From positions 1-64,000 of the IMG/VR virus record IMGVR_UViG_3300038443_001477: DNA of 64,000 bases, one strand, 5' to 3'. The translations under genes and the position numbers were made by a program. This stretch comes from a virus. Its lineage: Duplodnaviria; Caudoviricetes. This document shows positions 1 through 64,000 of this stretch, piece by piece; the first letter of the stretch is position 1; each line of letters begins with the position of its first letter. The notes under the pieces are model-generated. The model was not told the origin of the DNA. It did no database searches and worked only from the letters and a program-made list of their open reading frames with translations.

Positions 1-1
1 G

Positions 2-565
2 GCCTTCAACCAGTGGCTGGATGAGCGCATGCCATCTGAATACCGCCGCATGATCGTGCTGATGGGAATGCGTGGGGCCGAGTCAGCCCAGCGCTCCAGC
101 AACTATGGTGGTCTTTCCCCGGACGATGAATTTTCTCTGCGGGACCTCAACCCAAAGAAGGTCCGGGCACGGCACCGCCACGTGCGCGTGCGGCTCCCCA
201 TCGTGGATAAAACTACCTCCTGGGTGTTTGAATATCTTCGCAAGGCAGGGGAGAAGGTCAACCCCCTCTACGCAATGGGCCACAAGCGCGTGGGCTGCTA
301 CCCTTGCATCCTCGCAGGAAAGCATGACTACCGGCTCGCGGCCCGGGACCCGGTGGGCCGGGAAACTGTCATAAAGCTCCGGGACTTCCGCGTGATGGTG
401 TCCGTGATAAAAGACATCGCACAGGATGTCCTCATTTCGCACGACCTGGACGCCATCCTCGACGAACACGACGCAGACCCCTTCGGCTTCCGCACGCTGA
501 AGGAAAACAATGACGACCAATTTGCTGGTGGCTGCCAGTGGTGCGAAGTTTTGCAAGGAGGCTAG
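2..565 (+). CDS. PAPS-reductase/DndC-like Fe-S PP-loop protein (5' partial)
   Basis: Frame open from window start; RLPIVD, LYAMGHKRVGCYPCI and C-terminal GGCQWCE motifs typical of the PAPS-reductase family C-terminus. Confidence 0.7.
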   Translation, partial: AFNQWLDERMPSEYRRMIVLMGMRGAESAQRSSNYGGLSPDDEFSLRDLNPKKVRARHRHVRVRLPIVDKTTSWVFEYLRKAGEKVNPLYAMGHKRVGCYPCILAGKHDYRLAARDPVGRETVIKLRDFRVMVSVIKDIAQDVLISHDLDAILDEHDADPFGFRTLKENNDDQFAGGCQWCEVLQGG

Positions 566-570
566 AACAA

Positions 571-858
571 ATGAGCGCCAAGGTCTTCAAGTTCACGGCA
601 CCGCATCCCCAGCCACCGGAGCTTCTGGCGGCGCAATGCATCGTCTTCCCCGATGGCCGCACGATGATCGTGGAATACGGCGGTGCCGCCCTCCAGACGA
701 TTGTGGAGCGCTGGTGGCGCAGCCTGGGCCCCGAGGCTCAGCGCAAGGTCGAGGCCTATGCACTGATTCCTCTCATCGGCATCATCCGCATGGAGCGCGA
801 GGTCTTCGCCGCGCTGCCGGTCGAGGACTGGATGCGGCCTCTGCTGGAGGGGCTGTGA
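571..858 (+). CDS. hypothetical protein
   Basis: GGAGG RBS before ATG 571; GTGA overlap with next gene. Confidence 0.6.
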   Translation: MSAKVFKFTAPHPQPPELLAAQCIVFPDGRTMIVEYGGAALQTIVERWWRSLGPEAQRKVEAYALIPLIGIIRMEREVFAALPVEDWMRPLLEGL

Positions 859-1067
859 CTCAACGAAGCATCTGGGCCGAAGACGAGGAGCCCACACCCA
901 GGCCGCGCAAAGCTGACTGCGCTGCGGCCGATCTGCTGCAAGACGTCGCAGCGCTGTTGCAGTTCCAGCACACCGAGGGCTCGTGGCATGCACGGCTCCG
1001 GAATCGCATGGCTTTCGGCCACGGCCGCACGCCGGAAGAGGCCATTAAGAACGCAAAAGGCGTATGA
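855..1067 (+). CDS. hypothetical protein
   Basis: GTG start overlapping upstream TGA; stop overlaps next ATG (ATGA). Confidence 0.55.
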   Translation: MTQRSIWAEDEEPTPRPRKADCAAADLLQDVAALLQFQHTEGSWHARLRNRMAFGHGRTPEEAIKNAKGV

Positions 1068-2974
1068 CCCCGCTCGCTCTCCGCTTCAAAAACTTCCGCA
1101 GCTTCAAGGCGGAACAGATCTTCCACTTTCCCACCCAGCCCGGGCTCTATTTCATGCAGGGCCTCAACGAGGTGGAGCCCCGCCTGGGCGGCAACGGAGT
1201 TGGCAAGACCTCGATCTGGGAGGCGCTGACGTGGTGCCTCTATGGCATGACAAGCGACGGCCTCAAGGCCGGCGACATCTGCAACTGGGATGTCGCGAAG
1301 GGGGCCGAAGTCTGGTTCATCTTCATGTTGCCCAACGGAGAGCCCCAGGCGATTCGCCGCACCTGGGGGCCGAACTCATGGACGCTGCACGCCTGCTCCG
1401 ATGACCTGGAGAGCCTTGACGAGAAAGTGAGCGACCTGACCAAGGACGCCACAAACCCCGTGCTTTCCCTGCTCCGCCTGGAATTGGACCCCTGGCTTCA
1501 GTGCGTGCTCATGGCACAGGGGCAGGCGATGTTCCTCGACCTGAAGCAAGACGCCCAGGCCTCGCTCTTCTCCTCGGTCATGGGCCTGGAGCGCTGGATC
1601 GAGTACAGTCAGAAAGCGAGCAAGAAGGCCAGCGCCCAGGATGCTGTGAGTCGTGAGCTGGAGCGCAGGTTGGCAGCTCTGGCCGGGGAGCTAGAGGGCG
1701 TCGAGGGCCTGGACTTCAAAAAGGGCGAGGCCGAGTGGAAGCGTGAGCAGGACCAGAAGATCTACGACCTCGACCAGGAGCACTTCGCCGGCATGCAGAA
1801 GCGCAAGAAGCTCAAGGCGGACCTCCAGGCAGCGGAGAGCTATCTGGAGGAGGCACGTGAGCGCCACAAAGCCGCAGTGCGGGGGAACGTTCGGGGGCAC
1901 GATCTGGAGGTGATGGAGCGCGAGGCCCGCAGCTACCAAGATGTGGCGACGATCACCGAGCGCGAGATCGCCAAGGAGGGGGTCGCCCTGGACGCGATCG
2001 AGTCACATCTGCGGCAGTTGAAGGAGAACGTGGCCTGCCCCACCTGCGGCCACGCGCTTACTCCTGCGCACCGGGATCAGGAGCTGCGGAAGGCGCTGAA
2101 GGCGCGGGAGCAGACTGAGACCCTGATCGAGATGATGGAGGCCAACCTCAAGCGGCAGCAAGAGAAGGAAGCCACCTGCCGGGACCAGATCAAGGCCTTC
2201 CGGGAGGGGGTCGACCGCGCCCGCGTCCAGGTAGAGGAGGCGGAGCGTGCGCTCAGCAATGCGCGCCGCGCTTACGAGCTTCACGAGCGCGAGCTCGACC
2301 GGATTGAAGACCGGAGTGAGGAACTCACCCGGGAGACCAACCCCTTCGCCAAACTGGCCCAGGACGCCCGCAGACGGGCCCAGGAGCTTCGTGACGAGGC
2401 CCGGCTATGCCAGGGCCGCCTAGACGCCTCGAACGAGCGCTACGGCCTCTTCAGCTACTGGGTCCGGGGCTTCAAGGAGATCCGGCTCCGCCAGATCGCC
2501 GAAGCCCTGACCGAGCTGGAGGTGGCGGTGAATTCCGCGGTTACCGAGCTGGGCCTCATCGACTGGGAGCTCAAGTTCGCGGTGGACAGGGAGGGGAAGG
2601 GCGGCGGCATTCAGCGCGGGTTCTCGGTCTTCGTTAAATCGCCCCATAACCCACAGCCGACCCCCTGGAAAGCCTGGAGCGGGGGTGAGAAGCAGCGGCT
2701 CCGCCTAGCGGCCGCCATGGGCCTCGCAGACCTTATCCGGAGCCGTACGGGCGCCGCGATGCCCCTGGAGGTCTGGGACGAGCCCACCAACGGCCTGAGC
2801 CCCGAGGGCTGGGCCGACCTCTTGGAGAGCCTTGCCGCGCGGGCCCAGCGTGAGGAGCGTCTCATCTTCATCACCGACCACAAGGCCCACGACTTCGGGG
2901 GCTTCGCCGGCAACGCCACCGTCATTAAGCGGCCCAGCGGGTCGAAGATCGTAACGAGCTGGAGCAAGGCATGA
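1064..2974 (+). CDS. sbcC: SbcC/Rad50-like SMC ATPase (recombination exonuclease subunit)
   Basis: Walker A GGNGVGKTS, coiled coils, zinc hook CPTCG, signature WSGGEKQR, Walker B EVWDEP. Confidence 0.9.
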   Translation: MTPLALRFKNFRSFKAEQIFHFPTQPGLYFMQGLNEVEPRLGGNGVGKTSIWEALTWCLYGMTSDGLKAGDICNWDVAKGAEVWFIFMLPNGEPQAIRRTWGPNSWTLHACSDDLESLDEKVSDLTKDATNPVLSLLRLELDPWLQCVLMAQGQAMFLDLKQDAQASLFSSVMGLERWIEYSQKASKKASAQDAVSRELERRLAALAGELEGVEGLDFKKGEAEWKREQDQKIYDLDQEHFAGMQKRKKLKADLQAAESYLEEARERHKAAVRGNVRGHDLEVMEREARSYQDVATITEREIAKEGVALDAIESHLRQLKENVACPTCGHALTPAHRDQELRKALKAREQTETLIEMMEANLKRQQEKEATCRDQIKAFREGVDRARVQVEEAERALSNARRAYELHERELDRIEDRSEELTRETNPFAKLAQDARRRAQELRDEARLCQGRLDASNERYGLFSYWVRGFKEIRLRQIAEALTELEVAVNSAVTELGLIDWELKFAVDREGKGGGIQRGFSVFVKSPHNPQPTPWKAWSGGEKQRLRLAAAMGLADLIRSRTGAAMPLEVWDEPTNGLSPEGWADLLESLAARAQREERLIFITDHKAHDFGGFAGNATVIKRPSGSKIVTSWSKA

Positions 2975-3174
2975 GCCACGCCCTTCAATGCGTCTGCGGC
3001 TGCCCGGGGTGCCCCATGCCGGCGGCCCACGTCAGGTTGCCGACGGCCTACAACGACGAGGAGAGCAACTGGGCCTTCCTCTGTTCGTGGCACGAGGAAG
3101 AGGCGCGCGAATACTGGGCCGAGCGCTGGGCCGACTACTACGCGGACGTTGCTTGCTATTACCCGTATAGCTAA
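2971..3174 (+). CDS. small Cys/Trp-rich hypothetical protein
   Basis: ATGA overlap with sbcC; CxCxxC motif. Confidence 0.5.
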   Translation: MSHALQCVCGCPGCPMPAAHVRLPTAYNDEESNWAFLCSWHEEEAREYWAERWADYYADVACYYPYS

Positions 3175-3203
3175 GGCGACGAAAGACCTCTGGAGAACGA
3201 CCT

Positions 3204-3398
3204 ATGCGTAATTGGTGGAAAGCCCGGCGGCTGCGGCGGCTGCAAGAGCGACGCACTGTGCTCAAGAAGCGCAGCGAGCTCCTGCGGGCGATGATGAGCA
3301 CACAAGGCAGCTTCTCTGCATGGTACTTCGACCGCTACGTCACGGCGGAGGAGAATCTGGCGCTCTTGGAGCGGCGCATCGTGGAGATCACAGGATGA
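3204..3398 (+). CDS. small basic hypothetical protein
   Basis: GGAG RBS; ATGA overlap with next gene. Confidence 0.55.
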   Translation: MRNWWKARRLRRLQERRTVLKKRSELLRAMMSTQGSFSAWYFDRYVTAEENLALLERRIVEITG

Positions 3399-3736
3399 TC
3401 GCCCTTCAGCTCAATCCCCCGCTCCCCATGACCACGCCGAAGGGCGACGGCCTCGCCCACGTCATGCTGGATTACGGCCCCGAGCACAACCTCTACTGGG
3501 TGGTCTTCCAGCAGGACACCGGCGAGTGCTGGACCTGGGCCAATCCGCAGGTTCGCGCCCAGAAGAACATCACCGGGGGCCGCCTCAAGATCACGCCCAT
3601 CACAAAGGAAAGCCTGGTCCCCGCACGCCATGTTTGCGTTTTTTGCAATCAGATCGTGCGGGAGGGGGAGCGCTGCCTCTCGCCCACGGAGGCCGGCCTC
3701 TGTGCCCTGAGAAAGAGCCGCGAGGGCAAGCGGTGA
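3395..3736 (+). CDS. conserved-looking phage hypothetical protein
   Basis: LNPPLPMTTPKGDGLA...DYGPEH...WVVF...GECWTW pattern; C-terminal CxxC. Confidence 0.65.
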   Translation: MIALQLNPPLPMTTPKGDGLAHVMLDYGPEHNLYWVVFQQDTGECWTWANPQVRAQKNITGGRLKITPITKESLVPARHVCVFCNQIVREGERCLSPTEAGLCALRKSREGKR

Positions 3737-4266
3737 GGACCTACCTCTACCCCCTGCTCACCGACTACAAGGTCGGCGTCGTCATGCCGAAGGCTGGCAT
3801 CAACGACGCACAGCTCGGTGAGATGAGCCGCCGCCTGGACCTCATCGGCAAAGCCCTCTCCGAGGAGGGCCGCATCCATGTTTATGTGCCGGGCTTCAAC
3901 TTCGCTGACGCCGAGGCCTCGGTCGTGCGCAATGTGCGCAACATGCTGGAGCGCAAGGCGAGGGCCCACATCACCTACATCCCCTGTGGCGGAGACCATA
4001 AGGCCGGGGTCGCCAACCTGATTGTCTACGAGCTCGCCGAGGCCAAGCGCTGCGACGAGATCTGGTGCTTTCCGGCCGAGGGGCAACGCGGCTCCGCCGC
4101 CGCTCGGGTTGCCCAGGTGTGGCGGCTGGGGCAGGCACACGCCCGACACACCACCTTCAAACAGATACCCCCATGGGTGGAGGCCCCGCCACCGCCCGAA
4201 GCCCCTGGCAAAGCAACGAAAGGAAAGTCATGGAGAGACATGTGGAGCAAACGGAGCTTCCGTTGA
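3733..4266 (+). CDS. hypothetical protein, possible SLOG/YspA-like fold
   Basis: GTGA overlap; alternating beta/alpha pattern ending CDEIWCFP..G.RGS; fold call weak. Confidence 0.5.
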   Translation: MRTYLYPLLTDYKVGVVMPKAGINDAQLGEMSRRLDLIGKALSEEGRIHVYVPGFNFADAEASVVRNVRNMLERKARAHITYIPCGGDHKAGVANLIVYELAEAKRCDEIWCFPAEGQRGSAAARVAQVWRLGQAHARHTTFKQIPPWVEAPPPPEAPGKATKGKSWRDMWSKRSFR

Positions 4267-4946
4267 ACAAGCCCCGAATCCCCCTGGTTGACGAGGAGGC
4301 CCAGGAGCCGGCCCCGCTGGCGCGGGCCACCGCGGCTCGTCTGCTGGAGGAGGCCGAAGAGGAGGAGGAGCTGTTGCCCAGGCGGGCGCGCCTGGAAAAT
4401 GCGGCGACTGCCAGCCCCGCCGATGTCGTCAAGGCGATGGCCCGGGCCTCGGAGAAGCAGCTCGCGGAGATCACCGAGAAGGGCCTGCCTGCCACGCAGA
4501 AGGTGGTCGACGGGCAGAGCCGTGTCCTCACGCCGGAGGAGATCAACGCGACCTACAACGCGCTGAAGGGGGAGTTCGCCAAGCATGGCCTCCCGCCCTT
4601 CAGCGAGGACCCGGAGCTTTACACCAACTGGAGCACGCGTGAGCCGCCCAGCATTACCGGCTTCTACGACGTGACCGACAGCCGCACGGGCACGCTCAAC
4701 GAGCGCTGGTGGTTCGAGATGCATGCGGGCCCGATGCTCTGGCGACGCTGGATCAATGGCGTGGCACATGTCACGACTGCAACCCTCATGCACGACGAAT
4801 TCATCGACCGCGGCTACGCATGGCGGGGCCTGCGCAAGATGCCTCAGCAGCCCTACCCGGTGCCTCCATACGACCCGCTGCTCTTGCCGAAAGAGGCTCC
4901 GCTTGCGGGCAAGTACGTGCTGCGCAAGGTGGAGCCCCTCTCGTGA
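4230..4946 (+). CDS. hypothetical protein
   Basis: AGGA RBS before ATG 4230; acidic helical N-half, aromatic C-half. Confidence 0.6.
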   Translation: MERHVEQTELPLNKPRIPLVDEEAQEPAPLARATAARLLEEAEEEEELLPRRARLENAATASPADVVKAMARASEKQLAEITEKGLPATQKVVDGQSRVLTPEEINATYNALKGEFAKHGLPPFSEDPELYTNWSTREPPSITGFYDVTDSRTGTLNERWWFEMHAGPMLWRRWINGVAHVTTATLMHDEFIDRGYAWRGLRKMPQQPYPVPPYDPLLLPKEAPLAGKYVLRKVEPLS

Positions 4947-5311
4947 GCGCAGTCCGCTATAGTTCAGCCGCTCTGGCGAGCGGCGCTATCGTCTCCATCC
5001 GCGAGGTGAAGGAGATTGTCCTGAGCGTCGCACCGGGGGAGCCCGATGACCCGAGGCGCGCCCGGAGCTTTCTGCTGTCCTGGTGGGAGAAGGAGCCACC
5101 CTGGGCTAGGGGTCAAGCGGGCTTCACTTCCATCCGGCGGCCCGGCGGCTGGTACTTCATCACCAAGAGGCTCGGCGCCGAAGGCCGCCTCTTGATCGTG
5201 GGCGACGGGGAGAGCGGGCCGCTCCTGAACGCTGACCAAAGCGAGCGGCTTTACACGGCTATGTTCGGGCCGCTCTATGCGGTCCGGCACCTGGAGGAAG
5301 CCAATGCCTGA
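4943..5311 (+). CDS. hypothetical protein
   Basis: GTGA overlap with upstream gene. Confidence 0.5.
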   Translation: MSAVRYSSAALASGAIVSIREVKEIVLSVAPGEPDDPRRARSFLLSWWEKEPPWARGQAGFTSIRRPGGWYFITKRLGAEGRLLIVGDGESGPLLNADQSERLYTAMFGPLYAVRHLEEANA

Positions 5312-5657
5312 GCATGAGAACACGCGCCTCCTTCGGCGCCTGACCCGGGCCGGAGCGCGGGTGATGCATGACAGCGACCAGCACGAGGTGTTGGCGATTC
5401 GGAGTGCGAAGCTGGGGGAGTTTGTGGCGGAAATGGAGCGCGAGGCTCTGCACCGCTTCTTCAGCCTTACAGCGGAAGCGATGGCTCAGGCGTTGCACCT
5501 GAATGCCACAAGAGGGGGCTATGTGCTGCGGGAATGGGTCACACAGCAACTCTTCGGGAGTTGCCGCGACCTGGAGGAGGTCGCGGCACTGATCGAGCGG
5601 CGAAGGGCGGACCAATCGGATCGGATGGAGCGCCTCCGCAGCTTGTTCAGGGGGTGA
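5304..5657 (+). CDS. hypothetical protein
   Basis: GGAGG RBS; last + gene before convergence with lysis cassette. Confidence 0.55.
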   Translation: MPEHENTRLLRRLTRAGARVMHDSDQHEVLAIRSAKLGEFVAEMEREALHRFFSLTAEAMAQALHLNATRGGYVLREWVTQQLFGSCRDLEEVAALIERRRADQSDRMERLRSLFRG

Positions 5658-6171
5658 GGTTCCCCTGGTTCTTCAGGGCTTCCTGAGCCCGCTCGTATTG
5701 GATGTAGCACTGGTCCCGCTCGGACTTGATGGCGGCGGCGAGGGCAGCGTACCGCGTAAGAAGTTCTCCATCGTCTCGATAGAGATCAGCCCCTGTGCAT
5801 CCGTGGTTTTCGGCGGGAGGTCCGGAAGGCTGCGGATGCACGTCGCCGGGTCTGGGGGGCTCTGGACGGAGGGGGCGCTGGCGCAGGCTGCGCACAAGGC
5901 CGGCAACGCGATCAGCAAGGCGTTGGTTCTCTTCACTGGCTTTTCTCCTGTCGGTTTCGGCCGCCTCTTGCAGGTCGACCTCTTTCTGACGCGCGGCCTC
6001 GACGCGCTTCTGCCGCACCTCTGAGGCCACCTTCTCCGCGTGATCCCACGCAGCTTGGACTTTGTCGGCGCTGTGGTTGGATTCGTACCCCCACACAAAC
6101 GCCGCCGCGAGCACCGCCAGCACCAAGGCGGCACGGATCAGGGCCCAGTAGGGCCGGATGGCTTCTAGCAC
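5647..6171 (-). CDS. Rz: inner-membrane spanin (Rz-like)
   Basis: GAGGAG RBS + GTG; N-terminal TM (LIRAALVLAVLAAAFVWG) then coiled coil; follows endolysin. Confidence 0.8.
   Translation of the reverse strand: MLEAIRPYWALIRAALVLAVLAAAFVWGYESNHSADKVQAAWDHAEKVASEVRQKRVEAARQKEVDLQEAAETDRRKASEENQRLADRVAGLVRSLRQRPLRPEPPRPGDVHPQPSGPPAENHGCTGADLYRDDGELLTRYAALAAAIKSERDQCYIQYERAQEALKNQGNLTP
5673..5936 (-). CDS. Rz1: outer-membrane lipoprotein spanin (Rz1-like), embedded in Rz in another frame
   Basis: GGAG RBS + GTG 5936; lipobox LCAAC; Pro-rich mature part. Confidence 0.75.
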   Translation of the reverse strand: MKRTNALLIALPALCAACASAPSVQSPPDPATCIRSLPDLPPKTTDAQGLISIETMENFLRGTLPSPPPSSPSGTSATSNTSGLRKP

Positions 6172-6830
6172 TGCAGTGCTCCTCTCACGAGCTTGGCGAG
6201 CCGCTCGACCTCTTCGATGCCGATGTAGCCGCCGTTGACAACCTTGCGGACCTTGCGCTCGTCGCCGAGCACGTGATCCGGCACCTTTCCCTCCCACCAC
6301 GCAATGGTGAAGTCGAGGGCGAACCAGGGCCCCTCGGCAAGGGTGGGCACGCCGACCAGATCCTGGCCCACTGCATCGCCGACCCAGGCGTAGTTGTCCT
6401 TGAAGGTCATGCCCAGATAAGCACGGCCCGGGTAGAGGGCACCGTCGCCGCTGCCCTCGGGTCCGTTGCCGAAGCGGCCGCTGTAGAGCGCCTCAAAGAA
6501 GGCGCGTTCGTTGCCGGCGAGCTCGTCGGCGCGCTTGTAGAGGGCGGCCCAGCGCGAGCCGATGGGGGCCTTCCCCGCGATCTCCCGGATGCGCCGCGCC
6601 GAATACTTCCCGCTCTCCTTCAGCCGCTCCAGGTACGAGGACTCGTGCAGGATGGTGGTCAGGAAGTCGGGGAGCTCCCGCTCCAGGCCTGCGCTGAAGG
6701 TGCCCTCGTGGATGCCGGCAGCAAAGATCGGGGCGCGGGCCTCCGCGATCTCCTGCTGGCACCCGACCTCGCAGAGAAGGCGGCGCCAGTCGTCAGTGGT
6801 GACGGGCAGCAGCACGGCTCCGCTCCTCAC
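6165..6830 (-). CDS. endolysin, glycoside hydrolase family 19-like
   Basis: FL..ILHES.YL..L.E and Y.GRFGN...GDG..Y.GR.Y...TFKDNY motifs. Confidence 0.85.
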   Translation of the reverse strand: MRSGAVLLPVTTDDWRRLLCEVGCQQEIAEARAPIFAAGIHEGTFSAGLERELPDFLTTILHESSYLERLKESGKYSARRIREIAGKAPIGSRWAALYKRADELAGNERAFFEALYSGRFGNGPEGSGDGALYPGRAYLGMTFKDNYAWVGDAVGQDLVGVPTLAEGPWFALDFTIAWWEGKVPDHVLGDERKVRKVVNGGYIGIEEVERLAKLVRGALQC

Positions 6831-7227
6831 GCATGAAGTCTTCCCAGCCCGGAGGGGGCGGCGGGAACTTCGGCGCGGCCGGCTGCACGATCTGAATGAC
6901 CGCGGCCTGGGGCCGGGACTCGCAGGCCTCCCCGCACGCCTTCTCGCGCTGTCGCCACTCCTGACTGGAGCTGACCAGATAGGCTGTCATGCCAAGGCCC
7001 GCCGCGACTTCGCACATTGTGAGCACCGAGCCCAGCCAGAGCTCCCGCATCTCGGCGGCCGCCCAGAAGGCGAAGCACACCAGCATGACCTGCACCAGCT
7101 CCAGCCGCCAGGGCAAGGCCTGGGTGACGTTGAGCCGGAGCACGCAGGAGAAGACGATGCCGGCGCAAAAGAGGATCGCCAGCAGGTTGACCAGCATGTG
7201 GTCAGTGGGTAGTGTCAGCAGGTTCAT
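6793..7227 (-). CDS. membrane protein in lysis cassette (holin/antiholin candidate)
   Basis: Three hydrophobic segments; between holin-like gene and endolysin. Confidence 0.55.
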   Translation of the reverse strand: MNLLTLPTDHMLVNLLAILFCAGIVFSCVLRLNVTQALPWRLELVQVMLVCFAFWAAAEMRELWLGSVLTMCEVAAGLGMTAYLVSSSQEWRQREKACGEACESRPQAAVIQIVQPAAPKFPPPPPGWEDFMREERSRAAARHH

Positions 7228-7570
7228 TCTGTGCCCCTCCGAGGGTCGTGCGGATGCGGTTGATCGTCCCGGCGACCAGGGCCGGGACGATGAGTTGCGA
7301 ACCTGAGCCCCCGAGCAAGGAGCCGAAGATCAGGTAGGCGCGGTGTGTGGTCCCGGCCCACTCCACAAAGACCGTGCCGAGCGCGGCCCCGAGCAACGTG
7401 GAGAGAGCGACGTAGGCGACGGCGCGGCGGCGCGTCATCATCTTGGCTTGGCCCAGCGCGAAGAGCGAGCCAACAAAGGCCCACAGCATTGCGTAATAGT
7501 CGACGCCGAAGAGCGCGAGCAGGACTTGCGAAGCAGCGGCCACAAAGGCGCCAGTGGTATCGTGATGCAT
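7202..7570 (-). CDS. putative holin
   Basis: 122 aa, 3-4 hydrophobic segments, AGGAGG RBS, upstream of endolysin. Confidence 0.65.
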   Translation of the reverse strand: MHHDTTGAFVAAASQVLLALFGVDYYAMLWAFVGSLFALGQAKMMTRRRAVAYVALSTLLGAALGTVFVEWAGTTHRAYLIFGSLLGGSGSQLIVPALVAGTINRIRTTLGGAQNEPADTTH

Positions 7571-7612
7571 GTGGGTCCTCCTTCTTGGAAATGCGTAGCC
7601 GAGGGCGCTCTC

Positions 7613-8122
7613 TTAACTTCGGTGAATGCCCTTCGGGTCGATGTTGTCGAGGTAGAGCCGGCGGAAGCGCTCCGACCACGTCGAGCGCCATCCAGCGACG
7701 CGACCGCTGTAGACGTTGTATTCCAGGCGCTGTGACAGCAGCCACTGACGCTGCGCGAAGCGATCTCGGAACCACGCCTTCAGCCGCACCCACCAGCCTG
7801 CATCAGCGGCCGGTGGCGCGAAGACCTTGGGGTTCGCTGTTCGCAGGAAGGGCGGTTGCAGTAGCCAGAGCGTCGCCATCACGTTCAGGAGCACATCGCA
7901 TAGGTAGCCGAAGACCAGCAGCACCTTGCCGAGGCTCATCTGCGGGGTCGAGAGCGCCTCCGCGTCGCGCACCATCTCGAGTCGCATGAGGGCGGTGAAC
8001 ATCACCCAGCACTCGAAATGGAACTCCACCAGGGCGGCGGCGAGCATCAGGGCGGCGGCGAGGCCGTGGAAGACCCCTAGATGGGCGAAGAGATCGAAGA
8101 ACAGCAGGGCAAAGAGAATCAC
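7613..8122 (-). CDS. membrane-associated phage hypothetical protein
   Basis: Two hydrophobic stretches; DVLLNV and LDNIDPKG.H pattern common beside fibre/lysis genes. Confidence 0.6.
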   Translation of the reverse strand: MILFALLFFDLFAHLGVFHGLAAALMLAAALVEFHFECWVMFTALMRLEMVRDAEALSTPQMSLGKVLLVFGYLCDVLLNVMATLWLLQPPFLRTANPKVFAPPAADAGWWVRLKAWFRDRFAQRQWLLSQRLEYNVYSGRVAGWRSTWSERFRRLYLDNIDPKGIHRS

Positions 8123-8730
8123 AGGGGCACCTCCTCAAAGGCGGGGGCAACGCTTGCCGGAGCAGCCGCCTTCTGCTCTCGGAAGATGGTGAGGATCGTG
8201 TCGCGGAGCACCGTCTGCCCCTGGTCCACGGTGACCGCGAGCACCCGGGGGTCCACGGTGAAGTCGAGGAGCGTCTGCTGCGCCGCGCTGGCATCGGCCG
8301 CGGTCTGTGCGGCCGCCGAGGCGACAGCCGGATCGCTGGCCGTCTGTTGCTGGAGCATCGCGCGGAAGCCGATGCCGGTCAGTGCGTCGAGGATGTCCTT
8401 GCGGAGAAGACGCATCTCGGGGAAGACTGCGTTCCGGATGTCGTCGATGGTGACGATCTTGACCTTGATTCGGGGCAGGCCCGTCGTGGGGTCGCTCTCC
8501 AGATCCGCCCCGGAGCCGAGCATCTCGGCGTAGAGGACATCGCTCACCTCCACCACATCGGCCGGCATGCGGCAGTCGGGGTTGGGCACAGCGATCAGCG
8601 GCGCCTGGGCATCCGGGTTGCCCTCGGGATCGGGATTCACCCAGGCCGGGTCCGGCACGTCGATGGTGCGGGGACCGTAGAGGTCGGGGTCGTAGAAGCC
8701 CTTGGTGCTGTCGGAGAAGTACTTGGTCAT
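8119..8730 (-). CDS. tail fibre assembly chaperone
   Basis: YFS.ST.GFYD...G......PDP...P.D.VEVS N-terminus typical of Tfa proteins; follows fibre gene. Confidence 0.7.
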   Translation of the reverse strand: MTKYFSDSTKGFYDPDLYGPRTIDVPDPAWVNPDPEGNPDAQAPLIAVPNPDCRMPADVVEVSDVLYAEMLGSGADLESDPTTGLPRIKVKIVTIDDIRNAVFPEMRLLRKDILDALTGIGFRAMLQQQTASDPAVASAAAQTAADASAAQQTLLDFTVDPRVLAVTVDQGQTVLRDTILTIFREQKAAAPASVAPAFEEVPL

Positions 8731-8755
8731 GGTTTGATTGCTCCTCTTGTGCGCT

Positions 8756-9634
8756 TCAGCGACCGAAGGCGACGAAGTCGATGGTCATGCTGGCGAGCGT
8801 GCCGTTCACGTAGCAGTTGACGGGGCAGTTGGTGCTTGTGAAGGTGCCCGTGCTGCAAGTGGCCGAGGCCGTGGCACCCGCATTCGGCGACGCGATGACA
8901 GCGGAGGCGCTGCCATTCGGGAAGGCCGTGGGGAAGGTGATGGTGCCCGAGCCCCCACTGATGGCGACCGAGCCCCACTGCACGATGATCCCGCTCGGGA
9001 GCCGCTGGTAGGTATTGCCACCAGCCGGGGAGGCAAAGTTCGCGGCGTAGCGGTTCATGGCGGAGCCGCTCACCATCTTCCAGCCGCCGGCACCATCCGA
9101 CACGTACTTCGCCGCGTCGAATTGGCCGATCACGTGCGAGGTGGCCGCATTGGGGGTCAGGAGGTCGGTGCCCTGGCGAAGCACCGAGACGTCGATGGAG
9201 GTCGAGTTGAGGTTATAGAGCGTGACCGCCTTTCCCTTGTTGCCCGCGTTGGAGACGGGAAGGGTCACGCTGGTAGAGCCTGAAATGCCAAAGACCTTGC
9301 CGAGGTCGGCGTCGGTCAGCGTCGTGTTCACGCTGATGGTGGCGTAGTCGCGGAAGCCCCCGGAGCTGGCGGCGCGCACGGCGGCCGAGATCATCGTGGA
9401 GAGCGCCGAGGCCAGCAGAGCGTCGCTGACATCGGTGCCCTGATTGTCCGCGAGGAACTGGCCCAAGCCCGCCGCCATGGCACTCGCCTGGAGGAGGGCC
9501 TTGTTCACAAGAGGCGCCCGGGCTACCCCCGGCTGGTTGCCGATGCCCCGGTGGGCGTCGGCGTTGTAGTCGGCCTGAGTGAGCACGTAGGCTCCGCCGG
9601 CCTGCGCGAAGGGCAGGATGTTGTTGGCACTCAT
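8756..9634 (-). CDS. tail fibre protein
   Basis: N-terminal baseplate-anchor motif (N.ILPFA...V.TQ.DY) and C-terminal YQRLPSGIIVQWG...TFPTAFP domain. Confidence 0.8.
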   Translation of the reverse strand: MSANNILPFAQAGGAYVLTQADYNADAHRGIGNQPGVARAPLVNKALLQASAMAAGLGQFLADNQGTDVSDALLASALSTMISAAVRAASSGGFRDYATISVNTTLTDADLGKVFGISGSTSVTLPVSNAGNKGKAVTLYNLNSTSIDVSVLRQGTDLLTPNAATSHVIGQFDAAKYVSDGAGGWKMVSGSAMNRYAANFASPAGGNTYQRLPSGIIVQWGSVAISGGSGTITFPTAFPNGSASAVIASPNAGATASATCSTGTFTSTNCPVNCYVNGTLASMTIDFVAFGR

Positions 9635-9647
9635 GTAATGCTCCAGT

Positions 9648-9686
9648 GAAAAGGAAAGGGCCCGCCGATGAGAGCGGGCCCTTAAA
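9648..9686 (-). terminator. intrinsic terminator
   Basis: 10-bp stem AAGGGCCCGC/GCGGGCCCTT followed by T-rich tract on - strand. Confidence 0.7.
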
Positions 9687-9708
9687 GAGGGGAGGGGTCA
9701 GCGAGCGC

Positions 9709-10362
9709 TTAGACCCAGACAGCGATTCCGGTCCAGCCCTGGAACTTCAGGAGGTTCAGGTCCCAGGAGAAGAGGGGCCGCGTCGCGCTGGCGGCAATGT
9801 AGTTGATGCGAACCCCCGCCGGCTTCAGCGGGAAGGCACCGCTTAGCAACAGGTTCTTCTGCACCGCGTTGAGAATGCTGTCGTCGTAGACGAGGGACAG
9901 GCTCATGTCGCCGTTATCGAGGAGGAGGATCGCGCCTGCCCCGAAGACGTATTCCCAGAAGCTGTACATCGTCTCGACCGTGCCGTCCCATTGGTTGGCC
10001 GCGATCTTCGCGCGGATGACCGTGCGGTAGGTCACATCATCCAGGCTCGCCACACCAGTACTCGGGTCGAGGGGGCCCTGCCAGTAGCCCTGACCCCAGC
10101 CCAGCGTGGCGTCGCCGTCCCAGGTGAAGTACACCCCCGAGATGGGCACGCTCACGTTGCGCTTGATCCCGACCCAGAGTCCGATCTGATCGAGCTGCAC
10201 ACCGACCGCCTGATCGAGGTCGAAGTGCACGCTCGGCATATCGAGCTGGAGGTTGACGTCTGCGGCGAGGCCATCGGTGATAGCTTTGATGACCGCAGCG
10301 AATAGAGGCCTGTCGCGGTGCTCGCTGGTGACAAGGCCCAGGTAGTCGTCGCTGGTCGCCAT
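9709..10362 (-). CDS. baseplate wedge protein (DUF2612-like)
   Basis: FDLD.AVG.QLD.IG.WVG..R and YR..IRAKI..NQWDG motifs. Confidence 0.8.
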   Translation of the reverse strand: MATSDDYLGLVTSEHRDRPLFAAVIKAITDGLAADVNLQLDMPSVHFDLDQAVGVQLDQIGLWVGIKRNVSVPISGVYFTWDGDATLGWGQGYWQGPLDPSTGVASLDDVTYRTVIRAKIAANQWDGTVETMYSFWEYVFGAGAILLLDNGDMSLSLVYDDSILNAVQKNLLLSGAFPLKPAGVRINYIAASATRPLFSWDLNLLKFQGWTGIAVWV

Positions 10363-10364
10363 CG

Positions 10365-11546
10365 TCAGGTCACCAGGAGGGTGATGTCCGCGACATCACA
10401 GGTCGCGATCTCATTAAAGGCGGGGAAGAGGTCCGCCGCCGCGAGGCCGCCCCCGAAGAAGGCGATGGTCAGGCTGTCGACCTCGAACGTCTCGGAGCCC
10501 GGGCCGAAGTAGAGCTGAGCGGGCACATAGAGCCGGCCGAAGTCGACCTTCTTCCCGATGCCTAGCGCGTTGATGTAGGCGGCAAGGGCAGCCTTCACCG
10601 AATCGCCGACAGTCGATACGTAGTTCGCCAGGGCCTTCAGCGTGAGCGAAAGGACCACCCGGCGCTGCGTCGCCACGAAGAAGTTGATGGTGGTCGGCAC
10701 GCCGCCCGGATCGGTGAGGATGACGCTGGTCGTCCCGTAGGTGCCCGTGCCCGGAGTCTTCTTCAGCATCATCGCGTTGGCAATGTCGCCCGAGGCTCCG
10801 CCGAGGCAGACAATCGAGATGCTGTGCGCGGGGATGCCGTTGGTGTCGGTGGCGTTGGTGTCGTTCTCATAGCCCCGCACCTGGGAGACGCCAGAGACCG
10901 CAGCCACTGCCCCCACGATGCCATCCAGCACGGTGCGCGAGGGCAGGGCCACGCTGATGGTCTGGCGCTGGCGGAGTTTGGCGTCGGTCTCCACTGGCTG
11001 CCCTGGCGCCGCCGCGCTCGGGTTGGTCACCGTCTGCCAGCCGAGGGTCGGCGTGGCGATGTTGGTGATGGTGCCCGCCGCCGCCTCGATGTCGCCCTCC
11101 AGCTCCGCGGTCGCCGTCACAGCCGCCGTGCCCAGGGCTCCGATGATGACGCTTGCCGGGAGGAGCCAGCGCTGGCCCTGGTTGTCGGTGGCGACCCCGT
11201 TGGAGATCACAGTACCGACCGTGCCGGCGAGCGTCAGGTTCACTTGCGAATGCGTGGCGACAGCCCGCGCAATGCCGTTGATCTTGACCGCGGTGCTCAG
11301 CCCCGCCCCTTGCGCGGTCGCGGGACTGTAGCCGTTATACGCGGCCACACACGCCGCGTTCGAGTCGTCCTGCGCCTTGGCGATGATGGCGAGGAGTTGG
11401 CCGTCCTGGCTGTCGGGGTCGATGTAGGCGTCGGTGCCGTAGATCGCCTTGAACTGCGCCTGAAAGGTCTCGTAGATGTCGGAATACGGTGGCCTGCTGA
11501 TGCCGTTCGGGCCGATGGTGCAGGCCACGGTTGCAAGGATCGTCAC
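10365..11546 (-). CDS. baseplate J-like protein
   Basis: TA.G..L...V.INGI.R, ETD..LR.RQ, VRGYEN motifs; position. Confidence 0.85.
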   Translation of the reverse strand: MTILATVACTIGPNGISRPPYSDIYETFQAQFKAIYGTDAYIDPDSQDGQLLAIIAKAQDDSNAACVAAYNGYSPATAQGAGLSTAVKINGIARAVATHSQVNLTLAGTVGTVISNGVATDNQGQRWLLPASVIIGALGTAAVTATAELEGDIEAAAGTITNIATPTLGWQTVTNPSAAAPGQPVETDAKLRQRQTISVALPSRTVLDGIVGAVAAVSGVSQVRGYENDTNATDTNGIPAHSISIVCLGGASGDIANAMMLKKTPGTGTYGTTSVILTDPGGVPTTINFFVATQRRVVLSLTLKALANYVSTVGDSVKAALAAYINALGIGKKVDFGRLYVPAQLYFGPGSETFEVDSLTIAFFGGGLAAADLFPAFNEIATCDVADITLLVT

Positions 11547-11884
11547 AGAACCTCCGCGATCGTGGTGGGGCCGTAGATGGTGTCGACGGTGGCGCTGACC
11601 CGGAAGGCGCGGCCATCCATGACGGAGGAGTAGTTGGTGAGGCGGAGGACACCCTGCGTGCCGAGGATGCGCTGCTGCACCTCATAGTCGCGGGTGGCCT
11701 GGGTGCCGTAGCCCAGGATGTTTTCCATGTTGAGCCCCTCGCGCGTGTCGAGGAACCACTCGCCCGCCAGCAGGCGCATCCGGGTTCGGATCGCCTGGGC
11801 GACCGTCTCCGGGGTATTCGCCAGGAAGGTGGAGCCCGCGCCGAACATGTAGTCGTCGGCGTCGGTCATCTTGCGGTATCTCAT
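11543..11884 (-). CDS. baseplate wedge subunit (gp25-like)
   Basis: MRYRK.....DY.FG; AQAI.TR..L..GEWFLD..EG. Confidence 0.8.
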   Translation of the reverse strand: MRYRKMTDADDYMFGAGSTFLANTPETVAQAIRTRMRLLAGEWFLDTREGLNMENILGYGTQATRDYEVQQRILGTQGVLRLTNYSSVMDGRAFRVSATVDTIYGPTTIAEVL

Positions 11885-12534
11885 GCCACGCCTCCCGAAG
11901 TTGCGCCACCAGCGACGACGCCTGTGTGCGCGTGCGACAGGTAGGCGGCGCCGTTGATGAAGAGAGTACCGTTGAGGTCGATGCGCCCGGCGCTCGCCTT
12001 TATCTCCGCCCCAGCGGCAACCAGCCGCGAGGTGCCGGCCTGGGAGTCGACGCCCGCGAAGACCGTGCCATCCTTGGAGGTGAGCCGGGCCTCGGTGCCA
12101 TGCACATCGGGGAGCCCCGTAAACTTCGGCTGCGACATTGCCGCTGGCAAGCAGAAGCCGTCGCTCAGGTGATGCATGCGGAACTCCGCCTGCACCTGCT
12201 GACCCCCGCTCTGCCACCACGCATCAATGCAGCGGTCGGCGAAGAGCACCAGCACCTCGTCTCCTTCCGCCAGGGGGAAGGTCACGAAGTACTCGCTACT
12301 GCCCGCGAAGACGACAGGGCAGTCGAGGAGGAGGGGCAGATCGACCCACGACTTGCTCCCGTCCTCTTGCTGCACCTGCGCCTTGAGCGCTGGCTGCACG
12401 ACCGCTGTCCGCTTCGCGGCGTCGAAGCTCTGGATAATGCCGGGCATCGCTACGCGGATCTCCGACGAGAAAAGCTCCTGCATGGCGAGGAGTCCCGCCA
12501 GGAGGTCGCCACTGCGTTCGCGCCTGTCTGCCAT
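11881..12534 (-). CDS. baseplate spike/puncturing protein (Gp138-like)
   Basis: VAMPGII.SFD...VQP, GDEVLVLFADRCID.WWQSG, R.HHLSD, C-terminal HxH metal site. Confidence 0.85.
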   Translation of the reverse strand: MADRRERSGDLLAGLLAMQELFSSEIRVAMPGIIQSFDAAKRTAVVQPALKAQVQQEDGSKSWVDLPLLLDCPVVFAGSSEYFVTFPLAEGDEVLVLFADRCIDAWWQSGGQQVQAEFRMHHLSDGFCLPAAMSQPKFTGLPDVHGTEARLTSKDGTVFAGVDSQAGTSRLVAAGAEIKASAGRIDLNGTLFINGAAYLSHAHTGVVAGGATSGGVA

Positions 12535-12539
12535 TTGTT

Positions 12540-13514
12540 CTATCTCCAGTTGAGGCCGGTCACCTTCAGCGTGACCGGGTCCACAGCCAGCAGGATCAGG
12601 TCCATCCACCAGGGCGCTCCGCGCGTGTCCCCCTTGACCTCCGCTACGTAGACTCGGTAGAGGCCATCGGCGCTCACATCGGCGAATTGCTGGAGGCCGG
12701 CGTAGCGGTTGTAGGGGAGCTGGGCGCCGGGGATGGTGAAGTCGGCTTGCTGGAAGGTTTCGTTGATGCTCTTGTTGTCGATCTTGACCAGGGTCCCCGG
12801 AGCTATGCGGGGGTTGATGAGGCACCGCGCCCGCACCCCGTCTTGAGTCTGCTCGGCGCGGCCGATGAGCCCGGTCTGCGAGGTGAGCACGATGGCCTCC
12901 CCAGGGAGATAGCCGTCGAGGGGCGTGACATTCACCTGCCCGTTCTGAATGCTCCAGGTCGCGCCGACGTTTTGCACCTCCGCCCGCAAATTCGCGCGGG
13001 CGAGGCCGAAGAGCACTTTCCCCCGGGGGAGGATGCCCCCGGTCTGTGGCATCGTGAGCGCGCCCTTCGCCACGCCCTGCGGCGCCATGGCCTCGATCAG
13101 CGCGGCGACGCGCTGGGCGGGCGTCGAGCCCGCGCTGATGCTCTTGTTGATGAAGCCCCAGTTGTAGGCGCGGTCGCCGTCGCAGCCGAGGATGTCGAGG
13201 TAGGTCGTGACGCTGTCTTCCTTGCCGACCCGGAACTGCTTGATCGTGCCGTCGAAGATGACGCCGTAGCCCGCGTTCTCGTAGCCCGCCTGGAGCACCA
13301 CTCGGCTCGACTCCCCCTGGATGCGGGCCATGGTTTCGGCGCTCAGGTTGTAGACCCGGATCTGCGCGTTGTTGGGGCTCTCCTCGTCCTCCTGCCGCAC
13401 CTCAAACTGGATGCGGAGCTCGGAGAGGTCGAGGCCCTCGGAGCCGGGGTCGTTGTTGGCGCTCTGGAGCACCAGCAGATTGCACTTGCGGATGTACTGC
13501 TCATTGGCTGCCAT
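12540..13514 (-). CDS. baseplate hub protein
   Basis: RVYNLS..T, VVLQAGY, IF.G.I, TGLIG..EQT..G...CLINP.I motifs. Confidence 0.8.
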   Translation of the reverse strand: MAANEQYIRKCNLLVLQSANNDPGSEGLDLSELRIQFEVRQEDEESPNNAQIRVYNLSAETMARIQGESSRVVLQAGYENAGYGVIFDGTIKQFRVGKEDSVTTYLDILGCDGDRAYNWGFINKSISAGSTPAQRVAALIEAMAPQGVAKGALTMPQTGGILPRGKVLFGLARANLRAEVQNVGATWSIQNGQVNVTPLDGYLPGEAIVLTSQTGLIGRAEQTQDGVRARCLINPRIAPGTLVKIDNKSINETFQQADFTIPGAQLPYNRYAGLQQFADVSADGLYRVYVAEVKGDTRGAPWWMDLILLAVDPVTLKVTGLNWR

Positions 13515-13520
13515 CGCCGC

Positions 13521-13826
13521 TCACTCCACGATGAAATAGAGGTGCCCGGTCTGTCCCAGGTTATCGAAGGTCGGCACGGCATCCAGGTCGTAGTCGGTCT
13601 GGACGATGAGCGAGCCCCCGATGTTCAGGTGCTTGTGCTGGGCGAGGAGGTCGATGCCTGTGATGATGGGCACCCCCTGGAGGAGCGGCGTGGAGCCGGT
13701 GAAGATGTCCAGGCACCAGCAGGTGGAGAGGCCGTTCCAGTAGAAACGCAGGATGCGCTCGACGCCCGCCAGCTTGATGTTGAAGCGCTGGGGCTCCGGA
13801 CTCAGCGGGATCTCGTAAGAGGTCAT
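13521..13826 (-). CDS. baseplate/virion structural protein
   Basis: EIPL...PQRF.I.L.G..PI.TGIDLL.Q pattern; position. Confidence 0.7.
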   Translation of the reverse strand: MTSYEIPLSPEPQRFNIKLAGVERILRFYWNGLSTCWCLDIFTGSTPLLQGVPIITGIDLLAQHKHLNIGGSLIVQTDYDLDAVPTFDNLGQTGHLYFIVE

Positions 13827-14509
13827 GGCAACGCTCCTTGCGAGATGAGCTTCAGCGGGTCAGGAGTGAGCGCCTGCACCGCGGAATCAAGGTTCATCTT
13901 GGCGCCATCGGAGAGTTGCTTCATGCCCTTCTCCACAGGCGCTAGCGTGCTCTGCGGCACGCTCTGCGCATCCTTCGGCGCCGAGATGGTCACGACCTGC
14001 ACGGTCGCGATGATGACCTCCCGCATGTGCGCGGTCACCCGCAAGATGTTCGCGCTCTCCTTGTCGGTCTCCGTCTGGAGGCTCTTGAGGAGCATGTTCT
14101 TGTAGGCGCGCTTCGCTGTGAGCACATCGAAGGGCACCCGGCTCCGCTGGAGGGCGAGGAGCTTTTGGTAAATGTCGCGGACCTGGTTGACGCCATTGCC
14201 GCCCAGGATCGTCGAGAGGCCCGCCACCGTGCCCGTAGCGGCGCCCAGGAGGCCGCTGATGAGGCCGGCGTTCTGGGGGCTGTTACTCCAGGCGCACTCC
14301 ACCACCAGCTCGCACGGCCGCATGAAGGCGTGGTCGGTGATCTTCGACCCCTGCTCCACCGGGTGGTCGGTCACCTCCATCTCGTCGACGTGCTTCTCGC
14401 TGATGGTCACGTGTGCGGTGAAGTCGCCGATCTGGTGCTTCGGCTTCACCAGGATCGCCTCGACCCCAAGCTGCACCGCCGCGGTAATGATGCCGAGGGC
14501 CTGGGCCAT
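13823..14509 (-). CDS. tail tube initiator/Dit-like baseplate protein
   Basis: E.H.DEMEVTDHPVEQG..ITDHA...P, Y.NML motifs; after tape measure. Confidence 0.75.
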   Translation of the reverse strand: MAQALGIITAAVQLGVEAILVKPKHQIGDFTAHVTISEKHVDEMEVTDHPVEQGSKITDHAFMRPCELVVECAWSNSPQNAGLISGLLGAATGTVAGLSTILGGNGVNQVRDIYQKLLALQRSRVPFDVLTAKRAYKNMLLKSLQTETDKESANILRVTAHMREVIIATVQVVTISAPKDAQSVPQSTLAPVEKGMKQLSDGAKMNLDSAVQALTPDPLKLISQGALP

Positions 14510-14513
14510 GGCT

Positions 14514-16070
14514 TTACCTCACTTTCGGGGACATGTTGCGCACGATGTCGGCATTGACCGTGCGCTGACTGGCGACCACCCGATCCGCCGCCTCGTGCGG
14601 GTCGGTGACGCCGATGATCTGGATGGTGGGATTGGCCTGCACCATCACCGAGCCCGCCACCGCATCCATGTAGTCGCGAGTCTCCTTGGGCGCGTTGCCG
14701 AGGCCATAGCGGGCGAGATTGCCGTCGCCCCAGTTGTAGGCGGCGGCCGCCATGCGGATGTTGCCGCCGTAGCGGCGGAGGAGATCGCTCCACTTCCGCG
14801 CCGCCGCGTCGCCGCTCTCCATGAAGTCGTCGGGGTCCTTGAGCCCGTATTCCTTTGCGGTGCCCGGCATGAAGCCGAAGTGTCCCATGGCGCCCGCAGG
14901 GCTCCGCATGAAGCGCGGGTCGCCGAAGTGGCTTTCCCGGCCCCACACGCGTTTAAGAAGGCCCCTGGGGAGCCCATGCTTGCGCTCCAGGCCCTCCAGA
15001 TATGCATCAGGGTCGAAGCCCGGCTGGTCGACGCCTCCAGGCGAGAGGTCGCCGGCATCGCTGGCCGCCCCACGCAGCCGCAACTGGAGAAGCCGGATGC
15101 GCTCGGCCTCCGACATATTCGGGTGCTTGTCCTGGAAGTCGCTGTTGTCGGTAGCCGCGTCGACAGCATCGGCATCGGTGGCAACCCGGCTCTTCATGTC
15201 GGCGGCCACGGGCAAGCCGAGGCGGTCCCGGGCATCCCTGGAGAGCCGCACGCCGCCCCCGCTGGCGCGGCCCGTGATGCCCTCCAGGAGGCGCGTCTTG
15301 AGGTCCTCGCGGCCGCCCACTGTGCGCGCGTCGCGGGCGATGCTGGCCCAGGAGATCATCAGTTCGTTGGTGCGGCCGACCAGCGCCTCCACATAGGGGA
15401 GGGCGGTTTCGCCCAAGGCCATACCGAATAGCTTGGCGCGCTCGGTGACCTCGCGCCAGAGCTGCGAGTACTGCACGCCGATCTCCGCCGAATGATTGAC
15501 GTCGACCCCCATCTCCTCCGCCATCTTCTTCCGCTCCGCCTGCGCCTGCTTCATCTTGTCCAGGCCCTCCTCCAGGTAGAAGAGCGTCTCCTGGTCGATG
15601 CCGAAGAGGTTGGCGTAGCGCTCGGCGATGTAGAAGGGCATCTTCTTCAGCGCGCCGACCAGATCGGTCAGGACATCCGCCTTGTCGCGGCCCTTCACCT
15701 CGACGCCTAGGTTGTTCAGGAGGGCGATGAGTCCGGGGTTGCTCCGGATGCTCGCGGCCAGGTTCTTCAGGGCCCCAGCGCCCCGGCCCGCCTCCAAGCC
15801 GATCTGCCGGGTGCCGTACTCCAACGCCTGAAGACTGGAGGCGGTCGTATCGGCGTAGCGGGCGGAGTAATAGAGCTTCTCCATCTGGCGGGCGAAGAGG
15901 GTGGTGGTCGCGACAACCGTCGTCGCGAGGCCCACCAGCCCCTTGCCCAGGGTCAGCACGCGGAGGTCGGTCTTCTGGAGGAAGCCGTCGATCTTCTTGC
16001 TGCCGCGCTCGTCGATCTTGATCCCGAGCGCGATCAGGTACTCCCGCAGGATCTTCTGGTCGACCGCCAT
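14514..16070 (-). CDS. tape measure protein with C-terminal lytic transglycosylase (SLT) domain
   Basis: EYL..LG...D N-terminus; ES..G....SPAGAMG.FGFMPGTA..YG and AAAAYNWG.GN SLT motifs. Confidence 0.85.
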   Translation of the reverse strand: MAVDQKILREYLIALGIKIDERGSKKIDGFLQKTDLRVLTLGKGLVGLATTVVATTTLFARQMEKLYYSARYADTTASSLQALEYGTRQIGLEAGRGAGALKNLAASIRSNPGLIALLNNLGVEVKGRDKADVLTDLVGALKKMPFYIAERYANLFGIDQETLFYLEEGLDKMKQAQAERKKMAEEMGVDVNHSAEIGVQYSQLWREVTERAKLFGMALGETALPYVEALVGRTNELMISWASIARDARTVGGREDLKTRLLEGITGRASGGGVRLSRDARDRLGLPVAADMKSRVATDADAVDAATDNSDFQDKHPNMSEAERIRLLQLRLRGAASDAGDLSPGGVDQPGFDPDAYLEGLERKHGLPRGLLKRVWGRESHFGDPRFMRSPAGAMGHFGFMPGTAKEYGLKDPDDFMESGDAAARKWSDLLRRYGGNIRMAAAAYNWGDGNLARYGLGNAPKETRDYMDAVAGSVMVQANPTIQIIGVTDPHEAADRVVASQRTVNADIVRNMSPKVR

Positions 16071-16071
16071 A

Positions 16072-16269
16072 TCACGTCCTCCTTCCGCCTCCAGGGCGGG
16101 GCTGCTCGCGCGCCCACTTCTCAGCGCGTCGACTGTTTTCGTCTTCTACGGCGATGGCCTCGTTCAGCAGCATCACAAACTCCAGATCGACGCTGCCATC
16201 AATGAGCCGCTCGGGCGCGAGGATGCCCCTGAGCACAGGGCGGAAGAGGGGGTCCTCTCCGCCGATCAT
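16072..16269 (-). CDS. tail assembly chaperone C-terminal part (probable -1 frameshift extension)
   Basis: ED.L.RPVL.G.......G.VDL..V.LLNEAI..E.EN; frame open back across the end of the chaperone gene. Confidence 0.65.
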   Translation of the reverse strand: MIGGEDPLFRPVLRGILAPERLIDGSVDLEFVMLLNEAIAVEDENSRRAEKWAREQPRPGGGRRT

Positions 16270-16271
16270 GT

Positions 16272-16727
16272 TCAGTTGCTGCCACCCTCGGGCTGACCTT
16301 GAGCCAAGGAGCTTGTCGAGGTCAGCCCGCCGCTTAGCTCCGTCAAGAAATTTCCGAGGTTCAGCTTCATGGTCTCGATAGAGAGGCGGATCATCGCCGG
16401 CATCTCGATATCGGCGAACATGATCCGCTTGCCATCCGGACTCATCACCGGTGCCCAGGCCTCGCCCTGCTTCCTCCGGCATGCCGAGAGGCATGTGAAG
16501 ATGATGTAGTTAGCCTCGTCGTCGCTCATCTTGGAGAGCATCTCCATCACCGGGCCGGTCATGGCGACCATGTCTCCGAGATCGAGCTTCATGCCGTTAC
16601 GCAGTGCCTCCAAGGAGATACCGGCGACGATGAGGAGCGGGCCAAGGCGCCGCGTCAGGTGGAACTGTTGCAGCGCGCTCAGCCGCTCGATCTGGTAGAG
16701 GTTGCCGGCGACTTCAATCTGGATCAT
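16272..16727 (-). CDS. tail assembly chaperone
   Basis: Between tube and tape measure; L.A.QQFH..RRL.P and NLGNF motifs. Confidence 0.75.
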   Translation of the reverse strand: MIQIEVAGNLYQIERLSALQQFHLTRRLGPLLIVAGISLEALRNGMKLDLGDMVAMTGPVMEMLSKMSDDEANYIIFTCLSACRRKQGEAWAPVMSPDGKRIMFADIEMPAMIRLSIETMKLNLGNFLTELSGGLTSTSSLAQGQPEGGSN

Positions 16728-16755
16728 TTTGTGTGTCTCCTATCTCTCCCGGGGC

Positions 16756-17196
16756 TTAGGAGCCCAGGGTCATCTGCATCCGGATCGCGTTGAATTCCCA
16801 GGTGATGATGTCGGCGTCCTTCGCGTAGGTCACGTCCGGGAGCTTCTTGAACGCCACCTGACTGCACACCCACACATCGCCGCGACCCCTGTCACGGCAC
16901 TCGATGGTGTTCTGCCCCCAGCTCGCGGCGCCGGTGCGCTGGAAAGCGACCATCGCCGAGAGGAGTTGGTTTGTCGGGCTGTTCTTCAGGAGCCGCACGG
17001 TCACGGTGCCGCTCAGATCGGCGTGCAGGCTGTGGACGCCTTCCCCGTCGGAGCCAATGAGCATCCCGTCGATGTCGCCGTTGTAGGCGAAGGAGATGCC
17101 CTCGTCGGCGACGGCTGCCCCGCTGCCCAGGCTGATGAAGCCGCCGGGGCCGACCAGGGTCGCCGCGACGTCGAGGAAGCTGTAGCTCTTGCTCAT
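16756..17196 (-). CDS. tail tube protein (DUF3277-like)
   Basis: YSF.DV.AT..GP.G...LG.G.A.A.EGI; G.DG.G.HSL.A..SGTVTV.LLK.SP.N..L. Confidence 0.85.
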   Translation of the reverse strand: MSKSYSFLDVAATLVGPGGFISLGSGAAVADEGISFAYNGDIDGMLIGSDGEGVHSLHADLSGTVTVRLLKNSPTNQLLSAMVAFQRTGAASWGQNTIECRDRGRGDVWVCSQVAFKKLPDVTYAKDADIITWEFNAIRMQMTLGS

Positions 17197-17224
17197 GTCT
17201 TAGTCCTTCCGCGCCGAGGGCGCC

Positions 17225-18742
17225 TTACTGGTTCACGTTGATGGTGCAGTCGACGCTATGCACGGCGCCCGCGAGCTTGACCGCCACCTGGATCGGCACC
17301 GCCTTCCGCGCCACGCGATCCGCCTGCGCCTGCTGCGCGATGGGGGCCGCGAAGATGTAGAAACCCTTGTCGAGGTAGTCGCCCTGCTTCAGCGTGCCGA
17401 AGCCGCCGCTGTTCCAGACGCCGGGGGCGATGAGGCCGTTGTTGACGCCCTGCGCACAGCGGGCGCTGACCACCGCGGTCAGCACCTGCATGCCCGCATC
17501 GGTCTGCGGGATCTTCGTGTTGTTGCTGTAGAGGGCGTTGAAGAGATCGCGCTGCACCGTGACCGCGAGCCAGTCGGTGCCGGTGATCTCGTCGACGTAA
17601 TTGCCGCTCGCCATCACCCCCTCCAGGAGGATGTTGGTGTTGTTGCTGAAGGCGGCGAAGACGTTGCAGTTCTTGCCCTTCAGCGCGTCGGCCTGGGTGG
17701 TCGTCAGGGCCTCAGCGACGATGCCCGGCTCCTGCTTGAACTTCAGCGTGATCGCGCTGCCCGACTGCTCGTAGTCGACGCTCAGGATGCGGGCGAGGGC
17801 GGAGAGCACCGCGTGCTGTGAGCTCGACGAGTACTGCGTCATCGTGCGCTTGTAGCCCAGGGCCTTGAGCTGGGCCGGGAGGTCGGTGGTGGAGACCGCA
17901 CTGAGCGCCCCGCCCTCCTGCGTCGTCAGGGCGAGGATGTGCTTGTTGGTCGCGGCTTCGATGAAGCCAGCAGCCGCGAGGAGTGCGGTGTTATCGGCGC
18001 CGGCGTTGGCGCCAGGGACCAGACCCCCGATGCCCACACCATAGAACTGCATGCCGACCATGTCCTCGAAAAGCGTCAGCGCTTGGGTGGCCGTCTCCGC
18101 CGCGATGCCCTGGTAGACGTAGGCGCCGCTATCGGTGGAGCGGCCGAGGATGTTACCGGTGATGTCGACGCCGGCGGTCGGCGCGGTCAGGAAGGCGATG
18201 GAGGAGGTCGGGCCGGCGGTCGTGCTCTCGAACTCGAACCGGCTGTAGGTCGGGTTCCAGGCCACCGTCACGCCCGCCGGCATGCCCGTGCCGGCCTGGA
18301 TGGCGGCCGCGACCTGCGCCATGCTGGTGACGGTGGAGAAGTTGATGCCCGACACCTGCACCGCGGCGCCGCCGTCCTTGGAGATCTTGAAGGCGCCGGT
18401 GGTGATGCCGGTCCACGCCGACATCTGCTGCTGCGCCACCGAGAGCGGCGCACCGCGCAGGCCACCGCGAGCCGCGGTCATGGCGAAGCGGCCGATCAGC
18501 ATGTTGGTGGGCTGCGGCGTCTGGCTGAACCAGCGGTTCGCGGCCTTGTACTCCTCGGCGGTCGTGCCGAAGTCGGAGGCCACAGCCGCAAGCGTGCCGT
18601 AGGAACGATAGCGCTCCACCGGGTCGATGACGGTGCTGGTGCCGAGGAAGAGCAGGTTGCTCAAGGACTGCGCCTGCGCAGCGGGCGGCGTCATGGACAC
18701 CTGAACGTTGATGGCGCGGCTGATGGGGAGTTGTCCGGACAT
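17225..18742 (-). CDS. tail sheath protein (DUF3383-like)
   Basis: 505 aa; LPISR.INV.V, DFG....EY.AA..WF.QTPQP, ITLKFKQEPG, KIPQTD.G, AGA.H motifs. Confidence 0.9.
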   Translation of the reverse strand: MSGQLPISRAINVQVSMTPPAAQAQSLSNLLFLGTSTVIDPVERYRSYGTLAAVASDFGTTAEEYKAANRWFSQTPQPTNMLIGRFAMTAARGGLRGAPLSVAQQQMSAWTGITTGAFKISKDGGAAVQVSGINFSTVTSMAQVAAAIQAGTGMPAGVTVAWNPTYSRFEFESTTAGPTSSIAFLTAPTAGVDITGNILGRSTDSGAYVYQGIAAETATQALTLFEDMVGMQFYGVGIGGLVPGANAGADNTALLAAAGFIEAATNKHILALTTQEGGALSAVSTTDLPAQLKALGYKRTMTQYSSSSQHAVLSALARILSVDYEQSGSAITLKFKQEPGIVAEALTTTQADALKGKNCNVFAAFSNNTNILLEGVMASGNYVDEITGTDWLAVTVQRDLFNALYSNNTKIPQTDAGMQVLTAVVSARCAQGVNNGLIAPGVWNSGGFGTLKQGDYLDKGFYIFAAPIAQQAQADRVARKAVPIQVAVKLAGAVHSVDCTINVNQ

Positions 18743-18755
18743 GGAGGAATTCCTT

Positions 18756-19340
18756 TTACGGGGTGGGAGTTACAGAGAAGGGCGCCGAAGAGATGCCGTC
18801 GTTGTCGACAGTCCCGCTCGCGCTAAGGAGGGTCTTGATCGGGTAGATGCGGGTCATCCAGCGACTGAAGGTCGCCTGTGAGTCGAGGCGCTGGTACCAG
18901 ATACCTTTCAGGATGGAGGGCAGGTTGACCGGGTCCTCCAAGCCGACAAGGCTGATCTTCTGCGCGTCGAGCGTGTCGCGGTTCTGGCCGATCTGGAGGC
19001 CCACCTCCCAGCGGCCTTGGTTTGCCTCGTTGTTGGGGCCATAGAAGCTCACCAGGACCCGGATCGTTTCGGTGCCCTCCACGATGTAGGCGTCCTGGTC
19101 GGCGTCGTACTTCTGGTAGGCATTCCACTGCTTCTGCCCGATCTGCACGCCAACGGCGGCCCAGTCCACGGTGGAGTCGGGCATGTTCGGCGGCGTCGGC
19201 TGCCAGCGCGGGCGCACCAGCGTCGGGTCGAGGCCCGTCAGCCCCACCACAAGCTCCTGGAAGAAGTTCTCCAGGCTGACGTCATAGGGCGGTTGCGTCG
19301 AGGGCAGCAGGAACCCGGCCTGGGTTGAATCGTTTGCCAT
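18756..19340 (-). CDS. tail terminator/neck protein
   Basis: STQAG.L.P, GLTGL...LVRPRWQ..PP pattern; upstream of sheath. Confidence 0.7.
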   Translation of the reverse strand: MANDSTQAGFLLPSTQPPYDVSLENFFQELVVGLTGLDPTLVRPRWQPTPPNMPDSTVDWAAVGVQIGQKQWNAYQKYDADQDAYIVEGTETIRVLVSFYGPNNEANQGRWEVGLQIGQNRDTLDAQKISLVGLEDPVNLPSILKGIWYQRLDSQATFSRWMTRIYPIKTLLSASGTVDNDGISSAPFSVTPTP

Positions 19341-19350
19341 TCAGCCCTCC

Positions 19351-19728
19351 TTAGGTATTGCCCTGCGGCGGATCGGTGGTCGTGATGGAGTGGGCCTTGG
19401 CGCGAGTGAACCCCGCGATCTTCCAGGGGAGCGCCTCCACCACGAGGTACTCGACCCCATTCCAAATAATCACATCGGGCTGGAAGCCCTGGCGTGCATC
19501 GCGCAGTGCGAATTGGCAGGTGACCTGGATGCCGTGCTCCGAGAGCTGGCCGTCGTCGCGGCGCTCCAACTCCTTGCCCTCCAGCGGCTTCACGCGCCCC
19601 CTCTGGCCGGCGAAGAGCGTCGGCGTGACGGCGGCGCGGCCATGCACGTCGATGCCCTCGGCTTGGCGGCGGACGTCGAAGAGTTCGGTCAGGAAAGGAT
19701 CGTTAAGGACCATGCTGACGTCGATCAT
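19351..19728 (-). CDS. head closure/head-tail adaptor protein
   Basis: DVS.VL.DP.L...F.V.R; PD.I.W.G.EY.V. Confidence 0.7.
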   Translation of the reverse strand: MIDVSMVLNDPFLTELFDVRRQAEGIDVHGRAAVTPTLFAGQRGRVKPLEGKELERRDDGQLSEHGIQVTCQFALRDARQGFQPDVIIWNGVEYLVVEALPWKIAGFTRAKAHSITTTDPPQGNT

Positions 19729-20370
19729 TTACCTATCCTTTCTCTTGCTCCGGGCGCGGATGACGAAGTTGACCGCGTTGCGCATCTGGCCGGTGTCGAT
19801 GAGGGGCTTGGCTGTCGTGAGGGCGGTGGCGAGGTCGAAGAAGGGGTCCTCGCCGAAGTCACGCATTGCGGAGCGGCGGTCCAGTTCTATCTGGGCAGCT
19901 CGCGCGATGGCGCTCTTTTTGCCCCGGCGGGCCCGCTCCTTGAGCGTGCGGTCGGAGAGTGGGGGAGGGATGCCCTCGTTGATCTTCTTCTGGATCGCCA
20001 GCTTGGCGGTCAGGCCGGCGGCGATCATGGCCTGCTCCATCCGCACCGCATCCCCTCGCATCGCCTGCTTCATAGCGCCGCTCAGGGCGCGCTCGATCTT
20101 CTCCCTGTTATCCTCCAGCGCGGGGAGCATGAAGGGGCGGGCTGGGATGTTGGCTTCGGGGGCGCCTTGGTCGTGGATGTAACCGAGGGCGGCATTGGTG
20201 ATGCCGCGGTGCTCGGGGTCGTCTTTCGGGTCTTCGTCGCGGGCTGTGGTGTCCTCGGGGAAACCCACCAGAACCTCCAGGCTCGCCAGGAGGTCAAGGT
20301 TCTCCCGGACCTGCTCCAGATTACCGCGCGTGACCCTGACGCCTGTGTTGTTCTTGTAGGTCGAGGCCAT
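19729..20370 (-). CDS. neck/tail completion protein (HK97 gp10-like)
   Basis: V.VG.PE, NA.LGYIH..G.P..NIPARPF, KPLIDTGQMRNAV. Confidence 0.8.
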   Translation of the reverse strand: MASTYKNNTGVRVTRGNLEQVRENLDLLASLEVLVGFPEDTTARDEDPKDDPEHRGITNAALGYIHDQGAPEANIPARPFMLPALEDNREKIERALSGAMKQAMRGDAVRMEQAMIAAGLTAKLAIQKKINEGIPPPLSDRTLKERARRGKKSAIARAAQIELDRRSAMRDFGEDPFFDLATALTTAKPLIDTGQMRNAVNFVIRARSKRKDR

Positions 20371-20376
20371 GGAGGC

Positions 20377-20829
20377 TTAGAAGGGCGAGGGGAAGGGCCC
20401 AGGCCATGCCCCGTAGCCCCCGCTCTCGCAGGGCCCCGGGACGCCGATGTGGAGGCCCCCGGCCCCCATCATCTTCGCCATCTCCCGCCAGCGGAGGCCG
20501 TAGGTCGTCAGCGCGTACTGACCATCCTTCGGGTCCATGGCGACCGCTTGACGCGTCCAGCTCGCGTCATCGGCGCTCATGCTGGTCACCGCGCCCACAG
20601 CAGCCCCCGGGCCCTGGCCTCCAGCGGCGCCCTTGGTGCTGTTGTATTCCAGGGTGAGGTTGTGGGCAACAAAGAGCATCACGCCCGTATCGAGGAGCGT
20701 GCCCCAGCGGTCGGGGTTGTGGCGCTGCGTGCCCACGTCGATCCACATCTGCACCATCGGATCGGGGTAGTCGGTGGGGCTGGCGAAAACGGGAAAAGCC
20801 CCCCTGAAGGAGGCGACAGTAACGGTCAT
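20377..20829 (-). CDS. head-tail connector (DUF4054-like)
   Basis: FR..FP.F.....YPD..V..W, LF.AHNL, T.YG.R motifs. Confidence 0.8.
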   Translation of the reverse strand: MTVTVASFRGAFPVFASPTDYPDPMVQMWIDVGTQRHNPDRWGTLLDTGVMLFVAHNLTLEYNSTKGAAGGQGPGAAVGAVTSMSADDASWTRQAVAMDPKDGQYALTTYGLRWREMAKMMGAGGLHIGVPGPCESGGYGAWPGPFPSPF

Positions 20830-20867
20830 GGCTTGCTCCTCCAGGGGCGGTGGTCAGGGGAGGGCGC

Positions 20868-21167
20868 TCAGTCTTCCGACGGAGCGATGTGCTTCTTGGC
20901 GTACCAGTGCTCGGTGTGCGCCTTCGGCATCTCGTGCGGGCCGACGCCGTACTCGTGCTCGGCGTCGTCGTCGGTGCGGAGGCGGAAGGCCGTGTGTACG
21001 ATCACGCTGACGGTCTCCTCCTTGCGGCGAGGCCGGGGCTTCAACGCGTCGGCGTCGGCATCGGGGGCGGCCGGCTGCTGGCCCGCGCCGTTGGCGGCGC
21101 CGGAGTTGGCGGCGAGGCGGGGGTCGGTCGGGCCCGTTGGCGTCGGGGGCTTTTGTTCGTCGGACAT
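20868..21167 (-). CDS. small virion-module protein
   Basis: GGAG RBS; C-terminal F.L..DD..E.EY.VG..EMP.....HWY. Confidence 0.65.
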   Translation of the reverse strand: MSDEQKPPTPTGPTDPRLAANSGAANGAGQQPAAPDADADALKPRPRRKEETVSVIVHTAFRLRTDDDAEHEYGVGPHEMPKAHTEHWYAKKHIAPSED

Positions 21168-21193
21168 GGCTGGTATCTCCAGGTGAAATGGGG

Positions 21194-21224
21194 AAGAAGA
21201 AAAGGGAGGGCCGGAGCCCTCCCT
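21194..21224 (-). terminator. intrinsic terminator after major capsid gene
   Basis: AGGGAGGG-CTCCGG-CCCTCCCT stem then TTTTCTTCTT. Confidence 0.75.
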
Positions 21225-21245
21225 CATGTCGCCGCTAGGAGCCGC

Positions 21246-22439
21246 TTACAGGCCGTCGCGGTAGCCGATCGTCTCGGGGTACACGACCTCCACCACGCCG
21301 AGGCGGCAGTAGTAGGTGCTCTTGTGGAAGAGCGAGTCGTATTGCACCGGCGTGCGCTGGAGCATCGTCATCGGGTAGCGGATGTAGTCGGTGCGCTGGG
21401 TGTAGGCCACCATGCGGTCGACCGTGCCGGCGGTGCCGATGGTGCCGCCCGAGCCCGAGCCGATGCACCACTTGGAGGGCTGGATCTCCAGCGCCTGCCC
21501 GGTGCTGGTCTTGAGGATGTTGTTCTCCAGCAGGTACTTCAGGATGGAGACCGAGCCCGCGGTGGACACCGTCTGCGTGCTGATCCAGCCGAATTGCGTC
21601 GGCGGGATCAGGATCTTGTTGGGCATCACGGCGAACGCCGAGGCAGTCCAGACCGAGATGAGGAGGTCGTTGACGTCCTTCAGGATCTCCGCCGGGCTCT
21701 TGTTGGTCCAGAGCGGCGAGGCGGAGGCCCCGTTGACCACGTTGGAAACGTTGGTCACGAGCGCGTTGTTCAGGAGGCCGCCGACGTTGAGCACGCCGTC
21801 GCCGACGTACACCATCTCGTCGATGTCCATCTGGTGCTTCAGCTTCAGCGCCTCGTACTTCTGCGCGTCGATGGGGCGGCCCAGCTTCGCCGCGCTCTCC
21901 AGCTCCAGCACCGAGTACTTGATCTCCAGCGCCCAGGGGGTCAGGGGGTTGGGGATCTTCGCCGTGTCCACGCCGACGCCGCCGATCTGGTCGGTCGTCT
22001 TGCCCGCCCAGGCCTTGCCGGTGCGGATGCCGTGGCCGGTGCCCAGGGTGCCGGCGCTGGCGAAGTTGGTCAGGGTGAAGGACGAGAACTCGTCCGCCAC
22101 GCTCACGTCTTCGCGGAGGTTGATGTCGCGGCTCCAGGTGACCGCGGCGAGCGGCATGTGCAGCGTCTGGTCGAGGCGCTCCAGTTCACCGATCAGGAAG
22201 GAGCCGGTCGAGTCGACCGTGATCGACTTGCCGTCGTAGGTCTGGTAGGCGTAGCGGTGATCGAGCACGCGGCCACGGCAGTCGCCGAAGGCGTTGATCG
22301 GCGCCTGGGGCATCGAGTTCACGTCGAAGGTGGCGTGATCCAGGGTCAGCACGCGGCCGCCGACGACAGCCGGCGCGACGCCGGCAGCCAGGATGGCAGC
22401 GAGGCCCAGCGAGGAGCGGGCGATGTGTTGCGTTTTCAT
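21246..22439 (-). CDS. major capsid protein (DUF2184-like)
   Basis: VDSTGSFLIGELERLDQTL..PL...TWSRDI.LREDVS.AD; GRPID.QKY..LKLK.QMD.DE.VY.GD. Confidence 0.9.
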   Translation of the reverse strand: MKTQHIARSSLGLAAILAAGVAPAVVGGRVLTLDHATFDVNSMPQAPINAFGDCRGRVLDHRYAYQTYDGKSITVDSTGSFLIGELERLDQTLHMPLAAVTWSRDINLREDVSVADEFSSFTLTNFASAGTLGTGHGIRTGKAWAGKTTDQIGGVGVDTAKIPNPLTPWALEIKYSVLELESAAKLGRPIDAQKYEALKLKHQMDIDEMVYVGDGVLNVGGLLNNALVTNVSNVVNGASASPLWTNKSPAEILKDVNDLLISVWTASAFAVMPNKILIPPTQFGWISTQTVSTAGSVSILKYLLENNILKTSTGQALEIQPSKWCIGSGSGGTIGTAGTVDRMVAYTQRTDYIRYPMTMLQRTPVQYDSLFHKSTYYCRLGVVEVVYPETIGYRDGL

Positions 22440-22505
22440 GATGTCGATGTTTCCTTGATGTCCTGTGTTGGAAGGTGGGGGACTTCAGCGCGCTAGCTCA
22501 GGCGC

Positions 22506-23093
22506 TTACTTCCAGATACGGATCTCGGCGACGCCGTTGGCATCGGCGGGCCCGTTGAATTCGGCGTTGGCGATGGCGGCGGTGTTGCCGGCGGAGGCCG
22601 CGCAGCGGAAGCCCCCTTGCACATCGTTGCCGGCGGAGGCCGCGCACCAGACGAAGACCGCGGAGCCCTTGCTCGGAGCACCGGCGCCGATGTTGTCGAC
22701 CTTCACCATGACGAAACCGTCCTCGATGTAGTCGAGGACCGAGTTGGCGCCAGGAGGCGTGGCAGCACCGAAGGAGGCGCTCATGCCGCCCGAGGTCTGG
22801 CTGACCGGGTAGGGCCGCACCAGCACGCCGCGCAGCTTGGTGACCGCGGTATCGCCCGCCACGAAGCCACGGATGGTGTTCGTGCCGAAGATGATGGGGT
22901 CGCCATAGCGGCGGGGCGGGGTCGTGCCATCGGCTTGCGCGGGCAGCACCGAGAAGGGGTGGGTGCGGTTGATGTCGCCGGGGTAGCCCGCGTCCATGCG
23001 GTACTTGATGGCGGCGTCGTGGGTCGTGGAGCGGCGGGCGAGGGCGGGAGCGCACAGGGCCATCACCGCCAGGGCGATCAGAGACTTCTTCAT
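22506..23093 (-). CDS. capsid decoration/cement protein
   Basis: YRM..G.PGD.NR, G.L.RPYP, F.GPAD.NG..EI; directly upstream of MCP. Confidence 0.8.
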   Translation of the reverse strand: MKKSLIALAVMALCAPALARRSTTHDAAIKYRMDAGYPGDINRTHPFSVLPAQADGTTPPRRYGDPIIFGTNTIRGFVAGDTAVTKLRGVLVRPYPVSQTSGGMSASFGAATPPGANSVLDYIEDGFVMVKVDNIGAGAPSKGSAVFVWCAASAGNDVQGGFRCAASAGNTAAIANAEFNGPADANGVAEIRIWK

Positions 23094-23137
23094 GTCTTGT
23101 CTTTCGGAGTGGTAGGTAGGTTGGTGAGGGCCCGGCT

Positions 23138-24622
23138 TTACGCGCGGGGGCCTTGGGAAGCCCAGAACTCGCGGTTCGCCTTGTTGATGTCGGCGAACGA
23201 CTTCTTCTGGGAACCCGCCGGCTGCTGCGGTTGCGGCGTCGGCAGGGTGCGTGCATCGCCGGTGGCGGTGCGGGTGTTGTCGGCAGCCTTCGCGGCGGCG
23301 GCCGCCTTGAAGACCGTGGCGACGGCCTTGCAGTCGGAGCCGATGACGTCGAAGGGCTGGCCGCCGTTGGCAGCCTGGAGGAGGGCTTCACCGCCCTGCG
23401 ACGCGACGACCGCCGAGAGCACGGCACGGCGGCCCATGCACATCCGGTCGACGGTCGCCTTGCGCTGCGAGGCAGCGTCGAAGGTGGGCAGCTTGAAGCC
23501 CGGCGCCAGGATCTCCGCCTGCGAGAGGAAGGTCTGGTAGCTCGTGGCGAGGGCGGCGCTGTCCATGGTGGCAGTGGCCTCCGTGACGGCCTCCAGATCC
23601 TCGCCCTGGCTGCCGGCCGCCGGCGGGGGCGTCTGGGTGCTGGCGCCGCTCTTGATCGCAGCGAGGAGCTCCTTCACGTTCGCGCCGATCTCGTTCTGCG
23701 CGGCTTCGATGGCCTGGAAGCGCGCCTCGACAGCGGCGTCCATCGTCGCGGCCTTCGGGGGCTCCTGCGTGCCCTCGGCCTGCTTCTCAGGCGGCGTGGA
23801 GGTGGCCTGCTCGGTGGAGCCCGGCATGTGGACGTGGACGTGGACGCCCTGGTCGGCGTCGCCTTGTTCGGCGGCCTCCAGGTCGGCGAGGGCGTCGGCC
23901 ACGCGGGCGCGAGCTTCGACGAGCGGAATACGGGCGCGCTTGGTCGCGCCCCCGGGGTTCTGGGCTTGGGGCATGTTGTCCTCGTTGAGGTCGGTGGAAG
24001 AAAGGGTGTCCTCGTCGCCGATGGCGCAGCGAGGTCCGCACCTGCCCTTCTCGACGAGGGCAAGGTGGTTGCCGATGATCTGGCTCTGCTTCCCCTGGCC
24101 GTCGCCGGTCTGGGTGTAGCTGGCCTCGTAGCCGCAGGAGACCTCCCGCTTACCGCTCTGGATGTCACGGATCAGCCACTGGTCCTTGACGATCAGATCG
24201 GCCATGAGGCAGTCGGCGTCGGCGCCCTCACCCCTGAAGGTGCGGAGCACAAAGCCGCCGCCCAGGTGGGCGAAGTTCTGAGGCGTGACGGGCACCGGAG
24301 GGTGCTCGTTGGTGATCGCGACGCCGATGAAGGACCGCATCGTCTCTTCGCTGAAGAGGTCCTCGGGGCCGCGATGGATGTAGATGATCGGGGCCGCTCC
24401 GTCTTGCGTGGGCGCGGGGATGGGCACCTCGCCAGGGGCGTAGTGCATCCAGCCGGTGCGCGCGATGGGCACGTTTCGACAGAGCAGCGAGCCGTCGGGG
24501 AGCATTGAGCGGTTGGGCCCAATCTCCCCGACGGTCAAGGGTTCAGTGGCGGAGCCGCTGAGCGGCGGCCCACCTCCCGGGGGCCCGCGGTCGATGGTGC
24601 GGCTGCGTTGGGGGCGAGACAT
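23138..24622 (-). CDS. prohead protease/scaffold (DUF2213-like)
   Basis: AAGGAGG RBS at ATG 24622; DGSLLC.NVPIARTG...Y, T.EHP, GKREVSCGYEA.Y, I.GNHLALV..GRCG..CAIGD. Confidence 0.85.
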   Translation of the reverse strand: MSRPQRSRTIDRGPPGGGPPLSGSATEPLTVGEIGPNRSMLPDGSLLCRNVPIARTGWMHYAPGEVPIPAPTQDGAAPIIYIHRGPEDLFSEETMRSFIGVAITNEHPPVPVTPQNFAHLGGGFVLRTFRGEGADADCLMADLIVKDQWLIRDIQSGKREVSCGYEASYTQTGDGQGKQSQIIGNHLALVEKGRCGPRCAIGDEDTLSSTDLNEDNMPQAQNPGGATKRARIPLVEARARVADALADLEAAEQGDADQGVHVHVHMPGSTEQATSTPPEKQAEGTQEPPKAATMDAAVEARFQAIEAAQNEIGANVKELLAAIKSGASTQTPPPAAGSQGEDLEAVTEATATMDSAALATSYQTFLSQAEILAPGFKLPTFDAASQRKATVDRMCMGRRAVLSAVVASQGGEALLQAANGGQPFDVIGSDCKAVATVFKAAAAAKAADNTRTATGDARTLPTPQPQQPAGSQKKSFADINKANREFWASQGPRA

Positions 24623-24651
24623 CGGGCGGCCTCCTTTCGTGGATGCGATGC

Positions 24652-25407
24652 TCATACGACCGTGACGCCTCGCGTGGCGTAGTCGGCTTTGAGGGATTGA
24701 AACGCCTCGTCGATCTCCGCCGCACTCAGCGAGCGCTGGTAGATGGCGGCGAAATAGGCGTTGAAGTTGTTCGTCGTGATCGAGTCGGTGAGCTGGTTGC
24801 TCCCGATGGCGATCTGCGTCGTCGCCCACGCGCCGCGCGCAGCGGCGGTGTTCAATTGCGCGGAGGTCGCGACCTGCTGCACCCCGGCGCTGTAGTAATA
24901 GAGCTTGCCGAAGCCCCCCGTCCCCCGTTGGTTGTTCTTCCGGCTCAGGACCACCGCCTCGAAATAGATGTCGGTGTTGGCGGGCGAGGGCCGATTCGCA
25001 CCGCTGCTGTTCGCGGGCTCCCCGTTGGCGCCGTAATTGTTGGTGCCGAACTGGCGGAAGCCCACCCATGTCGAGGCGTGCCCCATGGCAAAGAGCTGGA
25101 CCCCGGCGCCTCCCTTGCGAATCAGGATCAGCGTGGCGTCGTCAGCGGGCGCAATGCCGGTGAGGAAGCCGTAGCCAGTAGTGGCGCTGCTCCGCAACTT
25201 CGCGCTGACCGCGTCGTAGACGATCTGGCTGCTCGGGTCCTGCAAGGTGAGGGGCTTGCTCGGGTTGGCGCGGTTCTTCTGTGATTCCGCCGCGCTTACG
25301 CCGAACACATACTCCCCCACCAGCTTCCGCCGGTTGGGGAGGCGGATGCCCTTGAGGGAGCCCGTGGTGAAGATGGCGTCGGCCAGCTTCAGGTTGACAG
25401 CGGTCAT
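24652..25407 (-). CDS. virion accessory protein, probable ConA/LamG beta-sandwich
   Basis: beta-rich, C-terminal A.FAAIY.R.LS.AEI LamG-type ending; ATGA overlap. Confidence 0.6.
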   Translation of the reverse strand: MTAVNLKLADAIFTTGSLKGIRLPNRRKLVGEYVFGVSAAESQKNRANPSKPLTLQDPSSQIVYDAVSAKLRSSATTGYGFLTGIAPADDATLILIRKGGAGVQLFAMGHASTWVGFRQFGTNNYGANGEPANSSGANRPSPANTDIYFEAVVLSRKNNQRGTGGFGKLYYYSAGVQQVATSAQLNTAAARGAWATTQIAIGSNQLTDSITTNNFNAYFAAIYQRSLSAAEIDEAFQSLKADYATRGVTVV

Positions 25408-27740
25408 GCGAAAGACTCCTCGAAAATCAAGGACGGCGCGTACATCGGCACCTCGCGGGGCAGGCCCGGGTCGATGTCGCAGGTGTCGTGCAGGTTGCCG
25501 CCCAGTGCGGTGAAGCCGTAGCGCAGCTTCCCGGGCAGTGCGTTGGTGAGCGTGATCCGCACGCGGCGCGACTTCGGGCCCACCAGCGCCACCGAGACGA
25601 TCGGGTTGTCGGTCACGCCATCGGTGCCGACCACCGAGAAGCCCTGGTTCGCGACCTGATCGAAGAAGGTCGTGGAGAAGGCGAGGGGGTAGCCCGTATC
25701 GGGCCACTCCGCCTCCACGACCTTGCCGGTGCGGATGATGCGCTGCGGGTACATCGTCGGCCACGTCGTCTGCCGCTCGTTGACCATCCGCTTCGCGGCG
25801 AGGCCGTAGTAGGCGCCGATGTGCGGGTAGCCCGTGCCGGCGCAGTGCACGTTCGTCGCGTCGAAGTGCTCGGCGATGTAGGTCGCCGTCGCGAGGATGT
25901 AGTTGGGGTTGGCCTTCGCCATATCCAACTGCGCGAGCGCCACGTTGGTACTCGTCGCGGTCGGCGCCCCCAGCAGCGTGCACTGGTAGCCGATCATCTT
26001 GATGTCATGGGCCTGCCCCGTGATCGCCTTGATGTCGGTGTTCAGGTCGGTGTAGAGCTGTTGCAGCAGCGCGAGGTAGGTTGCGCGCGAGGTGCCGTCC
26101 TGGGCATCACGCTCACCATGGGACCAGTAGATGACATCGACCGCGAAGGTCACGCCGAGATCCTGGGCGCGGGCGAGGCCGTAGGTGACGTCCGCGATCA
26201 GGTTGGTGTAGCCGGGCGTGCCTTTGCTCAGGCCCGCGATAGCGGTGTTGGAGACGCCCGGCGCCGAGCCCAAGAGCTGGTACTGGAAGTCGGTGTAGTT
26301 GATGCCGTCCTCGTCGCGGAGGAGCCGCTTCTGCATGCGGAAGGCGTTGCCCAGCGAGGTCTCGCCGTTGCCGGTCGGGGTGCTGCCCGACACGGGGCGC
26401 TCCTCGTAGGCGATCAGCGAGGCGTGATTCTGGTCAGCGGTGCCCGTACCCTCCTGTGCTCGCGGGCCCGCCCAGGCGGTGCCGTTGGCGTTGAACATCA
26501 GGCAGTCGAAGAAGCCGTCGCCCTGGTTGGAGAGCGTATTAAGCGTGCCGGCCTGCCCCAGCGAGAGCGATTGCCCGTAGATGATCTGCATCACCAGGGC
26601 AGCACTGAAGAAGAGGTTCTTCGTGCGCAGCCGGCGCTGCAGATCGTACTTCTGGTAGCCCAGTGCCACGTCCGCGTCCAGGCTGGCGAACTTGTGCACG
26701 CCCGCGCTGACCGTCATGGAGGCGTTGCCGTTGCCGTCCTGGACGGCATAGTCGACGCCCGCCAGAGGCCGCGCAGCGAGCGGCGTGGTCACAGCGGTCG
26801 TCGGAATCGGGCCCACGCCCGCCATCGCCGTCGCGACACCGGCGACGTTCTGGTAGGCGAGGAGCGAGAGGCCATCCGCCGACTGCACCCAGTAGCCCTT
26901 GTCGGCCCCAGGCAGAAAGGAGGGCGTCAGGGCCACCGCGGCGCCCGTCAGGCCTGCGCTGGCCGCGAAGCTGGCGGTCGGGGCGGTGACCGCGGCTCCG
27001 ATGGCGAGGCCGCTATCGGTGATGGTCACAGCGGTCAGGACATTGCCCGCCACAGTGAAGGTGCCCGTCGGATAGACCAGCCACCCCGAGCCGCCGGAGA
27101 GGGCGAGGGCGAAGGTGCCGTTGGTGCCGCCTGCGCCGGGGGTGATAGCGCCGACACCCGACTGCTGCAACACCTTCGGGACATTGCTCGCAGCGGAATT
27201 CGGGAACGCCTTCGACACCGAGCTCGCAAGCCCGACGCTGCCGAGCGCTGCATTGGCGCCCGCAAGTGCGGTGTTGAAGCTCAGGGTGCCCGCCGCGTAG
27301 TCGGCCTCGGCCTGCGCCGTCGCGGCTTGGCCGCTCGCCAGGAGGTCGCGCAGCCGCTTCGCCTGCCCGATGGCAAAGAACATATCCGCGTCGCTCAGGG
27401 GAGGGGCGACGAAGATGATGTCCTCCAGCAGGCAGTCCTGGTCGGGGACGAAGGCCTGGACGAATTGCCCGCTGGCCGGGAAGACATGCGCGCCGAGGGA
27501 GTCGAAGATGTCGACTTGGTAGCGCGTGCCTTGGGTGCCCAGGGCGTTCGGGAAGACGAAGATGTTGCCGAGGCCGTTGGCGTCGCAGGCGAGGTTGGTC
27601 GGCCCTGCGGGCACGGTGCCGCCGGTGTCGACCGTGTAGACGTCGTCGCGCAGCAGCGTCAGGCGGAGGGTGCCATTGGGCACAGTGGTGCCGACGACCT
27701 CGAACAGGTTGACGGCGACCTTCCTGGTTGGAATCGTCAT
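25404..27740 (-). CDS. virion spike/fibre with SGNH (SASA-type) carbohydrate acetylesterase domain
   Basis: IIYGQSLSLG (GQS nucleophile block), YWSHGERD, FDATNVH (D/H); N-terminal anchor and Ala/Gly/Thr-rich stalk. Confidence 0.75.
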   Translation of the reverse strand: MTIPTRKVAVNLFEVVGTTVPNGTLRLTLLRDDVYTVDTGGTVPAGPTNLACDANGLGNIFVFPNALGTQGTRYQVDIFDSLGAHVFPASGQFVQAFVPDQDCLLEDIIFVAPPLSDADMFFAIGQAKRLRDLLASGQAATAQAEADYAAGTLSFNTALAGANAALGSVGLASSVSKAFPNSAASNVPKVLQQSGVGAITPGAGGTNGTFALALSGGSGWLVYPTGTFTVAGNVLTAVTITDSGLAIGAAVTAPTASFAASAGLTGAAVALTPSFLPGADKGYWVQSADGLSLLAYQNVAGVATAMAGVGPIPTTAVTTPLAARPLAGVDYAVQDGNGNASMTVSAGVHKFASLDADVALGYQKYDLQRRLRTKNLFFSAALVMQIIYGQSLSLGQAGTLNTLSNQGDGFFDCLMFNANGTAWAGPRAQEGTGTADQNHASLIAYEERPVSGSTPTGNGETSLGNAFRMQKRLLRDEDGINYTDFQYQLLGSAPGVSNTAIAGLSKGTPGYTNLIADVTYGLARAQDLGVTFAVDVIYWSHGERDAQDGTSRATYLALLQQLYTDLNTDIKAITGQAHDIKMIGYQCTLLGAPTATSTNVALAQLDMAKANPNYILATATYIAEHFDATNVHCAGTGYPHIGAYYGLAAKRMVNERQTTWPTMYPQRIIRTGKVVEAEWPDTGYPLAFSTTFFDQVANQGFSVVGTDGVTDNPIVSVALVGPKSRRVRITLTNALPGKLRYGFTALGGNLHDTCDIDPGLPREVPMYAPSLIFEESFA

Positions 27741-27763
27741 GTCTTAATGCCTTCTTCTGGGAT

Positions 27764-28111
27764 TCAGGTGGTCGGGCCCTGCGGCGCCATGCGCGCGTAG
27801 AAGCCTTGGCCGTCGGAGAGCAGGAGGAAGATGGAACCGGGGCGCTGGAAGACTGGCCGCCAGCAGGCCGGGGTGGGCTCGCCCGCCACATCGACGATCG
27901 CAGCCTTGAAGAGCGGGCGCAGATCCTCCGGGATGCGCTCAGCCACCTCCGGGGCTTGGCAGGGCTCCATGGAGAGCTGCACGCGCACGCGATCCCCCTC
28001 CTTCATCTCCGAGTGCACGGGGGCGCTCAGGCCGAAGACCAGGAGCAGCGCGAAGGCCAGCATCAGCAGGAAGGCGAGGGGGCCGGGGTACTTTTGGATG
28101 AAGCGCCGCAT
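27764..28111 (-). CDS. secreted/membrane-anchored hypothetical protein (moron-like)
   Basis: GAGGAG RBS; N-terminal hydrophobic helix; Cys pair. Confidence 0.6.
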   Translation of the reverse strand: MRRFIQKYPGPLAFLLMLAFALLLVFGLSAPVHSEMKEGDRVRVQLSMEPCQAPEVAERIPEDLRPLFKAAIVDVAGEPTPACWRPVFQRPGSIFLLLSDGQGFYARMAPQGPTT

Positions 28112-28123
28112 GTTCGTATCTCC

Positions 28124-28885
28124 TCAAAGGTTGAAGTCGGGAAGCACGGGGTCAGGGAAGCAGCGGCAGTTGGGGCCGCAGCCGGCGTGATAGGGCGCGA
28201 GGCCCTTGTCTGTCTGAGGCGGATCGTCCCAGCGGACATACTTGCCGTTCTGGGCCTTGTGTGTGGGCCGAACCGCGCCGTCCTCGCTGGTGCGCCAGAT
28301 GTAGCCCTCGCTGCCCGCGTACATGGCGCGGGCCTGCGTGAAGCTGGAGGCCGCGCGGGCGACCTCTGTGCGCGCGATGAGCGTTGCCCTGGAGGCTGTC
28401 ACCTTGCCGCTGGCCCGGATCATCTTGGCGATCTCGTCCGCGCGTCTCGAGTCGACGAGGCCCTCCTGCACCAGCGCGTGGACGCGTTGCGCCGCCTTCC
28501 TGGGCAAGGACTGGATCAACTCCACCTGCTGCGACATGAGCGCCTGGAACACCATGCCCGTCGGCGCCTGCTCAATCTCCGCGCGCAGCGAGCGCCCCAT
28601 GTCCTTGCTCAGACGCTTCCACGCCTGGAGGTTGCGACGCTCGACATCCGCCAGCATGTAGCGGCTCACGCTCTCGGCCCAGGGTCGGAGTTGCTCCGCG
28701 TAGCGTTCGAGCGTGTGCCGGATGTAGCGCTCCGCGCCCTGATCGACAAAGCCGTCGTGTGCGAAGCCTTCGATGATGTTCTGCACCGCCCTCGCAACGC
28801 TGCGGAGCCGGGCCGCGTAGGAGCGTTCGGCCACGCGAGCATCCTCCCACCGGCTCCGCTTCCCGGTGCGGTCTAGTCGCGCCAT
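28124..28885 (-). CDS. head morphogenesis protein (MuF/SPP1 gp7-like)
   Basis: RATLIARTEV.RA, Y.WRTS.D..VRP.H...NG....WDDPP, GP.CRC.P.P. Confidence 0.85.
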   Translation of the reverse strand: MARLDRTGKRSRWEDARVAERSYAARLRSVARAVQNIIEGFAHDGFVDQGAERYIRHTLERYAEQLRPWAESVSRYMLADVERRNLQAWKRLSKDMGRSLRAEIEQAPTGMVFQALMSQQVELIQSLPRKAAQRVHALVQEGLVDSRRADEIAKMIRASGKVTASRATLIARTEVARAASSFTQARAMYAGSEGYIWRTSEDGAVRPTHKAQNGKYVRWDDPPQTDKGLAPYHAGCGPNCRCFPDPVLPDFNL

Positions 28886-28894
28886 GGCTCCTCC

Positions 28895-30535
28895 TTACTT
28901 GACGAGGGGCTTGCGCTGTTGCTTGCCCTTCTCTTTCGCCAGCCGCTCCGCGTGTTGGCGGCCCTTGTCGGCCTCCTTGGCGGCGTGCTCGCGGGCCTTG
29001 TCGGCTTCGCTGGCCTGATGCTCCCGGTCGGCGTCGGCCTGATCGGCTTCGTGCTCCAGGCCCATCTCCATCTCCGCCATCGGCGCCATGACCTCGTCGT
29101 CGGCCTCTTCGATGGCCTCGTCGGTGATGTTGGTGAAGACGCCTGTCAGACGGCCCACCTGACGCAGCTCCCGGAGGCTGGTCTGGCGCCCGATGAGGCC
29201 GTTCTCGTAGGCCCCACCGATGGCATCGCCAACCGTCTTCGCGACGTTCGCCTTCTCCTCGGGCTTCATCTGCCAGAGCGAGGCGAAAGCCAACTCGAAG
29301 TCGTCACTCAGCGTGATCCCCTCGCTTGCCGCGATGCACCGGTAGGTCGTCGTGACGCCTGTGTGCATCTCGGCGTTCTGGTCCTGGCTGATGCCGTCGT
29401 AGTAATTCCGCATGTCGCTCTCGCCGGTGCTATTCAGGCCGGCCGGGCTCTGCCCGAGGAGGCGCGTCAGCGGGATCTGGAGCGCGCCGCTGAGTTGCAT
29501 GGCGAACTGCATCAGGATGTCGTCGAGGCCCGAGAAGGTGCCGGCGCTGCCTTGCACATCGAGTTCGTCGGAGGCGTCGATCAGCGAGAGGCCCTCGATG
29601 TTCTGGAAGCGCCGCATGTTCTCGGTGTAGGCGACGAGGCCCTGGAGAGCAGCGCCGCCGGCCGCCACGATGTCACGGAGGCCCTCCACCTTGAGCGTGC
29701 GCAGGAAGGCCTTGTAGACCAGTTGCGCGGCGCCGCTGCTGGCGCTGTCGTAGGAGAGCATGCGGTCGTTGATGCGCTCCAGAACGCTCTCGCCCCAGAG
29801 GTTCTCCGTGAGGGCTTGGTTGTAGGGGAGCTGGATGCCGATGTGACGCAAGGCGATGCGGCTATAGTGGATGACCGCGCCACGCAGGGCGGGCGCATTG
29901 ACATGCACCTTGTAATACTTCGGCAGCCCCAGATCCGGGCCGAGGTCGGTGACCAGATCGGTGAGGTCGGGCTCCAGCATCCAGCGGTCGAGGACCAGCA
30001 GCCCCTTGTACTGGCCCGCCCCGATCGTCTCCGTGCGGAGCGGGGTGCGGAAGTCCTGGCCCTCCACCATGTGCACAGCGATGCCTCCCCCGTAGAGGCG
30101 CCCCCACTTGATCGCCTCCGCCAGCTTCGGCCAGATAGCGAGCTTGGTGGCGCATTGCTCCATGCAGGCGGCGTCCTCTGGGGCGAGCTCCGTGACAAAC
30201 TCCACCCCGGCTCGCGTCATGTCCTCGGCGACGCAGTCGATGGCGGCGCCCGCCAGCCAGGAGCCGCGGTACATCCATTCCAGCAACTGCCTGTTGCGCG
30301 TGATGGGGTTGAAGCCGTAGCTCGCGGTCGTCAGCGGGTTGTCGGCGCCGACCCCCATCTTGTGCGCGAGGTTGATGAAGTTATCCATCGTCACCGGGGC
30401 GACGAGGGGCTGGCCGCTGGTGGGGCTCTTGCTCGCCTTGACGCCCGGCTTCGGGCTGGGGAAGGCCGCAGCCCTGGCCTTGGCGTCATCACGCGTCGCC
30501 TGACGCGCCAACGCCTTTACTGAGGTCTTCCTCAT
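28895..30535 (-). CDS. portal protein (DUF1073-like)
   Basis: DNF.NL..K.G, L...YR.SWLA...ID..A.DMTR.G, W.RLYGG, IP.TRLLGQSP.GLNSTGESD.RNYYD. Confidence 0.9.
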   Translation of the reverse strand: MRKTSVKALARQATRDDAKARAAAFPSPKPGVKASKSPTSGQPLVAPVTMDNFINLAHKMGVGADNPLTTASYGFNPITRNRQLLEWMYRGSWLAGAAIDCVAEDMTRAGVEFVTELAPEDAACMEQCATKLAIWPKLAEAIKWGRLYGGGIAVHMVEGQDFRTPLRTETIGAGQYKGLLVLDRWMLEPDLTDLVTDLGPDLGLPKYYKVHVNAPALRGAVIHYSRIALRHIGIQLPYNQALTENLWGESVLERINDRMLSYDSASSGAAQLVYKAFLRTLKVEGLRDIVAAGGAALQGLVAYTENMRRFQNIEGLSLIDASDELDVQGSAGTFSGLDDILMQFAMQLSGALQIPLTRLLGQSPAGLNSTGESDMRNYYDGISQDQNAEMHTGVTTTYRCIAASEGITLSDDFELAFASLWQMKPEEKANVAKTVGDAIGGAYENGLIGRQTSLRELRQVGRLTGVFTNITDEAIEEADDEVMAPMAEMEMGLEHEADQADADREHQASEADKAREHAAKEADKGRQHAERLAKEKGKQQRKPLVK

Positions 30536-30545
30536 GCTGTGCTCC

Positions 30546-30572
30546 AAAAGAAAAAGCCGCCCGAGGGCGGCT
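30546..30572 (-). terminator. intrinsic terminator
   Basis: AGCCGCC-CTCG-GGCGGCT then TTTTCTTTT. Confidence 0.75.
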
Positions 30573-30598
30573 GGTGGCGAAGAAGCGGAGAAGGGCTT

Positions 30599-30913
30599 TT
30601 ACGCGTCCTTCCCGAACTTCTGCTTGTGCGCCTTCTCCAAGGCGTCCAGCTCGCGCTCGGTCTTGAAGACGTCGGCGCGGTGGTTGTGGTAGTGGACGGG
30701 GGAGACCTTCTTCGCCCGCATGTTCTCCACCAGCTTGCGTAGCTTCTTGATCTTCGCCGCGCTGGCGGCTTCCTCGCCACCTTCGCCAGAGGAGGAGGAG
30801 GAGGAGCCACCCGAGCCGAACTTGCCATCAGGGGCGCGCGGGTGCTTGCTCTCCTGCCAGTTATCGCTGGTGGCGGCGGAGTGGTGGATGTGGACGTGGA
30901 TGTCGCGACGCAT
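30599..30913 (-). CDS. small internal head protein with HPR..DGKF motif
   Basis: IHVHIH, WQESKHPRAPDGKFGSGG, basic C-terminal helices. Confidence 0.65.
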   Translation of the reverse strand: MRRDIHVHIHHSAATSDNWQESKHPRAPDGKFGSGGSSSSSSGEGGEEAASAAKIKKLRKLVENMRAKKVSPVHYHNHRADVFKTERELDALEKAHKQKFGKDA

Positions 30914-30952
30914 GTTTCGTTTCCTTTCCTTTTATGGGAGCACGCCCCAATG

Positions 30953-31321
30953 CTAAACCGTAGCGGGCTGCACCAGCTTGAGCCCCAAGGCTGCGAGAGC
31001 CTGCACCTCTTGCCCTTGCGCGTCGGCGCGGATCGTGACGGCCGCGTAGAGCGCCTGGATCTGCGCCAGCGTGATGGTGCTGCCGCCCGCCGCCTGGTAG
31101 GCGGCAAACGTCGCGGCGGCGTCTCCCAGCAGCGCGGCGAGCTGGGAGTCGACCATGCCGGTACTGACCCAGTGCGTCGGAGCGCCCGTGCCGGTCGCGC
31201 TGAGGCCGGTCAGCCAGAGGCCGTCGGCCGCTCCCTGCGGGGAGACCTGGAGCGCCAGGGCGCGGGCCGTGGCCTTCTGGGAGTCGGGCACGACCATGAA
31301 GCGGTGAATCATTGCGGTCAT
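30953..31321 (-). CDS. virion accessory protein (partner of upstream LamG-like protein)
   Basis: ATGA overlap; GLSATG..PATHW.STG pattern. Confidence 0.55.
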   Translation of the reverse strand: MTAMIHRFMVVPDSQKATARALALQVSPQGAADGLWLTGLSATGTGAPTHWVSTGMVDSQLAALLGDAAATFAAYQAAGGSTITLAQIQALYAAVTIRADAQGQEVQALAALGLKLVQPATV

Positions 31322-32520
31322 AGCGCGATCCCCATGCGAGAGCCCACGAAGCGCTCGACGCGGGCTCGCGTGGCTGCGTCCGTGGCAGCGCCGCGCCCGA
31401 GCAATTGGTAGGTGCGGCCGTTGAAGGGGATCGTGTTGTTTCCCCGCTTGAACGCGTTGAGTGGTTGCGCTGCGAAGTTGCCCGTGCCCTGAGACAGGGA
31501 GTTTGACGCCGCGAGGGCTCCATTCACGTACAGGCTCATCGACGGCGCCGCGATGTCGGATGCGCCCGTCAGCACGTTGAAGATCGGGGCCGGGAAGCTG
31601 GCCGCCGACTGCGCGCCGCCGCCCGGGGTCGTGCCACCGCTGCGCCACTGGTAGTTTCCAGAGCCGGCCGTCACTGGCGCGAACATGCCGAAGGTGCCCG
31701 GCGTCGTGGCGCTTGTTGAAGAAAGCTCCAGAAGCGCGGCGGCCGTCACATCCGAGGCTTTCATGATTCCAGCCCACACGGTCATTTGAGCCGTGCCGCT
31801 GAAGTCCACGTTGCCAGTCGTCGCCATGCCGTCGTCAGTGCCGTCCGTGGACCAGTACATGAAGCCGTTGGCGTCCACCTGGAGGATCGGCCGACTCGTC
31901 GTCGTGCCCTGCGTGAGGTGGTTGCCGAAAATCTGCATCACAGACAGGTTGTCGACGACGAAGGTCTCCCCGTTCAGCGCGCCCGGCATGAGGAACGAGA
32001 GCGGCGTGGAGCCGCCACGAGTGGCGAGGAACTTCTTGCCGGTTCCTACCGAGCCGATGACGTTAGTGGCAACGCATGTCACGTTGACGCTACGCGAGGC
32101 GGAAATGAGGTCGTAGACGGCCTCATAGACGTCCGCAGAAGTCCCGCCGACAGCATTGGCGGAATGGGAGGCCTGTGCATTGCCGACCCCGTTAGCGGTT
32201 ACCACCAATTGCCCGTTGACCACGGCACCCGTGCAGTTCGTGAAGGTCCACGCGCTCAAGTCGGCGGTATCGAAGCCTCCGTTGACGATCTTCTGCGGGC
32301 CCCGCGTCAGCCCGAGGTGCTTGTCCAGCACGAGGCCCACGGCCTGCCCCACAGCCGTCACCGGCGTCGTGCCCAGGCTATCTTGGAACTGCGTGCTCAG
32401 ATCGGCGGGGTCGTACCAGAAGCCCTGCTCGCCCGCGCCCCAGAGCAGCAGCAGTATGGAGCCCCGGCGGCCCGCGCGCTGGTGGGGCGGCGCGACCGGG
32501 GACCGCGTGACGGCGGCCAT
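31318..32520 (-). CDS. virion fibre protein with carbohydrate-binding/LamG-like domains
   Basis: G.WYDP.D.ST.FQD..GTTPVTA.GQ.VGL.LDK N-terminus, beta-rich modules. Confidence 0.7.
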   Translation of the reverse strand: MAAVTRSPVAPPHQRAGRRGSILLLLWGAGEQGFWYDPADLSTQFQDSLGTTPVTAVGQAVGLVLDKHLGLTRGPQKIVNGGFDTADLSAWTFTNCTGAVVNGQLVVTANGVGNAQASHSANAVGGTSADVYEAVYDLISASRSVNVTCVATNVIGSVGTGKKFLATRGGSTPLSFLMPGALNGETFVVDNLSVMQIFGNHLTQGTTTSRPILQVDANGFMYWSTDGTDDGMATTGNVDFSGTAQMTVWAGIMKASDVTAAALLELSSTSATTPGTFGMFAPVTAGSGNYQWRSGGTTPGGGAQSAASFPAPIFNVLTGASDIAAPSMSLYVNGALAASNSLSQGTGNFAAQPLNAFKRGNNTIPFNGRTYQLLGRGAATDAATRARVERFVGSRMGIAL

Positions 32521-32804
32521 CAGCTCTTGTCCACGCCCGCGATGCCGACGCTGGCCCGCCGGATGACGCGAAAGGTGCCGGGGCCGATGATGTTCTGCGC
32601 GGGCGTCAGCACGTTCATGCGCGCGCCCGGGATGCCGATGTAGTCGCCGCCGCTGGTCTTGATCTGCACATCCGCGACCGCGTCTGCGGGGAGCGCGCCC
32701 TGGCCCGTGGCGGGCTTGAGGTTGACCGTGGCGCTGGCGCCGTCGGCGAGGATGATGTCGGCGCCAGCGGTCTCCGCGGTGCCGGGGGCGAGGTATTCAG
32801 CCAT
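32520..32804 (-). CDS. small virion-module beta protein
   Basis: GGGAG RBS; I.GPGTFRV.R..S...GVD pattern. Confidence 0.6.
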   Translation of the reverse strand: MAEYLAPGTAETAGADIILADGASATVNLKPATGQGALPADAVADVQIKTSGGDYIGIPGARMNVLTPAQNIIGPGTFRVIRRASVGIAGVDKS

Positions 32805-32839
32805 GTCTGGGATCTCCCAACTGAGAGGGGGTTGATAGG

Positions 32840-33070
32840 TTAGAGGCCGCGCTCCTCGCGCTCCTTCTCCTGGAGCCACTCAAGGAGGCGCGTCTTGTAG
32901 GCGTAGCAGTGCGGGAAGTCGCCGGGCGGGCATCTGACGGCCTCCACACGCGCGATTGCCTGGGAGGGGCTATCGGAGGCCCTCCCGGCGAAGAAGAGCC
33001 GCTCGCAGAGCGTTCTGTTCTCCCTCCAGGCCTTGCCCTTGGCCGGATGCGGGTAGGGCCAGGGCGCCAC
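32840..33070 (-). CDS. hypothetical protein
   Basis: GTG start overlapping upstream TAG. Confidence 0.45.
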   Translation of the reverse strand: MAPWPYPHPAKGKAWRENRTLCERLFFAGRASDSPSQAIARVEAVRCPPGDFPHCYAYKTRLLEWLQEKEREERGL

Positions 33071-33243
33071 TAACGCGTCACCCAGAAAAAGAGCAACAGC
33101 CAGAGCGGCCACAGGACGACCAGCATCACGCGCTTTGTCCAGCGGCCGACAGGCGGATGCCGGGCAAGGCCTGGGGTCGTGCGGATCACAATCAGCGCGC
33201 CCAGGAGCAGGTAGAGGAGGAAGAGGATCAGCGTGACCGACAT
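33070..33243 (-). CDS. small two-TM membrane protein (57 aa; not in supplied ORF track)
   Basis: MSVTLILFLLYLLLGALIVI...VMLVVLWPLWLLLFFWVTR; AGGAAGGAGG RBS. Confidence 0.6.
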   Translation of the reverse strand: MSVTLILFLLYLLLGALIVIRTTPGLARHPPVGRWTKRVMLVVLWPLWLLLFFWVTR

Positions 33244-33247
33244 GGCC

Positions 33248-33526
33248 CTAGCCCTCCTTCCTGGCGGCGCGCTTCTTCCGCCGCACGATGAAGCGCATGG
33301 AGTTGGTGGGGAAGAGGCCGCGCAAGCCGTTGGGCGTGTAGAGCATCTCGGCTCCGCTGGCCTGGACCTTCTTCACCGCCTCGCTCTGAGCCCTCAGGAG
33401 GAGGGCCTGGGCCTCGTCCTTGGTGGCCGGGTCGCTGGCGAGGGCCTCCACCTTCCTCAGATACTCAGCGCGCTCCTCCGCTGATGCCGGCCTCGGGTCG
33501 CCCTCGTGGCTGCTTTGCATTTCCAT
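33248..33526 (-). CDS. hypothetical protein
   Basis: AGGAG RBS; helical, basic C-terminus. Confidence 0.55.
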   Translation of the reverse strand: MEMQSSHEGDPRPASAEERAEYLRKVEALASDPATKDEAQALLLRAQSEAVKKVQASGAEMLYTPNGLRGLFPTNSMRFIVRRKKRAARKEG

Positions 33527-33555
33527 GTTGTCGCTCTCCTATGAAATAGGTAACG

Positions 33556-34887
33556 TCAGTGGCGGGCATCCTGGGCTTGCCTGCCCAACTTCTCCCACAC
33601 CCCCTGCGGGCCGCCCTTCTGGATCTGGCCGTCATGCCCGTAGCGCACGCTGTCCCAGGCGTGATTGTGTGCGTCGATGAGGATGGGTAGCACAATGGGC
33701 TGCCCGTGCTCGTCGACCCGCTTGGGATCGGTCTTCCAGCGCCAGAGGTAGGCCTCTTTTGCCGTGGCTTGGCAGCGTGGGTGGATGCGGATCTCCTTGA
33801 AGCCCCGCAGATAGCGGATGCCGTCCTCCACGCTCCCCTGCCACTTCTCGGCCGGATAGGTGCGGAAGCCGCGCTTCTTCAGGTGCGCGATGGTGCCCGG
33901 AGCCGAGGCATCGCTGCCAATGGGCCAGTCGTGTACGCCGGGCACGCTCTCCAGGAATTCCGGCATGTCATCCAGCTCGACGCCGCTCCCGTAGGCCTCG
34001 TGACTGATGTAGAGGACCAGGTCATCCCTGCGCTTCTCCTCATTCCACTCCTCCAGCACAAAGGAGCGTGTGAGCGCCATGGGATCGGTGTTGCCGAAGT
34101 CGAGGCCATAGCGCAAGGTGGCCGGGCCACAGGGCTTGCCGCGGTAGCCGTCGCGGCGCAGCCAGATGTCGTCGTCGAAGTCGACGACCCTGTACTTCCG
34201 GTTGAGCACGATGGCGTTACTAATGCGCTTCGGCGCCCCAAGCCAGACGTGCTCGTAGAGCTCGTAGTCGTATTCCTTGTCGAACTCCATCTCCTCCCGT
34301 AGCTCGTCGGAGAAGAAGGGGTTGGAGTCGTAATTGACTTTGTGGCAAATGATGCGCGAGGGGTCGCGCTGGGCTACTACAAAGCGCCTGTAGGTGGCGT
34401 CGTTCTCCTCGTTCATGTTGAACGAGATCCAGATCTCTGAGCCCGCCTTGCGGATGGTCGGAATTATCACGCGCCAGCTCGCCTCACTAATCGTGTGCGC
34501 TTCCTCCGCCCAGACTATGTCGATGCCCTCTACGGAGCGGATGTTGTCGATGTTGCCGAAGCAGCCCTTAAACGTGAACTCGCTCCCCACCTTGGAGCGA
34601 ATCTCGTTCTTGGTAATCTCGAACCACGACTCCAGGCCGAGGCGCCGAATCGTGTCGGCGAGGACCTTGTGGCTGGAATCTTTGATGGAGTTCTGGTACT
34701 CGCGGAGGCAGAGAATGCGGAGCGGCACCGCCGCCGCTAACCTAATAAGCGCCTCCGCGATGGCCCAACTCTTCCCCGAGCCCCGGCCGCCCCAGTAGAC
34801 CTTGTAGCGAGCCTTCTTATAGTAGAGGTCGGAGAAGACGTGATTCTTGTCCAGTACCAGCGAGGTGCCGACCGGAATCTCCGGCAT
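33556..34887 (-). CDS. terL: terminase large subunit (PBSX-like)
   Basis: Walker A GGRGSGKS, REYQNSIKDS, Walker B WAEEA, nuclease YGLDFG..DP, D.HNHAWDSVRY; GAGGAG RBS at ATG 34887. Confidence 0.92.
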   Translation of the reverse strand: MPEIPVGTSLVLDKNHVFSDLYYKKARYKVYWGGRGSGKSWAIAEALIRLAAAVPLRILCLREYQNSIKDSSHKVLADTIRRLGLESWFEITKNEIRSKVGSEFTFKGCFGNIDNIRSVEGIDIVWAEEAHTISEASWRVIIPTIRKAGSEIWISFNMNEENDATYRRFVVAQRDPSRIICHKVNYDSNPFFSDELREEMEFDKEYDYELYEHVWLGAPKRISNAIVLNRKYRVVDFDDDIWLRRDGYRGKPCGPATLRYGLDFGNTDPMALTRSFVLEEWNEEKRRDDLVLYISHEAYGSGVELDDMPEFLESVPGVHDWPIGSDASAPGTIAHLKKRGFRTYPAEKWQGSVEDGIRYLRGFKEIRIHPRCQATAKEAYLWRWKTDPKRVDEHGQPIVLPILIDAHNHAWDSVRYGHDGQIQKGGPQGVWEKLGRQAQDARH

Positions 34888-34939
34888 GCGCTCCTCGTTA
34901 TCACGCGAGGCGGAGCCCGCCTCCTCTACTAGCTGGAGC

Positions 34940-35398
34940 CTATGCTTCTTGATCCGGTTCCGTCTCGCTGCCTCCGCCAATAGCAAGGTCAACGCCTGCT
35001 TCGGCGGCAGCGCTCTTAATGAGTTCGTTGAGATCGCCATCGCTTACCCCACTGAGCAATTCCACCGTGGACATCTTCGGCGCGTAGTAAGGGGCCGCTG
35101 CCTTGGCGGCGTCCTTGGCCGTGTCGACGTCGATCTCCTGATAGGTCTCCACATGGTCGCCGGTGGGCAGCACCTTGACGATGCGCACCGGCTCCCCGCG
35201 TGCCATGGAGAGGAGGATCTCGTGTGGGAGTAAGCCGGTGCGGGCTGCTGCCTCCCGAGCCGCCTGACTCAACCTATTCAGGGAGCCCGGGGGGCGGCCT
35301 CCCTTGTTGCCGGGGTTGCCCTTGTTGAAGGCGCGGCCGTCTAGCCACGGAATGCGCTTCCGGCCGCCACCCTTGCCTTGAGAAACGGTGTTATTCAT
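34940..35398 (-). CDS. terS: terminase small subunit
   Basis: GGRPPGS.N N-terminus, A.DAAKAAAPY..PK motif; upstream of terL. Confidence 0.75.
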   Translation of the reverse strand: MNNTVSQGKGGGRKRIPWLDGRAFNKGNPGNKGGRPPGSLNRLSQAAREAAARTGLLPHEILLSMARGEPVRIVKVLPTGDHVETYQEIDVDTAKDAAKAAAPYYAPKMSTVELLSGVSDGDLNELIKSAAAEAGVDLAIGGGSETEPDQEA

Positions 35399-35520
35399 CT
35401 CTTTGGTCTTCCTATCTGTGTAGGAGGTCTCGCAGTTGCCAGATAAGGGCTCAGCCGCGTACTAAGCTCTTACCTGGGTACTAAGAATTAACCTATTTAG
35501 GCCTGGGCCCGGCCTCCTGG

Positions 35521-35568
35521 CACCCCTAAACCCGGCTGGAACCCACGCCAGTGCTAGGTTTAGGGGTG
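35521..35568. repeat. 12-bp perfect inverted repeat upstream of terS
   Basis: CACCCCTAAACC (35521-35532) / GGTTTAGGGGTG (35557-35568). Confidence 0.85.
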
Positions 35569-35579
35569 GCCTGCTGCGC

Positions 35580-35810
35580 TCAGCGGCTCCTTGTTAGGCC
35601 CGGCCTGCCCGGGAGCGTGCGCCGCGGTTGCTCGCCTGCCGCCCCTGGTGCCCGCTTGGTAATGGAGAGGGGGCCGGTGAGGTCGCCACCCTGCCCACAC
35701 GAGGCGACGTTGCAGCGCCAGCGTGGACTCTGGCCCATGAGCTGGTACTCAGCGGGCCAGAGGTCATTACATCCGGGACAGTTGGCTCCCGGTGCCTTCT
35801 GCCTGTCCAA
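35580..35810 (-). CDS. possible zinc-ribbon protein
   Basis: CPGC...CNVASC; C-terminus low-complexity. Confidence 0.45.
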   Translation of the reverse strand: MDRQKAPGANCPGCNDLWPAEYQLMGQSPRWRCNVASCGQGGDLTGPLSITKRAPGAAGEQPRRTLPGRPGLTRSR

Positions 35811-35827
35811 GGCCGCCCACCCTTAGG

Positions 35828-36133
35828 TTAGGGTTGCGTGGCCGGGAGCTGGGCGGGCGCGTGATAGACGCGGACGCTGTGGGTGGCGCCGGAGCAAAAC
35901 GTCATGGCGCCCGCGCTCCACTGGCCGGTCAGGTGGCCGTAACACTCCACCACGACCTCCTGGTCGGGGGCGGGCTCGTCGACGGCTGCCACGTGTGCGT
36001 CGATGCTGGCGAGGGCAGCCCCGGCGTCGCGGGCGTGTTCCGGCATCTGCGCGAATTGCGTGGCGAGGGCGGCCTTGGCGCGCTGGGCGGCCTCGTGCTT
36101 GCTCTTGCCGCGTTGGGTGGTGCTGTAGCTCAT
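35828..36133 (-). CDS. hypothetical protein
   Basis: GGAG RBS; protein-like composition. Confidence 0.65.
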   Translation of the reverse strand: MSYSTTQRGKSKHEAAQRAKAALATQFAQMPEHARDAGAALASIDAHVAAVDEPAPDQEVVVECYGHLTGQWSAGAMTFCSGATHSVRVYHAPAQLPATQP

Positions 36134-36165
36134 GTGGGCGTTCTCCGATTAGGTTAGCTGGGTGG

Positions 36166-36214
36166 AAAAGAAAACGCCCTCCCCGGCCTAACCTAAAAGC
36201 CATGGGGAGGGCGT
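36166..36214 (-). terminator. intrinsic terminator
   Basis: 11-bp stem ACGCCCTCCCC/GGGGAGGGCGT then TTTCTTTT. Confidence 0.65.
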
Positions 36215-36220
36215 CACGAC

Positions 36221-36250
36221 AAAAAGAAGCGGCCCCCGAAGGAGCCGCCT
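36221..36250 (-). terminator. intrinsic terminator
   Basis: GCGGCTCC-TTCG-GGGGCCGC then TTCTTTTT. Confidence 0.8.
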
Positions 36251-36253
36251 AAG

Positions 36254-36410
36254 CCTAGTAGCTGGAGGGATCGAACCTCACCCCAGGGATTCCGGGCAGC
36301 CCCACAGAGGATGGGTAAACAGAAGCCGCCCGGCTCCCCTGGTCCGCCTCGCGTACTGCCCCGCTGCTCTCTTGCTGATGTTGAGAGGCCAGCTTCCGAC
36401 GCCGACTAGG
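36254..36410 (-). ncRNA. candidate structured ncRNA with T-loop motifs
   Basis: 5'/3' ends pair (CCTAGT/ACTAGG, AGCTGG/CCAGCT), long internal hairpin, GAGGTTCGATCCCTC T-arm, terminator immediately after; no family match. Confidence 0.45.
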
Positions 36411-36483
36411 TGGCCCCATTTTCGGGGAGTCGGCTGTAGATAGGCAAGTGCCTTACTGGGCCGTTTAGGGAGGCCCCTCTAGG

Positions 36484-36798
36484 TTACCTCCGCCTTTGGA
36501 GGGAGAGCCGGGCAAGTTGCGCGTGTAGCGCTGAGGCGCGGCGAGCGTTTTGCGTGTACTCGTGGCTCGCCCGGTTCAGCTTCCTCTCAGGTAACCTAAG
36601 TGGCTGCGCCTGGTCGACACATTCGTCACGCCATACCTGGAGGGGCCGAGAAGGGGCTTTCCCGGGCTCCTGGTGCTCGATCATCAGCGGAAGGCCCTCA
36701 GCATCGGCCAAGGCCTTCAAACGCTCCAAGAGGCGCCATGTCCGGGCGCGGGTAATGGGGCTAATGAAGAGGATCTTGTATGGCTTGCTCGCGGTCAT
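36484..36798 (-). CDS. hypothetical protein
   Basis: ATGA overlap with upstream gene. Confidence 0.5.
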   Translation of the reverse strand: MTASKPYKILFISPITRARTWRLLERLKALADAEGLPLMIEHQEPGKAPSRPLQVWRDECVDQAQPLRLPERKLNRASHEYTQNARRASALHAQLARLSLQRRR

Positions 36799-37355
36799 TG
36801 CTCAGCCTTCGCCAGGGCGTCCCACATCCTCAGCCCAGCCAGCCGGGCGAGGTCCATCACATCAACCGGGCCGAGCTGCGCGGCCTTCGGATTGCCCTGG
36901 GCTCTGCGGGCCAGCCACGCGATTGTCAGGCCCGTGTGATCCTCGCCGAGGAGGATAACCCCGCTCGCCTTCGGGAGCTTAGGCTCCAGGCTCTCACGCC
37001 CTTTGCGCCAGATGTCGGCCGGCATCGCGTAGTAATGCTTCCAGACCTTCGGCGGCCATTCGCGCATGCGCTGGTGCTTCCAGTCACCGGTCTTCATGTC
37101 CCAGGCCCTACGCTCCCACCACTTATCCTTCTTCGGATCGGCGAGGAGGTCGGCGCGGCTGATCTTGATCTCGATGTCAATCAGCCGCAGGCTCGGCTGG
37201 TGAATCGCCAGGAGGTCGGCTTCGTGGCCTGCCCAGTGGCATCGCGGCACGATGACGATCTTCCGCTGGAAGAGCTGGCTGTGCACCAAGGCCCTGCCGA
37301 TGCGAGCCTCACTCCAGGGCAGCGCCTCGGCCTCCACAAGCGGGAGTCGCCTCAT
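36795..37355 (-). CDS. PD-(D/E)XK nuclease-like protein (MmcB-like)
   Basis: EADLL.I....L..IDIEIKISRADLLAD..K.KW; YYAMP. Confidence 0.7.
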   Translation of the reverse strand: MRRLPLVEAEALPWSEARIGRALVHSQLFQRKIVIVPRCHWAGHEADLLAIHQPSLRLIDIEIKISRADLLADPKKDKWWERRAWDMKTGDWKHQRMREWPPKVWKHYYAMPADIWRKGRESLEPKLPKASGVILLGEDHTGLTIAWLARRAQGNPKAAQLGPVDVMDLARLAGLRMWDALAKAEQ

Positions 37356-37591
37356 CGCAGGGGCCTCAGCGTCCCCAGCATCAGCCGGCGCTGATAACGC
37401 GTCTTGCTCTGGATGATGGCGTGGCCCGGGGCGAGATGCCTGTCATAGTGGAAGCCCTGGAAATCCTCGTAGCGAGTGTCGAGGATGCGGAGCCACACCT
37501 CCTCCACGGTGTTCGTGCCGTCGTGGCCGTGCGACACCATGCAGGCATGCGTCCACCGCGGCGCATCCTCCACCAGGGGCAGCCGCCTCAC
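37352..37591 (-). CDS. hypothetical protein
   Basis: GTGA/ATGA overlaps on both sides. Confidence 0.55.
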   Translation of the reverse strand: MRRLPLVEDAPRWTHACMVSHGHDGTNTVEEVWLRILDTRYEDFQGFHYDRHLAPGHAIIQSKTRYQRRLMLGTLRPLR

Positions 37592-37830
37592 TTCCGCGCC
37601 TCCCGGGCCCAGGCCCGATGGTTCCGGATGTAGCAGAGCGTGACCATGATGTTCATCGGCAGGAAGCCGACATTGCGGCTCCAGTCGTTGGCAATCCAAA
37701 GCAACCAGAAGATCTGGCCCCCAAGGCTGAAGGCCCAGGCCTTCGGCCACTTGCGGCCCTGGAGCTCGATAGCCACGATTGTGATCGCACTCATGAGCCA
37801 GGGCAGGTACGTCGCGATGATGTGGCGCAT
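37588..37830 (-). CDS. small 3-TM membrane protein (PnuC-like pattern)
   Basis: GAGGAGG RBS; W..S.ITI......G.KW..AW......Q..WL.W; an in-frame upstream ATG at 38202 also exists. Confidence 0.6.
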   Translation of the reverse strand: MRHIIATYLPWLMSAITIVAIELQGRKWPKAWAFSLGGQIFWLLWIANDWSRNVGFLPMNIMVTLCYIRNHRAWAREARK

Positions 37831-38496
37831 CGGCCCCTCCTCGGATTGGAGTTCAGCGCCCGCCTGCGTGCGTCTGCGAGCTTTAGCGCCTGTTCCCGCG
37901 CTGCTTCCTCGGAGCCCCTCGCTCCTATTGTGGGGTGATGGCGAGGCCGTGCACTCCTCGATTCCGCTGGCCCCGTGTGCAGCCCGGGTCCTCTCAACGG
38001 CACTCTCCAGAGGTCGTTCCGATCCCACTCTTGGCCTCGTCGCCCGCAGGCGGCTCGTCACCCCGCCTACTTGCTGGTCGCTGACGCCAGCCCCAGGGAA
38101 TCGCCGAAGTCCAGGCCTCGCCATCGGGGAAGAGAGCAGCTCTGGGGCTCTGGGACTGGCTCTATGTGTTCCCTGCCCGCGAGCGCTGCTCTCTTCCCCC
38201 ATGGCCCCTCCTTGCGGAGGGAAAGGGGCCGGCGTGTTCTGAGCCTCTGTCGCCGGCCCCGCCCCGTTTCTTTTTCGCGGAGGGCATCCTCCGCCACCTA
38301 GCTATACCCCCAGCCTAGAAAACGATCCCTCCCACGCCAAAGCCGACGGCTCTCATCGGCGCGGGAGGGGCTAGTCTGAAAGAGCCAAGGGACCACCGCG
38401 CTCGGCCCCAGGGGCTCGCGGATACCCGGAGACAAAGGCCCGCGAGCCGGTCTCCATTCGCCCTATTCCAGGCCGTTAGCAAGCCGGGGAATCCAA

Positions 38497-38521
38497 TGAA
38501 AAAGCCCGCTCTGGGCGGGCC
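38497..38521 (-). terminator. intrinsic terminator just downstream of putative late promoter
   Basis: GGCCCGC-CCAGA-GCGGGCT then TTTT. Confidence 0.7.
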
Positions 38522-38566
38522 TTCTTGAGCGGAGGTGCAGTTCTCACCTCTAGCTAATGCGACCGG

Positions 38567-38596
38567 ATAATAGGTGAAAAATACGGAGGTTTGCAA
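38567..38596 (-). promoter_or_regulatory. sigma70-type promoter (late, PR'-like)
   Basis: TTGCAA-18 nt-TATTAT directly after the Q-like gene. Confidence 0.55.
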
Positions 38597-38609
38597 CTCC
38601 AGCCAAAAT

Positions 38610-39365
38610 TTAGAGGTGGTGGCCGGTGATTCCGGCAGCGTCGAAGATGGTGGAGACCTCCTCCCACGCCTGGAGTTCGCAGGCCTCCAGGTATTCCATG
38701 ATCCAGCCCCGGTGCTTGGCGGCGGTGGTCAGGTTCACCCCCGCCTCGGCCGCCATCTCGGTGAGCGTGCGACTGTCCTTGGTGAAGAATTGCTCCACGA
38801 TGCGGCGGCGCAGCAAGGGCTGGGAGCTGAGGCCCTTCTTCCCAGGCACCTTCAGCACATCGGCGCGGAGCTGGATGATCGCGCACATGTCCCCGAGGGC
38901 ATTCAGCCAGCGCTCCGTCGGCCGGCGCCCGGAGCAGCAAAGGGTGCGGCAGGAGCAGGGCTTGTAGGCGGTGGTACAGAGCCCCGCGAGCACGGCCTGG
39001 TGCTCGATGTCGAGGCGGCCAAAGTGGTAGAGGATGATGCCGGCCTGGTGGTGCTTCTCCAGGCCATCGCGCCATCGCAGCGCGTAGGGGCGTACAAGGC
39101 TCCCTCCCCTCTTCTCCTTAAGCCGGGCCTGCTCCATCTCCAGGAGCTGCTCCGGGGTCTCCGCGCCCGGGATCGCCATGCCCAGGATCTCCGCTTCGCT
39201 CTTGCGCTTCTTGCGGGGCTTCTTCATCTCCACGCGAATCGAGGCCATGGCCTTATTCATGAAGGCGGTGGGCGTGGTGACTTGATCGGCGTTGAGCGCA
39301 AAGGAAAGCGCCTTCCGGCAGTCGTCGAAAGGCGCTAGGTCTTCGGGGGCTGGGGCATTGCTCAT
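38610..39365 (-). CDS. late transcription regulator (antiterminator Q-like, Zn + HTH)
   Basis: AL.FALN, QAG.I, PCSCRTLCCSG, RRRIVEQFF...TLTEMAAEAGVNLTTAAKH HTH; sits at head of late operon. Confidence 0.65.
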   Translation of the reverse strand: MSNAPAPEDLAPFDDCRKALSFALNADQVTTPTAFMNKAMASIRVEMKKPRKKRKSEAEILGMAIPGAETPEQLLEMEQARLKEKRGGSLVRPYALRWRDGLEKHHQAGIILYHFGRLDIEHQAVLAGLCTTAYKPCSCRTLCCSGRRPTERWLNALGDMCAIIQLRADVLKVPGKKGLSSQPLLRRRIVEQFFTKDSRTLTEMAAEAGVNLTTAAKHRGWIMEYLEACELQAWEEVSTIFDAAGITGHHL

Positions 39366-39381
39366 GCCCCGAGCTATACGG

Positions 39382-40191
39382 CTACATGCTCGCGTGCTGC
39401 TCGGTGCTCAGCTTGGCCCCGCGAAGGCCTTGCAGGACGGCCGCAAGATCTGGGGCGCGGTAGTGGCTCCCCTTGATCCACTTGCCGTCCGGCGTCTTGT
39501 CGATGCGCCCCGTGCTCGGATTGGCCTTGCTCAGATTGGAGCCCCCGACCTCCTCGTAGCCCTCGGAGCCGGGGAGGCCGGAAGCGAGCGTGAAGCCGCA
39601 ATTGACGACCGCGGTGTCTGTGGTGCCGTCGAGAATCTCAACTGCCTCCTCCATCTTCAGCTCGTACATGAACTCGCGCAGCTTGGCGAGCTCGGCGCGC
39701 AGCCCCACCGACTCGTTGGTCATCGTGAAGGCAAGGATGCGCAGGCGGCCGCGTATCGTCTTAATGGCGATTACCTCCTCAGGTGAGAAGCTGGCGCCGC
39801 CCTCGTTAATGAGGCTCAGGAGGCGATCCAGGGGCTTCAACATGGCAGCATAGGTCTCGGCCACTTCCTCAGCGGTCAGCGCCAAGTATGTGAGGCTGTG
39901 CTTGGTCATCATGGGATGCTCGGGCAGGAATTGATCCGAGATCTGCATCAGGTGCTTTTGCATCGCCCAGGGATCGACCGCGGCCGGCGTGATGCGGCTG
40001 TCGATGTCGAGCGGATCTTTGGCGCAATCCATGCGGGCCAGATAGAGCGTGCCCAGGAGGAGCGAGGCTACGACCAGGGCACAGAGCGTCGCCGGGAGGT
40101 AACGCCCGGGCACATAGACGATGGCACCGCTCACGGAGAAGAGGATGGCGCAGACCCAGACGCCGTACCAGCGCATGTCGAACTTGACCAC
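39382..40191 (-). CDS. MazG-like (PRA-PH family) NTP pyrophosphohydrolase with N-terminal TM helices
   Basis: L..EE..E and EILDG..D..VV..G, EV..SNLSK.......K..DGKWIKG..Y..PDL; AAGGAG RBS at GTG 40191. Confidence 0.75.
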   Translation of the reverse strand: MVKFDMRWYGVWVCAILFSVSGAIVYVPGRYLPATLCALVVASLLLGTLYLARMDCAKDPLDIDSRITPAAVDPWAMQKHLMQISDQFLPEHPMMTKHSLTYLALTAEEVAETYAAMLKPLDRLLSLINEGGASFSPEEVIAIKTIRGRLRILAFTMTNESVGLRAELAKLREFMYELKMEEAVEILDGTTDTAVVNCGFTLASGLPGSEGYEEVGGSNLSKANPSTGRIDKTPDGKWIKGSHYRAPDLAAVLQGLRGAKLSTEQHASM

Positions 40192-40203
40192 TTTACTTCT
40201 CCT

Positions 40204-40743
40204 TCACGCGTTGGGTTGGTGGGCGAGCAGCCTCGCTACGCTGCTCTGGGAGTCGCCACCCATCTCGATGTGCTCGGTGAGATAGGCGGGCTCCTTGGTG
40301 TAGATGGCGGAGTTGGCGCCGTGCTCGCGCACCTCCACGCTCACGAGGCGACAGCGCGGGGAATAGCCGTTGTCGCTCAGCCAGACCTCGGCGGCCTCGT
40401 AGATCATCTCGGCGAACTTCTCGCAGCCACACGCCGGCACCACCACCACGTCAGCGGCGCCGAGCGCGGCCAGCGCCATCATCTCCTGGAGAGCGGGGTC
40501 ATCCTCGGCGACGAGGAGCTTGTGGTCGAAGGTGTCCTGCAACCAGCCCTTAAGGCTCTTCAGCGAGCCGAAGTCGACGACCCAGTTGCGAGTGTCGAGG
40601 GCCAGCGCCTCGAACTTGAAACTGACGGCCAGCGCGTAGCCGTGCAGGAACTTGCAGTGGCTCTGTGCCCGCCACTGGCGGAAGCAGCAGCTCAAGCCGA
40701 TGTCGTGGCCGTAGCTCTTGGTGGATTGGTAGCGGGGTACCAT
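40204..40743 (-). CDS. queD: 6-carboxy-5,6,7,8-tetrahydropterin synthase
   Basis: GLSCCFRQWRA.SHC..LHGY, WVVDFG.LK..K..L...FDH, CE.FA, V.EHGANSA; GAGGAG RBS at ATG 40743. Confidence 0.9.
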   Translation of the reverse strand: MVPRYQSTKSYGHDIGLSCCFRQWRAQSHCKFLHGYALAVSFKFEALALDTRNWVVDFGSLKSLKGWLQDTFDHKLLVAEDDPALQEMMALAALGAADVVVVPACGCEKFAEMIYEAAEVWLSDNGYSPRCRLVSVEVREHGANSAIYTKEPAYLTEHIEMGGDSQSSVARLLAHQPNA

Positions 40744-40756
40744 GGGGCTCCTCGAT

Positions 40757-40783
40757 AAAAGAAAGGGGCGCGAAGCGCGCCCC
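40757..40783 (-). terminator. intrinsic terminator overlapping GTATAGCT start site before queD
   Basis: GGGGCGCG-CTT-CGCGCCCC then TTTCTTTT. Confidence 0.7.
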
Positions 40784-40810
40784 AGAGCTATACCGAGGAG
40801 GAGGCCACTC

Positions 40811-41401
40811 TTACGTCGTCGGGGGCTTTTGTGGGAAGGCTTGGGCATCACTCCCCTCCACGCCATCCTTGCCCCCGCCGCCTGAAATTCGCTGCCAGCC
40901 CAACTCCTCCAACAAGCGAGCCTGCTGATCCCAGGTCAAGCCATAGCGGAAGAGGGCATCCGCCAAGGCCGGGAGCATGAGGGGATTGTCCTTGCCCGCC
41001 TTCATGTACGCGGCGAGGGCCTGGGCCGCGGTCAGCGTGCCGGCTTGGCTATTGTGGGTGATTCTGTGCGGCCAGCGGAAGCGGTGCTCGCCACCCGCCG
41101 GAGGCTTGAGGGGCTGCGTCGCGGTGCTGCCCGCGAGGCGGAGGCTGTAATCCTTTCCGAGGGGCGCCCCACCACCAGTGGCGGTCTTCATGAAGCACTC
41201 CCGCACCTCGGCCAGCGTCGCGGCGTGAAAGACGGCGTCCAGGCTCCCCAGTGCGTACTTGCACTCGAAGAGCCCAGCGTTTCGCGTCAGCGTGAGCTCC
41301 ACGCCTACAGCCTTCGCGGAAGCGCAGAGGTCGAGCCACTCCTGCACGATCTCGCTCTCGCTGCGCTGGTCACACATCGGCCCATTTACACAGCCATTCA
41401 T
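40811..41401 (-). CDS. hypothetical protein
   Basis: ATGA overlap with upstream gene. Confidence 0.5.
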   Translation of the reverse strand: MNGCVNGPMCDQRSESEIVQEWLDLCASAKAVGVELTLTRNAGLFECKYALGSLDAVFHAATLAEVRECFMKTATGGGAPLGKDYSLRLAGSTATQPLKPPAGGEHRFRWPHRITHNSQAGTLTAAQALAAYMKAGKDNPLMLPALADALFRYGLTWDQQARLLEELGWQRISGGGGKDGVEGSDAQAFPQKPPTT

Positions 41402-41688
41402 GCTTGCTTCTCCTTCTTGCGTTGCAGTTCTTGAGTGGCGCCGCGCGCCTTGGCGTCGATGGGAAAGCCGTTGTAGGTGCTGCCAGGAGCGTCCGCCCAG
41501 CCGTCGCTCTGGCACTTGGCGTTGACCATCTGGGCCAACCCCTGCGTGAGCTCCGCGACAAAGCTCCTGAAGAGGGCATTCCAGAAGGCAAGCGTAAAGA
41601 GCGCGGCGAGAACCGCGCCCACGACCATGCCCACCCCGAACGCCAGCAGCAGATGTGTGGTGGTGAAGAAGGGGCTCGTGATCTCCAT
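41398..41688 (-). CDS. small membrane protein
   Basis: GGAGG RBS; long hydrophobic N-terminal segment. Confidence 0.55.
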   Translation of the reverse strand: MEITSPFFTTTHLLLAFGVGMVVGAVLAALFTLAFWNALFRSFVAELTQGLAQMVNAKCQSDGWADAPGSTYNGFPIDAKARGATQELQRKKEKQA

Positions 41689-41692
41689 GGCT

Positions 41693-42730
41693 TCAGGCCT
41701 CCGTGAGGATTTTGTAGGCCTCCTGCTTAAAGCCGTTGCCCCGGCCGAACCAAGCGCTATCCAGGCGCGTGTCGGGGGTGCGGCCCATCTCGTGATCCAC
41801 GTGCTCGGTGATGGCGTTGAAAAGGCCCCAGCGCGTGCCCTTGGAGGTCGCGAGATCAGCGCCCCGGCCCTCGCCCTGGAAGAGGCTCAGGATGCGGCCG
41901 ACGCTGCGGCTATCTGTGGGCTGCTCCTCCTCGGCGCCGCCCGCGTCGATGCCCAGCCAGGAGAGGTCGAGCTTAGGCTTCCGCTGCTTCTCCTTCTTGC
42001 TGCTGTCGCAGAGGATGCGCGTGAGGAATTCGCGGGCCTCGTCGAGGGTGACCGGGGTCTCCGCCATCTCGCGGGCCGACTCCATGAAGGCGGCGAAGCT
42101 CTTTTGCGCCGCCTCGACGCCGAGCTCCTTCTTGATGTAGGAGCTGTCGAAGCTGGAGCGATGCGAGAGCCGTACCATCGCCTGGGAGCCACCCTCCAGG
42201 GCTTGCCGGAAGGTGTTAGCACAGACGACTCGCACGTTGGTCAGAGCGCCCGTCGTCTGCATGCTGCCATCCAGGCTCGTCGCGAGGAGGAGGTTGAGGG
42301 CGACGCTGTCCTTATGCCCCTTCACGAAGCGCTGGGCGTCCTCACAGGTCGCCATGACCCAGAGCTTGCGGCCGCCGCGCATCGTGCCCGCGGTGTGGAT
42401 GTGCCAGCCGCCGCCCTCGGTGAACTCCCGAAAGAACTCAAGGATCTCTCGGGGCTGGTGCGGCTGGTAGCCGCTGCCCACGATGGCGAGAGGCGCGTCG
42501 TTGTCCGAGCGATAGAGGGCCTTGTAGTCGTCGAAATAGATGGCGTCGTTGTCGGGGTGGCCGATGAGGGGAACCCCCTCTCTCGCCTCCCAGTCCATGC
42601 CGGCCTCCTTCGCCCACACGCCGATGGAGGCGCCCTTGGTGACGTTCTGGCCCAGGCCATGCCAGGGCGTCTCACCGACGAAGGCCATCTCATAGCGGCC
42701 ATCGTGGCGTAGGGTCAGTTCGTGTGCCAT
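41693..42730 (-). CDS. DUF932 (TIGR03299-type) phage/plasmid protein
   Basis: MAHEL...MAFVG.TPWHGLG, TAG...GG.K.W..A, LL.TS.DGS, RVVC.NT, H, W.L.NA.TE..DH. Confidence 0.85.
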   Translation of the reverse strand: MAHELTLRHDGRYEMAFVGETPWHGLGQNVTKGASIGVWAKEAGMDWEAREGVPLIGHPDNDAIYFDDYKALYRSDNDAPLAIVGSGYQPHQPREILEFFREFTEGGGWHIHTAGTMRGGRKLWVMATCEDAQRFVKGHKDSVALNLLLATSLDGSMQTTGALTNVRVVCANTFRQALEGGSQAMVRLSHRSSFDSSYIKKELGVEAAQKSFAAFMESAREMAETPVTLDEAREFLTRILCDSSKKEKQRKPKLDLSWLGIDAGGAEEEQPTDSRSVGRILSLFQGEGRGADLATSKGTRWGLFNAITEHVDHEMGRTPDTRLDSAWFGRGNGFKQEAYKILTEA

Positions 42731-42753
42731 GTTGAATCCTCTGTGTATCTAGG

Positions 42754-43101
42754 TTACTGGCCCGGCCTGGGCCGGGGCTGATGCAGGACGTCCTCGTAGA
42801 GCGCGGTCTCCGTCATCTCGACAAGCGTGTTACGCGCCTGCTCCTCGGGCATGCCATCGCGGCGGAGGTAGCCGTAGAAGGGGTCTCCGCACATGCTCAC
42901 CATGAAGTGCTTGACGATGCGCTCCTCCTTCACGCCCTGGCGCATGATGGCCCGCGCCGCATCGCCGAGGCACTGCCGGGTGCGCACGTAGAGGCCGATG
43001 ACGGTGCGCTGGCGAGCCTCCAGTGCGGGGTCGTAGGGCAGGTCGGCGGCCTGGGCAGAGATGGTGGCGGCGAGGATCGCCAGGGTGAAGGCAGAGCGCA
43101 T
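42754..43101 (-). CDS. secreted protein with Sec signal peptide
   Basis: MRSAFTLAILAATISAQA-A; two Cys. Confidence 0.65.
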   Translation of the reverse strand: MRSAFTLAILAATISAQAADLPYDPALEARQRTVIGLYVRTRQCLGDAARAIMRQGVKEERIVKHFMVSMCGDPFYGYLRRDGMPEEQARNTLVEMTETALYEDVLHQPRPRPGQ

Positions 43102-43114
43102 GATTGGTGTCTCT

Positions 43115-44152
43115 CTAGAAGTCGAGATGGGTCTTGACGCCGGCAGCGGCGCGGAGTGCCATGATCGCGCCGAAGGTGGCGGCCAGGGCGAGCTTGTCCT
43201 CCTTTTCGACCCACTTGCGGAGGTCGTCCATCGGGATGTCTTCGGGCTTGTTGTTGTTCTTGAGGAGCTTCTTCAGGTGCTTCGCCATGGAGAGCCCCAG
43301 GTCGTTGAGTTCCTGGTCACTCAAGGCGCGGAGCTTGATCGTGCGGCCCTTCTTCGCGGCCTTGGCGGCACGCACGTCATGCAGCCCCTTCTGGAGCGCG
43401 GAGCGGGCCTTCTTGTCGCCTTTCTTGGCGGCCTTCGCCTGGGCGACCAGCTTCTTCTGCGTCGCCTTGTCCCCCTTGGCGATCTTGGCGATGTGCTTGG
43501 CATCCATCTTCGACACCTCGCCCTTCTGCGCCGCCTCCTGCACCTCCGGGTCGGCCTCCAGGAGTGCGAGCATCTCGGTCACGTGGGGATGCGCGCGGCC
43601 GACGGCCTCGCAGATCTCCTGAATCGTCATGCCCTCCACGCCCTCGTCGGGGAATCCATCCTTCAGGCGCTTGTAGGCGGCAGCCTCTTCCATGGGGAGG
43701 AGCGGCTTCTGGCTGTTCTCCACGAACATCTGGATGGTGGAGTGGCGGATGTCCTGCTTCTTGTCGACGATCTTCGCCGGCACACCGACAGGGAACTCGA
43801 CCCCCTTCTTCCGCAGCAAGCGCAGAGCGAGGGTGCGGCGGTGCCCCCAGACGACAGCAAAGTGCTTCTTCCCGCCTTCGGCCAGCGGGTGGTCGGCGGG
43901 GATGCGACGCACCCCGAGCTGCTCCAGCAGGCCGCCGCCGCTGGGATCGCGCTTCAGCTCGGCGTGGATCATCTCGGCGAGGCCCTCGACATCGCCCATG
44001 TCCCAGCGAATGTTCCAGGCGGGGTCGATGGCGATGGTGTCAGGGTCGATGAAGAAGGCGGAGGTGCGCTTCGTGACGCCGGGGCCTACGTCGCTCTTGC
44101 GAGTGGCTGGCGATTCAGTGGGAGCGACAGCGGTGGCGCTGGCTTCGGTCAT
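43115..44152 (-). CDS. ParB/Srx-like protein
   Basis: WNIR, VWGHRRTLA, EN.Q..L.PMEEA.AY.RL, HTH TIQEICEAVGRAHPHV. Confidence 0.85.
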   Translation of the reverse strand: MTEASATAVAPTESPATRKSDVGPGVTKRTSAFFIDPDTIAIDPAWNIRWDMGDVEGLAEMIHAELKRDPSGGGLLEQLGVRRIPADHPLAEGGKKHFAVVWGHRRTLALRLLRKKGVEFPVGVPAKIVDKKQDIRHSTIQMFVENSQKPLLPMEEAAAYKRLKDGFPDEGVEGMTIQEICEAVGRAHPHVTEMLALLEADPEVQEAAQKGEVSKMDAKHIAKIAKGDKATQKKLVAQAKAAKKGDKKARSALQKGLHDVRAAKAAKKGRTIKLRALSDQELNDLGLSMAKHLKKLLKNNNKPEDIPMDDLRKWVEKEDKLALAATFGAIMALRAAAGVKTHLDF

Positions 44153-44242
44153 TTTGAATCTCCTAAGGGTTGGTGTTGTTGACGGGGCCCATCTGCACCC
44201 ATCCCGAAGCCCCGGCGCGCGGAGCTTCTGCGGATGGAGGCG

Positions 44243-44569
44243 TCAGGCCTTGAAGCCGAAGGCCTTACCCAACGTCTGCATCGCGTTCAGAATGGTGCCG
44301 TAATCCTGAAGATCGGCGTCCATCTCGCGCTGCCGCTCGGCCACGCGCTCCAGGGTCGTCTTCAGGGCGTCCAGATAATTCGCCAGCTTCTCCAGGGCCT
44401 TCTCGTCGCTGTCATCCTCCTTGATGTAGGGGAGCGGGCCGAGGGCGGAGCTGTAGGGCATGGCGGACATGCACTGATTGATGAGGGAGCGGGCGCTGGG
44501 GGCCTGCTCCTCGGCCTTCGGCGGCTTCAGGGCGGAGAGGCTGGCGGAACTACTGCGGGGCTTGCTCAT
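44243..44569 (-). CDS. coiled-coil hypothetical protein
   Basis: AGGAG RBS; heptad pattern. Confidence 0.6.
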   Translation of the reverse strand: MSKPRSSSASLSALKPPKAEEQAPSARSLINQCMSAMPYSSALGPLPYIKEDDSDEKALEKLANYLDALKTTLERVAERQREMDADLQDYGTILNAMQTLGKAFGFKA

Positions 44570-44593
44570 GTGATTACTCCTGGGTGGGTTGTG

Positions 44594-44950
44594 TTAGAAA
44601 GGCTGCATGCCGGCGGCGATGCAGGCCCGCCAGAGGTCGCGAGCGTGTGCGATCTTCATGGCCCCGGAGGGCTCGTGCTCGCAACGCCAGTTGGTCGAGC
44701 GCACCCAGACGACGTCGGAGCGGCCCTTGATCCCCGTGAAGCTGATCCGCAGGGGCCTGCACGCGAACTCCTGCGGGTAAAAGAGCCCGAAGCTGTGGCC
44801 CTCGATAAGCTCCACCGAGCCCAGGCGAAGCCCGGGGTCATTGCTGTAGGCCTCGGGCCAGTAGTAAGGAATCGCGCGGCGCAGGATGTGGTCGGCGTCG
44901 TTGAAGCCCCGGCGCGAGGGCACGGCCGGCTGCGGCTTGGGCGTGTTCAT
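44594..44950 (-). CDS. hypothetical protein
   Basis: AAGGAG RBS, ATGA overlap. Confidence 0.55.
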   Translation of the reverse strand: MNTPKPQPAVPSRRGFNDADHILRRAIPYYWPEAYSNDPGLRLGSVELIEGHSFGLFYPQEFACRPLRISFTGIKGRSDVVWVRSTNWRCEHEPSGAMKIAHARDLWRACIAAGMQPF

Positions 44951-45396
44951 GCTTGCTCCTTGGAAGCCAGGAAGGCCTCGTAGACGGCCCGCTCCGCTGC
45001 GATTTCGGCGCGGAGCTCGGAGTCCAGCGGGTGCCTGCCAGCCATGTCGTTCAGCGCCTTCTCCAGCGTGGCGCAGGTCTGCAGTCGATCGCGGGCCGTG
45101 TCCTGGCCCCAGGTAGAGCCGGGCTCGGCGAGCGCACTCGTCTCCAGCTTCTCGAGTTCCTCCAGGGAGGCGGAGCCCGTGTCCTCGTATTCGCGTTGCG
45201 CTGCGATGTCGTTGGCCTGCCCGATGAAGCACCTGAGGGCATCGCTCCAGCGGAGCCCATAGACCCCCAGGGAGAAGTGGCCCAGGCGCACGATCAGATC
45301 GGCGGGGCGCTGCTTCATCTTGTAGTGCATGAATTGGGTCGGGGTCAGGCTGAGGGTGCCATCCGTCAGCGTGTAGGCCGGGAGCTTCTTCGCCAT
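44947..45396 (-). CDS. hypothetical protein
   Basis: AAGGAG RBS. Confidence 0.65.
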   Translation of the reverse strand: MAKKLPAYTLTDGTLSLTPTQFMHYKMKQRPADLIVRLGHFSLGVYGLRWSDALRCFIGQANDIAAQREYEDTGSASLEELEKLETSALAEPGSTWGQDTARDRLQTCATLEKALNDMAGRHPLDSELRAEIAAERAVYEAFLASKEQA

Positions 45397-45420
45397 ATTT
45401 AGGTTCTCCTTAAGGTGAGT

Positions 45421-45458
45421 CGCATCTCTGAGCCGCCCGCGGTGGCAGGGGCTCAGGG
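45421..45458 (-). repeat. intergenic hairpin repeat copy 1 (CCCTGAGCC..GGCTCAGAGATGCG)
   Basis: 14-nt and 9-nt identities with 47041-47073. Confidence 0.8.
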
Positions 45459-45466
45459 ATGGGTTC

Positions 45467-45715
45467 TCAGAGCGTCAGAGCTTGGCGGGTGCTGATCTCG
45501 CGCTCGATGTCCGTCACGCGGAGGTCGGCGAACTCGGCTTGTTGCTTCCAGTAGCGGAGGCAGCCCTCAGCATCGGCCTTGGCGTCCTGGGTGCGGGCCA
45601 ACTCAGAGCGGAGGCTGAAGGCGTGGGAGTTGTTGTGGGCGCGGCGAGCATCGTGTTCGGCGCGGAGAAGCTCGCATTCGAGTTCGTGGCGGGTCATGTC
45701 GGAAAGGGCAGCCAT
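45467..45715 (-). CDS. hypothetical early protein
   Basis: AAAGGAG RBS; first gene after promoter at 45762-45795. Confidence 0.65.
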   Translation of the reverse strand: MAALSDMTRHELECELLRAEHDARRAHNNSHAFSLRSELARTQDAKADAEGCLRYWKQQAEFADLRVTDIEREISTRQALTL

Positions 45716-45761
45716 GTGTATCTCCTTTGGCGCTCAGCGGAGGAATTCCGGTGGCGTGGCT

Positions 45762-45795
45762 AGATTATAGATAGATTCTGAACGCCCGTGCAATG
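45762..45795 (-). promoter_or_regulatory. sigma70-type early promoter with operator-like palindrome
   Basis: TTGCAC-18 nt-TATAAT; AATCTATCTATAATCT over the -10. Confidence 0.7.
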
Positions 45796-45840
45796 CGAAA
45801 GAGGCGGCGCTTAGACCGCCGTTTATCGGATTCTCTTTAC

Positions 45841-45990
45841 CTAGTCCTTCTTGGGCTTCTTCTCCGGAGGGAGGTTCCTGACAAGGCCCCGGCCCGGCAC
45901 GATGCTCTCCCGGAAGGGCCAGGGATGCGGGAGCCGGCGCGTGGGCATCTTCGGCGGCTCCTGGGGCTCGGCAGGCTTCTTCTCCATCAC
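45841..45990 (-). CDS. small Pro/Lys-rich protein (49 aa; not in supplied ORF track)
   Basis: GAGGAG RBS, GTGA overlap; MMEKKPAEPQEPPKMPTRRLPHPW... Confidence 0.45.
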   Translation of the reverse strand: MMEKKPAEPQEPPKMPTRRLPHPWPFRESIVPGRGLVRNLPPEKKPKKD

Positions 45991-46433
45991 GCCGGCAACT
46001 CCTCGCGCCGGCACGCCTCGAACTCGCGCTGTACCGCGTCCTTCAGCGCGAGGAGATCGGCCATGCTGGAGGAAGGCATCCAGGGACCCGCCTGCGCCTC
46101 CCGGTAGCGGGCCCAGGCCGCCTCCAGGCGCTCCAGGCGGGCCTCGGTGATGCTCTCGCGGAGCACGAGCTGGCAGACCTCGTCGGGCCGCACGTAGATG
46201 TAGGCGCCGGGCACATAGCGGCCCATGATGCGCTGGAGCGGGGAGCCCTCGCCGAGGCCCAGCGGAATCTCCTTCCCCAGGAGGCTCTCCGCCTCGTCGG
46301 CCGCCTGCTGCGCCGCCTCACGCTGCACGGGATTCCAGGCCACCCCCGCCGCGAGGCAGGAGCGCAGCCAGCGCATGCAGTTGGTCAGGGGCTTGTTGCC
46401 CGTGGGGGCGAAGTCGAGATCGCTGAGTTTCAT
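45987..46433 (-). CDS. hypothetical protein
   Basis: GAGGA RBS at ATG 46433. Confidence 0.6.
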   Translation of the reverse strand: MKLSDLDFAPTGNKPLTNCMRWLRSCLAAGVAWNPVQREAAQQAADEAESLLGKEIPLGLGEGSPLQRIMGRYVPGAYIYVRPDEVCQLVLRESITEARLERLEAAWARYREAQAGPWMPSSSMADLLALKDAVQREFEACRREELPA

Positions 46434-46489
46434 GTTGGTCATCCTCTGAAGATGGCGGGGATGAGGCGCCCCGCCGGGCGCCTTCTTGG

Positions 46490-46648
46490 TTAGCGGCGGC
46501 CCAGGAGCCGCTCGTAGTGGGCGATGCGCTGGCCGCAGTAAGCGGCGGCGGGGTGCAGGGGCCGGACAAGCCCCTGGGGCCCTGTGGCCCAGCGAAAGAA
46601 CGCCAGGGCGAGCCAGTAGGAGAGGGGTGCGAAGAGTCGCATCATCAC
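46490..46648 (-). CDS. small hydrophobic protein
   Basis: GTGA overlap; N-terminal hydrophobic helix. Confidence 0.45.
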   Translation of the reverse strand: MMMRLFAPLSYWLALAFFRWATGPQGLVRPLHPAAAYCGQRIAHYERLLGRR

Positions 46649-46998
46649 GCCCGGAACTCCTTCTTCGGCTGGAGCGTCAGGCCGCCCATGGGCATCTCCT
46701 GCCACTCCAGGCCCAGGTCGTCGAGGAGTTCACACCCGACTTGCTCGCGGAATTCCGGCGATGAGAAGCTCAGGGCCCAGGCGACCACCGCCACGACCTC
46801 CTCGTCGACTTCGCGCTTCCCCATGCGAAGCAGCAGGGAGGAACTGGGCTTGCTGGGACCCCCGCCATGCTTGTCGAGCTTCTGAATGATCGGGGGCTTG
46901 TAGGAGTTGAAGGCCGGCTTCTTGGCGGGCGTGAGTTGGGGCAGTGACTTCATGCAGTGCGGGCACTGGAGAGCCGGAGTCGTCTTGCGGGTGCTCAT
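46645..46998 (-). CDS. zinc-finger hypothetical protein
   Basis: CPHC motif. Confidence 0.55.
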   Translation of the reverse strand: MSTRKTTPALQCPHCMKSLPQLTPAKKPAFNSYKPPIIQKLDKHGGGPSKPSSSLLLRMGKREVDEEVVAVVAWALSFSSPEFREQVGCELLDDLGLEWQEMPMGGLTLQPKKEFRA

Positions 46999-47040
46999 CG
47001 TGCTAAGCCTTTCGGGTTGAATTGATGGGCGATGCGGGAG

Positions 47041-47073
47041 CGCATCTCTGAGCCCTCCAGGGAAGGCTCAGGG
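47041..47073 (-). repeat. intergenic hairpin repeat copy 2
   Basis: CGCATCTCTGAGCC...GGCTCAGGG shared with 45421-45458. Confidence 0.8.
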
Positions 47074-47081
47074 CGGAGCTC

Positions 47082-47453
47082 TTAGTCGCAGATGGAGGCG
47101 CGGCAGGTGCAGCGCACGACTTTGCGTTCGGCGTCGATGGCGTCGAGGGACCACGTCGCTCCCTCACCCGCGAAGCCCGTGGCCGTGCTGGCGGCCCAGA
47201 AGAAGGCATTGAGGCGCTTGGTGCTCTCCTCGCTGATCTCGCCGGAGAAGGGAATCTCGTAGGTGGCGTAGTCGGCGTAGGCCTCTTGCTTGTAGCCCGT
47301 GCTCACGGCCTGGGCGAGATGGAGGCGGGCGGAGCCGGCGGGCGTGTAGGGGTGGCGGAACCACTTGTTGCTGTCGCCGAGGAAGCGCTGGCCCCGGCGG
47401 GCGGCGGCCCAGAGGCCGCGAAGGTCGGTGGTCTTGGAAGCGGTGGCGTTCAT
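47082..47453 (-). CDS. hypothetical early protein
   Basis: AGGAG RBS at ATG 47453; first gene after promoter at 47500-47535. Confidence 0.65.
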   Translation of the reverse strand: MNATASKTTDLRGLWAAARRGQRFLGDSNKWFRHPYTPAGSARLHLAQAVSTGYKQEAYADYATYEIPFSGEISEESTKRLNAFFWAASTATGFAGEGATWSLDAIDAERKVVRCTCRASICD

Positions 47454-47499
47454 CTGTTTCTCCTGGGTGCTCAGCGGAGGGATTCCGGTGGCATGTGGG

Positions 47500-47535
47500 G
47501 ATTCTAGCATAGTCTATACATAGACTTTCAACGTC
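47500..47535 (-). promoter_or_regulatory. early promoter with perfect operator-like palindrome
   Basis: AGTCTAT-GT-ATAGACT (47511-47526) flanked by TTGAAA and TG-n-TAGAAT; homologous to 45762-45795. Confidence 0.65.
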
Positions 47536-47554
47536 CGTTTATCGGCGCGGAGCC

Positions 47555-47815
47555 CTAGGGAAGCCGCCTACGCCGAGCCTCCAGCAGATCGCGCCGCCGG
47601 AACTCCTCCGCCGAGGGCCGCGCCACGAACCAGGAAGAGGCCCCGGCCTCGATCATCAGGAGCCGCCACATCTCCCGCTCCCATACGGCCCGATAGGGCT
47701 GGCTCTTCTCCCGGCGAGCCTTCCACCAGTAGCGGCGGGCCTCCTTCAGCCAGACGCTCTCGTCCAGGGATGCCACCGGAGCCTGGGCGCGCATCTGGGC
47801 TTGGCTCCTATTCAT
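47555..47815 (-). CDS. basic hypothetical protein
   Basis: GGAGG RBS. Confidence 0.5.
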   Translation of the reverse strand: MNRSQAQMRAQAPVASLDESVWLKEARRYWWKARREKSQPYRAVWEREMWRLLMIEAGASSWFVARPSAEEFRRRDLLEARRRRLP

Positions 47816-48491
47816 GGCGGCCCTCCCTGAACATGTGCTGCGCCACATAGAGAAGCATCTTGGAGCGGCCGTAGCCCGGCAACTCCTGGTCGACGATCGC
47901 AGCCAAGTCGGCCGTGTTGTTGGCGATGAGCTTCGGGCCTAGTGGAATTCCGGAGTGGCGCGCGAGTTTCTGGCAGCGCGCCACCAATAACTTGGCGAGG
48001 AGCCGCATGACGGCCAACCGCTCCGCTACCAAGAGTTCGGCGAGGCCGGAGCCCCGCATAAAACTCTCCACTGGCGCCCAAGCCGTAGGAGCCCCTAGTA
48101 GCCTCCGGAAGACCAGGGGGCCCGCCATCCCCCCACCCCCCACCCCGAGAGCCTCCTGTGCGGCCGTGTAAACGCTACTAGCCCAGGCCTCAAGCTCGCG
48201 GTCGGCTGGCTTTTGGCCCTGGAAGCGCAAGGCGAGGGCGTCGTAGAGGGCTTTTTGGTTGGCAGCCGACATCCGGTCGACAACGGCAAGGGCTTCCTCC
48301 ACCCCCACCCCTTCCTTGTCGGTGAATTCGTTCAAGAGTTCGGCGAGCCTGTGCAACAAGCCAATCCTCCCTCCCCCTCCTCCCCCTCTATAGAGGGGGG
48401 AGGGGGGAGGGGGTGGTTTAGCAGCGCTTAGGTTAGCAGTAGGTAAGCTAGGCTGCCTGTAGCCAGTTAATTTAACACGCGGCTTCGTCAC
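47808..48491 (-). CDS. hypothetical protein, possible replication-origin-associated
   Basis: AAGGAG RBS; PPPPPSPLYRGGGGGG encoded by DNA palindrome; helical C-terminal domain. Confidence 0.55.
   Translation of the reverse strand: MTKPRVKLTGYRQPSLPTANLSAAKPPPPPSPLYRGGGGGGRIGLLHRLAELLNEFTDKEGVGVEEALAVVDRMSAANQKALYDALALRFQGQKPADRELEAWASSVYTAAQEALGVGGGGMAGPLVFRRLLGAPTAWAPVESFMRGSGLAELLVAERLAVMRLLAKLLVARCQKLARHSGIPLGPKLIANNTADLAAIVDQELPGYGRSKMLLYVAQHMFREGRHE
48382..48399. repeat. 18-bp perfect palindrome within C-tract/G-tract block
   Basis: CCCCCTCTATAGAGGGGG, flanked by further C and G runs (48366-48415). Confidence 0.85.
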
Positions 48492-48543
48492 GGGCTTCTC
48501 CTTGCCTTAGTAGAGTGCGGCGCGGGGCCTCAGTTAATTTAGG

Positions 48544-48942
48544 TTAGATGCCCTTGGATCGCGTGTAGGCGCGCTCGTACTGCGCCGGCTGGGCGGCCCT
48601 CGGCTTGTTACTGGGGGCCTTCTTGGCGGCCTTGGTAACGATCGCCTTGGGCTTACTGGGAGCCGCGTCAGCGGCCTTCGGCTTCGGCCCCGGCCTCTTC
48701 TTGAGCCCGGCGAGGCCGCCCTGTTCCAAATAGGTTACGGGGTCCATGCGGAGCTCGATGCCGTTATCACGCGCCCACTTCCGGAAGGCGGCCGGCGGGC
48801 AGCTCACGCCGCCCCTCTCGTCCACCGCGCACGGCAAGGGAGCCGTCTTCCTGGCGGGGCCCTTGCGCCAGTTGTAGACGGTCATCGGGGTGACATCGGC
48901 GAGATAGCAGAGGTCGGGAATCTTGAGCTTCTTGGCGGTCAT
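48544..48942 (-). CDS. HTH DNA-binding protein (Cro/AlpA-like)
   Basis: IPDLCYLADVTPMTVYNWRKG HTH; AAGGAG RBS. Confidence 0.7.
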   Translation of the reverse strand: MTAKKLKIPDLCYLADVTPMTVYNWRKGPARKTAPLPCAVDERGGVSCPPAAFRKWARDNGIELRMDPVTYLEQGGLAGLKKRPGPKPKAADAAPSKPKAIVTKAAKKAPSNKPRAAQPAQYERAYTRSKGI

Positions 48943-48975
48943 GTAATGCGCTCCTTGGGAGGGTTGGTGGTAGGG

Positions 48976-48991
48976 AGATTATACCAAGACT
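48976..48991 (-). promoter_or_regulatory. extended -10 promoter with operator-like site
   Basis: TGG-TATAAT inside AGTCTTGGTATAATCT. Confidence 0.6.
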
Positions 48992-49026
48992 TTCGGGGCC
49001 TCCCCTCGGCATTTAGGAGGGTCCGG

Positions 49027-49034
49027 GTATAGCT
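49027..49034 (+). promoter_or_regulatory. GTATAGCT putative phage promoter before queE
   Basis: One of 8 co-oriented copies (3165+, 38300-, 39372-, 40786-, 49027+, 51580+, 57691+, 58866+). Confidence 0.6.
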
Positions 49035-49068
49035 GGCGGGCATTCCCTATCTTTTCAGGAGAGCAGCC

Positions 49069-49806
49069 ATGTTCGGGCAAAACCCTATCCGCAGCGCCGA
49101 CGCCGACCCGAATCGGATCAGCGTGCAATCCGCCTTCTACACCATCCAGGGCGAGGGCCCCCAGGCGGGCCGACCTGCGTTATTCGTGCGGCTCGCCGGC
49201 TGCAACCTCGCTTGCTGGTTCTGTGACACCGAGTTCGAGAAGCCAACCTTCAACGGCGCCCCGCAGGATCTGGCCGCCTGCCTGGAACGCGACTTCAGCC
49301 CCCAGCAGCGGGAGTTGGTGGTGCTCACCGGGGGCGAACCCCTGCGGCAACAAGGTGCGCTCCTGCTGATCGCTCATCTCCTGGCCGCCGGCACCAAGCT
49401 CGTCCAGATCGAGACCGCGGGGACGCTCTGGCTCCAGGGCCTGGAGCGCTATGTCGAGGAGGGCCTCGTCCAGATCGTGTGCAGCCCGAAGACCCCGCGC
49501 ATCAACATCAATATCGCCGTCTACTGCCAGCACTGGAAGTACATCGTGCGCAGCGGCGAGGCCAGCCACTTCGATGGGCTCCCCCGGCGCGGCACCCAAC
49601 TCGCCACCAAGGACAAGCTCTCCGAACTCTTCCGGCCGCGCCCGGTCGACGGCAAGTGGTCGAGCCCGTACACAATCTGGCTCTCCCCCTGCGACGAGCA
49701 GGACCCGGCGAAGAACGCCGCCAATGCCCACGAGGCCGCCCTCCTGTGCATGAAGTACGGCTACCGCCTGAGCATCCAAATGCACAAATTGGTCGGGGTG
49801 GAGTGA
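49069..49806 (+). CDS. queE: 7-carboxy-7-deazaguanine synthase (radical SAM)
   Basis: FYTIQGEG...GRPA.FVRLAGCNLACWFCDT, VVLTGGEPL.Q, IETAGT, CSPK, LS.Q.HK. Confidence 0.92.
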   Translation: MFGQNPIRSADADPNRISVQSAFYTIQGEGPQAGRPALFVRLAGCNLACWFCDTEFEKPTFNGAPQDLAACLERDFSPQQRELVVLTGGEPLRQQGALLLIAHLLAAGTKLVQIETAGTLWLQGLERYVEEGLVQIVCSPKTPRININIAVYCQHWKYIVRSGEASHFDGLPRRGTQLATKDKLSELFRPRPVDGKWSSPYTIWLSPCDEQDPAKNAANAHEAALLCMKYGYRLSIQMHKLVGVE

Positions 49807-50270
49807 TGCGCTTCTTCAAGCTGGCCGCCTACCAACCCGGCTCCGACGTGCTCGTGGGCTACCGCAAACACAACAAGCTCGTCACCCGGGGCGAGCGCCT
49901 GACCGTCTACTCCTCCGCCTGCGACTCCGCCAAGGGTCTCGCCAGCGCGCAGAAGCGGTGGCCGGAATATGACTGGAAGCTGGAACCCTGGTCCTCGCGC
50001 TCCGAGGACAGCGCGAAGGCCGTCCAGCCGCCGAAGATGTACTTCACGCGGACCGAGGTCTGGGAGATGATTCTCAAGGAGCGCGCCTTCTGCGCCCGCG
50101 TCTGCGAGGATGAGGAGCGCATCCGCAGCGCCGCCGGGCAAAAGCATCCCGAGGAATCCCAAGAGCGGAGCCGCTGCTTCGCCGGGGCCCGAGCCGCCAT
50201 CAACTGCGCCCTCGGCATCCGTAGCGAGCGAGCGAAGAGCCTGGAGGAGTTCGAGTGCGAACGCTTCTAG
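49806..50270 (+). CDS. hypothetical protein
   Basis: TGATG overlap with queE; C-terminal ER..CA.VCE...CA..IR pattern. Confidence 0.55.
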   Translation: MRFFKLAAYQPGSDVLVGYRKHNKLVTRGERLTVYSSACDSAKGLASAQKRWPEYDWKLEPWSSRSEDSAKAVQPPKMYFTRTEVWEMILKERAFCARVCEDEERIRSAAGQKHPEESQERSRCFAGARAAINCALGIRSERAKSLEEFECERF

Positions 50271-50737
50271 CTGGGGAGCAGCCCTGGCGGCGCGTGCCTA
50301 AGTTCGATCCGCGAGGTGCGTCCCTCGCGGATCGGCACTACTCACGGCGCACAGTGGGCAGTCCGCAGTTCATGCCGCCCGGGGAGACAGTCGTCCTCCT
50401 GCCTCAGAAGGGAGATGCGGTCTTCGGCTGGTGGCGCCCGCATCCCGCGAGTGGCCTTAAGACGCTCAACGGCCTGGATGGCTGGACCTGCACCATCTTC
50501 CGCAACGAGAGTGAGTACCGCTCAAGTGACTTGATCCGAGCGGCTGAAACCTTCCTTCTGGGCCTGGGCGTCACTATTGGTCCCGATGGCTTTATCACCT
50601 ATGTTTGGGATAAGCGTGTCCGCAGCGTCAATCCAGGGTACTGCTTCAAGCTCGCGGGCTGGCGGAAGACTGGACGCAGCGCCGACGGCAAGAAGACTCT
50701 TCTTCAGAAGCTCCCGCGCCGGGAGTTAATCGAATGA
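50255..50737 (+). CDS. Mom-like GNAT-fold protein (putative DNA base acyltransferase)
   Basis: LADRHYSR...GSPQF.PPG, C..FRNES, FITY....V.S.NPGYCF..AGW...G.S; GGAGGAG RBS. Confidence 0.55.
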   Translation: MRTLLAGEQPWRRVPKFDPRGASLADRHYSRRTVGSPQFMPPGETVVLLPQKGDAVFGWWRPHPASGLKTLNGLDGWTCTIFRNESEYRSSDLIRAAETFLLGLGVTIGPDGFITYVWDKRVRSVNPGYCFKLAGWRKTGRSADGKKTLLQKLPRRELIE

Positions 50738-51576
50738 CCAGAACGCTTCTAGCCGTCGATCTCTCCAATCACGTGTACAAGGCTGCGGCGGCGCATCCGA
50801 TGCTGACCAGCCGCCGCATCTTCACCGGCGGCCTCTACGGCTTCTTCACGACCTTCGCCAAGATCGTCCGGGAGACCCGGGCGACACATGTCGCCTTCTG
50901 CCAGGACGTGAAGCCCTACAAGCGCAGCGAAACTTACCCCGAGTACAAGCAGCTCTCCCGGAAGAAGAACCGCGACGAGGACCTCCTCCGCCTCTACAAG
51001 CAGAGCATGGAGCTCATTCTGGAGGTGATGGCTGCCTGCGGCCTTCAGCCCTGGGGGATTCCGGGCTTTGAGGCCGACGACCTGATTGGGCACTGCGTGA
51101 TGAAGTACCGGCATCGCTTCGACCGCATCTACGCCGCCACCAACGACAGCGACCCCTTCCAGCTCCTTTGGTGCGACAACTTCTACCTCTATCGGAAGGA
51201 GCTGAAGGACGTCGTCACGGGTGACAAGCTCGTCGACCCTTTCGGCCGGCCCATCACGCCGGACCAGTACATGCTGGCGACGGCCCTCATGGGCACCCAC
51301 AACGACATCGATGGCATCCCTCGCGTAGGAGCGGGCACGGCCTTCAAGGCGCTCCACGACCCCGCTCTAATGCGCAAGCTGAGGGACGGGCACTCCGACC
51401 TCATAGAGCGCAATCTGCGGCTTATAAAGCTGCCGCACGAAGCCTTCCCACGAGAGGCCTCGCTCCCCACGCATCAATCCTTCAACCCACGCACCCTCTA
51501 CCGCGCCCTGGGCAAGTACGACATCGAGGTGACCGGCGCCGTGGAGCGCGCCTTTCAGGAGCTTTTCGGCCGCTAG
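50734..51576 (+). CDS. 5'-3' exonuclease / flap endonuclease (PolA N-terminal-like)
   Basis: LL.VD..N..Y, R.E.YPEYK, G.EADD.IG, NDSD..QL, G...D.I.GIP.VG..TA. Confidence 0.88.
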   Translation: MTRTLLAVDLSNHVYKAAAAHPMLTSRRIFTGGLYGFFTTFAKIVRETRATHVAFCQDVKPYKRSETYPEYKQLSRKKNRDEDLLRLYKQSMELILEVMAACGLQPWGIPGFEADDLIGHCVMKYRHRFDRIYAATNDSDPFQLLWCDNFYLYRKELKDVVTGDKLVDPFGRPITPDQYMLATALMGTHNDIDGIPRVGAGTAFKALHDPALMRKLRDGHSDLIERNLRLIKLPHEAFPREASLPTHQSFNPRTLYRALGKYDIEVTGAVERAFQELFGR

Positions 51577-51668
51577 GGCGTATAGCTCCCCTGCGGCTAG
51601 GAGGCATCCGAAAAGCGCTTGACCCACGCCTGCCGCTCCTTTTCAACTGGGTCGGCAAGGAGGTCACC

Positions 51669-51953
51669 TTGAACAAGCAACTCGAAAGCCGCGGTTCTCG
51701 CGGCCTGATCCCCCTCGATAGCCAGAGCTCGGCTCGGGTCCATAACCAGGCGCTGGAGCGCGCCGCCGCATTCCTGGAGCGCACGGCGGCCGGCTTCGAC
51801 GAGGCCGCCCGGGACTGGGTCGAGAGGCAGCTATCCAGCCGCAACCAGCAGAGCCGCGACTTCGCCATCCAACAGACCATGCTGAATCGCAGCAAGGCCG
51901 AACTCCTGCGCGGCCAAGCCGCCCACATCCGCGAGATGAAGGTCTCGGAGTAA
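51669..51953 (+). CDS. helical hypothetical protein
   Basis: AAGGAGG RBS + TTG; TAAATG junction to helicase. Confidence 0.6.
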   Translation: MNKQLESRGSRGLIPLDSQSSARVHNQALERAAAFLERTAAGFDEAARDWVERQLSSRNQQSRDFAIQQTMLNRSKAELLRGQAAHIREMKVSE

Positions 51954-53492
51954 ATGGACGACGATCAGCGACTGAGCGGGAGCCTTCAGGAAAACGTCCT
52001 GACGGTGCTCTGCTTCAACGACGACTACTGCAAGATCATCCGGGCCGCTATCACCCCGCACCTCTTCGAGTCGAAGGTGTACAAGGAGATCGCGGGCTAC
52101 GCCATCGACTTCATCGACCAGTTTGGGGAGGCAATCAAGGAGCACCTCCCCGACCACCTGGAGGACATTCTCCAGGGGGAGGACCAGCGCAAGGCAAAGC
52201 ACTACAAGCAGGTCCTCGACAACCTTTTCATGAGCCGTGACTCCGTCAACTCGGAGTTTGTGAAGACGGAGCTCCAGAAGTTTGTCCGCGTGCAGAAGTT
52301 CAAGGCGGGCCTTGTCCGGGTCGTGGAGATCCTCGACGGCAACGGCAGCATTGACGAAGCCGAGAGCATCATGGAAAAGGCGATGGCTGCGCAGATCGTC
52401 TCCTTTGAGCCGGGTGCGAGCCTCGACAACCCCGAGGATGTCGCCGGGGTGCTCGACGAGCCCGAGGAGGAGGGCTTCACCCTGGGGATTGAGGAATTCG
52501 ACCGGCTCGGCATCTACCCGCGTCGAAAGGAGCTCTTCGGCTTTCTGGCAGCTCGGGGCCGGGGGAAGTCGTGGTTCGCCACGCACTGCGCCAAGCGTGC
52601 CCTCCTCCAGCGCTGGACCCCGGTCATGGTCACGCTGGAGATGTCCCAGAAGCGCTACTCCGCGCGCATGCTTCAGACCTTTTTCTCCATCAGTCGGCGC
52701 GACGCGCTGGTGCACGTGACGCGTCTGAATAAAGACGGCGACGGCAAGCTGGAAGGCGTCCTCCGCGAGGAGGTCGAGCGCCAGACGATGCGGGACCCCG
52801 ACATCCGGGAGACCCTCAAGAGGAAAGCGAAGCGCGCCTTCAAGAATCGAAAGCCGATCAGGATCAAGGCATTCCCCAGCGGGAGCCTTGACATCTCCGG
52901 CCTGCGTGCCTACCTGGAGGGCCTGCGCCGCCACGAGAAGATCACCCCCGACCTTCTCGTCGTCGACTATCCGCGCCTGATGAAGCTCAACCCCGCCAAC
53001 CTGCGCTTGGAGCTGGGGGCGTTGAACGTAGCGCTGCGTGGCCTCGCCGACGAGATGAACATGGCGGTCGTGGTCCTGGCGCAGGGCAATCGAGAGAGTG
53101 AGAGCGCGTTCCTGGTCACCGGCGACATGGTGGAGGAGGACATCTCCCTCAAGGCCACCGTGGATGTGCTCCTCACCTACTCGCAGACCAAGCTGGAGAA
53201 GGCCCTGGGCCTCGCCCGTCTCTACGCCGACAAGGTGCGCAACGACGAGAGCGGCGCCATCGTGCTCATCTCCCAGGCCTACGCCATAGGGCAGTTCTGC
53301 CTGGAGAGCATGCGGCTTGTCGGCGATTACTGGGAGGACCTGAAGGAGAAGTTCGCGGACAAGGAGGACCGGCGCTCGCGGCGGCGCCGCAGCGAGGATG
53401 AAGACGCCGAGCCGCCCTCGCCACGCAGGCGGCGGGACGATGACGAAGAGCGGCCGCGCCGCAGAAGGGATGGCTCGGATGACCGACGCTGA
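51954..53492 (+). CDS. DnaB-like replicative helicase
   Basis: Walker A variant AARGRGKS, V.V.LEMS, LLVVDYP, L.Q.NRE, DKVRN; R/D-rich tail. Confidence 0.85.
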   Translation: MDDDQRLSGSLQENVLTVLCFNDDYCKIIRAAITPHLFESKVYKEIAGYAIDFIDQFGEAIKEHLPDHLEDILQGEDQRKAKHYKQVLDNLFMSRDSVNSEFVKTELQKFVRVQKFKAGLVRVVEILDGNGSIDEAESIMEKAMAAQIVSFEPGASLDNPEDVAGVLDEPEEEGFTLGIEEFDRLGIYPRRKELFGFLAARGRGKSWFATHCAKRALLQRWTPVMVTLEMSQKRYSARMLQTFFSISRRDALVHVTRLNKDGDGKLEGVLREEVERQTMRDPDIRETLKRKAKRAFKNRKPIRIKAFPSGSLDISGLRAYLEGLRRHEKITPDLLVVDYPRLMKLNPANLRLELGALNVALRGLADEMNMAVVVLAQGNRESESAFLVTGDMVEEDISLKATVDVLLTYSQTKLEKALGLARLYADKVRNDESGAIVLISQAYAIGQFCLESMRLVGDYWEDLKEKFADKEDRRSRRRRSEDEDAEPPSPRRRRDDDEERPRRRRDGSDDRR

Positions 53493-53769
53493 ACTGGAGC
53501 GCCTCCGCGCTCAGAAGAACCAAGCGGCGTCCCTGATTGGGCAGGAGATCATCAACTTCCTGTGCAATTCCGGGGTCATGTATGACGACGGCATCAACGC
53601 GTGCGGCTGGGTGATCGGCCAGCTCGCCAACCAGTGCGGAGATCCCGTGCTCCGCCAGCAGGTGCCGGCACTGCTCCGCGAGGTCATCGCGCGACTCGAG
53701 GGCCGGCCCCCGGAGAACCCCTTCGCGCCGCCGCCGGGGACCATGGAGCCACCCCAGACGATCCAATGA
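53479..53769 (+). CDS. hypothetical protein
   Basis: Overlaps at both ends. Confidence 0.5.
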   Translation: MTDAELERLRAQKNQAASLIGQEIINFLCNSGVMYDDGINACGWVIGQLANQCGDPVLRQQVPALLREVIARLEGRPPENPFAPPPGTMEPPQTIQ

Positions 53770-55346
53770 TTATCGACCGCAGGGCCGTCAGGGAGTTCCT
53801 CGCGCGGGAACTCGACTCGTATCTCTGGATGAAGGGCCTCAGCCGGGAGAAGATCCTCCGCGAGCTGAAGGCTCTGCGCGTGCCGCCGGTGTTTCACACC
53901 GACCCCTGGCTGCACCAGCTTGTTTGCTTCTGGATTGGGCTCTGTAAGCCCCGCTTCCTCTTCCTCCTGGACATGGGCCTGGGGAAGTCGAAGATCCTCT
54001 CCGACTTGATCCGGCACATCCAGCGCGAGAAGAAGCTGGAGCGGGCCCTCATCACCGTACCGCGGAAGCTCAACGTCGACTCCTGGGTCGACGACCTCGC
54101 TGTGCACCAGCCCGATCTGGAGCCCTGGCGCATCGACTGCTCCGACATCGAGGAGAAGCGGGAGCGCCTCCTCAATCCGCGCGGCGACGTCACCATCATC
54201 GACAACCAGGGCCTCCAGTGGGCGCTCTGTGATAAGGTGAAGATCGGCGGCAAAAAGAAGCGCAACGAGCTCCAGGTCAACGAGAAGGTGCTGAAGCGGG
54301 TGCTCAAGGAATACAACTTCCTCGGCATCGACGAGATTCACAAGTTCGCCAACAGGGAGAGCCTCTGGTACTCTTTCATGGACGACATGGCCCGCCGCAT
54401 GGACTATTGCTACGGCACGACGGGCACCCTCTTTGGCAAGAATCCCGAGGATGCGTGGCCGCAATTCCATCTCATCGACCGCGGTGAGGCCCTGGGGGAG
54501 ACCCTCGGCATTTTCCGCGCGGCTTTCTTCCATGCGAAGACCAAGCCCTTCAAGGGGGTCGTCTACGAGTTTGACAAGCGCATGGATGCGAAGCTGCACG
54601 AGGTCCTCCAGCACTCCAGCATCCGCTACGACGAGAACGAGGTCCCCGAGACCGACCTACCGCCTCGCGTCATGCGGGTGCATAAGTTGGAGATGTGCGA
54701 GGAGCAGCGTGAGCACTATTTGCACGCCCTGGAGGGCTTGGTAAACGCCGGTGGCAAGCTCCGCGATCTGGAGGCGCAGTGGCTGCGGATGCGGCAGATC
54801 ACCAGTGGCTACCTCGTGTGGAAGGATGAACACGGCGAGCACATAAAGCACTTCAAGGAGAACCCGAAGCTCGACGACCTGGAGGCCACCATTGACGGCA
54901 TGCGCGAGGGCCGGAAGATGATCGTCGCCTATGTCTACACCGAGAGCGGCCGCATCATCTGTGAGCGACTGAAGAAGCTCGGGATCGGCTTCGAGTGGCT
55001 CTACGGGGGCACCAAGGACCCCGCCGCTGCCCGGCGCCGCTTCATGCAGGACCCGAAGTGCAAGGTCTTCGTGATGAACGACGAAGCCGGGGGCACGGGC
55101 AACGACGGCCTGCAAAAGGTAGCCAATTCGCTTTACTTCTACGAGAGCCCCAGCGACCCCAAGGCCCGCCAACAAGTTCTTAAGCGGGCGCATCGCCCAG
55201 GCCAGACGCGCCGCACCTTTATCTATGACGCGGTGGTAAAGGGCTCGGTCGATGTCGGAATTCTGGATGGAATTGCGGAAGGCATTGACATGTACGACCG
55301 GGTGGTAAACGGTCGGGTGAGGTATAAGAATCTATTCTTAGGCTAG
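53766..55346 (+). CDS. SNF2-family helicase
   Basis: LDMGLGKS, DEIH, TGT, LRMRQITSG, NPKL..L, AGG.G..LQ, R.HRPGQ. Confidence 0.9.
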   Translation: MIIDRRAVREFLARELDSYLWMKGLSREKILRELKALRVPPVFHTDPWLHQLVCFWIGLCKPRFLFLLDMGLGKSKILSDLIRHIQREKKLERALITVPRKLNVDSWVDDLAVHQPDLEPWRIDCSDIEEKRERLLNPRGDVTIIDNQGLQWALCDKVKIGGKKKRNELQVNEKVLKRVLKEYNFLGIDEIHKFANRESLWYSFMDDMARRMDYCYGTTGTLFGKNPEDAWPQFHLIDRGEALGETLGIFRAAFFHAKTKPFKGVVYEFDKRMDAKLHEVLQHSSIRYDENEVPETDLPPRVMRVHKLEMCEEQREHYLHALEGLVNAGGKLRDLEAQWLRMRQITSGYLVWKDEHGEHIKHFKENPKLDDLEATIDGMREGRKMIVAYVYTESGRIICERLKKLGIGFEWLYGGTKDPAAARRRFMQDPKCKVFVMNDEAGGTGNDGLQKVANSLYFYESPSDPKARQQVLKRAHRPGQTRRTFIYDAVVKGSVDVGILDGIAEGIDMYDRVVNGRVRYKNLFLG

Positions 55347-55424
55347 CTGCGCCGGCATCGCCTACAATGCTCGTGCCCGTTAGAGGAGCGCAAAGCCCCG
55401 GCGGGTGTTCAGAGGATGGGATAC

Positions 55425-55688
55425 ATGAAAAACGACCACGGGGCGGCCTTTTTGCCGTCCGGATCGAGGAGTCGGGTCGAGACGAGCCCCACGGGCCGTC
55501 TCATTTCCGCCGAGCTCACGCTCGGCCTTCTATTGAAACAGCAGCAGCCGTGCCGCCCCTTGCAGGGCATGGTGCGGCTCCTGCAACACGGCGAGCGCGT
55601 GATCTCCCTGGAGATGGATTACTCCCAGGTCGAGGCGCGCATCTTCGCCGCATACCCCCAAGCTGCACAGCTCCTGAAGCGCCGATAA
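55425..55688 (+). CDS. small protein resembling a family A DNA polymerase palm fragment
   Basis: TGRL followed 38 aa later by DYSQVEARIFA; GAGGA RBS. Confidence 0.55.
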   Translation: MKNDHGAAFLPSGSRSRVETSPTGRLISAELTLGLLLKQQQPCRPLQGMVRLLQHGERVISLEMDYSQVEARIFAAYPQAAQLLKRR

Positions 55689-55704
55689 AGCGCTCCCCGC
55701 TGCC

Positions 55705-56733
55705 GTGCGCCCTATCGACTGGGCGCAGGTGCTCAGGGAGCACCGCGTCCACTTTGTAGAGAGCGGCCCCAACGTCAAGCGGGGCGAGTTGGCGATCAAG
55801 TGCCCCTTCTGCGGGAGCGCTGATCCCTCTCATCACATGGGCCTCAACCTGGAGACCGGTTGGTGGTCCTGCTGGCGCAACCGCGCCCAGCACTCGGGCA
55901 AGAGCCCGGTGCGGCTGCTCATGAAGCTCCTGCGCGTGCCCTATGGCCGCGCCAGGGAGATAGCGGGCCTTGGGGAGGACTATGTCGACCCCGAGGGCTT
56001 CGACGCCCTTGCTGCGCGTCTCCTGGGGCGCTCTGGCACGGAGGAGGCCCGGCCGGAACAGGTGCAGCGACGACGCCTGCACCTTGACGCCTCCTTCAAG
56101 GAGATAGGGCGGCGCTCCGCGCTGACTCGTCCCCACTGGGACTACCTCTATGAGCGTGGCTTCGATGGGCGCTCGGCCCTGGGCGAGGACGTCGATGTGC
56201 TCTGCGACGACTACCAGCTCCGCGCCGGCCTTCGCGGCCGCTTCCAGGGGCGCGTCGTGCTCCCCTACATCATGGATGGAGAGGTAGTCACATGGAGCGC
56301 CCGCGCGATCACAGCGAGCCGCTGGCGCTATCTGGACCTCGACATCGAAGACTCCATCCTCCCGCCCAAGGAGACCCTCTACAACCACGACGCCATCTAC
56401 TCGGGCGGCAAGGCCCTGGTCGTCGTGGAGGGCCCCTTTGACGCGCTGAAGCTCGACTTCTATGGGAAGCCCTGGGGCGTGCGCGCGGTCGCGCTCTCCA
56501 CCAACTCCATCACCGACGCCCAGGCCTATCTGCTCCAGGCCGCCGAGGACCACTTCGACCAGACGCTGGTGATGCTGGACAACGCCTCGGCTCTCGGCAT
56601 CGTCGACTCGATGCGGATGAAGCAGGAGCTCTCTTTCCTTCGGAATCTCTCCATCGTTGGGGTCCCCCATGGCGCGAAAGACGCCGGGGAGCTGAGGCCC
56701 CGACAGGTCATTCAGTGGGCGCAAGCCCTTTAG
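55705..56733 (+). CDS. DNA primase (Zn finger + TOPRIM)
   Basis: CPFCG...H.G.N....W.CW; RVVLPY; VVEGPFDAL; LD.D-like TOPRIM end. Confidence 0.85.
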   Translation: MRPIDWAQVLREHRVHFVESGPNVKRGELAIKCPFCGSADPSHHMGLNLETGWWSCWRNRAQHSGKSPVRLLMKLLRVPYGRAREIAGLGEDYVDPEGFDALAARLLGRSGTEEARPEQVQRRRLHLDASFKEIGRRSALTRPHWDYLYERGFDGRSALGEDVDVLCDDYQLRAGLRGRFQGRVVLPYIMDGEVVTWSARAITASRWRYLDLDIEDSILPPKETLYNHDAIYSGGKALVVVEGPFDALKLDFYGKPWGVRAVALSTNSITDAQAYLLQAAEDHFDQTLVMLDNASALGIVDSMRMKQELSFLRNLSIVGVPHGAKDAGELRPRQVIQWAQAL

Positions 56734-56747
56734 CCACAGAGGTACAC

Positions 56748-57131
56748 ATGGGTCTTTTCACTCCATATCTCAACACGCACTTCAGGAGCGGGGGTTGCCG
56801 GCTCATCGCCCGCGCCTATGACAAGTGCCGTGAGCGCCGCGTGCAGCTCTACGCCATCCCGGGCCACTACGACTGCGTCGGCGTCAGCGATGGCACCGAC
56901 GCCTGGGTTGCGCCCGCGAGCGCCGGCCTCTTCTTCGGAACCTCCAGCGGCGACTGCGCCGACATCATGCGCCGCCTCCAGGCGGGCGAGCCCTTGCCGC
57001 CCATTCCTGACTGGCCCGCTGATGTCCGTGAGGAGGAGCCCGCGCCCAGGCCTCGCGCCCAGCGCCGAGTCGCCCTGGAAGAAGCCGAAGAGATCACCCC
57101 GAGGAGGAAGAGCCGTGTCGCACTCGTTTGA
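56748..57131 (+). CDS. hypothetical protein
   Basis: GAGG RBS at ATG 56748. Confidence 0.6.
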   Translation: MGLFTPYLNTHFRSGGCRLIARAYDKCRERRVQLYAIPGHYDCVGVSDGTDAWVAPASAGLFFGTSSGDCADIMRRLQAGEPLPPIPDWPADVREEEPAPRPRAQRRVALEEAEEITPRRKSRVALV

Positions 57132-57684
57132 ACCCAGTTTCGAGGGCCCGATTGAGGGCTATGTGGTAAATGGCATGCGCGCCAATTATTTCCGCGTGCA
57201 AGCGACCATGACCCGCGAAGACTACATGCAGGAGGCCTACGAGGTCTTCCTCACGCTGCGCCGCCACTACGCCGGCAAGGTGGAGGAGCCTAAGCACTTC
57301 ATGGCGCTGTTCAAGCGGGCGTGGTCGAATCGGCTCGCTGACCTCTCGACCGAGGACACCAACCAGCGCGAACTCTTCCGCCCCGACCACGGCATCCAGC
57401 GCAGTGCCGAGGGTGAGGAGGAGCGCCAGTACGAGGCGCTGGGCGAGACAGATAACGAGGGCCATCTCCGAATCCTGATCCGTCAGGCTCCGCGCGAGGT
57501 GGGCATGGTGCTTAACCTATTCCTGAGTGCGCCCCAGGAACTCGTGGAGATGGCGCTCCGCTCCTGGAGCGGCAACAAAGACAGCCGCCGCAAAGACGGG
57601 GGCAGCGCCCACATCAACCGCCTCCTCGGCCTTGATCCGAGCCGTGACGTCATGCAGGAGGTTCACGATTACCTATCCGCGTGA
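57115..57684 (+). CDS. sigma-factor-like protein (region 2; no clear region 4)
   Basis: REDYMQEAYEVFL.....Y.......F..LF..AWSNRL.D resembles sigma70/ECF region 2; GAGGAGG RBS + GTG. Confidence 0.55.
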   Translation: MSHSFEPSFEGPIEGYVVNGMRANYFRVQATMTREDYMQEAYEVFLTLRRHYAGKVEEPKHFMALFKRAWSNRLADLSTEDTNQRELFRPDHGIQRSAEGEEERQYEALGETDNEGHLRILIRQAPREVGMVLNLFLSAPQELVEMALRSWSGNKDSRRKDGGSAHINRLLGLDPSRDVMQEVHDYLSA

Positions 57685-57754
57685 TAGCCGGTATAGCTGT
57701 CACAGCCCTTTGCGGCTGCATTCCCACCAACCAAACCCGGAGAACTCTGGACAA

Positions 57755-58819
57755 ATGAGCAAGATCGAGAAGGAGCTGGTCAAGGCGACCGGCGTGGAAG
57801 CGAAGAAGGGCGAAGCGCGGCCCGAGTTCCTGGCGCGCATGGCGAAGGCCGTGGCGGGCCTGGACGAGAAGGACTGGGAAGACCTCAGCGCCGAGGCCCA
57901 AGACTGGTACAACGCCAACGCCGACGCCCGCCAGAAGGCGAAGAAGGCGGGGGAGTCGATGCCGCCGTACACCGACTTCGCCGACGCCAAGCCGGACGTC
58001 GAGGAGGAGGAAGACGACCAGCCCTCGCGCCGCCGCCGCGGTTCCGACGAGGACAAGTCGGGGAAGGCCAAGGAGAACGCTCCGCCCAAGGGCGAGGCCA
58101 CCGCGGTCGAGAAGCTGGAGGAAGGCCAGCGCGTGAAGATCGTGACCAAGCGCGGCAAGGAGGTCGCGGGCGAGGTGGTCGAGAACTCCAAGCGGAAAGA
58201 GTACGTGGTGGTCAAGACGGCCGACGGCAAGGAGGAAGAGCTCGACTACGACCGCGTCGACTCCGTGGAGGTCTTCCACGGCACGGCGGGCACCGGCGGC
58301 GATGCCGGCGACGAGGACAAGGACGTCGGCCCCGGCATCGGCGACGAGGTGGAGCTGACCAACAAGCGCGGCAAGACCTTCCGGGGCAAGATCACCGAAC
58401 TCTCCGAGGAGGAGATCGTGATCGAGACCGACGACGGCCCCGAGGACTTCGCCCGCGACCGCATCACCGACATCAAGGTGACCAAGAAGGCCAAGGCCGG
58501 CGGCCCCAAGAAGGAAGACGCCAAGGGCGACGACGAGAAGGCCACCAAGGGCAAGGGCACCAAGAAGGACGACGACGGCGACGACAAGAAGACCCGCAGC
58601 CGCAGCAGCGACGAGGTCCCCATCGGCACCAAGATCAAGATCGCCATCGCCGAGAACCTCGACGCCGACGTCGGCGAGATCGCGGCCATCCTGAAGAAGG
58701 CCGGCGTCGAGGTGAAGGAGAACACCCTGGACCTCAACTTCAAGGAATGCCACAAGCTCCTGAAGGCACTGCACGAGCGCGACCTCCTCGCGGTCAAGAA
58801 GTTCACCCCCAAGGTCTAA
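57755..58819 (+). CDS. highly charged protein with two tandem Sm/SH3-like beta repeats
   Basis: G.RVKIVTKRGKEV.GEV.. and GDEVELTNKRGKTFRGKI.. repeats; strong codon bias suggests high expression. Confidence 0.7.
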   Translation: MSKIEKELVKATGVEAKKGEARPEFLARMAKAVAGLDEKDWEDLSAEAQDWYNANADARQKAKKAGESMPPYTDFADAKPDVEEEEDDQPSRRRRGSDEDKSGKAKENAPPKGEATAVEKLEEGQRVKIVTKRGKEVAGEVVENSKRKEYVVVKTADGKEEELDYDRVDSVEVFHGTAGTGGDAGDEDKDVGPGIGDEVELTNKRGKTFRGKITELSEEEIVIETDDGPEDFARDRITDIKVTKKAKAGGPKKEDAKGDDEKATKGKGTKKDDDGDDKKTRSRSSDEVPIGTKIKIAIAENLDADVGEIAAILKKAGVEVKENTLDLNFKECHKLLKALHERDLLAVKKFTPKV

Positions 58820-58855
58820 GCCGGCGGCCGCCTCGCGGCTGAGGGCATGACCCCG

Positions 58856-58895
58856 AGAGGCCCCGGTATAGCTACCGCGGGCCTCTTCTCTTTTT
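58856..58895 (+). terminator. intrinsic terminator whose loop carries GTATAGCT
   Basis: GAGGCCC-CGGTA-TAGC-TACCG-C-GGGCCTC then TTCTCTTTTT. Confidence 0.7.
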
Positions 58896-58910
58896 CTCAG
58901 GAGTGATTCA

Positions 58911-59618
58911 GTGACCAATCAACACGTGATCCTTTACAGCGGTGGCATGGACTCCTTCCTCCTCGCCCACCTCTTCCCCGACGCCGCCAAGGTGTACGTG
59001 GATGTCGGCTCCATCTATTCCGCCAAGGAGAAGGCCCACCTCCCGGCCGACGTGATGGTGGAGCGGGGCATCAACCTCGGGAAGTGGGAGCGCTCGGACG
59101 CCATCATCCCGGGCCGCAACGCCTTCATGGTACTCGCTGCCTCGCAATACGGCGACAACATCATGCTGGGGGCCACGGCCGGCGATCAGAGCCGCGACAA
59201 AGACGATACCTGGGCCAACATGATGACTGGCCTCCTCCGCTACATGTACAGCGGCAAGCACTTCGACCCCGAGCGTGACATGAGCGTGAGCCTCCCGATC
59301 AAGGACCTCACCAAGGCGGAGCTCGTGCAGCAGTACATGCGGGCTGGCGGCGCGATGCTCCCGCTCCGCGACACCATCTCCTGCTACCACCCCGAGCACC
59401 TGCACTGTGGCCGCTGCAAGAGCTGCCTCCGGAAGTGGGTGGCGCTGGAATGGAACCGCATTCCGAGTGGCGCCATCTGGGCCAGCGACCCCAGGGACCC
59501 CGCGAACTGGGTGGAGATCGTCAAGACGATCAAGGGTAAGGGCTGGCGCACCCTGAAGGAGGACGCGCAGACGCTCTCGGTGCTCCGCGAGCATGGCATC
59601 GTGGAGGATGCGGAATGA
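58911..59618 (+). CDS. queC: 7-cyano-7-deazaguanine synthase
   Basis: PP-loop LYSGGMDS, IPGRN, C-terminal CY......CGRCKSC..K; no GAT domain. Confidence 0.88.
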   Translation: MTNQHVILYSGGMDSFLLAHLFPDAAKVYVDVGSIYSAKEKAHLPADVMVERGINLGKWERSDAIIPGRNAFMVLAASQYGDNIMLGATAGDQSRDKDDTWANMMTGLLRYMYSGKHFDPERDMSVSLPIKDLTKAELVQQYMRAGGAMLPLRDTISCYHPEHLHCGRCKSCLRKWVALEWNRIPSGAIWASDPRDPANWVEIVKTIKGKGWRTLKEDAQTLSVLREHGIVEDAE

Positions 59619-60190
59619 CAGTGCGTGGCAAGCTCGCCAGCGCAGTCGCGGCGATGTTGACCGAGCTGGGCGAGGACCTGAACCGGCCGGGCCTGCTGGA
59701 GACGCCGGAGCGCGTGGCGAAGGCCTGGATCGAATGGACCTCGGGCAGCAACTACACCGACGATGACATCGCGCGGCTCCTCAAGGTCTTTCCCGAGGAG
59801 GAGGCCCAGGTCGACGAGATGGTAATCGTCCGCGACATCGAATTCTACAGCCACTGCGAACACCACATGGCCCCCTTCTTCGGCACGGCGCACGTCGCCT
59901 ACATCCCGGGCGAGAGCGGGGCCCTGGTGGGCCTCTCCAAGCTGGCGCGACTTGTCGACGTCTTCTCGCTGCGCCTCCAGGTGCAGGAGCGCATCACCAA
60001 CCAGATCGCCGATGCCCTGGAGAAACATCTGGGCGCCCATGGCGTCGGCGTGGTGATGCAGGCCAAGCACTTTTGCATGTGCAGTCGCGGCGTCGGCAAG
60101 CAGGGCAGCAGCACCGTCACCTCAGCCCTCCGAGGTGCGATGCGCCAGGGCTGGCAGCGAGCGGAGTTCTTCTCGCTGTTGAAGCAGTGA
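59615..60190 (+). CDS. folE: GTP cyclohydrolase I
   Basis: GLLETPERVAKA, S.CEHHM.PF.G..HVAYIP, GLSKL.R.V, R.QVQER.T, H.CM..RG. Confidence 0.95.
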   Translation: MTVRGKLASAVAAMLTELGEDLNRPGLLETPERVAKAWIEWTSGSNYTDDDIARLLKVFPEEEAQVDEMVIVRDIEFYSHCEHHMAPFFGTAHVAYIPGESGALVGLSKLARLVDVFSLRLQVQERITNQIADALEKHLGAHGVGVVMQAKHFCMCSRGVGKQGSSTVTSALRGAMRQGWQRAEFFSLLKQ

Positions 60191-61137
60191 TCCCGTGGGC
60201 CAGCACCGGAGCCCGGCCCTGGAGCTTCCGCGCCCTTAAAGAGGGTGGCTGGCTCCACTACCTCGGCTCCTATCACGAGAGAGAGAGCCTTCAAAGAGCC
60301 ATGTTGACACCTGACCAATTCCGCTTCTTCATCGACTCCGGCGCCTTCTCCGCGTGGAGCCGAGGCGCGCAGATCGACCTGGACGAATACATCGCCTTTG
60401 TGAAGGCGAACATCGACCACATCGACTGCTACGCGAACCTCGACGTCATCGCCGGGGAGCCGGGCCGCAATGCCACCAAGGCAGAGAAGGAAGAAGGAGC
60501 TCGGCGCTCCTGGGAGAACTACCTCTATATGCGCGCCGAGGGCCTGGACCCCATCCCGGTCTTCCACGTCGGCGAGGGCTGGTCCTGGCTCCAGAAGATG
60601 CTGGATCACGGCTGCACCTACATCGGCCTCGGCGGCATGGTGGGGAGCCACCTGACGCCGGTCCTGCGGCGCCAGTGGCTAGATGATGTGTTCGAGCGCA
60701 TCACCGACGCCGAGGGCTGGCCTCTTGTCAAGGTGCACGGCTTCGGCATGACAAGCGTCAAGCTCATCATGCGCTACCCCTGGTACAGCGTCGACTCGAC
60801 CACCTGGATCAAGATCACGCAGACAGGCGGCATCCTCTTCCCCGCCTACGACGCCAAGGCCGGCGCCTTCAGCTTCGACCGCACTCCGATGGTGGTCAGC
60901 GTGAGTGACCGCAACCCGAAGCAGACCGCCGACGGCCAGCACGCCAACTCCATGAGCCGCTCCATGCGGCTGCTCTTCGACCGCTGGCTCGCCGAATGCG
61001 GCAAGAGCTACGAACAGGTCCGCGAGCACTACTACCACCGCGCAGTCTGCAACGTGCACTTCTTCAAGCGCGTCAGCGAGGCCGCCGGGAAGCATCCCTT
61101 CAAGAAAGACCGCATCCGCAAACAACCCCTTTTCTAA
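60187..61137 (+). CDS. dpdA: DNA 7-deazaguanine transglycosylase (TGT-like)
   Basis: LGSYH, FIDSGAFSAW, NLDVI, IPVFH.GE, YIGLGG, VHGFG, YPWYSVDSTTW; GTGA overlap with folE. Confidence 0.8.
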   Translation: MIPWASTGARPWSFRALKEGGWLHYLGSYHERESLQRAMLTPDQFRFFIDSGAFSAWSRGAQIDLDEYIAFVKANIDHIDCYANLDVIAGEPGRNATKAEKEEGARRSWENYLYMRAEGLDPIPVFHVGEGWSWLQKMLDHGCTYIGLGGMVGSHLTPVLRRQWLDDVFERITDAEGWPLVKVHGFGMTSVKLIMRYPWYSVDSTTWIKITQTGGILFPAYDAKAGAFSFDRTPMVVSVSDRNPKQTADGQHANSMSRSMRLLFDRWLAECGKSYEQVREHYYHRAVCNVHFFKRVSEAAGKHPFKKDRIRKQPLF

Positions 61138-61147
61138 GGAGCGAGAC

Positions 61148-61669
61148 ATGACCAAGAGCGTCCAGTATTACGAGGAGATGGGCCGCGACCATGCACGCGC
61201 AGGCGCGAAAGCCGCCTCCTTCCCCAGGAGCGGCACGAGCTGGCAGGCCAAAGCCTACTGGAGGGGCCGTGACGCCGAGAATGCGGCGATCCAGGCCCGC
61301 AAGAGCAAGGACCCCGGCCCCGCGCCTGGGACGGCCCCTCGCGGCTCTCTGATGGGCATCGCCACCACGCGGCTGCCGTCGAAAAGCCCGGCGGAAATCC
61401 AGGCACCCAAGGCCTACCTCGACAAGCTGCGCGTCGTCAACTATCCGGCGCTGATGAAGCTGAGCGAGTACTGGCCCGCAGGCGCCAAGGAGCACGTGCG
61501 GCTCCTCGCCATGGACCACAACACCGAGCTGCGCCTCGGCCGGCGAGCGCGCCTGCATCGCGCAATCCGCCGCATGGTGCTGCGTCACGAGCCCTCCCGG
61601 CGCTCGCCCGGCAACTGGGCCGACATCGCCGCGGTGCCGATGTCCATGTCGCAGGCCTCGGCATCGTGA
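61148..61669 (+). CDS. hypothetical protein, N-terminus weakly Rmf-like
   Basis: AAGGAG RBS; YYE.G..HA.AG......P....W...YW.G. Confidence 0.55.
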   Translation: MTKSVQYYEEMGRDHARAGAKAASFPRSGTSWQAKAYWRGRDAENAAIQARKSKDPGPAPGTAPRGSLMGIATTRLPSKSPAEIQAPKAYLDKLRVVNYPALMKLSEYWPAGAKEHVRLLAMDHNTELRLGRRARLHRAIRRMVLRHEPSRRSPGNWADIAAVPMSMSQASAS

Positions 61670-61869
61670 AGATCTACATGGTCGCATCGGCCGTGCCGTC
61701 CTGGATGCGCACCGGATACGGCCACAGCCTCCTCGCGGGCGAGGCCTCAGACCTGCTGATCTCTTTCGAGGAGTTCAAGCGGCCGGGGGTTTCGCTCCCT
61801 GTCACCTCCGAGGTCATGGGCTCCTCCTACAACCCCAGCAAGGCGGACCCCGTGGAGGCCCCCTCGTGA
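61666..61869 (+). CDS. mini-protein resembling TGT/DpdA N-terminal segment
   Basis: MKIYMV...LLISF; GTGA overlaps. Confidence 0.5.
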   Translation: MKIYMVASAVPSWMRTGYGHSLLAGEASDLLISFEEFKRPGVSLPVTSEVMGSSYNPSKADPVEAPS

Positions 61870-62048
61870 GGATCTACCTTGTGCACGCGAAGGCGAACTA
61901 CGCCAGCGCTACCGATGGCCTTGTGAACGCGATGAGAGAGAGAGAGCACCCGCTGACTCTCTACTCTTTTGAGTTCCTGGTGGGCCGCCAGACCCTCCCC
62001 ATTCAAGAAGACCCGAAACCCAAGCAGGAAAGCCCTTCCAATGTCTGA
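61866..62048 (+). CDS. mini-protein resembling TGT/DpdA N-terminal segment (paralogue)
   Basis: MRIYLV...LYSF; GTGA overlap. Confidence 0.5.
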   Translation: MRIYLVHAKANYASATDGLVNAMREREHPLTLYSFEFLVGRQTLPIQEDPKPKQESPSNV

Positions 62049-63141
62049 CAGCAGCATCAACCGCGCCGAATTCCTCCGCGTCGCTGGCCTTGTGCGGCCC
62101 GCCCTGGCTCGCGACAACTACATCCCCTTCCTGACGCACATCGCCTTCGATGGCAAATACGCCACCGCCTTCAATGACATCAGCGCCATCGCTGTCCGCG
62201 CCAAGACGCACATCGAGCGCTGCCTCCCGGGGGAGTGGCTTATCAAGGCACTCCAGAGCTTCAACGGCTCCGAGGTGCTCCTCCAGCAAAAGGACGGCGA
62301 GGTCCTCCTCTCCAGCGGCCGCTCCAAGCTGAAGGCCCCCACGCTCGCCCTCAAGGACTTCCCGCTGGAGTGGCCCGAGGATGGCGACGTCACCGAGATC
62401 ATGCTGAAGCCCGTGGTGCTGAAGGGAATCGAGCGCTGTCTCCTCAGCGTCGGCAACGACCCCACGCACCCCGAGCAAATGGGCGTGACGCTGGAATCTG
62501 TCGACGGCATGGCGGTGCTCTACTCCAGCGACAACTGGACCATCAGCCGCTACGAGACCGACTCCAAGCTGAAGCTCCCTGGAGGCTCGCCGGTCATCCT
62601 GCCCACCTTCTTCTGCGAACAGATCGTGAGTCTGGGCAAGGCCTTCCCCGAGGAGGAGGTCGTCCTCTACGTGCACCCCGGCGCGATCATCGCGGAATTC
62701 GGCATCCAGGCCCGGCTCCTCTCCAAGACGCTGGTCGACCAGGAGCCCGCCGACTTCCCGGCGATGTTCAAGAAGCACCTCAAGGTGAAGGGCAACCTCA
62801 CCGAGGAGCTCGTCAAGATCCCTGACGCCTTCGATGCGGCCCTCCAGCGTTCTCTCCTGGTACTGGGCGCTGAGGAGGATAAGGCGGTGAAGATCGAGAT
62901 CACCGACAAGGGCTTCGACATGTTGAGCGAGGGCATGGGCGAGGCCGACGACCACCTGGAGGCGAAGGATGTCAGCTTCAACAGCCCGGACGAATTCCAC
63001 CTCGACCCGCAGCTTGTGGCCCGCGCGATGAAGACCGCGACGCACATGGGCTTCGGCGCGACCGTGCTCATTCTCAGCGATGCCGCTGCCAACTTTGTGC
63101 ACCTGATCGCCTACTGCACCGGCCCCAAGGCCAAGAAGTAA
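62041..63141 (+). CDS. dnaN: DNA polymerase sliding clamp (beta-clamp-like)
   Basis: 366 aa, three-domain pattern, ATAFN...I, L.L.DFP, L..SD.W.ISR, I.P..F, F.L.PQL. Confidence 0.75.
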   Translation: MSDSSINRAEFLRVAGLVRPALARDNYIPFLTHIAFDGKYATAFNDISAIAVRAKTHIERCLPGEWLIKALQSFNGSEVLLQQKDGEVLLSSGRSKLKAPTLALKDFPLEWPEDGDVTEIMLKPVVLKGIERCLLSVGNDPTHPEQMGVTLESVDGMAVLYSSDNWTISRYETDSKLKLPGGSPVILPTFFCEQIVSLGKAFPEEEVVLYVHPGAIIAEFGIQARLLSKTLVDQEPADFPAMFKKHLKVKGNLTEELVKIPDAFDAALQRSLLVLGAEEDKAVKIEITDKGFDMLSEGMGEADDHLEAKDVSFNSPDEFHLDPQLVARAMKTATHMGFGATVLILSDAAANFVHLIAYCTGPKAKK

Positions 63142-63164
63142 GCCCCGGAGGGAAGAGGGGCCAC

Positions 63165-64000
63165 ATGTCGTTCTTTTATAACGAGACAAAGGCAGACAAG
63201 CCCAAGGCGAAGAAGGCGGTCAACCGGAAGACAATTCCGATTGCCAGCCTTCAGCGCATGGGGTGCTCAGTCTGCCCGCGAGACAAGGATGACTCCTTGC
63301 GCTCGCCAAAGATGGCGCCGAGCGGGTCGAAGGCGCCATACATTTACCTCCTGGGCCTCTCGCCAAGCCGCGAGGATGACGACGAGGACATCCAGTGGTG
63401 CGATGCGGCGGGCGCCGCCATCTACAAGAAGTTCGGCCGCGACTGGATGGAGAAGGACGTCCGCTCCAACTACATCACGCAGTGCCGGGGCGAGGAGAGT
63501 GTGGCCGCGGTCGAGTGCTGCCGGCCCCGCATCGTCGCCGACATCGAGGAGACACGGCCCCTGGTGATTGTGGGTATCGGGGACGAGGTGCTGCGCTGGG
63601 CGACAGGCATCAGCCCGGCCTCCGCGCTCACGCACCGGGGCGCGCTGTTCGCTGTGAAGATAGGGAACCACACCTGCTGGTACTACCCCATCCTCTACCC
63701 CAACTTCGTGCACAAGAAGGGCGGGCGAAAGAGCGAGTACGAGACGGTGCTGGAGCACGACATCCGCTGGATCAAGCACTATGTCAGTGGCCTCAACTTC
63801 CGCCCCGCGAAGGTGGCAACCAAGCCCTACGACGCGGGGATCGAGATCATCACGGGCACCGAGCCCGGGGACATGCAGCGCCTGGAGGCGGCGCTGGGGC
63901 GCCTTGCCAAGAAGCCCAAGAGCGGCATCGACGTGGAGACGCCCGGGCTCCGCGTGCACATGCAGGCCAACCCAATGTTGCTGTGCGCGGCTGTCGGCAC
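63165..64000 (+). CDS. DNA polymerase, N-terminal UDG-like domain then 3'-5' exonuclease (3' partial)
   Basis: CxxC, YLLG..P...D, CCRPRI..DIE...P.VIV..G; exo I motif GIDVET; runs off window. Confidence 0.8.
   Translation, partial: MSFFYNETKADKPKAKKAVNRKTIPIASLQRMGCSVCPRDKDDSLRSPKMAPSGSKAPYIYLLGLSPSREDDDEDIQWCDAAGAAIYKKFGRDWMEKDVRSNYITQCRGEESVAAVECCRPRIVADIEETRPLVIVGIGDEVLRWATGISPASALTHRGALFAVKIGNHTCWYYPILYPNFVHKKGGRKSEYETVLEHDIRWIKHYVSGLNFRPAKVATKPYDAGIEIITGTEPGDMQRLEAALGRLAKKPKSGIDVETPGLRVHMQANPMLLCAAVG

What the first reader, a model, noticed from the sequence alone, without database searches (positions are those of the whole stretch)
3165..58873. GTATAGCT regulon: a -10-only promoter motif unites the scattered deazaguanine genes and a phage sigma-like factor
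Exact GTATAGCT seen by eye at 3165(+), 38300(-), 39372(-), 40786(-), 49027(+), 51580(+), 57691(+), 58866(+); all lie at gene boundaries, all point into the downstream gene, no shared -35. At about two-thirds GC roughly 0.6 copies are expected on both strands of 64 kb. Copies head queD, queE and queC-folE-dpdA although these loci are 9-18 kb apart and on both strands. The 57115-57684 protein resembles sigma region 2 without an obvious region 4 (T4 gp55-like logic). Inference: a middle-gene programme that switches on base modification, replication genes and the late regulator together.
Basis: partly seen in the sequence, partly recalled or inferred. Interest (0 to 1): 0.8.

Follow-up and report, generated by a model that had tools for sequence, protein, structure and literature searches.

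The report
Phage-specific promoter GTATAGCT and its sigma
An uncultured 72.6-kb phage marks the start of most of its operons with the exact 8-base signal GTATAGCT, a promoter of the minus-10-only kind that its relatives also use (GTATAnnT). The signal is probably read by the phage's own very divergent sigma factor, a known type of arrangement in a family nobody has described.

Summary
GTATAGCT occurs 8 times at the stated places (0.16 expected). All copies are intergenic and point the same way as the gene downstream. A ninth copy, GTATAGAT, lies beyond the window.

Comparison with relatives makes it a promoter. Edwardsiella phage ZHS, the Vibrio MAR10 group and about 30 IMG/VR contigs carry cc-GTATA-D-H-T at the same gene junctions, with no -35 element. 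Some copies sit 4-6 nt before an ATG with no ribosome-binding site, which implies leaderless mRNAs. Others sit just before a conserved 5' hairpin. Before queC, the motif lies at the apex of a terminator hairpin in 11 genomes.

The 57115-57684 protein is probably a sigma factor, but it has two domains: sigma-2-like plus sigma-4-like. It therefore resembles phiEco32 gp36, which reads the single element tAATGTAtA, more than T4 gp55. Its sequence is not detectably related to gp36.

That this protein reads the motif is an inference, about 0.6 likely. The main rival is that host sigma-70 reads it.

The signal is not specific to deazaguanine genes. It also heads replication genes, a possible Q-like regulator and perhaps the late operon, and MAR10, which lacks que genes in the 49 kb examined, has it too. 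Timing is untested.

The scan has reported the same kind of system, a phage sigma with matching promoters, on other DNA. I class this as a new member of a known kind.

The parts
3165..3172 (+). GTATAGCT copy 1. It overlaps the last codons of the 2971-3174 ORF and lies 31 nt before the ATG at 3204, downstream of the Rad50/SbcC-like gene at 1064-2974.
38300..38307 (-). GTATAGCT copy 2, at the entrance to the lysis and structural arm. Hairpin 38294-38277 and terminator-like hairpin 38260-38225 plus TTTC follow it. A strong ribosome-binding site and an ATG at 38202 come next. No further copy occurs in the 32 kb of structural genes downstream.
39372..39379 (-). GTATAGCT copy 3. It fills the 16-nt gap between two genes, 6 nt before the ATG at 39365, and there is no Shine-Dalgarno sequence. 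A leaderless mRNA is predicted.
   Evidence: the N-terminus aligns with ZHS_98; the same leaderless layout in distant relatives
38610..39365 (-). A 251-aa protein with an invariant Cys cluster (PCSCRxxCCSG) and a C-terminal helix-turn-helix. It may be a Q-type antiterminator. This is a lead only.
   Evidence: (ESM Atlas score 0.95, 210-217 shared features with clusters carrying PF06323). Against: searches find no sequence-level match.
40786..40793 (-). GTATAGCT copy 4. It heads queD (ATG at about 40740). Hairpin 40783-40765 and a T-run follow it directly.
48977..48984 (-). GTATAATC, a variant with a perfect TATAAT, placed back to back with copy 5. It lies 41 nt before the ATG at 48942 of the leftward small-gene operon. 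Relatives have GTATAATT at this position.
49027..49034 (+). GTATAGCT copy 5, 34 nt before queE (49069-49806). This junction carries the motif in at least 10 related records.
51580..51587 (+). GTATAGCT copy 6, just after the flap endonuclease gene (50734-51576). It heads the operon 51669-57684: DnaB-like, SNF2, primase-like and the sigma-like gene.
57115..57684 (+). Sigma-like protein of 189 aa: an N-terminal sigma-2-like domain (residues 1-93), a linker, and a C-terminal sigma-4-like domain (residues 113-189). No Pfam match; it belongs to phrog_35491, of unknown function.
57691..57698 (+). GTATAGCT copy 7, 7 nt after the sigma gene's stop codon. The conserved hairpin CAGCC-N6-GGCTG (57703-57718) follows it. 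It heads the conserved gene 57755-58819.
58855..58900 (+). Terminator hairpin (58855-58887) plus T-run. GTATAGCT copy 8 (58866-58873) lies across the loop and the top of the stem. It heads queC (58911-59618), folE (59615-60190) and the DpdA-like gene (ends at 61137).
38499..38596 (-). A sigma-70-type promoter match, TTGCAA-N18-TATTAT (38596-38567), followed by the hairpin GCCCGC/GCGGGC and TTTTT (38520-38499). It lies directly after the possible Q-like gene.
   Evidence: As a pattern match it is not above chance: 2 were found in 19 kb and 1.6 expected.

Best explanation
GTATAGCT is this phage's version of a promoter specific to its lineage. The promoter has one element of the -10 type, with consensus cc-GTATA-[A/G/T]-[A/C/T]-T and no -35 element. 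Transcription should start about 4-7 nt downstream of the 8-mer. Depending on the site, the mRNA is then leaderless or begins with a stabilising 5' hairpin.

Before queC the promoter sits at the top of an intrinsic terminator hairpin. Transcripts arriving from upstream would end there, while new transcripts would start inside the 3' arm of the stem and so escape termination.

The element is most likely read by host core RNA polymerase carrying the phage's own two-domain, ECF-like sigma factor (57115-57684), in the way phiEco32 gp36 reads tAATGTAtA.

The sigma gene lies inside a motif-headed operon. Its product would therefore reinforce its own synthesis once a first dose has been made. In relatives that first dose could come from the GTATAATT (perfect TATAAT) promoters of the central control region, which host sigma-70 could plausibly use.

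Shown: the motif, its placement, its conservation and the hairpin layouts. Inferred: the start sites, which factor reads the motif, and the timing.
For: Cis element:
- 8 exact copies against 0.16 expected, all intergenic and co-oriented with the downstream gene.
- The same junctions carry GTATAnnT in the complete relative G002 (8 sites), Edwardsiella phage ZHS (11 of its 15 GTATA) and Vibrio phage MAR10.
- In 15 related loci (251 kb) there are 73 GTATAnnT on the gene strand and 14 on the other strand.
- 45 of 68 gene-strand sites head a gene, against 17.7% of random positions.
- There is no -35 information in 82 sites.
- Immediately after the sigma gene, 18 of the 19 closest relatives with readable downstream sequence (sigma 38-55% identical; ZHS and two contigs with identical sequence here included) carry GTATAnnT, mostly followed 4-5 nt later by a hairpin such as AGCC..GGCT. 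MAR10 has the off-consensus GTATAGAC.
- Leaderless layouts: GTATAGCT-cggggc-ATG here, and GTATACCT-tccc-ATG and similar in the distant loci L052 and L043, which have 7 and 9 sites against about 0.9 and 0.8 expected.
- The motif lies in the apex of a terminator hairpin (-19 to -32 kcal/mol) with a T-run before queC in 11 genomes, with stems of differing sequence.

Trans factor:
- Sigma70_r2 is the only Pfam family that recurs among family members: 8 of 47, best E-value 0.0019.
- 24 of 30 named ESM Atlas neighbours carry Sigma70_r2.
- Sigma factors dominate the structural matches to the whole model and its N-terminal domain, with Z 5.3-7.0.
- All 17 top matches to the C-terminal domain are sigma-4 domains, with Z 4.2-5.0 and rmsd mostly 2.5-3.6 A over 54-60 residues.
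- Some GenBank records name the MAR10-group homologue a sigma factor.

Precedent: phiEco32 gp36 has sigma-2-like and sigma-4-like domains, reads one element containing GTA at -11 to -9, starts transcription 6-8 bp downstream, and is the product of a middle gene, one of the two classes its own holoenzyme transcribes (PMC8948821, PMC12276001).
Against: - No experiment links the protein to the motif. All relatives were found through the sigma gene, so co-occurrence is partly built in.
- Profile comparisons with E. coli RpoE and with phiEco32 gp36 are not significant.
- The structural Z-scores are in a range that is common for helical proteins.
- In this phage every rightward promoter upstream of the sigma gene is GTATAGCT, so the source of the first sigma is unexplained.
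- Many relatives use GTATAATT, which contains a perfect host -10 hexamer. In ZHS the queE promoter scores 10 of 12 as a sigma-70 promoter.
- A sigma-4-like domain without a -35 element needs explaining.
- At 40786 a full terminator follows the motif directly. It would abort transcripts unless they start inside its stem.
Confidence: 0.6

Rival explanations
1. The motif is a promoter, but the host primary sigma (sigma-70 type) reads it as a -10-only element (G-TATAnn-T), perhaps helped by a phage-made modifier. The sigma-like protein would do something else, for example read a different signal such as CTAACCTAA.
For: The core TATA, and the frequent TATAAT, TATATT and TATAGT versions in relatives, look like a bacterial -10 hexamer. 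The ZHS queE promoter is CTGATA-17-TATAAT, a 10 of 12 match. At least one promoter must work before any phage protein exists. If the 38610 protein is a Q-type antiterminator, known Q proteins act on sigma-70 holoenzyme, as far as I recall.
Against: In this phage all 8 copies are TATAGC. They lack the critical T at -7, have no TG extension and have no -35 element. The invariant G before and T after the hexamer are not sigma-70 features. MAR10, which infects Vibrio, uses TATAGG, TATAGA and TATAGT. Exact 8-of-8 identity is typical of phage-private promoters.
Confidence: 0.22
2. The motif is not a promoter core. It would be the binding site of a phage regulator, or an RNA-level signal for processing or antitermination that works together with the neighbouring hairpins.
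For: Hairpins follow or enclose many copies. At 40786 and 58866 a terminator is directly associated with the motif. The phage has several DNA-binding proteins and a possible Q-like factor.
Against: The motif is asymmetric and strictly oriented. The hairpins differ in sequence and in their position relative to the motif: it is in the loop at queC, 2-5 nt upstream of the hairpin elsewhere, and there is no hairpin at 3165. Leaderless genes start 4-6 nt after it, which an RNA-processing or operator site does not explain. If it were not the promoter, no other promoter candidate would be left for these operons.
Confidence: 0.1
3. The copies are scars or ends of a repeated or mobile element, such as homing-endonuclease or recombination sites, or they are targets of the deazaguanine modification enzyme.
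For: Exact repeats at gene junctions can mark the boundaries of shuffled modules, as in the PeSL cassettes of T4-type phages (PMC2839356).
Against: Only 8 bp are shared and the flanks are unrelated. The junctions are orthologous across relatives whose sigma protein is only 30-50% identical. MAR10 has the motif although no que or dpdA gene is annotated in its 49 kb examined. As far as I recall, DpdA targets are short, frequent contexts, not 8-mers confined to non-coding DNA.
Confidence: 0.03

Closest known systems
Coliphage phiEco32 sigma gp36 and its middle and late promoters (tAATGTAtA)
   Same: Both are phage-encoded and very divergent sigmas built from a sigma-2-like N-terminal domain, a long linker and a sigma-4-like C-terminal domain. 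Both go with a single, highly conserved promoter element that contains GTA(T)A near -10 and has no -35 consensus, with start sites a few bp downstream. In both, the sigma gene belongs to a class it transcribes itself (PMC8948821, PMC12276001).
   Different: There is no detectable sequence relationship (hhalign probability 1.4%). The consensus differs: GTATAnnT against AATGTA. I did not look for a gp79-like partner. The phage type differs: a 72-kb myovirus with deazaguanine genes against a C3 podovirus. Here the promoter is also fused to terminators and drives leaderless genes.
T4 gp55 and the late promoter TATAAATA
   Same: Both promoters are an 8-bp, -10-only element with a TATA core. Both phages encode their own sliding clamp and clamp loader.
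   Different: As far as I recall, gp55 is a sigma-2-only protein that needs gp33 and the gp45 clamp. This protein has a sigma-4-like domain. Its conserved C-terminal DYF lies inside the last helix of that domain, not on a free clamp-binding tail. The motif here heads replication and modification genes, not only late genes.
Bacterial ECF (group 4) sigma factors, for example B. subtilis SigW with a -10 element CGTA(TA) (from memory, not checked here)
   Same: Both have a two-domain sigma-2 plus sigma-4 architecture of about 190 aa. The best structural matches are SigH, SigW, SigK, SigL, RpoE and BldN. The cGTA start of the element recalls ECF -10 motifs.
   Different: ECF promoters depend on a strong -35 element (AAC motif), and none is present here. 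The protein falls below all Pfam and NCBIfam thresholds. No anti-sigma gene is evident.
PeSL (promoter-early stem-loop) cassettes of T4-type phages
   Same: Both combine a terminator hairpin and a strong promoter in one compact unit at gene junctions (PMC2839356).
   Different: PeSLs use sigma-70-like promoters placed next to the stem-loop and occur in dozens of copies between small genes. Here the promoter lies in the apex of the hairpin at one conserved junction (queC), and the promoter is not of the sigma-70 type.

Membership tests
Sigma-70 family (ECF-like, two-domain) | A region-2 domain recognisable by sequence | tested here: inconclusive
   P0001 itself has no Pfam hit. Sigma70_r2 is the only family that recurs among homologues (8 of 47, best E-value 0.0019, below the cut-off). 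hhalign against RpoE aligns the 2.1/2.2 segment, but with probability 2-12%. 24 of 30 named ESM Atlas neighbours carry Sigma70_r2.
Sigma-70 family (ECF-like, two-domain) | Sigma-2 fold of the N-terminal domain | tested here: inconclusive
   The AF2 model has pLDDT 85.6. Many sigma-2 domains are among the top VIA matches, including RpoE, SigW, sigma-70, SigA domain 2 and SigR, with Z 5.3-7.0 and rmsd about 2.5-4 A over about 70-80 residues. Unrelated helical proteins score similarly.
Sigma-70 family (ECF-like, two-domain) | Sigma-4 (helix-turn-helix) fold of the C-terminal domain | tested here: met
   The C-terminal domain model has pLDDT 83. All 17 top matches among 48,161 chains are sigma-4 domains, with Z 4.2-5.0. 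The Z-scores are modest, but the list is uniform.
Sigma-70 family (ECF-like, two-domain) | Binds core RNA polymerase and directs initiation | not testable with these tools
   This needs a pull-down and in vitro transcription.
Sigma-70 family (ECF-like, two-domain) | Cognate promoters with both -35 and -10 elements | tested here: not met
   No information upstream of the 8-mer in 82 sites.
phiEco32 gp36-type phage sigma | Sequence homology to gp36 | tested here: not met
   hhalign of the family profile against gp36 gives probability 1.4%. tblastn finds no Kuravirus hit.
phiEco32 gp36-type phage sigma | A single-element promoter near -10 with start sites a few bp downstream | tested here: inconclusive
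   The single element is shown. The start sites are only inferred, from leaderless genes and 5' hairpins.
T4 gp55-type late sigma | A sigma-2-only protein without a sigma-4 domain that depends on the clamp | tested here: not met
   A sigma-4-like C-terminal domain is present. Clamp dependence cannot be tested here.
Intrinsic (Rho-independent) terminator | A GC-rich hairpin followed directly by a T-run | tested here: met
   Hairpin 58855-58887 with T-run, and its counterparts in 10 relatives at -19 to -32 kcal/mol. Hairpin 40783-40765 with TTTCTTTT.
Q-type antiterminator (PF06323 and relatives), for the 38610-39365 protein | Sequence or profile match to a Q family | tested here: not met
   No Pfam hit at E-value up to 10. 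PF06323 finds nothing in a six-frame search. hhalign against lambda Q gives probability 0.08%. There is no PDB sequence match. Only the ESM Atlas supports the idea, by features (0.95, 210-217 shared) and by structure (TM 0.6-0.7).

The most novel reading that the evidence does not exclude
A large, undescribed family of phage sigma factors (1,574 clusters at 50% identity) reads a private one-element promoter, GTATAnnT. The promoter is built into the apex of a terminator hairpin, so that one element of about 45 nt both ends upstream transcription and restarts it under phage control. Together with a host-readable TATAAT version at the central control region and a possible Q-like antiterminator made from a leaderless mRNA, this would give a three-step cascade in a myovirus with modified DNA: host sigma, then phage sigma with positive feedback, then antitermination into a 32-kb late operon.
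Probability: 0.3. Interest if true: 0.65.

Novelty: new member of a known kind. Interest (0 to 1): 0.55.

Why it matters
The result gives a concrete, testable promoter consensus and a candidate factor for a widespread phage group. That group includes cultured Vibrio (Mardecavirus) and Edwardsiella phages studied for aquaculture therapy. In the five papers I checked on them I found nothing on their transcription.

It suggests a function for a large family of 'hypothetical' proteins that has no Pfam model and sits in a PHROG of unknown function. It shows how the scattered 7-deazaguanine genes can be switched on together with replication. It also documents a compact layout with a promoter inside a terminator, which could serve as an insulating part in synthetic biology.

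Tried and rejected
- GTATA depletion. Counts looked 3-4 times below the mononucleotide expectation. With dinucleotide or 3rd-order expectations the effect vanishes: 13 observed against 10-12 expected. What holds is that almost all GTATA lie in non-coding DNA.
- Covariation count on the queC hairpin alignment. It was uninformative, because G/C runs misalign and the counts do not exceed shuffles. I relied on per-sequence folds instead.
- Sequence and profile searches of the sigma-like protein against the PDB gave nothing. Foldseek gave no hit with E-value at or below 0.001.
- hhalign against RpoE and against gp36 was not significant.
- Search for a phage-encoded T7-like RNA polymerase (PF00940). 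There was no hit, but the control rang nowhere, so this alone is weak. The large ORFs are otherwise accounted for as structural or replication proteins.
- Rfam and tRNA scans of the window found nothing.
- Reading the motif on the opposite strand as an alphaproteobacterial -10 element (GCTANAWC, from memory). Rejected, because all copies would then point away from the genes.
- A clamp-binding tail on the sigma. The conserved DYF lies inside the last helix of the sigma-4-like fold.
- Megablast against cultured phages gave no near relative.
I used the search for related loci with the family alignment instead.

Full report
WHAT THE DNA IS. The window is the first 64 kb of a 72,593-bp IMG/VR virus record that CheckV rates 100% complete. 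GC content is 65%. Two arms of genes diverge from one control region at 48942-49069.

The rightward arm carries queE, an unknown gene, a flap endonuclease, DnaB-like, SNF2 and primase-like genes, the sigma-like gene, an unknown conserved gene, queC, folE, a DpdA-like gene, a beta clamp and more.

The leftward arm carries small unknown genes, a ParB-like gene, queD, a MazG-like gene and a Cys-rich helix-turn-helix protein. After these come the large terminase, portal, protease, major head protein, tail sheath and tape measure. The phage is therefore a myovirus.

Its nearest cultured relatives are Edwardsiella phage vB_EpM_ZHS, which has the same gene order and a sigma-like protein 49% identical, and the Vibrio Mardecavirus group (MAR10, SSP002), at about 31%.

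THE OBSERVATION. There is no further copy in the last 8.6 kb. Every copy lies between genes and points into the next gene. Roughly 92% of the genome is coding.

Among the 14 one-mismatch variants, only GTATAGAT at 66950+ is intergenic and has the same GC-rich left flank. The other 13 are in coding DNA. A variant, GTATAATC, stands back to back with the queE copy and heads the leftward arm. Eleven of the 13 GTATA pentamers in the genome are intergenic, one lies in the last 25 nt of the SNF2 gene, and one is deep in coding DNA.

IT IS A PROMOTER OF THE -10-ONLY KIND. The decisive evidence comes from relatives.

- The complete relative G002 has 8 GTATAG[A/C]T copies, all before genes.
- In ZHS, 11 of its 15 GTATA fit GTATAnnT at junctions.
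- In 15 loci around the sigma-like gene (251 kb), GTATAnnT occurs 73 times on the gene strand and 14 times on the other strand.
- Of 68 gene-strand sites, 45 head a gene, against 17.7% of random positions.
- Over 82 sites the consensus is cc-GTATA-[not C]-[not G]-T, and nothing is conserved where a -35 element would lie.

The same junctions recur across relatives:
- before queE;
- inside the end of a coding region just upstream of the helicase block, where the motif is carried by the codons TAT AGA or TAT AAA, which look unusual for a GC-rich genome (codon usage was not measured);
- directly after the sigma-like gene;
- before queC.

Three layouts point to a start site 4-7 nt downstream of the 8-mer.

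1. Leaderless genes. Here GTATAGCT-cggggc-ATG fills a 16-nt gap with no ribosome-binding site. The ATG is the only possible start, judged against the ZHS orthologue. The distant loci L052 and L043 have GTATACCT-tccc-ATG and similar several times, with 7 and 9 sites against about 0.9 and 0.8 expected.
2. A 5' hairpin. After the sigma gene, a hairpin such as AGCC-N4-6-GGCT begins 4-5 nt after the motif in most relatives.
3. A promoter inside a terminator. Before queC, in 11 genomes, the motif forms the loop and the top of the stem of a strong hairpin followed by a T-run. The stem sequences differ between genomes. A transcript from upstream would terminate there. One started at the motif would begin in the 3' arm and read on.

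WHO READS IT. The 189-aa protein at 57115-57684 has no Pfam or NCBIfam match and belongs to a PHROG of unknown function. The family is large: 1,574 clusters at 50% identity.

Several weak lines of evidence agree that it is a sigma factor.
- Sigma70_r2 is the only Pfam family that recurs among its homologues (8 of 47).
- 24 of 30 named language-model neighbours carry Sigma70_r2.
- In the AF2 model (pLDDT 85.6), sigma factors dominate the Foldseek and VIA lists for the whole protein and the N-terminal domain.
- For the separately modelled C-terminal domain, the 17 best matches out of 48,161 chains are all sigma-4 domains.

It is thus a two-domain, ECF-like sigma, not a gp55-like half sigma. Direct profile comparisons with RpoE and with phiEco32 gp36 are not significant. 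I put sigma membership at about 0.85 and the link to the motif at about 0.6.

The best precedent is phiEco32. Its gp36 has sigma-2-like and sigma-4-like domains, reads the single element tAATGTAtA with G at -11, starts transcription 6-8 bp downstream, and is the product of a middle gene, one of the two classes its own holoenzyme transcribes.

- All copies in this phage are TATAGC. They have no T at -7, no TG extension and no -35 element.
- G1 and T8 are invariant, which is not a sigma-70 feature.
- A distant clade prefers C at position 6, which the main clade avoids.

Two points argue for host sigma-70.
- Many relatives use GTATAATT, and in ZHS the queE promoter is a 10 of 12 sigma-70 match.
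- Something must be transcribed before any phage sigma exists. In this phage no host-type promoter upstream of the sigma gene was found. This remains unexplained.

SCOPE OF THE 'REGULON'. The motif does head queD, queE and queC-folE-dpdA, so these scattered genes share a signal. But the signal also heads the replication operon, unknown genes and the entrance to the late arm. MAR10 has it as well, although no que or dpdA gene is annotated in the 49 kb I examined. It is the lineage's general phage-specific promoter, not a deazaguanine switch.

No copy lies within the 32 kb of structural genes. Those genes are probably reached from the copy at 38300 or from a sigma-70-like promoter at 38596-38567.

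A lead: the leaderless 251-aa protein just upstream has an invariant Cys cluster and a helix-turn-helix, and language-model and structure neighbours place it near Q-type antiterminators. A promoter-like match and terminators follow its gene, as in lambda. Every sequence-level test for Q failed, so this remains a hypothesis.

KNOWN OR NEW. The search listed 25 of 59 papers naming these phages. The two I opened mention neither a promoter nor a sigma factor. Some GenBank records already call the MAR10-group protein a putative sigma factor. Phage sigmas with one-element promoters, and joints that combine a terminator with a promoter (PeSLs), are known kinds. This scan has reported a phage sigma with matching promoters on other DNA.

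I therefore class the finding as a new member of a known kind. It has two uncommon touches: the promoter in the apex of a terminator, and the leaderless units.

Noticed in passing
window 35823, 36149, 48428 and 48539 (+ strand text); 34745, 36196 and 36599 (- strand text); variants at 32836, 36480, 42750, 48731, 35495, 57519 and 45399: A second strongly over-represented word, TTAGGTTAG / CTAACCTAA. TTAGGTTA occurs 7 times against 0.03 expected. Copies cluster in the two ORF-free gaps at 35398-35828 and 36133-36484 and near the control region, in both orientations. Several overlap the stop codons of leftward genes, as [C/G]TAACCTA. MAR10 has an analogous word, TTACTAAA / TTAGTAAA, 49 and 45 times in 48.7 kb. 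They may be binding sites of a phage DNA-binding protein (a ParB-like gene lies at 43115-44152), or a second promoter class.
   Followed up: partly
window 38610-39365 (-): A 251-aa protein with the invariant motif PCSCRxxCCSG and a C-terminal helix-turn-helix. ESM Atlas neighbours are Q-type antiterminators (PF06323 in 16-64% of the members of the neighbouring clusters). Its gene is followed by a sigma-70-like promoter match and two terminator-like hairpins before the lysis and structural arm. No sequence-level test confirmed Q.
   Followed up: partly
window 37830-38300 (-): About 470 nt after the 38300 promoter copy have weak coding signal (third-position GC 0.6-0.7, against 0.85-0.93 in neighbouring genes), although a strong ribosome-binding site and an ATG at 38202 are present. 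This could be a long leader or a non-coding RNA. Rfam finds nothing.
   Followed up: partly
window 47485-47530 (-): The palindrome GTCTAT-GT-ATAGAC lies between TTGAAA and TAGAAT in an intergenic gap of the leftward small-gene region. It looks like an operator on a host-type promoter with a long, 19-nt spacer.
   Followed up: no
window 55322-55329 (+): GTATAAGA lies at the end of the SNF2 gene, just before the 55425 gene, primase and the sigma gene. It might be a weak extra promoter that could supply the first sigma transcripts.
   Followed up: no
L010:4075, L021:4313, L022:4150, L025:4876, L028:2474, L033:4201; ZHS 54274(-): In relatives one promoter copy is embedded in a coding sequence (protein motif L-Y-R/K-x-L-G-R-Y-D-I-D). 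The tyrosine and arginine or lysine use the codons TAT AGA or TAT AAA, which look unusual for a GC-rich genome. This suggests selection on the DNA signal inside a gene. Codon usage was not measured.
   Followed up: partly
window 57755-58819 (+): A 354-aa gene of unknown function (weak PUA and RimP-like matches). In 22 of the 26 relatives whose downstream sequence begins with an intergenic spacer or the next gene's start, the gene right after the sigma gene opens with a similar N-terminus. It usually has its own promoter copy. It may be a partner of the sigma.
   Followed up: partly

Follow-up and report, generated by a model that had tools for sequence, protein, structure and literature searches.

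Small stand-alone relatives of a DpdA barrel quarter, encoded between the dpdA and sliding-clamp genes of a phage, are putative interchangeable subunits of the enzyme

The stretch of DNA analysed (hereafter, the window) is 64,000 nucleotides long and represents the first 64 kb of a complete virus record of 72.6 kb with a GC-content of 65%. Towards its end lies a block of genes oriented in the forward direction. It includes queC (58911–59618), folE (59615–60190) and dpdA (60187–61137), the last with a GTG start overlapping the folE stop codon. The interval after dpdA is occupied by the conserved hypothetical gene orf173 (61148–61669) and two very small genes. The first of these, mini1 (61666–61869), encodes a 67 aa putative stand-alone quarter-barrel protein of type A, and the second, mini2 (61866–62048), a 60 aa putative accessory quarter-barrel protein of type D. 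The sliding-clamp gene (62041–63141; phrog_947, E = 2.5e-34) and a gene for a family A polymerase with a UDG-like N-terminal domain follow, also on the forward strand.

Both mini genes had been pointed out in an earlier sequence-only reading of this DNA, and their coordinates, GTG starts and lengths are as described there. The translational coupling between dpdA and the clamp gene that it proposed is likewise borne out by the gene junctions. The GTG starts of mini1 and mini2 each overlap the preceding stop codon as GTGA, a GGAGG motif is located 7 nt upstream of the mini2 GTG, and the clamp ATG (62041) lies in an 8 nt overlap with the mini2 stop, the clamp gene being translationally coupled to mini2. 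The GC-content at third codon positions in these frames is 0.90 for mini1 and 0.72 for mini2, with 0.87–0.90 in the neighbouring genes and different values in the other frames. No further mini copy was found elsewhere in the genome, which also contains no homolog of the deoxyribosyltransferase gene discussed below.

DpdA enzymes install 7-deazaguanine in phage DNA. The dpdA product of the window matches phrog_887 with an E-value of 2.5e-50 and, judged by its structural model, is a (β/α)8 barrel of the TGT/DpdA superfamily. The AF2 model (pLDDT 89.8, pTM 0.87) features eight barrel strands, with strands 1 and 2 contributed by the N-terminal extension. The best Foldseek match of the model is bacterial DpdA (7ui4, E = 2.9e-8), and the VIA-align superposition of residues 1–306 on residues 40–371 of Z. 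mobilis TGT gave a Z-score of 20.8 and an rmsd of 3.2 Å over 265 aligned residues; a sequence search of the PDB with DpdA gave no match. The gene can be divided into a fused N-terminal quarter (60187–60300, forward strand), composed of strand 1, helix 1, strand 2 and helix 2, and a catalytic core starting with Met39 (60301–61137, forward strand), composed of strands 3–8 and the C-terminal helices. Met39 is invariant in the alignment of the DpdAs of close relatives (A1), fused forms included. Asp50 and Asp203 are invariant both in this alignment and in that of 28 diverse phage DpdAs (A3). We take them, from motif and strand position, to be the counterparts of TGT Asp102 and Asp280, Asp50 belonging to the DSG motif at the end of strand 3 and Asp203 to the end of strand 8. 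The zinc motif CXCX2C...H is not conserved in the diverse set, and residues C271, H281, H284 and C288 of the window protein are conserved in its clade only. The 278 aa core protein was not on record in a database look-up.

The sequence-only reading regarded this DpdA as lacking the typical first barrel strand. This premise did not survive: the enzyme does not lack the strand, because AF2 models residues 2–6 and 24–28 as barrel strands, joined by a helix at 11–19 and followed by another at 29–40, with a pLDDT of 78–89 over the 38 N-terminal residues. The fused quarter is under strong purifying selection (dN/dS 0.08 in comparison with relative L006) and, although its sequence has diverged, it aligns with the canonical DpdA N-terminus. 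The start pattern that the same reading associated with phage enzymes of this kind is real. In most of the distant phage DpdAs recovered, the first element is a hydrophobic strand with AG at its end; a short helix comes next, then a second strand that terminates in S-[QY], and the strand–helix–strand–helix segment starts about 55 residues before the DSG motif. The AF2 model of a low-GC DpdA with tandem N-terminal modules (L026) was uninformative, the pLDDT of the array being below 50.

Pfam and PHROG scans assigned the minis to no family, and tblastn searches with each of them against 50,697 phage records returned no match at E ≤ 1. A word-based homolog search with mini1 found only three near relatives, and a search for related loci using the clamp alone found none. 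The resemblance of the two minis to each other, claimed in the sequence-only reading, is weak when the pair is taken alone (28% identity, E = 0.034). Both nevertheless fit the family profile built from relatives, with E-values of 6e-17 for mini1 and 1.5e-15 for mini2. A profile search through 1.84 billion representative proteins yielded 89 clusters (E ≤ 1e-3). Nine cluster sequences were inspected, of which two were repeat-protein false positives, and the family is estimated at about 85 stand-alone clusters. True matches are small proteins of 51–177 aa with the module at the N-terminus, nearly all of them stand-alone. In one member, P0028, two minis are naturally fused.

The arrangement of the locus is conserved. 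Edwardsiella phage vB_EpM_ZHS is syntenic, with two equivalent small genes between dpdA and the clamp gene, and each of the metagenomic relatives (L002, L006, L009–L017, L089, L090 and L092) carries one to three minis in the same place. The order queC–folE–dpdA–mini(s)–clamp is kept in all 15 clade loci examined. The family profile found no mini in about 70 loci of other, more distant DpdA clades. Co-occurrence with dpdA, which the sequence-only reading had put forward as a test, was thus found: the family occurs only beside this dpdA clade. In the Edwardsiella phage a nucleoside 2-deoxyribosyltransferase gene also lies between dpdA and the clamp gene. The minis were compared, as possible fragments, with the deoxyribosyltransferases encoded among the minis of relatives, and this origin was rejected (hhalign P = 0.19, no sensible alignment). 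The conserved gene orf173 has no Pfam or PHROG match, and its product matches ZHS_64 (E = 3.6e-18). Judged by eye and unscored, ORFs with a similar N-terminus occupy the orf173 position in L002, L006, L012 and L016; ORFs are also seen there in L011 and L014, and none in L009, L010, L013, L015 and L017. The dN/dS ratio of orf173 is 0.61.

Four subtypes of minis (A–D) recur, and each is conserved across phages whose DpdAs are 53–62% identical. One type A gene, mini1 in the window, is present in every related locus, and near-identical or homologous mini1 genes occur in several independent samples. The rarer type D is common to the window, as mini2, and L016, where its ortholog is located at 6366–6578; a protein identical to mini2 is on record in 6 contigs. 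The dN/dS ratio of mini1 is 0.16 in the first 45 codons and about 1.7 in the tail. The minis are without an obvious helix 2.

Profile comparisons relate the minis to the N-terminal quarter of DpdA. The alignment of the mini family (A2) matched the profile of the clade's N-terminal extension with an hhalign score of 24.2 (P = 2.4e-5) in the correct register. Among 200 column shuffles the mean score was 6.8 and the maximum 12.3, none of them coming near the observed value. Profile similarity to DpdA, also proposed beforehand as a test, was thereby detected against the N-terminal segment of the clade. The HMM matches between the mini family and the DpdA extension are reciprocal (E = 0.004 and 7e-4), and mini2 is the second-best non-self match of the extension profile. 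With the canonical N-terminal modules found in distant DpdAs, the minis show a weak and no more than suggestive similarity: hhalign gave P = 0.0034 in the right register, a score reached by one of 150 shuffles. Comparison with the full-length alignment of diverse DpdAs gave E = 0.1 only, and the iterated HMM of canonical N-terminal modules retrieved no mini. At the level of sequence profiles, these comparisons identify mini1 and mini2 as separately encoded paralogs of the opening quarter of the DpdA barrel (strand 1, helix 1 and strand 2).

The related loci form a natural deletion series of the quarter. It is fused in the window, L006, L009, L012 (ZHS type), L014, L015 and L089, and reduced to its second strand in L090. 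In L016 it is a separate 41 aa ORF, coupled through ATGA. It is absent from L002, L010, L011, L013, L017 and L092; the DpdA of six relatives begins exactly at the Met39 equivalent. Four shallow clades of the core tree contain loci that differ in the state of the quarter; two of these clades are starred and two have weaker support. The core is conserved across the series (dN/dS 0.19–0.24), and a type A mini is retained in every locus, including those without a fused quarter. The DpdA of L002 is 83% identical to that of the window; this phage has lost mini2 as well as the fused quarter and kept mini1 alone. A barrel left open with six strands would probably not function, and the retained mini is therefore the obvious source of strands 1 and 2 in L002.

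The complex of the core (DpdA residues 39–316) with mini1, the only mini docked, was predicted with both partners supplied as alignments. The ipSAE value was 0.84 (0.87, 0.84 and 0.83 in separate runs), the best control reaching 0.18. Among solved complexes 58 of 80 attained this mark, and among mismatched pairs 2 of 110; both counts are only rough, because the alignments were our own. At least 88% of contacts are common to the runs, and the pLDDT of the partner is at least 66. In the model, mini1 residues 1–6 contact core residues 199–205 of strand 8, and mini1 residues 30–34 contact core residues 44–50 of strand 3, which places mini1 between the strands bearing the invariant Asp203 and Asp50. 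Mini1 could thus occupy the position of strands 1 and 2. The model speaks for compatibility rather than binding, and may recall intact TGT barrels. The split-barrel complementation suggested by the sequence-only reading is partly supported, as a prediction, by the profile similarity, the co-occurrence, the retention of a mini in relatives without the quarter and this docking model; its premise of a DpdA devoid of the first strand was wrong. The role in specificity or regulation suggested in the same reading is likewise a prediction.

Exactly two dinucleotide tracts of at least 9 nt occur in the 64 kb window. One, (GA)5G at 60277–60287 on the forward strand, is situated shortly after the second strand of the fused quarter; the other, (GA)6G at 61934–61946 on the same strand, lies inside mini2, upstream of the second strand. 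The chance of both tracts falling in these 297 nt is about 2e-5. Both use AGA, the rarest arginine codon (2.3% of the Arg codons of the genome). Mini1 has no repeat tract. Eight such tracts occur in 14 related loci; seven of them fall within accessory minis or fused quarters, and type A genes contain none. Edwardsiella phage vB_EpM_ZHS has an (AG)6 tract in the N-terminal quarter of its DpdA, a segment left without annotation. Repeat tracts are thus present in reading frames and enriched beyond chance, as in simple-sequence-repeat contingency genes.

One natural length variant of the mini2 tract was seen. Contig L094, from another sample, is 99.8% identical to the window over 1,072 nt, and the sole difference is (GA)5G instead of (GA)6G in mini2, which truncates the protein to 34 aa, before the second strand. 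L093 has (GA)6G, like the window. This variation is a single case, seen in one assembled contig of about 1 kb. In the fused-quarter tract, a slip of +2 or −2 nt makes the reading frame end 4–13 nt past the Met39 ATG when the frames are read out, and such a slip would yield a free quarter of 40–41 aa and a restartable core. In L016 a (CT)8 tract is found at the split between quarter and core, where, according to a reading of two frames, a loss of 2 nt would restore the fusion. The L016 split is a natural form of the arrangement that a slip in the fused quarter would give.

We propose that the DpdA barrel of this clade is modular. Its core would comprise strands 3–8 from the invariant methionine (Met39 in the window), and the barrel would be closed by a quarter supplied either in cis, as the 38 fused residues, or in trans, as a mini-protein. 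A mini acting in trans would insert between strands 8 and 3, the bearers of the catalytic aspartates. Mini1 would represent the constitutive, universally retained quarter, with mini2 and the fused quarter as accessory copies equipped with dinucleotide tracts. Slippage in the mini2 tract would leave mini2 truncated, and slippage in the tract of the fused quarter would detach a peptide of 40–41 aa, the core restarting at Met39.

On balance, the minis probably represent interchangeable, trans-acting quarter-barrel subunits of DpdA, part of which are phase-variable. The genes are conserved and syntenic, they are kin to the DpdA quarter, this quarter has repeatedly been lost or detached, and one natural tract variant exists. 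That the minis associate in trans with the core of DpdA and complete its barrel, with mini1 as the constitutive partner, we infer with moderate confidence. With lower confidence, the tracts may be considered switches, detaching the fused quarter or silencing mini2, with translation restarting at Met39. Several findings count against this interpretation. The DpdA of the window has its own complete and conserved quarter, so that a gap in the barrel would arise in the window only upon detachment of this quarter or additional synthesis of the core from Met39. The similarity to the N-termini of canonical phage DpdAs is weak. There is no convincing Shine-Dalgarno sequence upstream of Met39 in either the fused or the unfused forms, and the exhaustive profile search found no mini-like module fused to a DpdA.

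The presence of a conserved quarter in cis also underlies another explanation, in which the minis are true paralogs that do not complete the barrel but act as regulators or decoys, competing with the fused quarter so as to inhibit or time DpdA, binding the clamp or the orf173 product, or poisoning a TGT or Dpd-type enzyme of the host. The fast evolution of the mini tails (dN/dS of 1.7), as in arms-race proteins, the translational coupling of the minis to the clamp gene and their missing helix 2 would fit such a role. We nevertheless consider it unlikely. Six relatives without the quarter and one with a partial quarter keep a conserved core and at least one mini, so the minis are hard to explain as inhibitors only. 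In addition, the predicted docking geometry is that of barrel closure, and no evidence for another partner was obtained from sequences or models.

The fused quarter was lost or became detached in at least four shallow clades and the copy number ranges from one to three, both of which are typical of drift in modular genes; only one tract variant was seen. The gene could thus have been split neutrally, the quarters complementing DpdA, all copies being equivalent and the repeats being mutational accidents that play no part in regulation or specificity. This appears quite unlikely, for subtypes A–D are each conserved over the range of DpdA divergence given above, nine of the ten tracts of the window and the 14 related loci reside in accessory quarters, the window tracts use the rarest arginine codon and the universally retained type is free of tracts. 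That the minis are non-functional, either chance ORFs of GC-rich DNA or decaying remnants of duplicated dpdA 5′ ends or of the deoxyribosyltransferase gene, is highly improbable and can be regarded as largely refuted. High-GC DNA is rich in spurious ORFs, Pfam and PHROG do not recognise the minis and the deoxyribosyltransferase gene is indeed found among minis in some relatives. Against this stand purifying selection on the structured part, the frame-specific GC-content at third codon positions, about 85 conserved clusters with intact starts and the failure of the profile comparison with the deoxyribosyltransferase.

Deazaguanine modification of the DpdA type is a major counter-measure of phages against restriction and CRISPR. 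If the proposed interpretation is true, the exchangeable barrel subunits of 40 residues would provide a concrete handle on the sequence specificity of DpdA. Among phage DpdAs, the core enzyme of the window is unremarkable. With canonical phage DpdAs of the DpdA1 type, described for Escherichia phages 9g and CAjan and Pseudomonas phage iggy (PMC6884629, PMC7544227, PMC10484667), it shares the phrog_887 core, the DSG aspartate, the second invariant aspartate, the que neighbourhood and the predicted post-replicative insertion of a preQ0-type base into DNA. Unlike the window clade, most other phage DpdA loci recovered encode a single polypeptide with one N-terminal quarter and no stand-alone quarter genes, and have no conserved methionine at the boundary of quarter and core. 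Neither a split enzyme nor small accessory proteins are mentioned in the literature searched on phage and bacterial DpdA, and spare, putatively switchable pieces of the barrel, probably serving as interchangeable subunits, are described in none of these papers.

Bacterial DpdA, a component of the Dpd restriction-modification system (7UI4), is described as a TIM-barrel monomer of about 400 residues that works with the ATPase DpdB and possesses the CXCX2C...H zinc site and large insertions (PMC10164549). Insertion Ins1, in the loop between strand 1 and helix 1, helps to form the DNA-binding surface, and Ins2, between strand 2 and helix 2, flanks the active site (PMC10164549). These are the two loops that a quarter module would supply. 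A change of quarter might, speculatively, alter the target preference of DpdA, because the loops that follow strands 1 and 2 face the catalytic side and are equivalent to Ins1 and Ins2. Unlike in the window clade, the bacterial enzyme has no split barrel and no paralogous fragments. The eukaryotic TGT heterodimer QTRT1/QTRT2 (7OWZ, 7NQ4) is likewise an enzyme of the TGT superfamily in need of a paralogous non-catalytic partner. There, however, the partner is a whole second barrel that dimerises with the catalytic barrel, whereas in the window it is a piece of 40 residues predicted to lie within the catalytic barrel.

In the laboratory, (β/α)8 barrels can be assembled by fragment complementation; for example, the halves of HisF, as separate polypeptides, reconstitute one barrel. 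Fragments of this kind are (β-α)2 or (β-α)4 modules, either engineered or inferred to be ancestral, while the split in the window clade appears natural, conserved, multi-copy and possibly switchable. The modularity of quarter-barrels has been discussed previously (PMC3741200). If confirmed, the present case would be a rare surviving instance of assembly from quarter-barrels, as suggested for how TIM barrels first arose.

In bacterial phasevarions, short repeats within the reading frames of methyltransferase or specificity-subunit genes cause reversible frameshifts and give rise to mixed populations. The window differs from these systems in that the carrier is a phage, the modification proceeds by deazaguanine base exchange and what would be switched is part of the catalytic fold. 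If the tracts do switch, this would be a viral case of phase variation acting on part of an enzyme fold. A more far-reaching version of the proposal, which we put forward only tentatively, is a combinatorial, phase-variable DpdA, where the fused quarter, mini1 and mini2 would each contribute the two loops of the active-site face between the catalytic strands and would confer different target preference or activity, and slippage would reshuffle the set of available quarters, leaving mixed modification patterns in each phage stock. Such a device would amount to bet-hedging against restriction and against defence systems that recognise modified DNA. What sets the window apart is that its DpdA retains the fused quarter alongside the spare quarters.

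The N-terminal quarter module of DpdA is accompanied in DpdA genes of low-GC phages by one to three additional in-frame tandem copies located ahead of the canonical one. Such arrays were found in loci L020–L024, L026, L028, L033, L035–L037, L040, L041 and L060, approximately 150–700 nt upstream of the catalytic-Asp DSG motif, and several of the extra copies start with their own Met. The tandem copies are the fused counterpart of the stand-alone minis. No confident fold of a tandem array was obtained with AF2. Some distant phages carry two neighbouring dpdA paralogs (5001–6065 and 7175–8227 in L018; about 4881–5801 and 5817–6725 in L019, L025 and L027).

The annotated start of the deposited DpdA of Edwardsiella phage vB_EpM_ZHS (L001, OM621816) corresponds to Met39 of the window's DpdA, the invariant residue with which the core begins in this clade. 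The annotation omits the N-terminal quarter, 38 codons long and in frame, that precedes this start and includes an (AG)6 tract (L001 3871–3984, the same as L012:4962–5075).

The mini genes of related phages vary in arrangement. Two mini modules are fused in a 177-aa protein found in two independent samples (L090:4001–4534 and L091:221–754), and in the adjoining DpdA the fused quarter is reduced to strand 2. Type C minis (L009:6138–6404, L010:2270–2536 and L011:6628–6876) overlap the clamp gene by about 110 nt in a different frame and have in common a conserved Ser/Leu-rich motif beyond the second strand, which in some loci is encoded by a (CT)n tract.

A gene for a 135-aa nucleoside 2-deoxyribosyltransferase-like protein is interspersed among the mini genes in four relatives (L010:1866–2273, L012:6817–7227, L014:~6497–6931 and L016:6937–7341); it was not found in the genome of the window. 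The position between dpdA and mini1, taken in the window by the hypothetical gene orf173 (61148–61669), is occupied in about half of the clade. No family match was found for orf173, which matches ZHS_64 (E = 3.6e-18) and is under relaxed constraint (dN/dS 0.61).

In the alignment of 28 phage DpdAs, the last two residues, also in distant proteins, are almost without exception Leu-Phe or Leu-Trp and follow basic residues (window 61117–61137). This C-terminus is similar to tails that bind sliding clamps; in the window, the gene for the clamp is located 0.9 kb downstream. A family A DNA polymerase gene (63165–63998, continuing past the window end) encodes a protein with a domain of the UDG superfamily at its N-terminus (PF03167, E = 1.2e-5), and the L090 polymerase has the same architecture.
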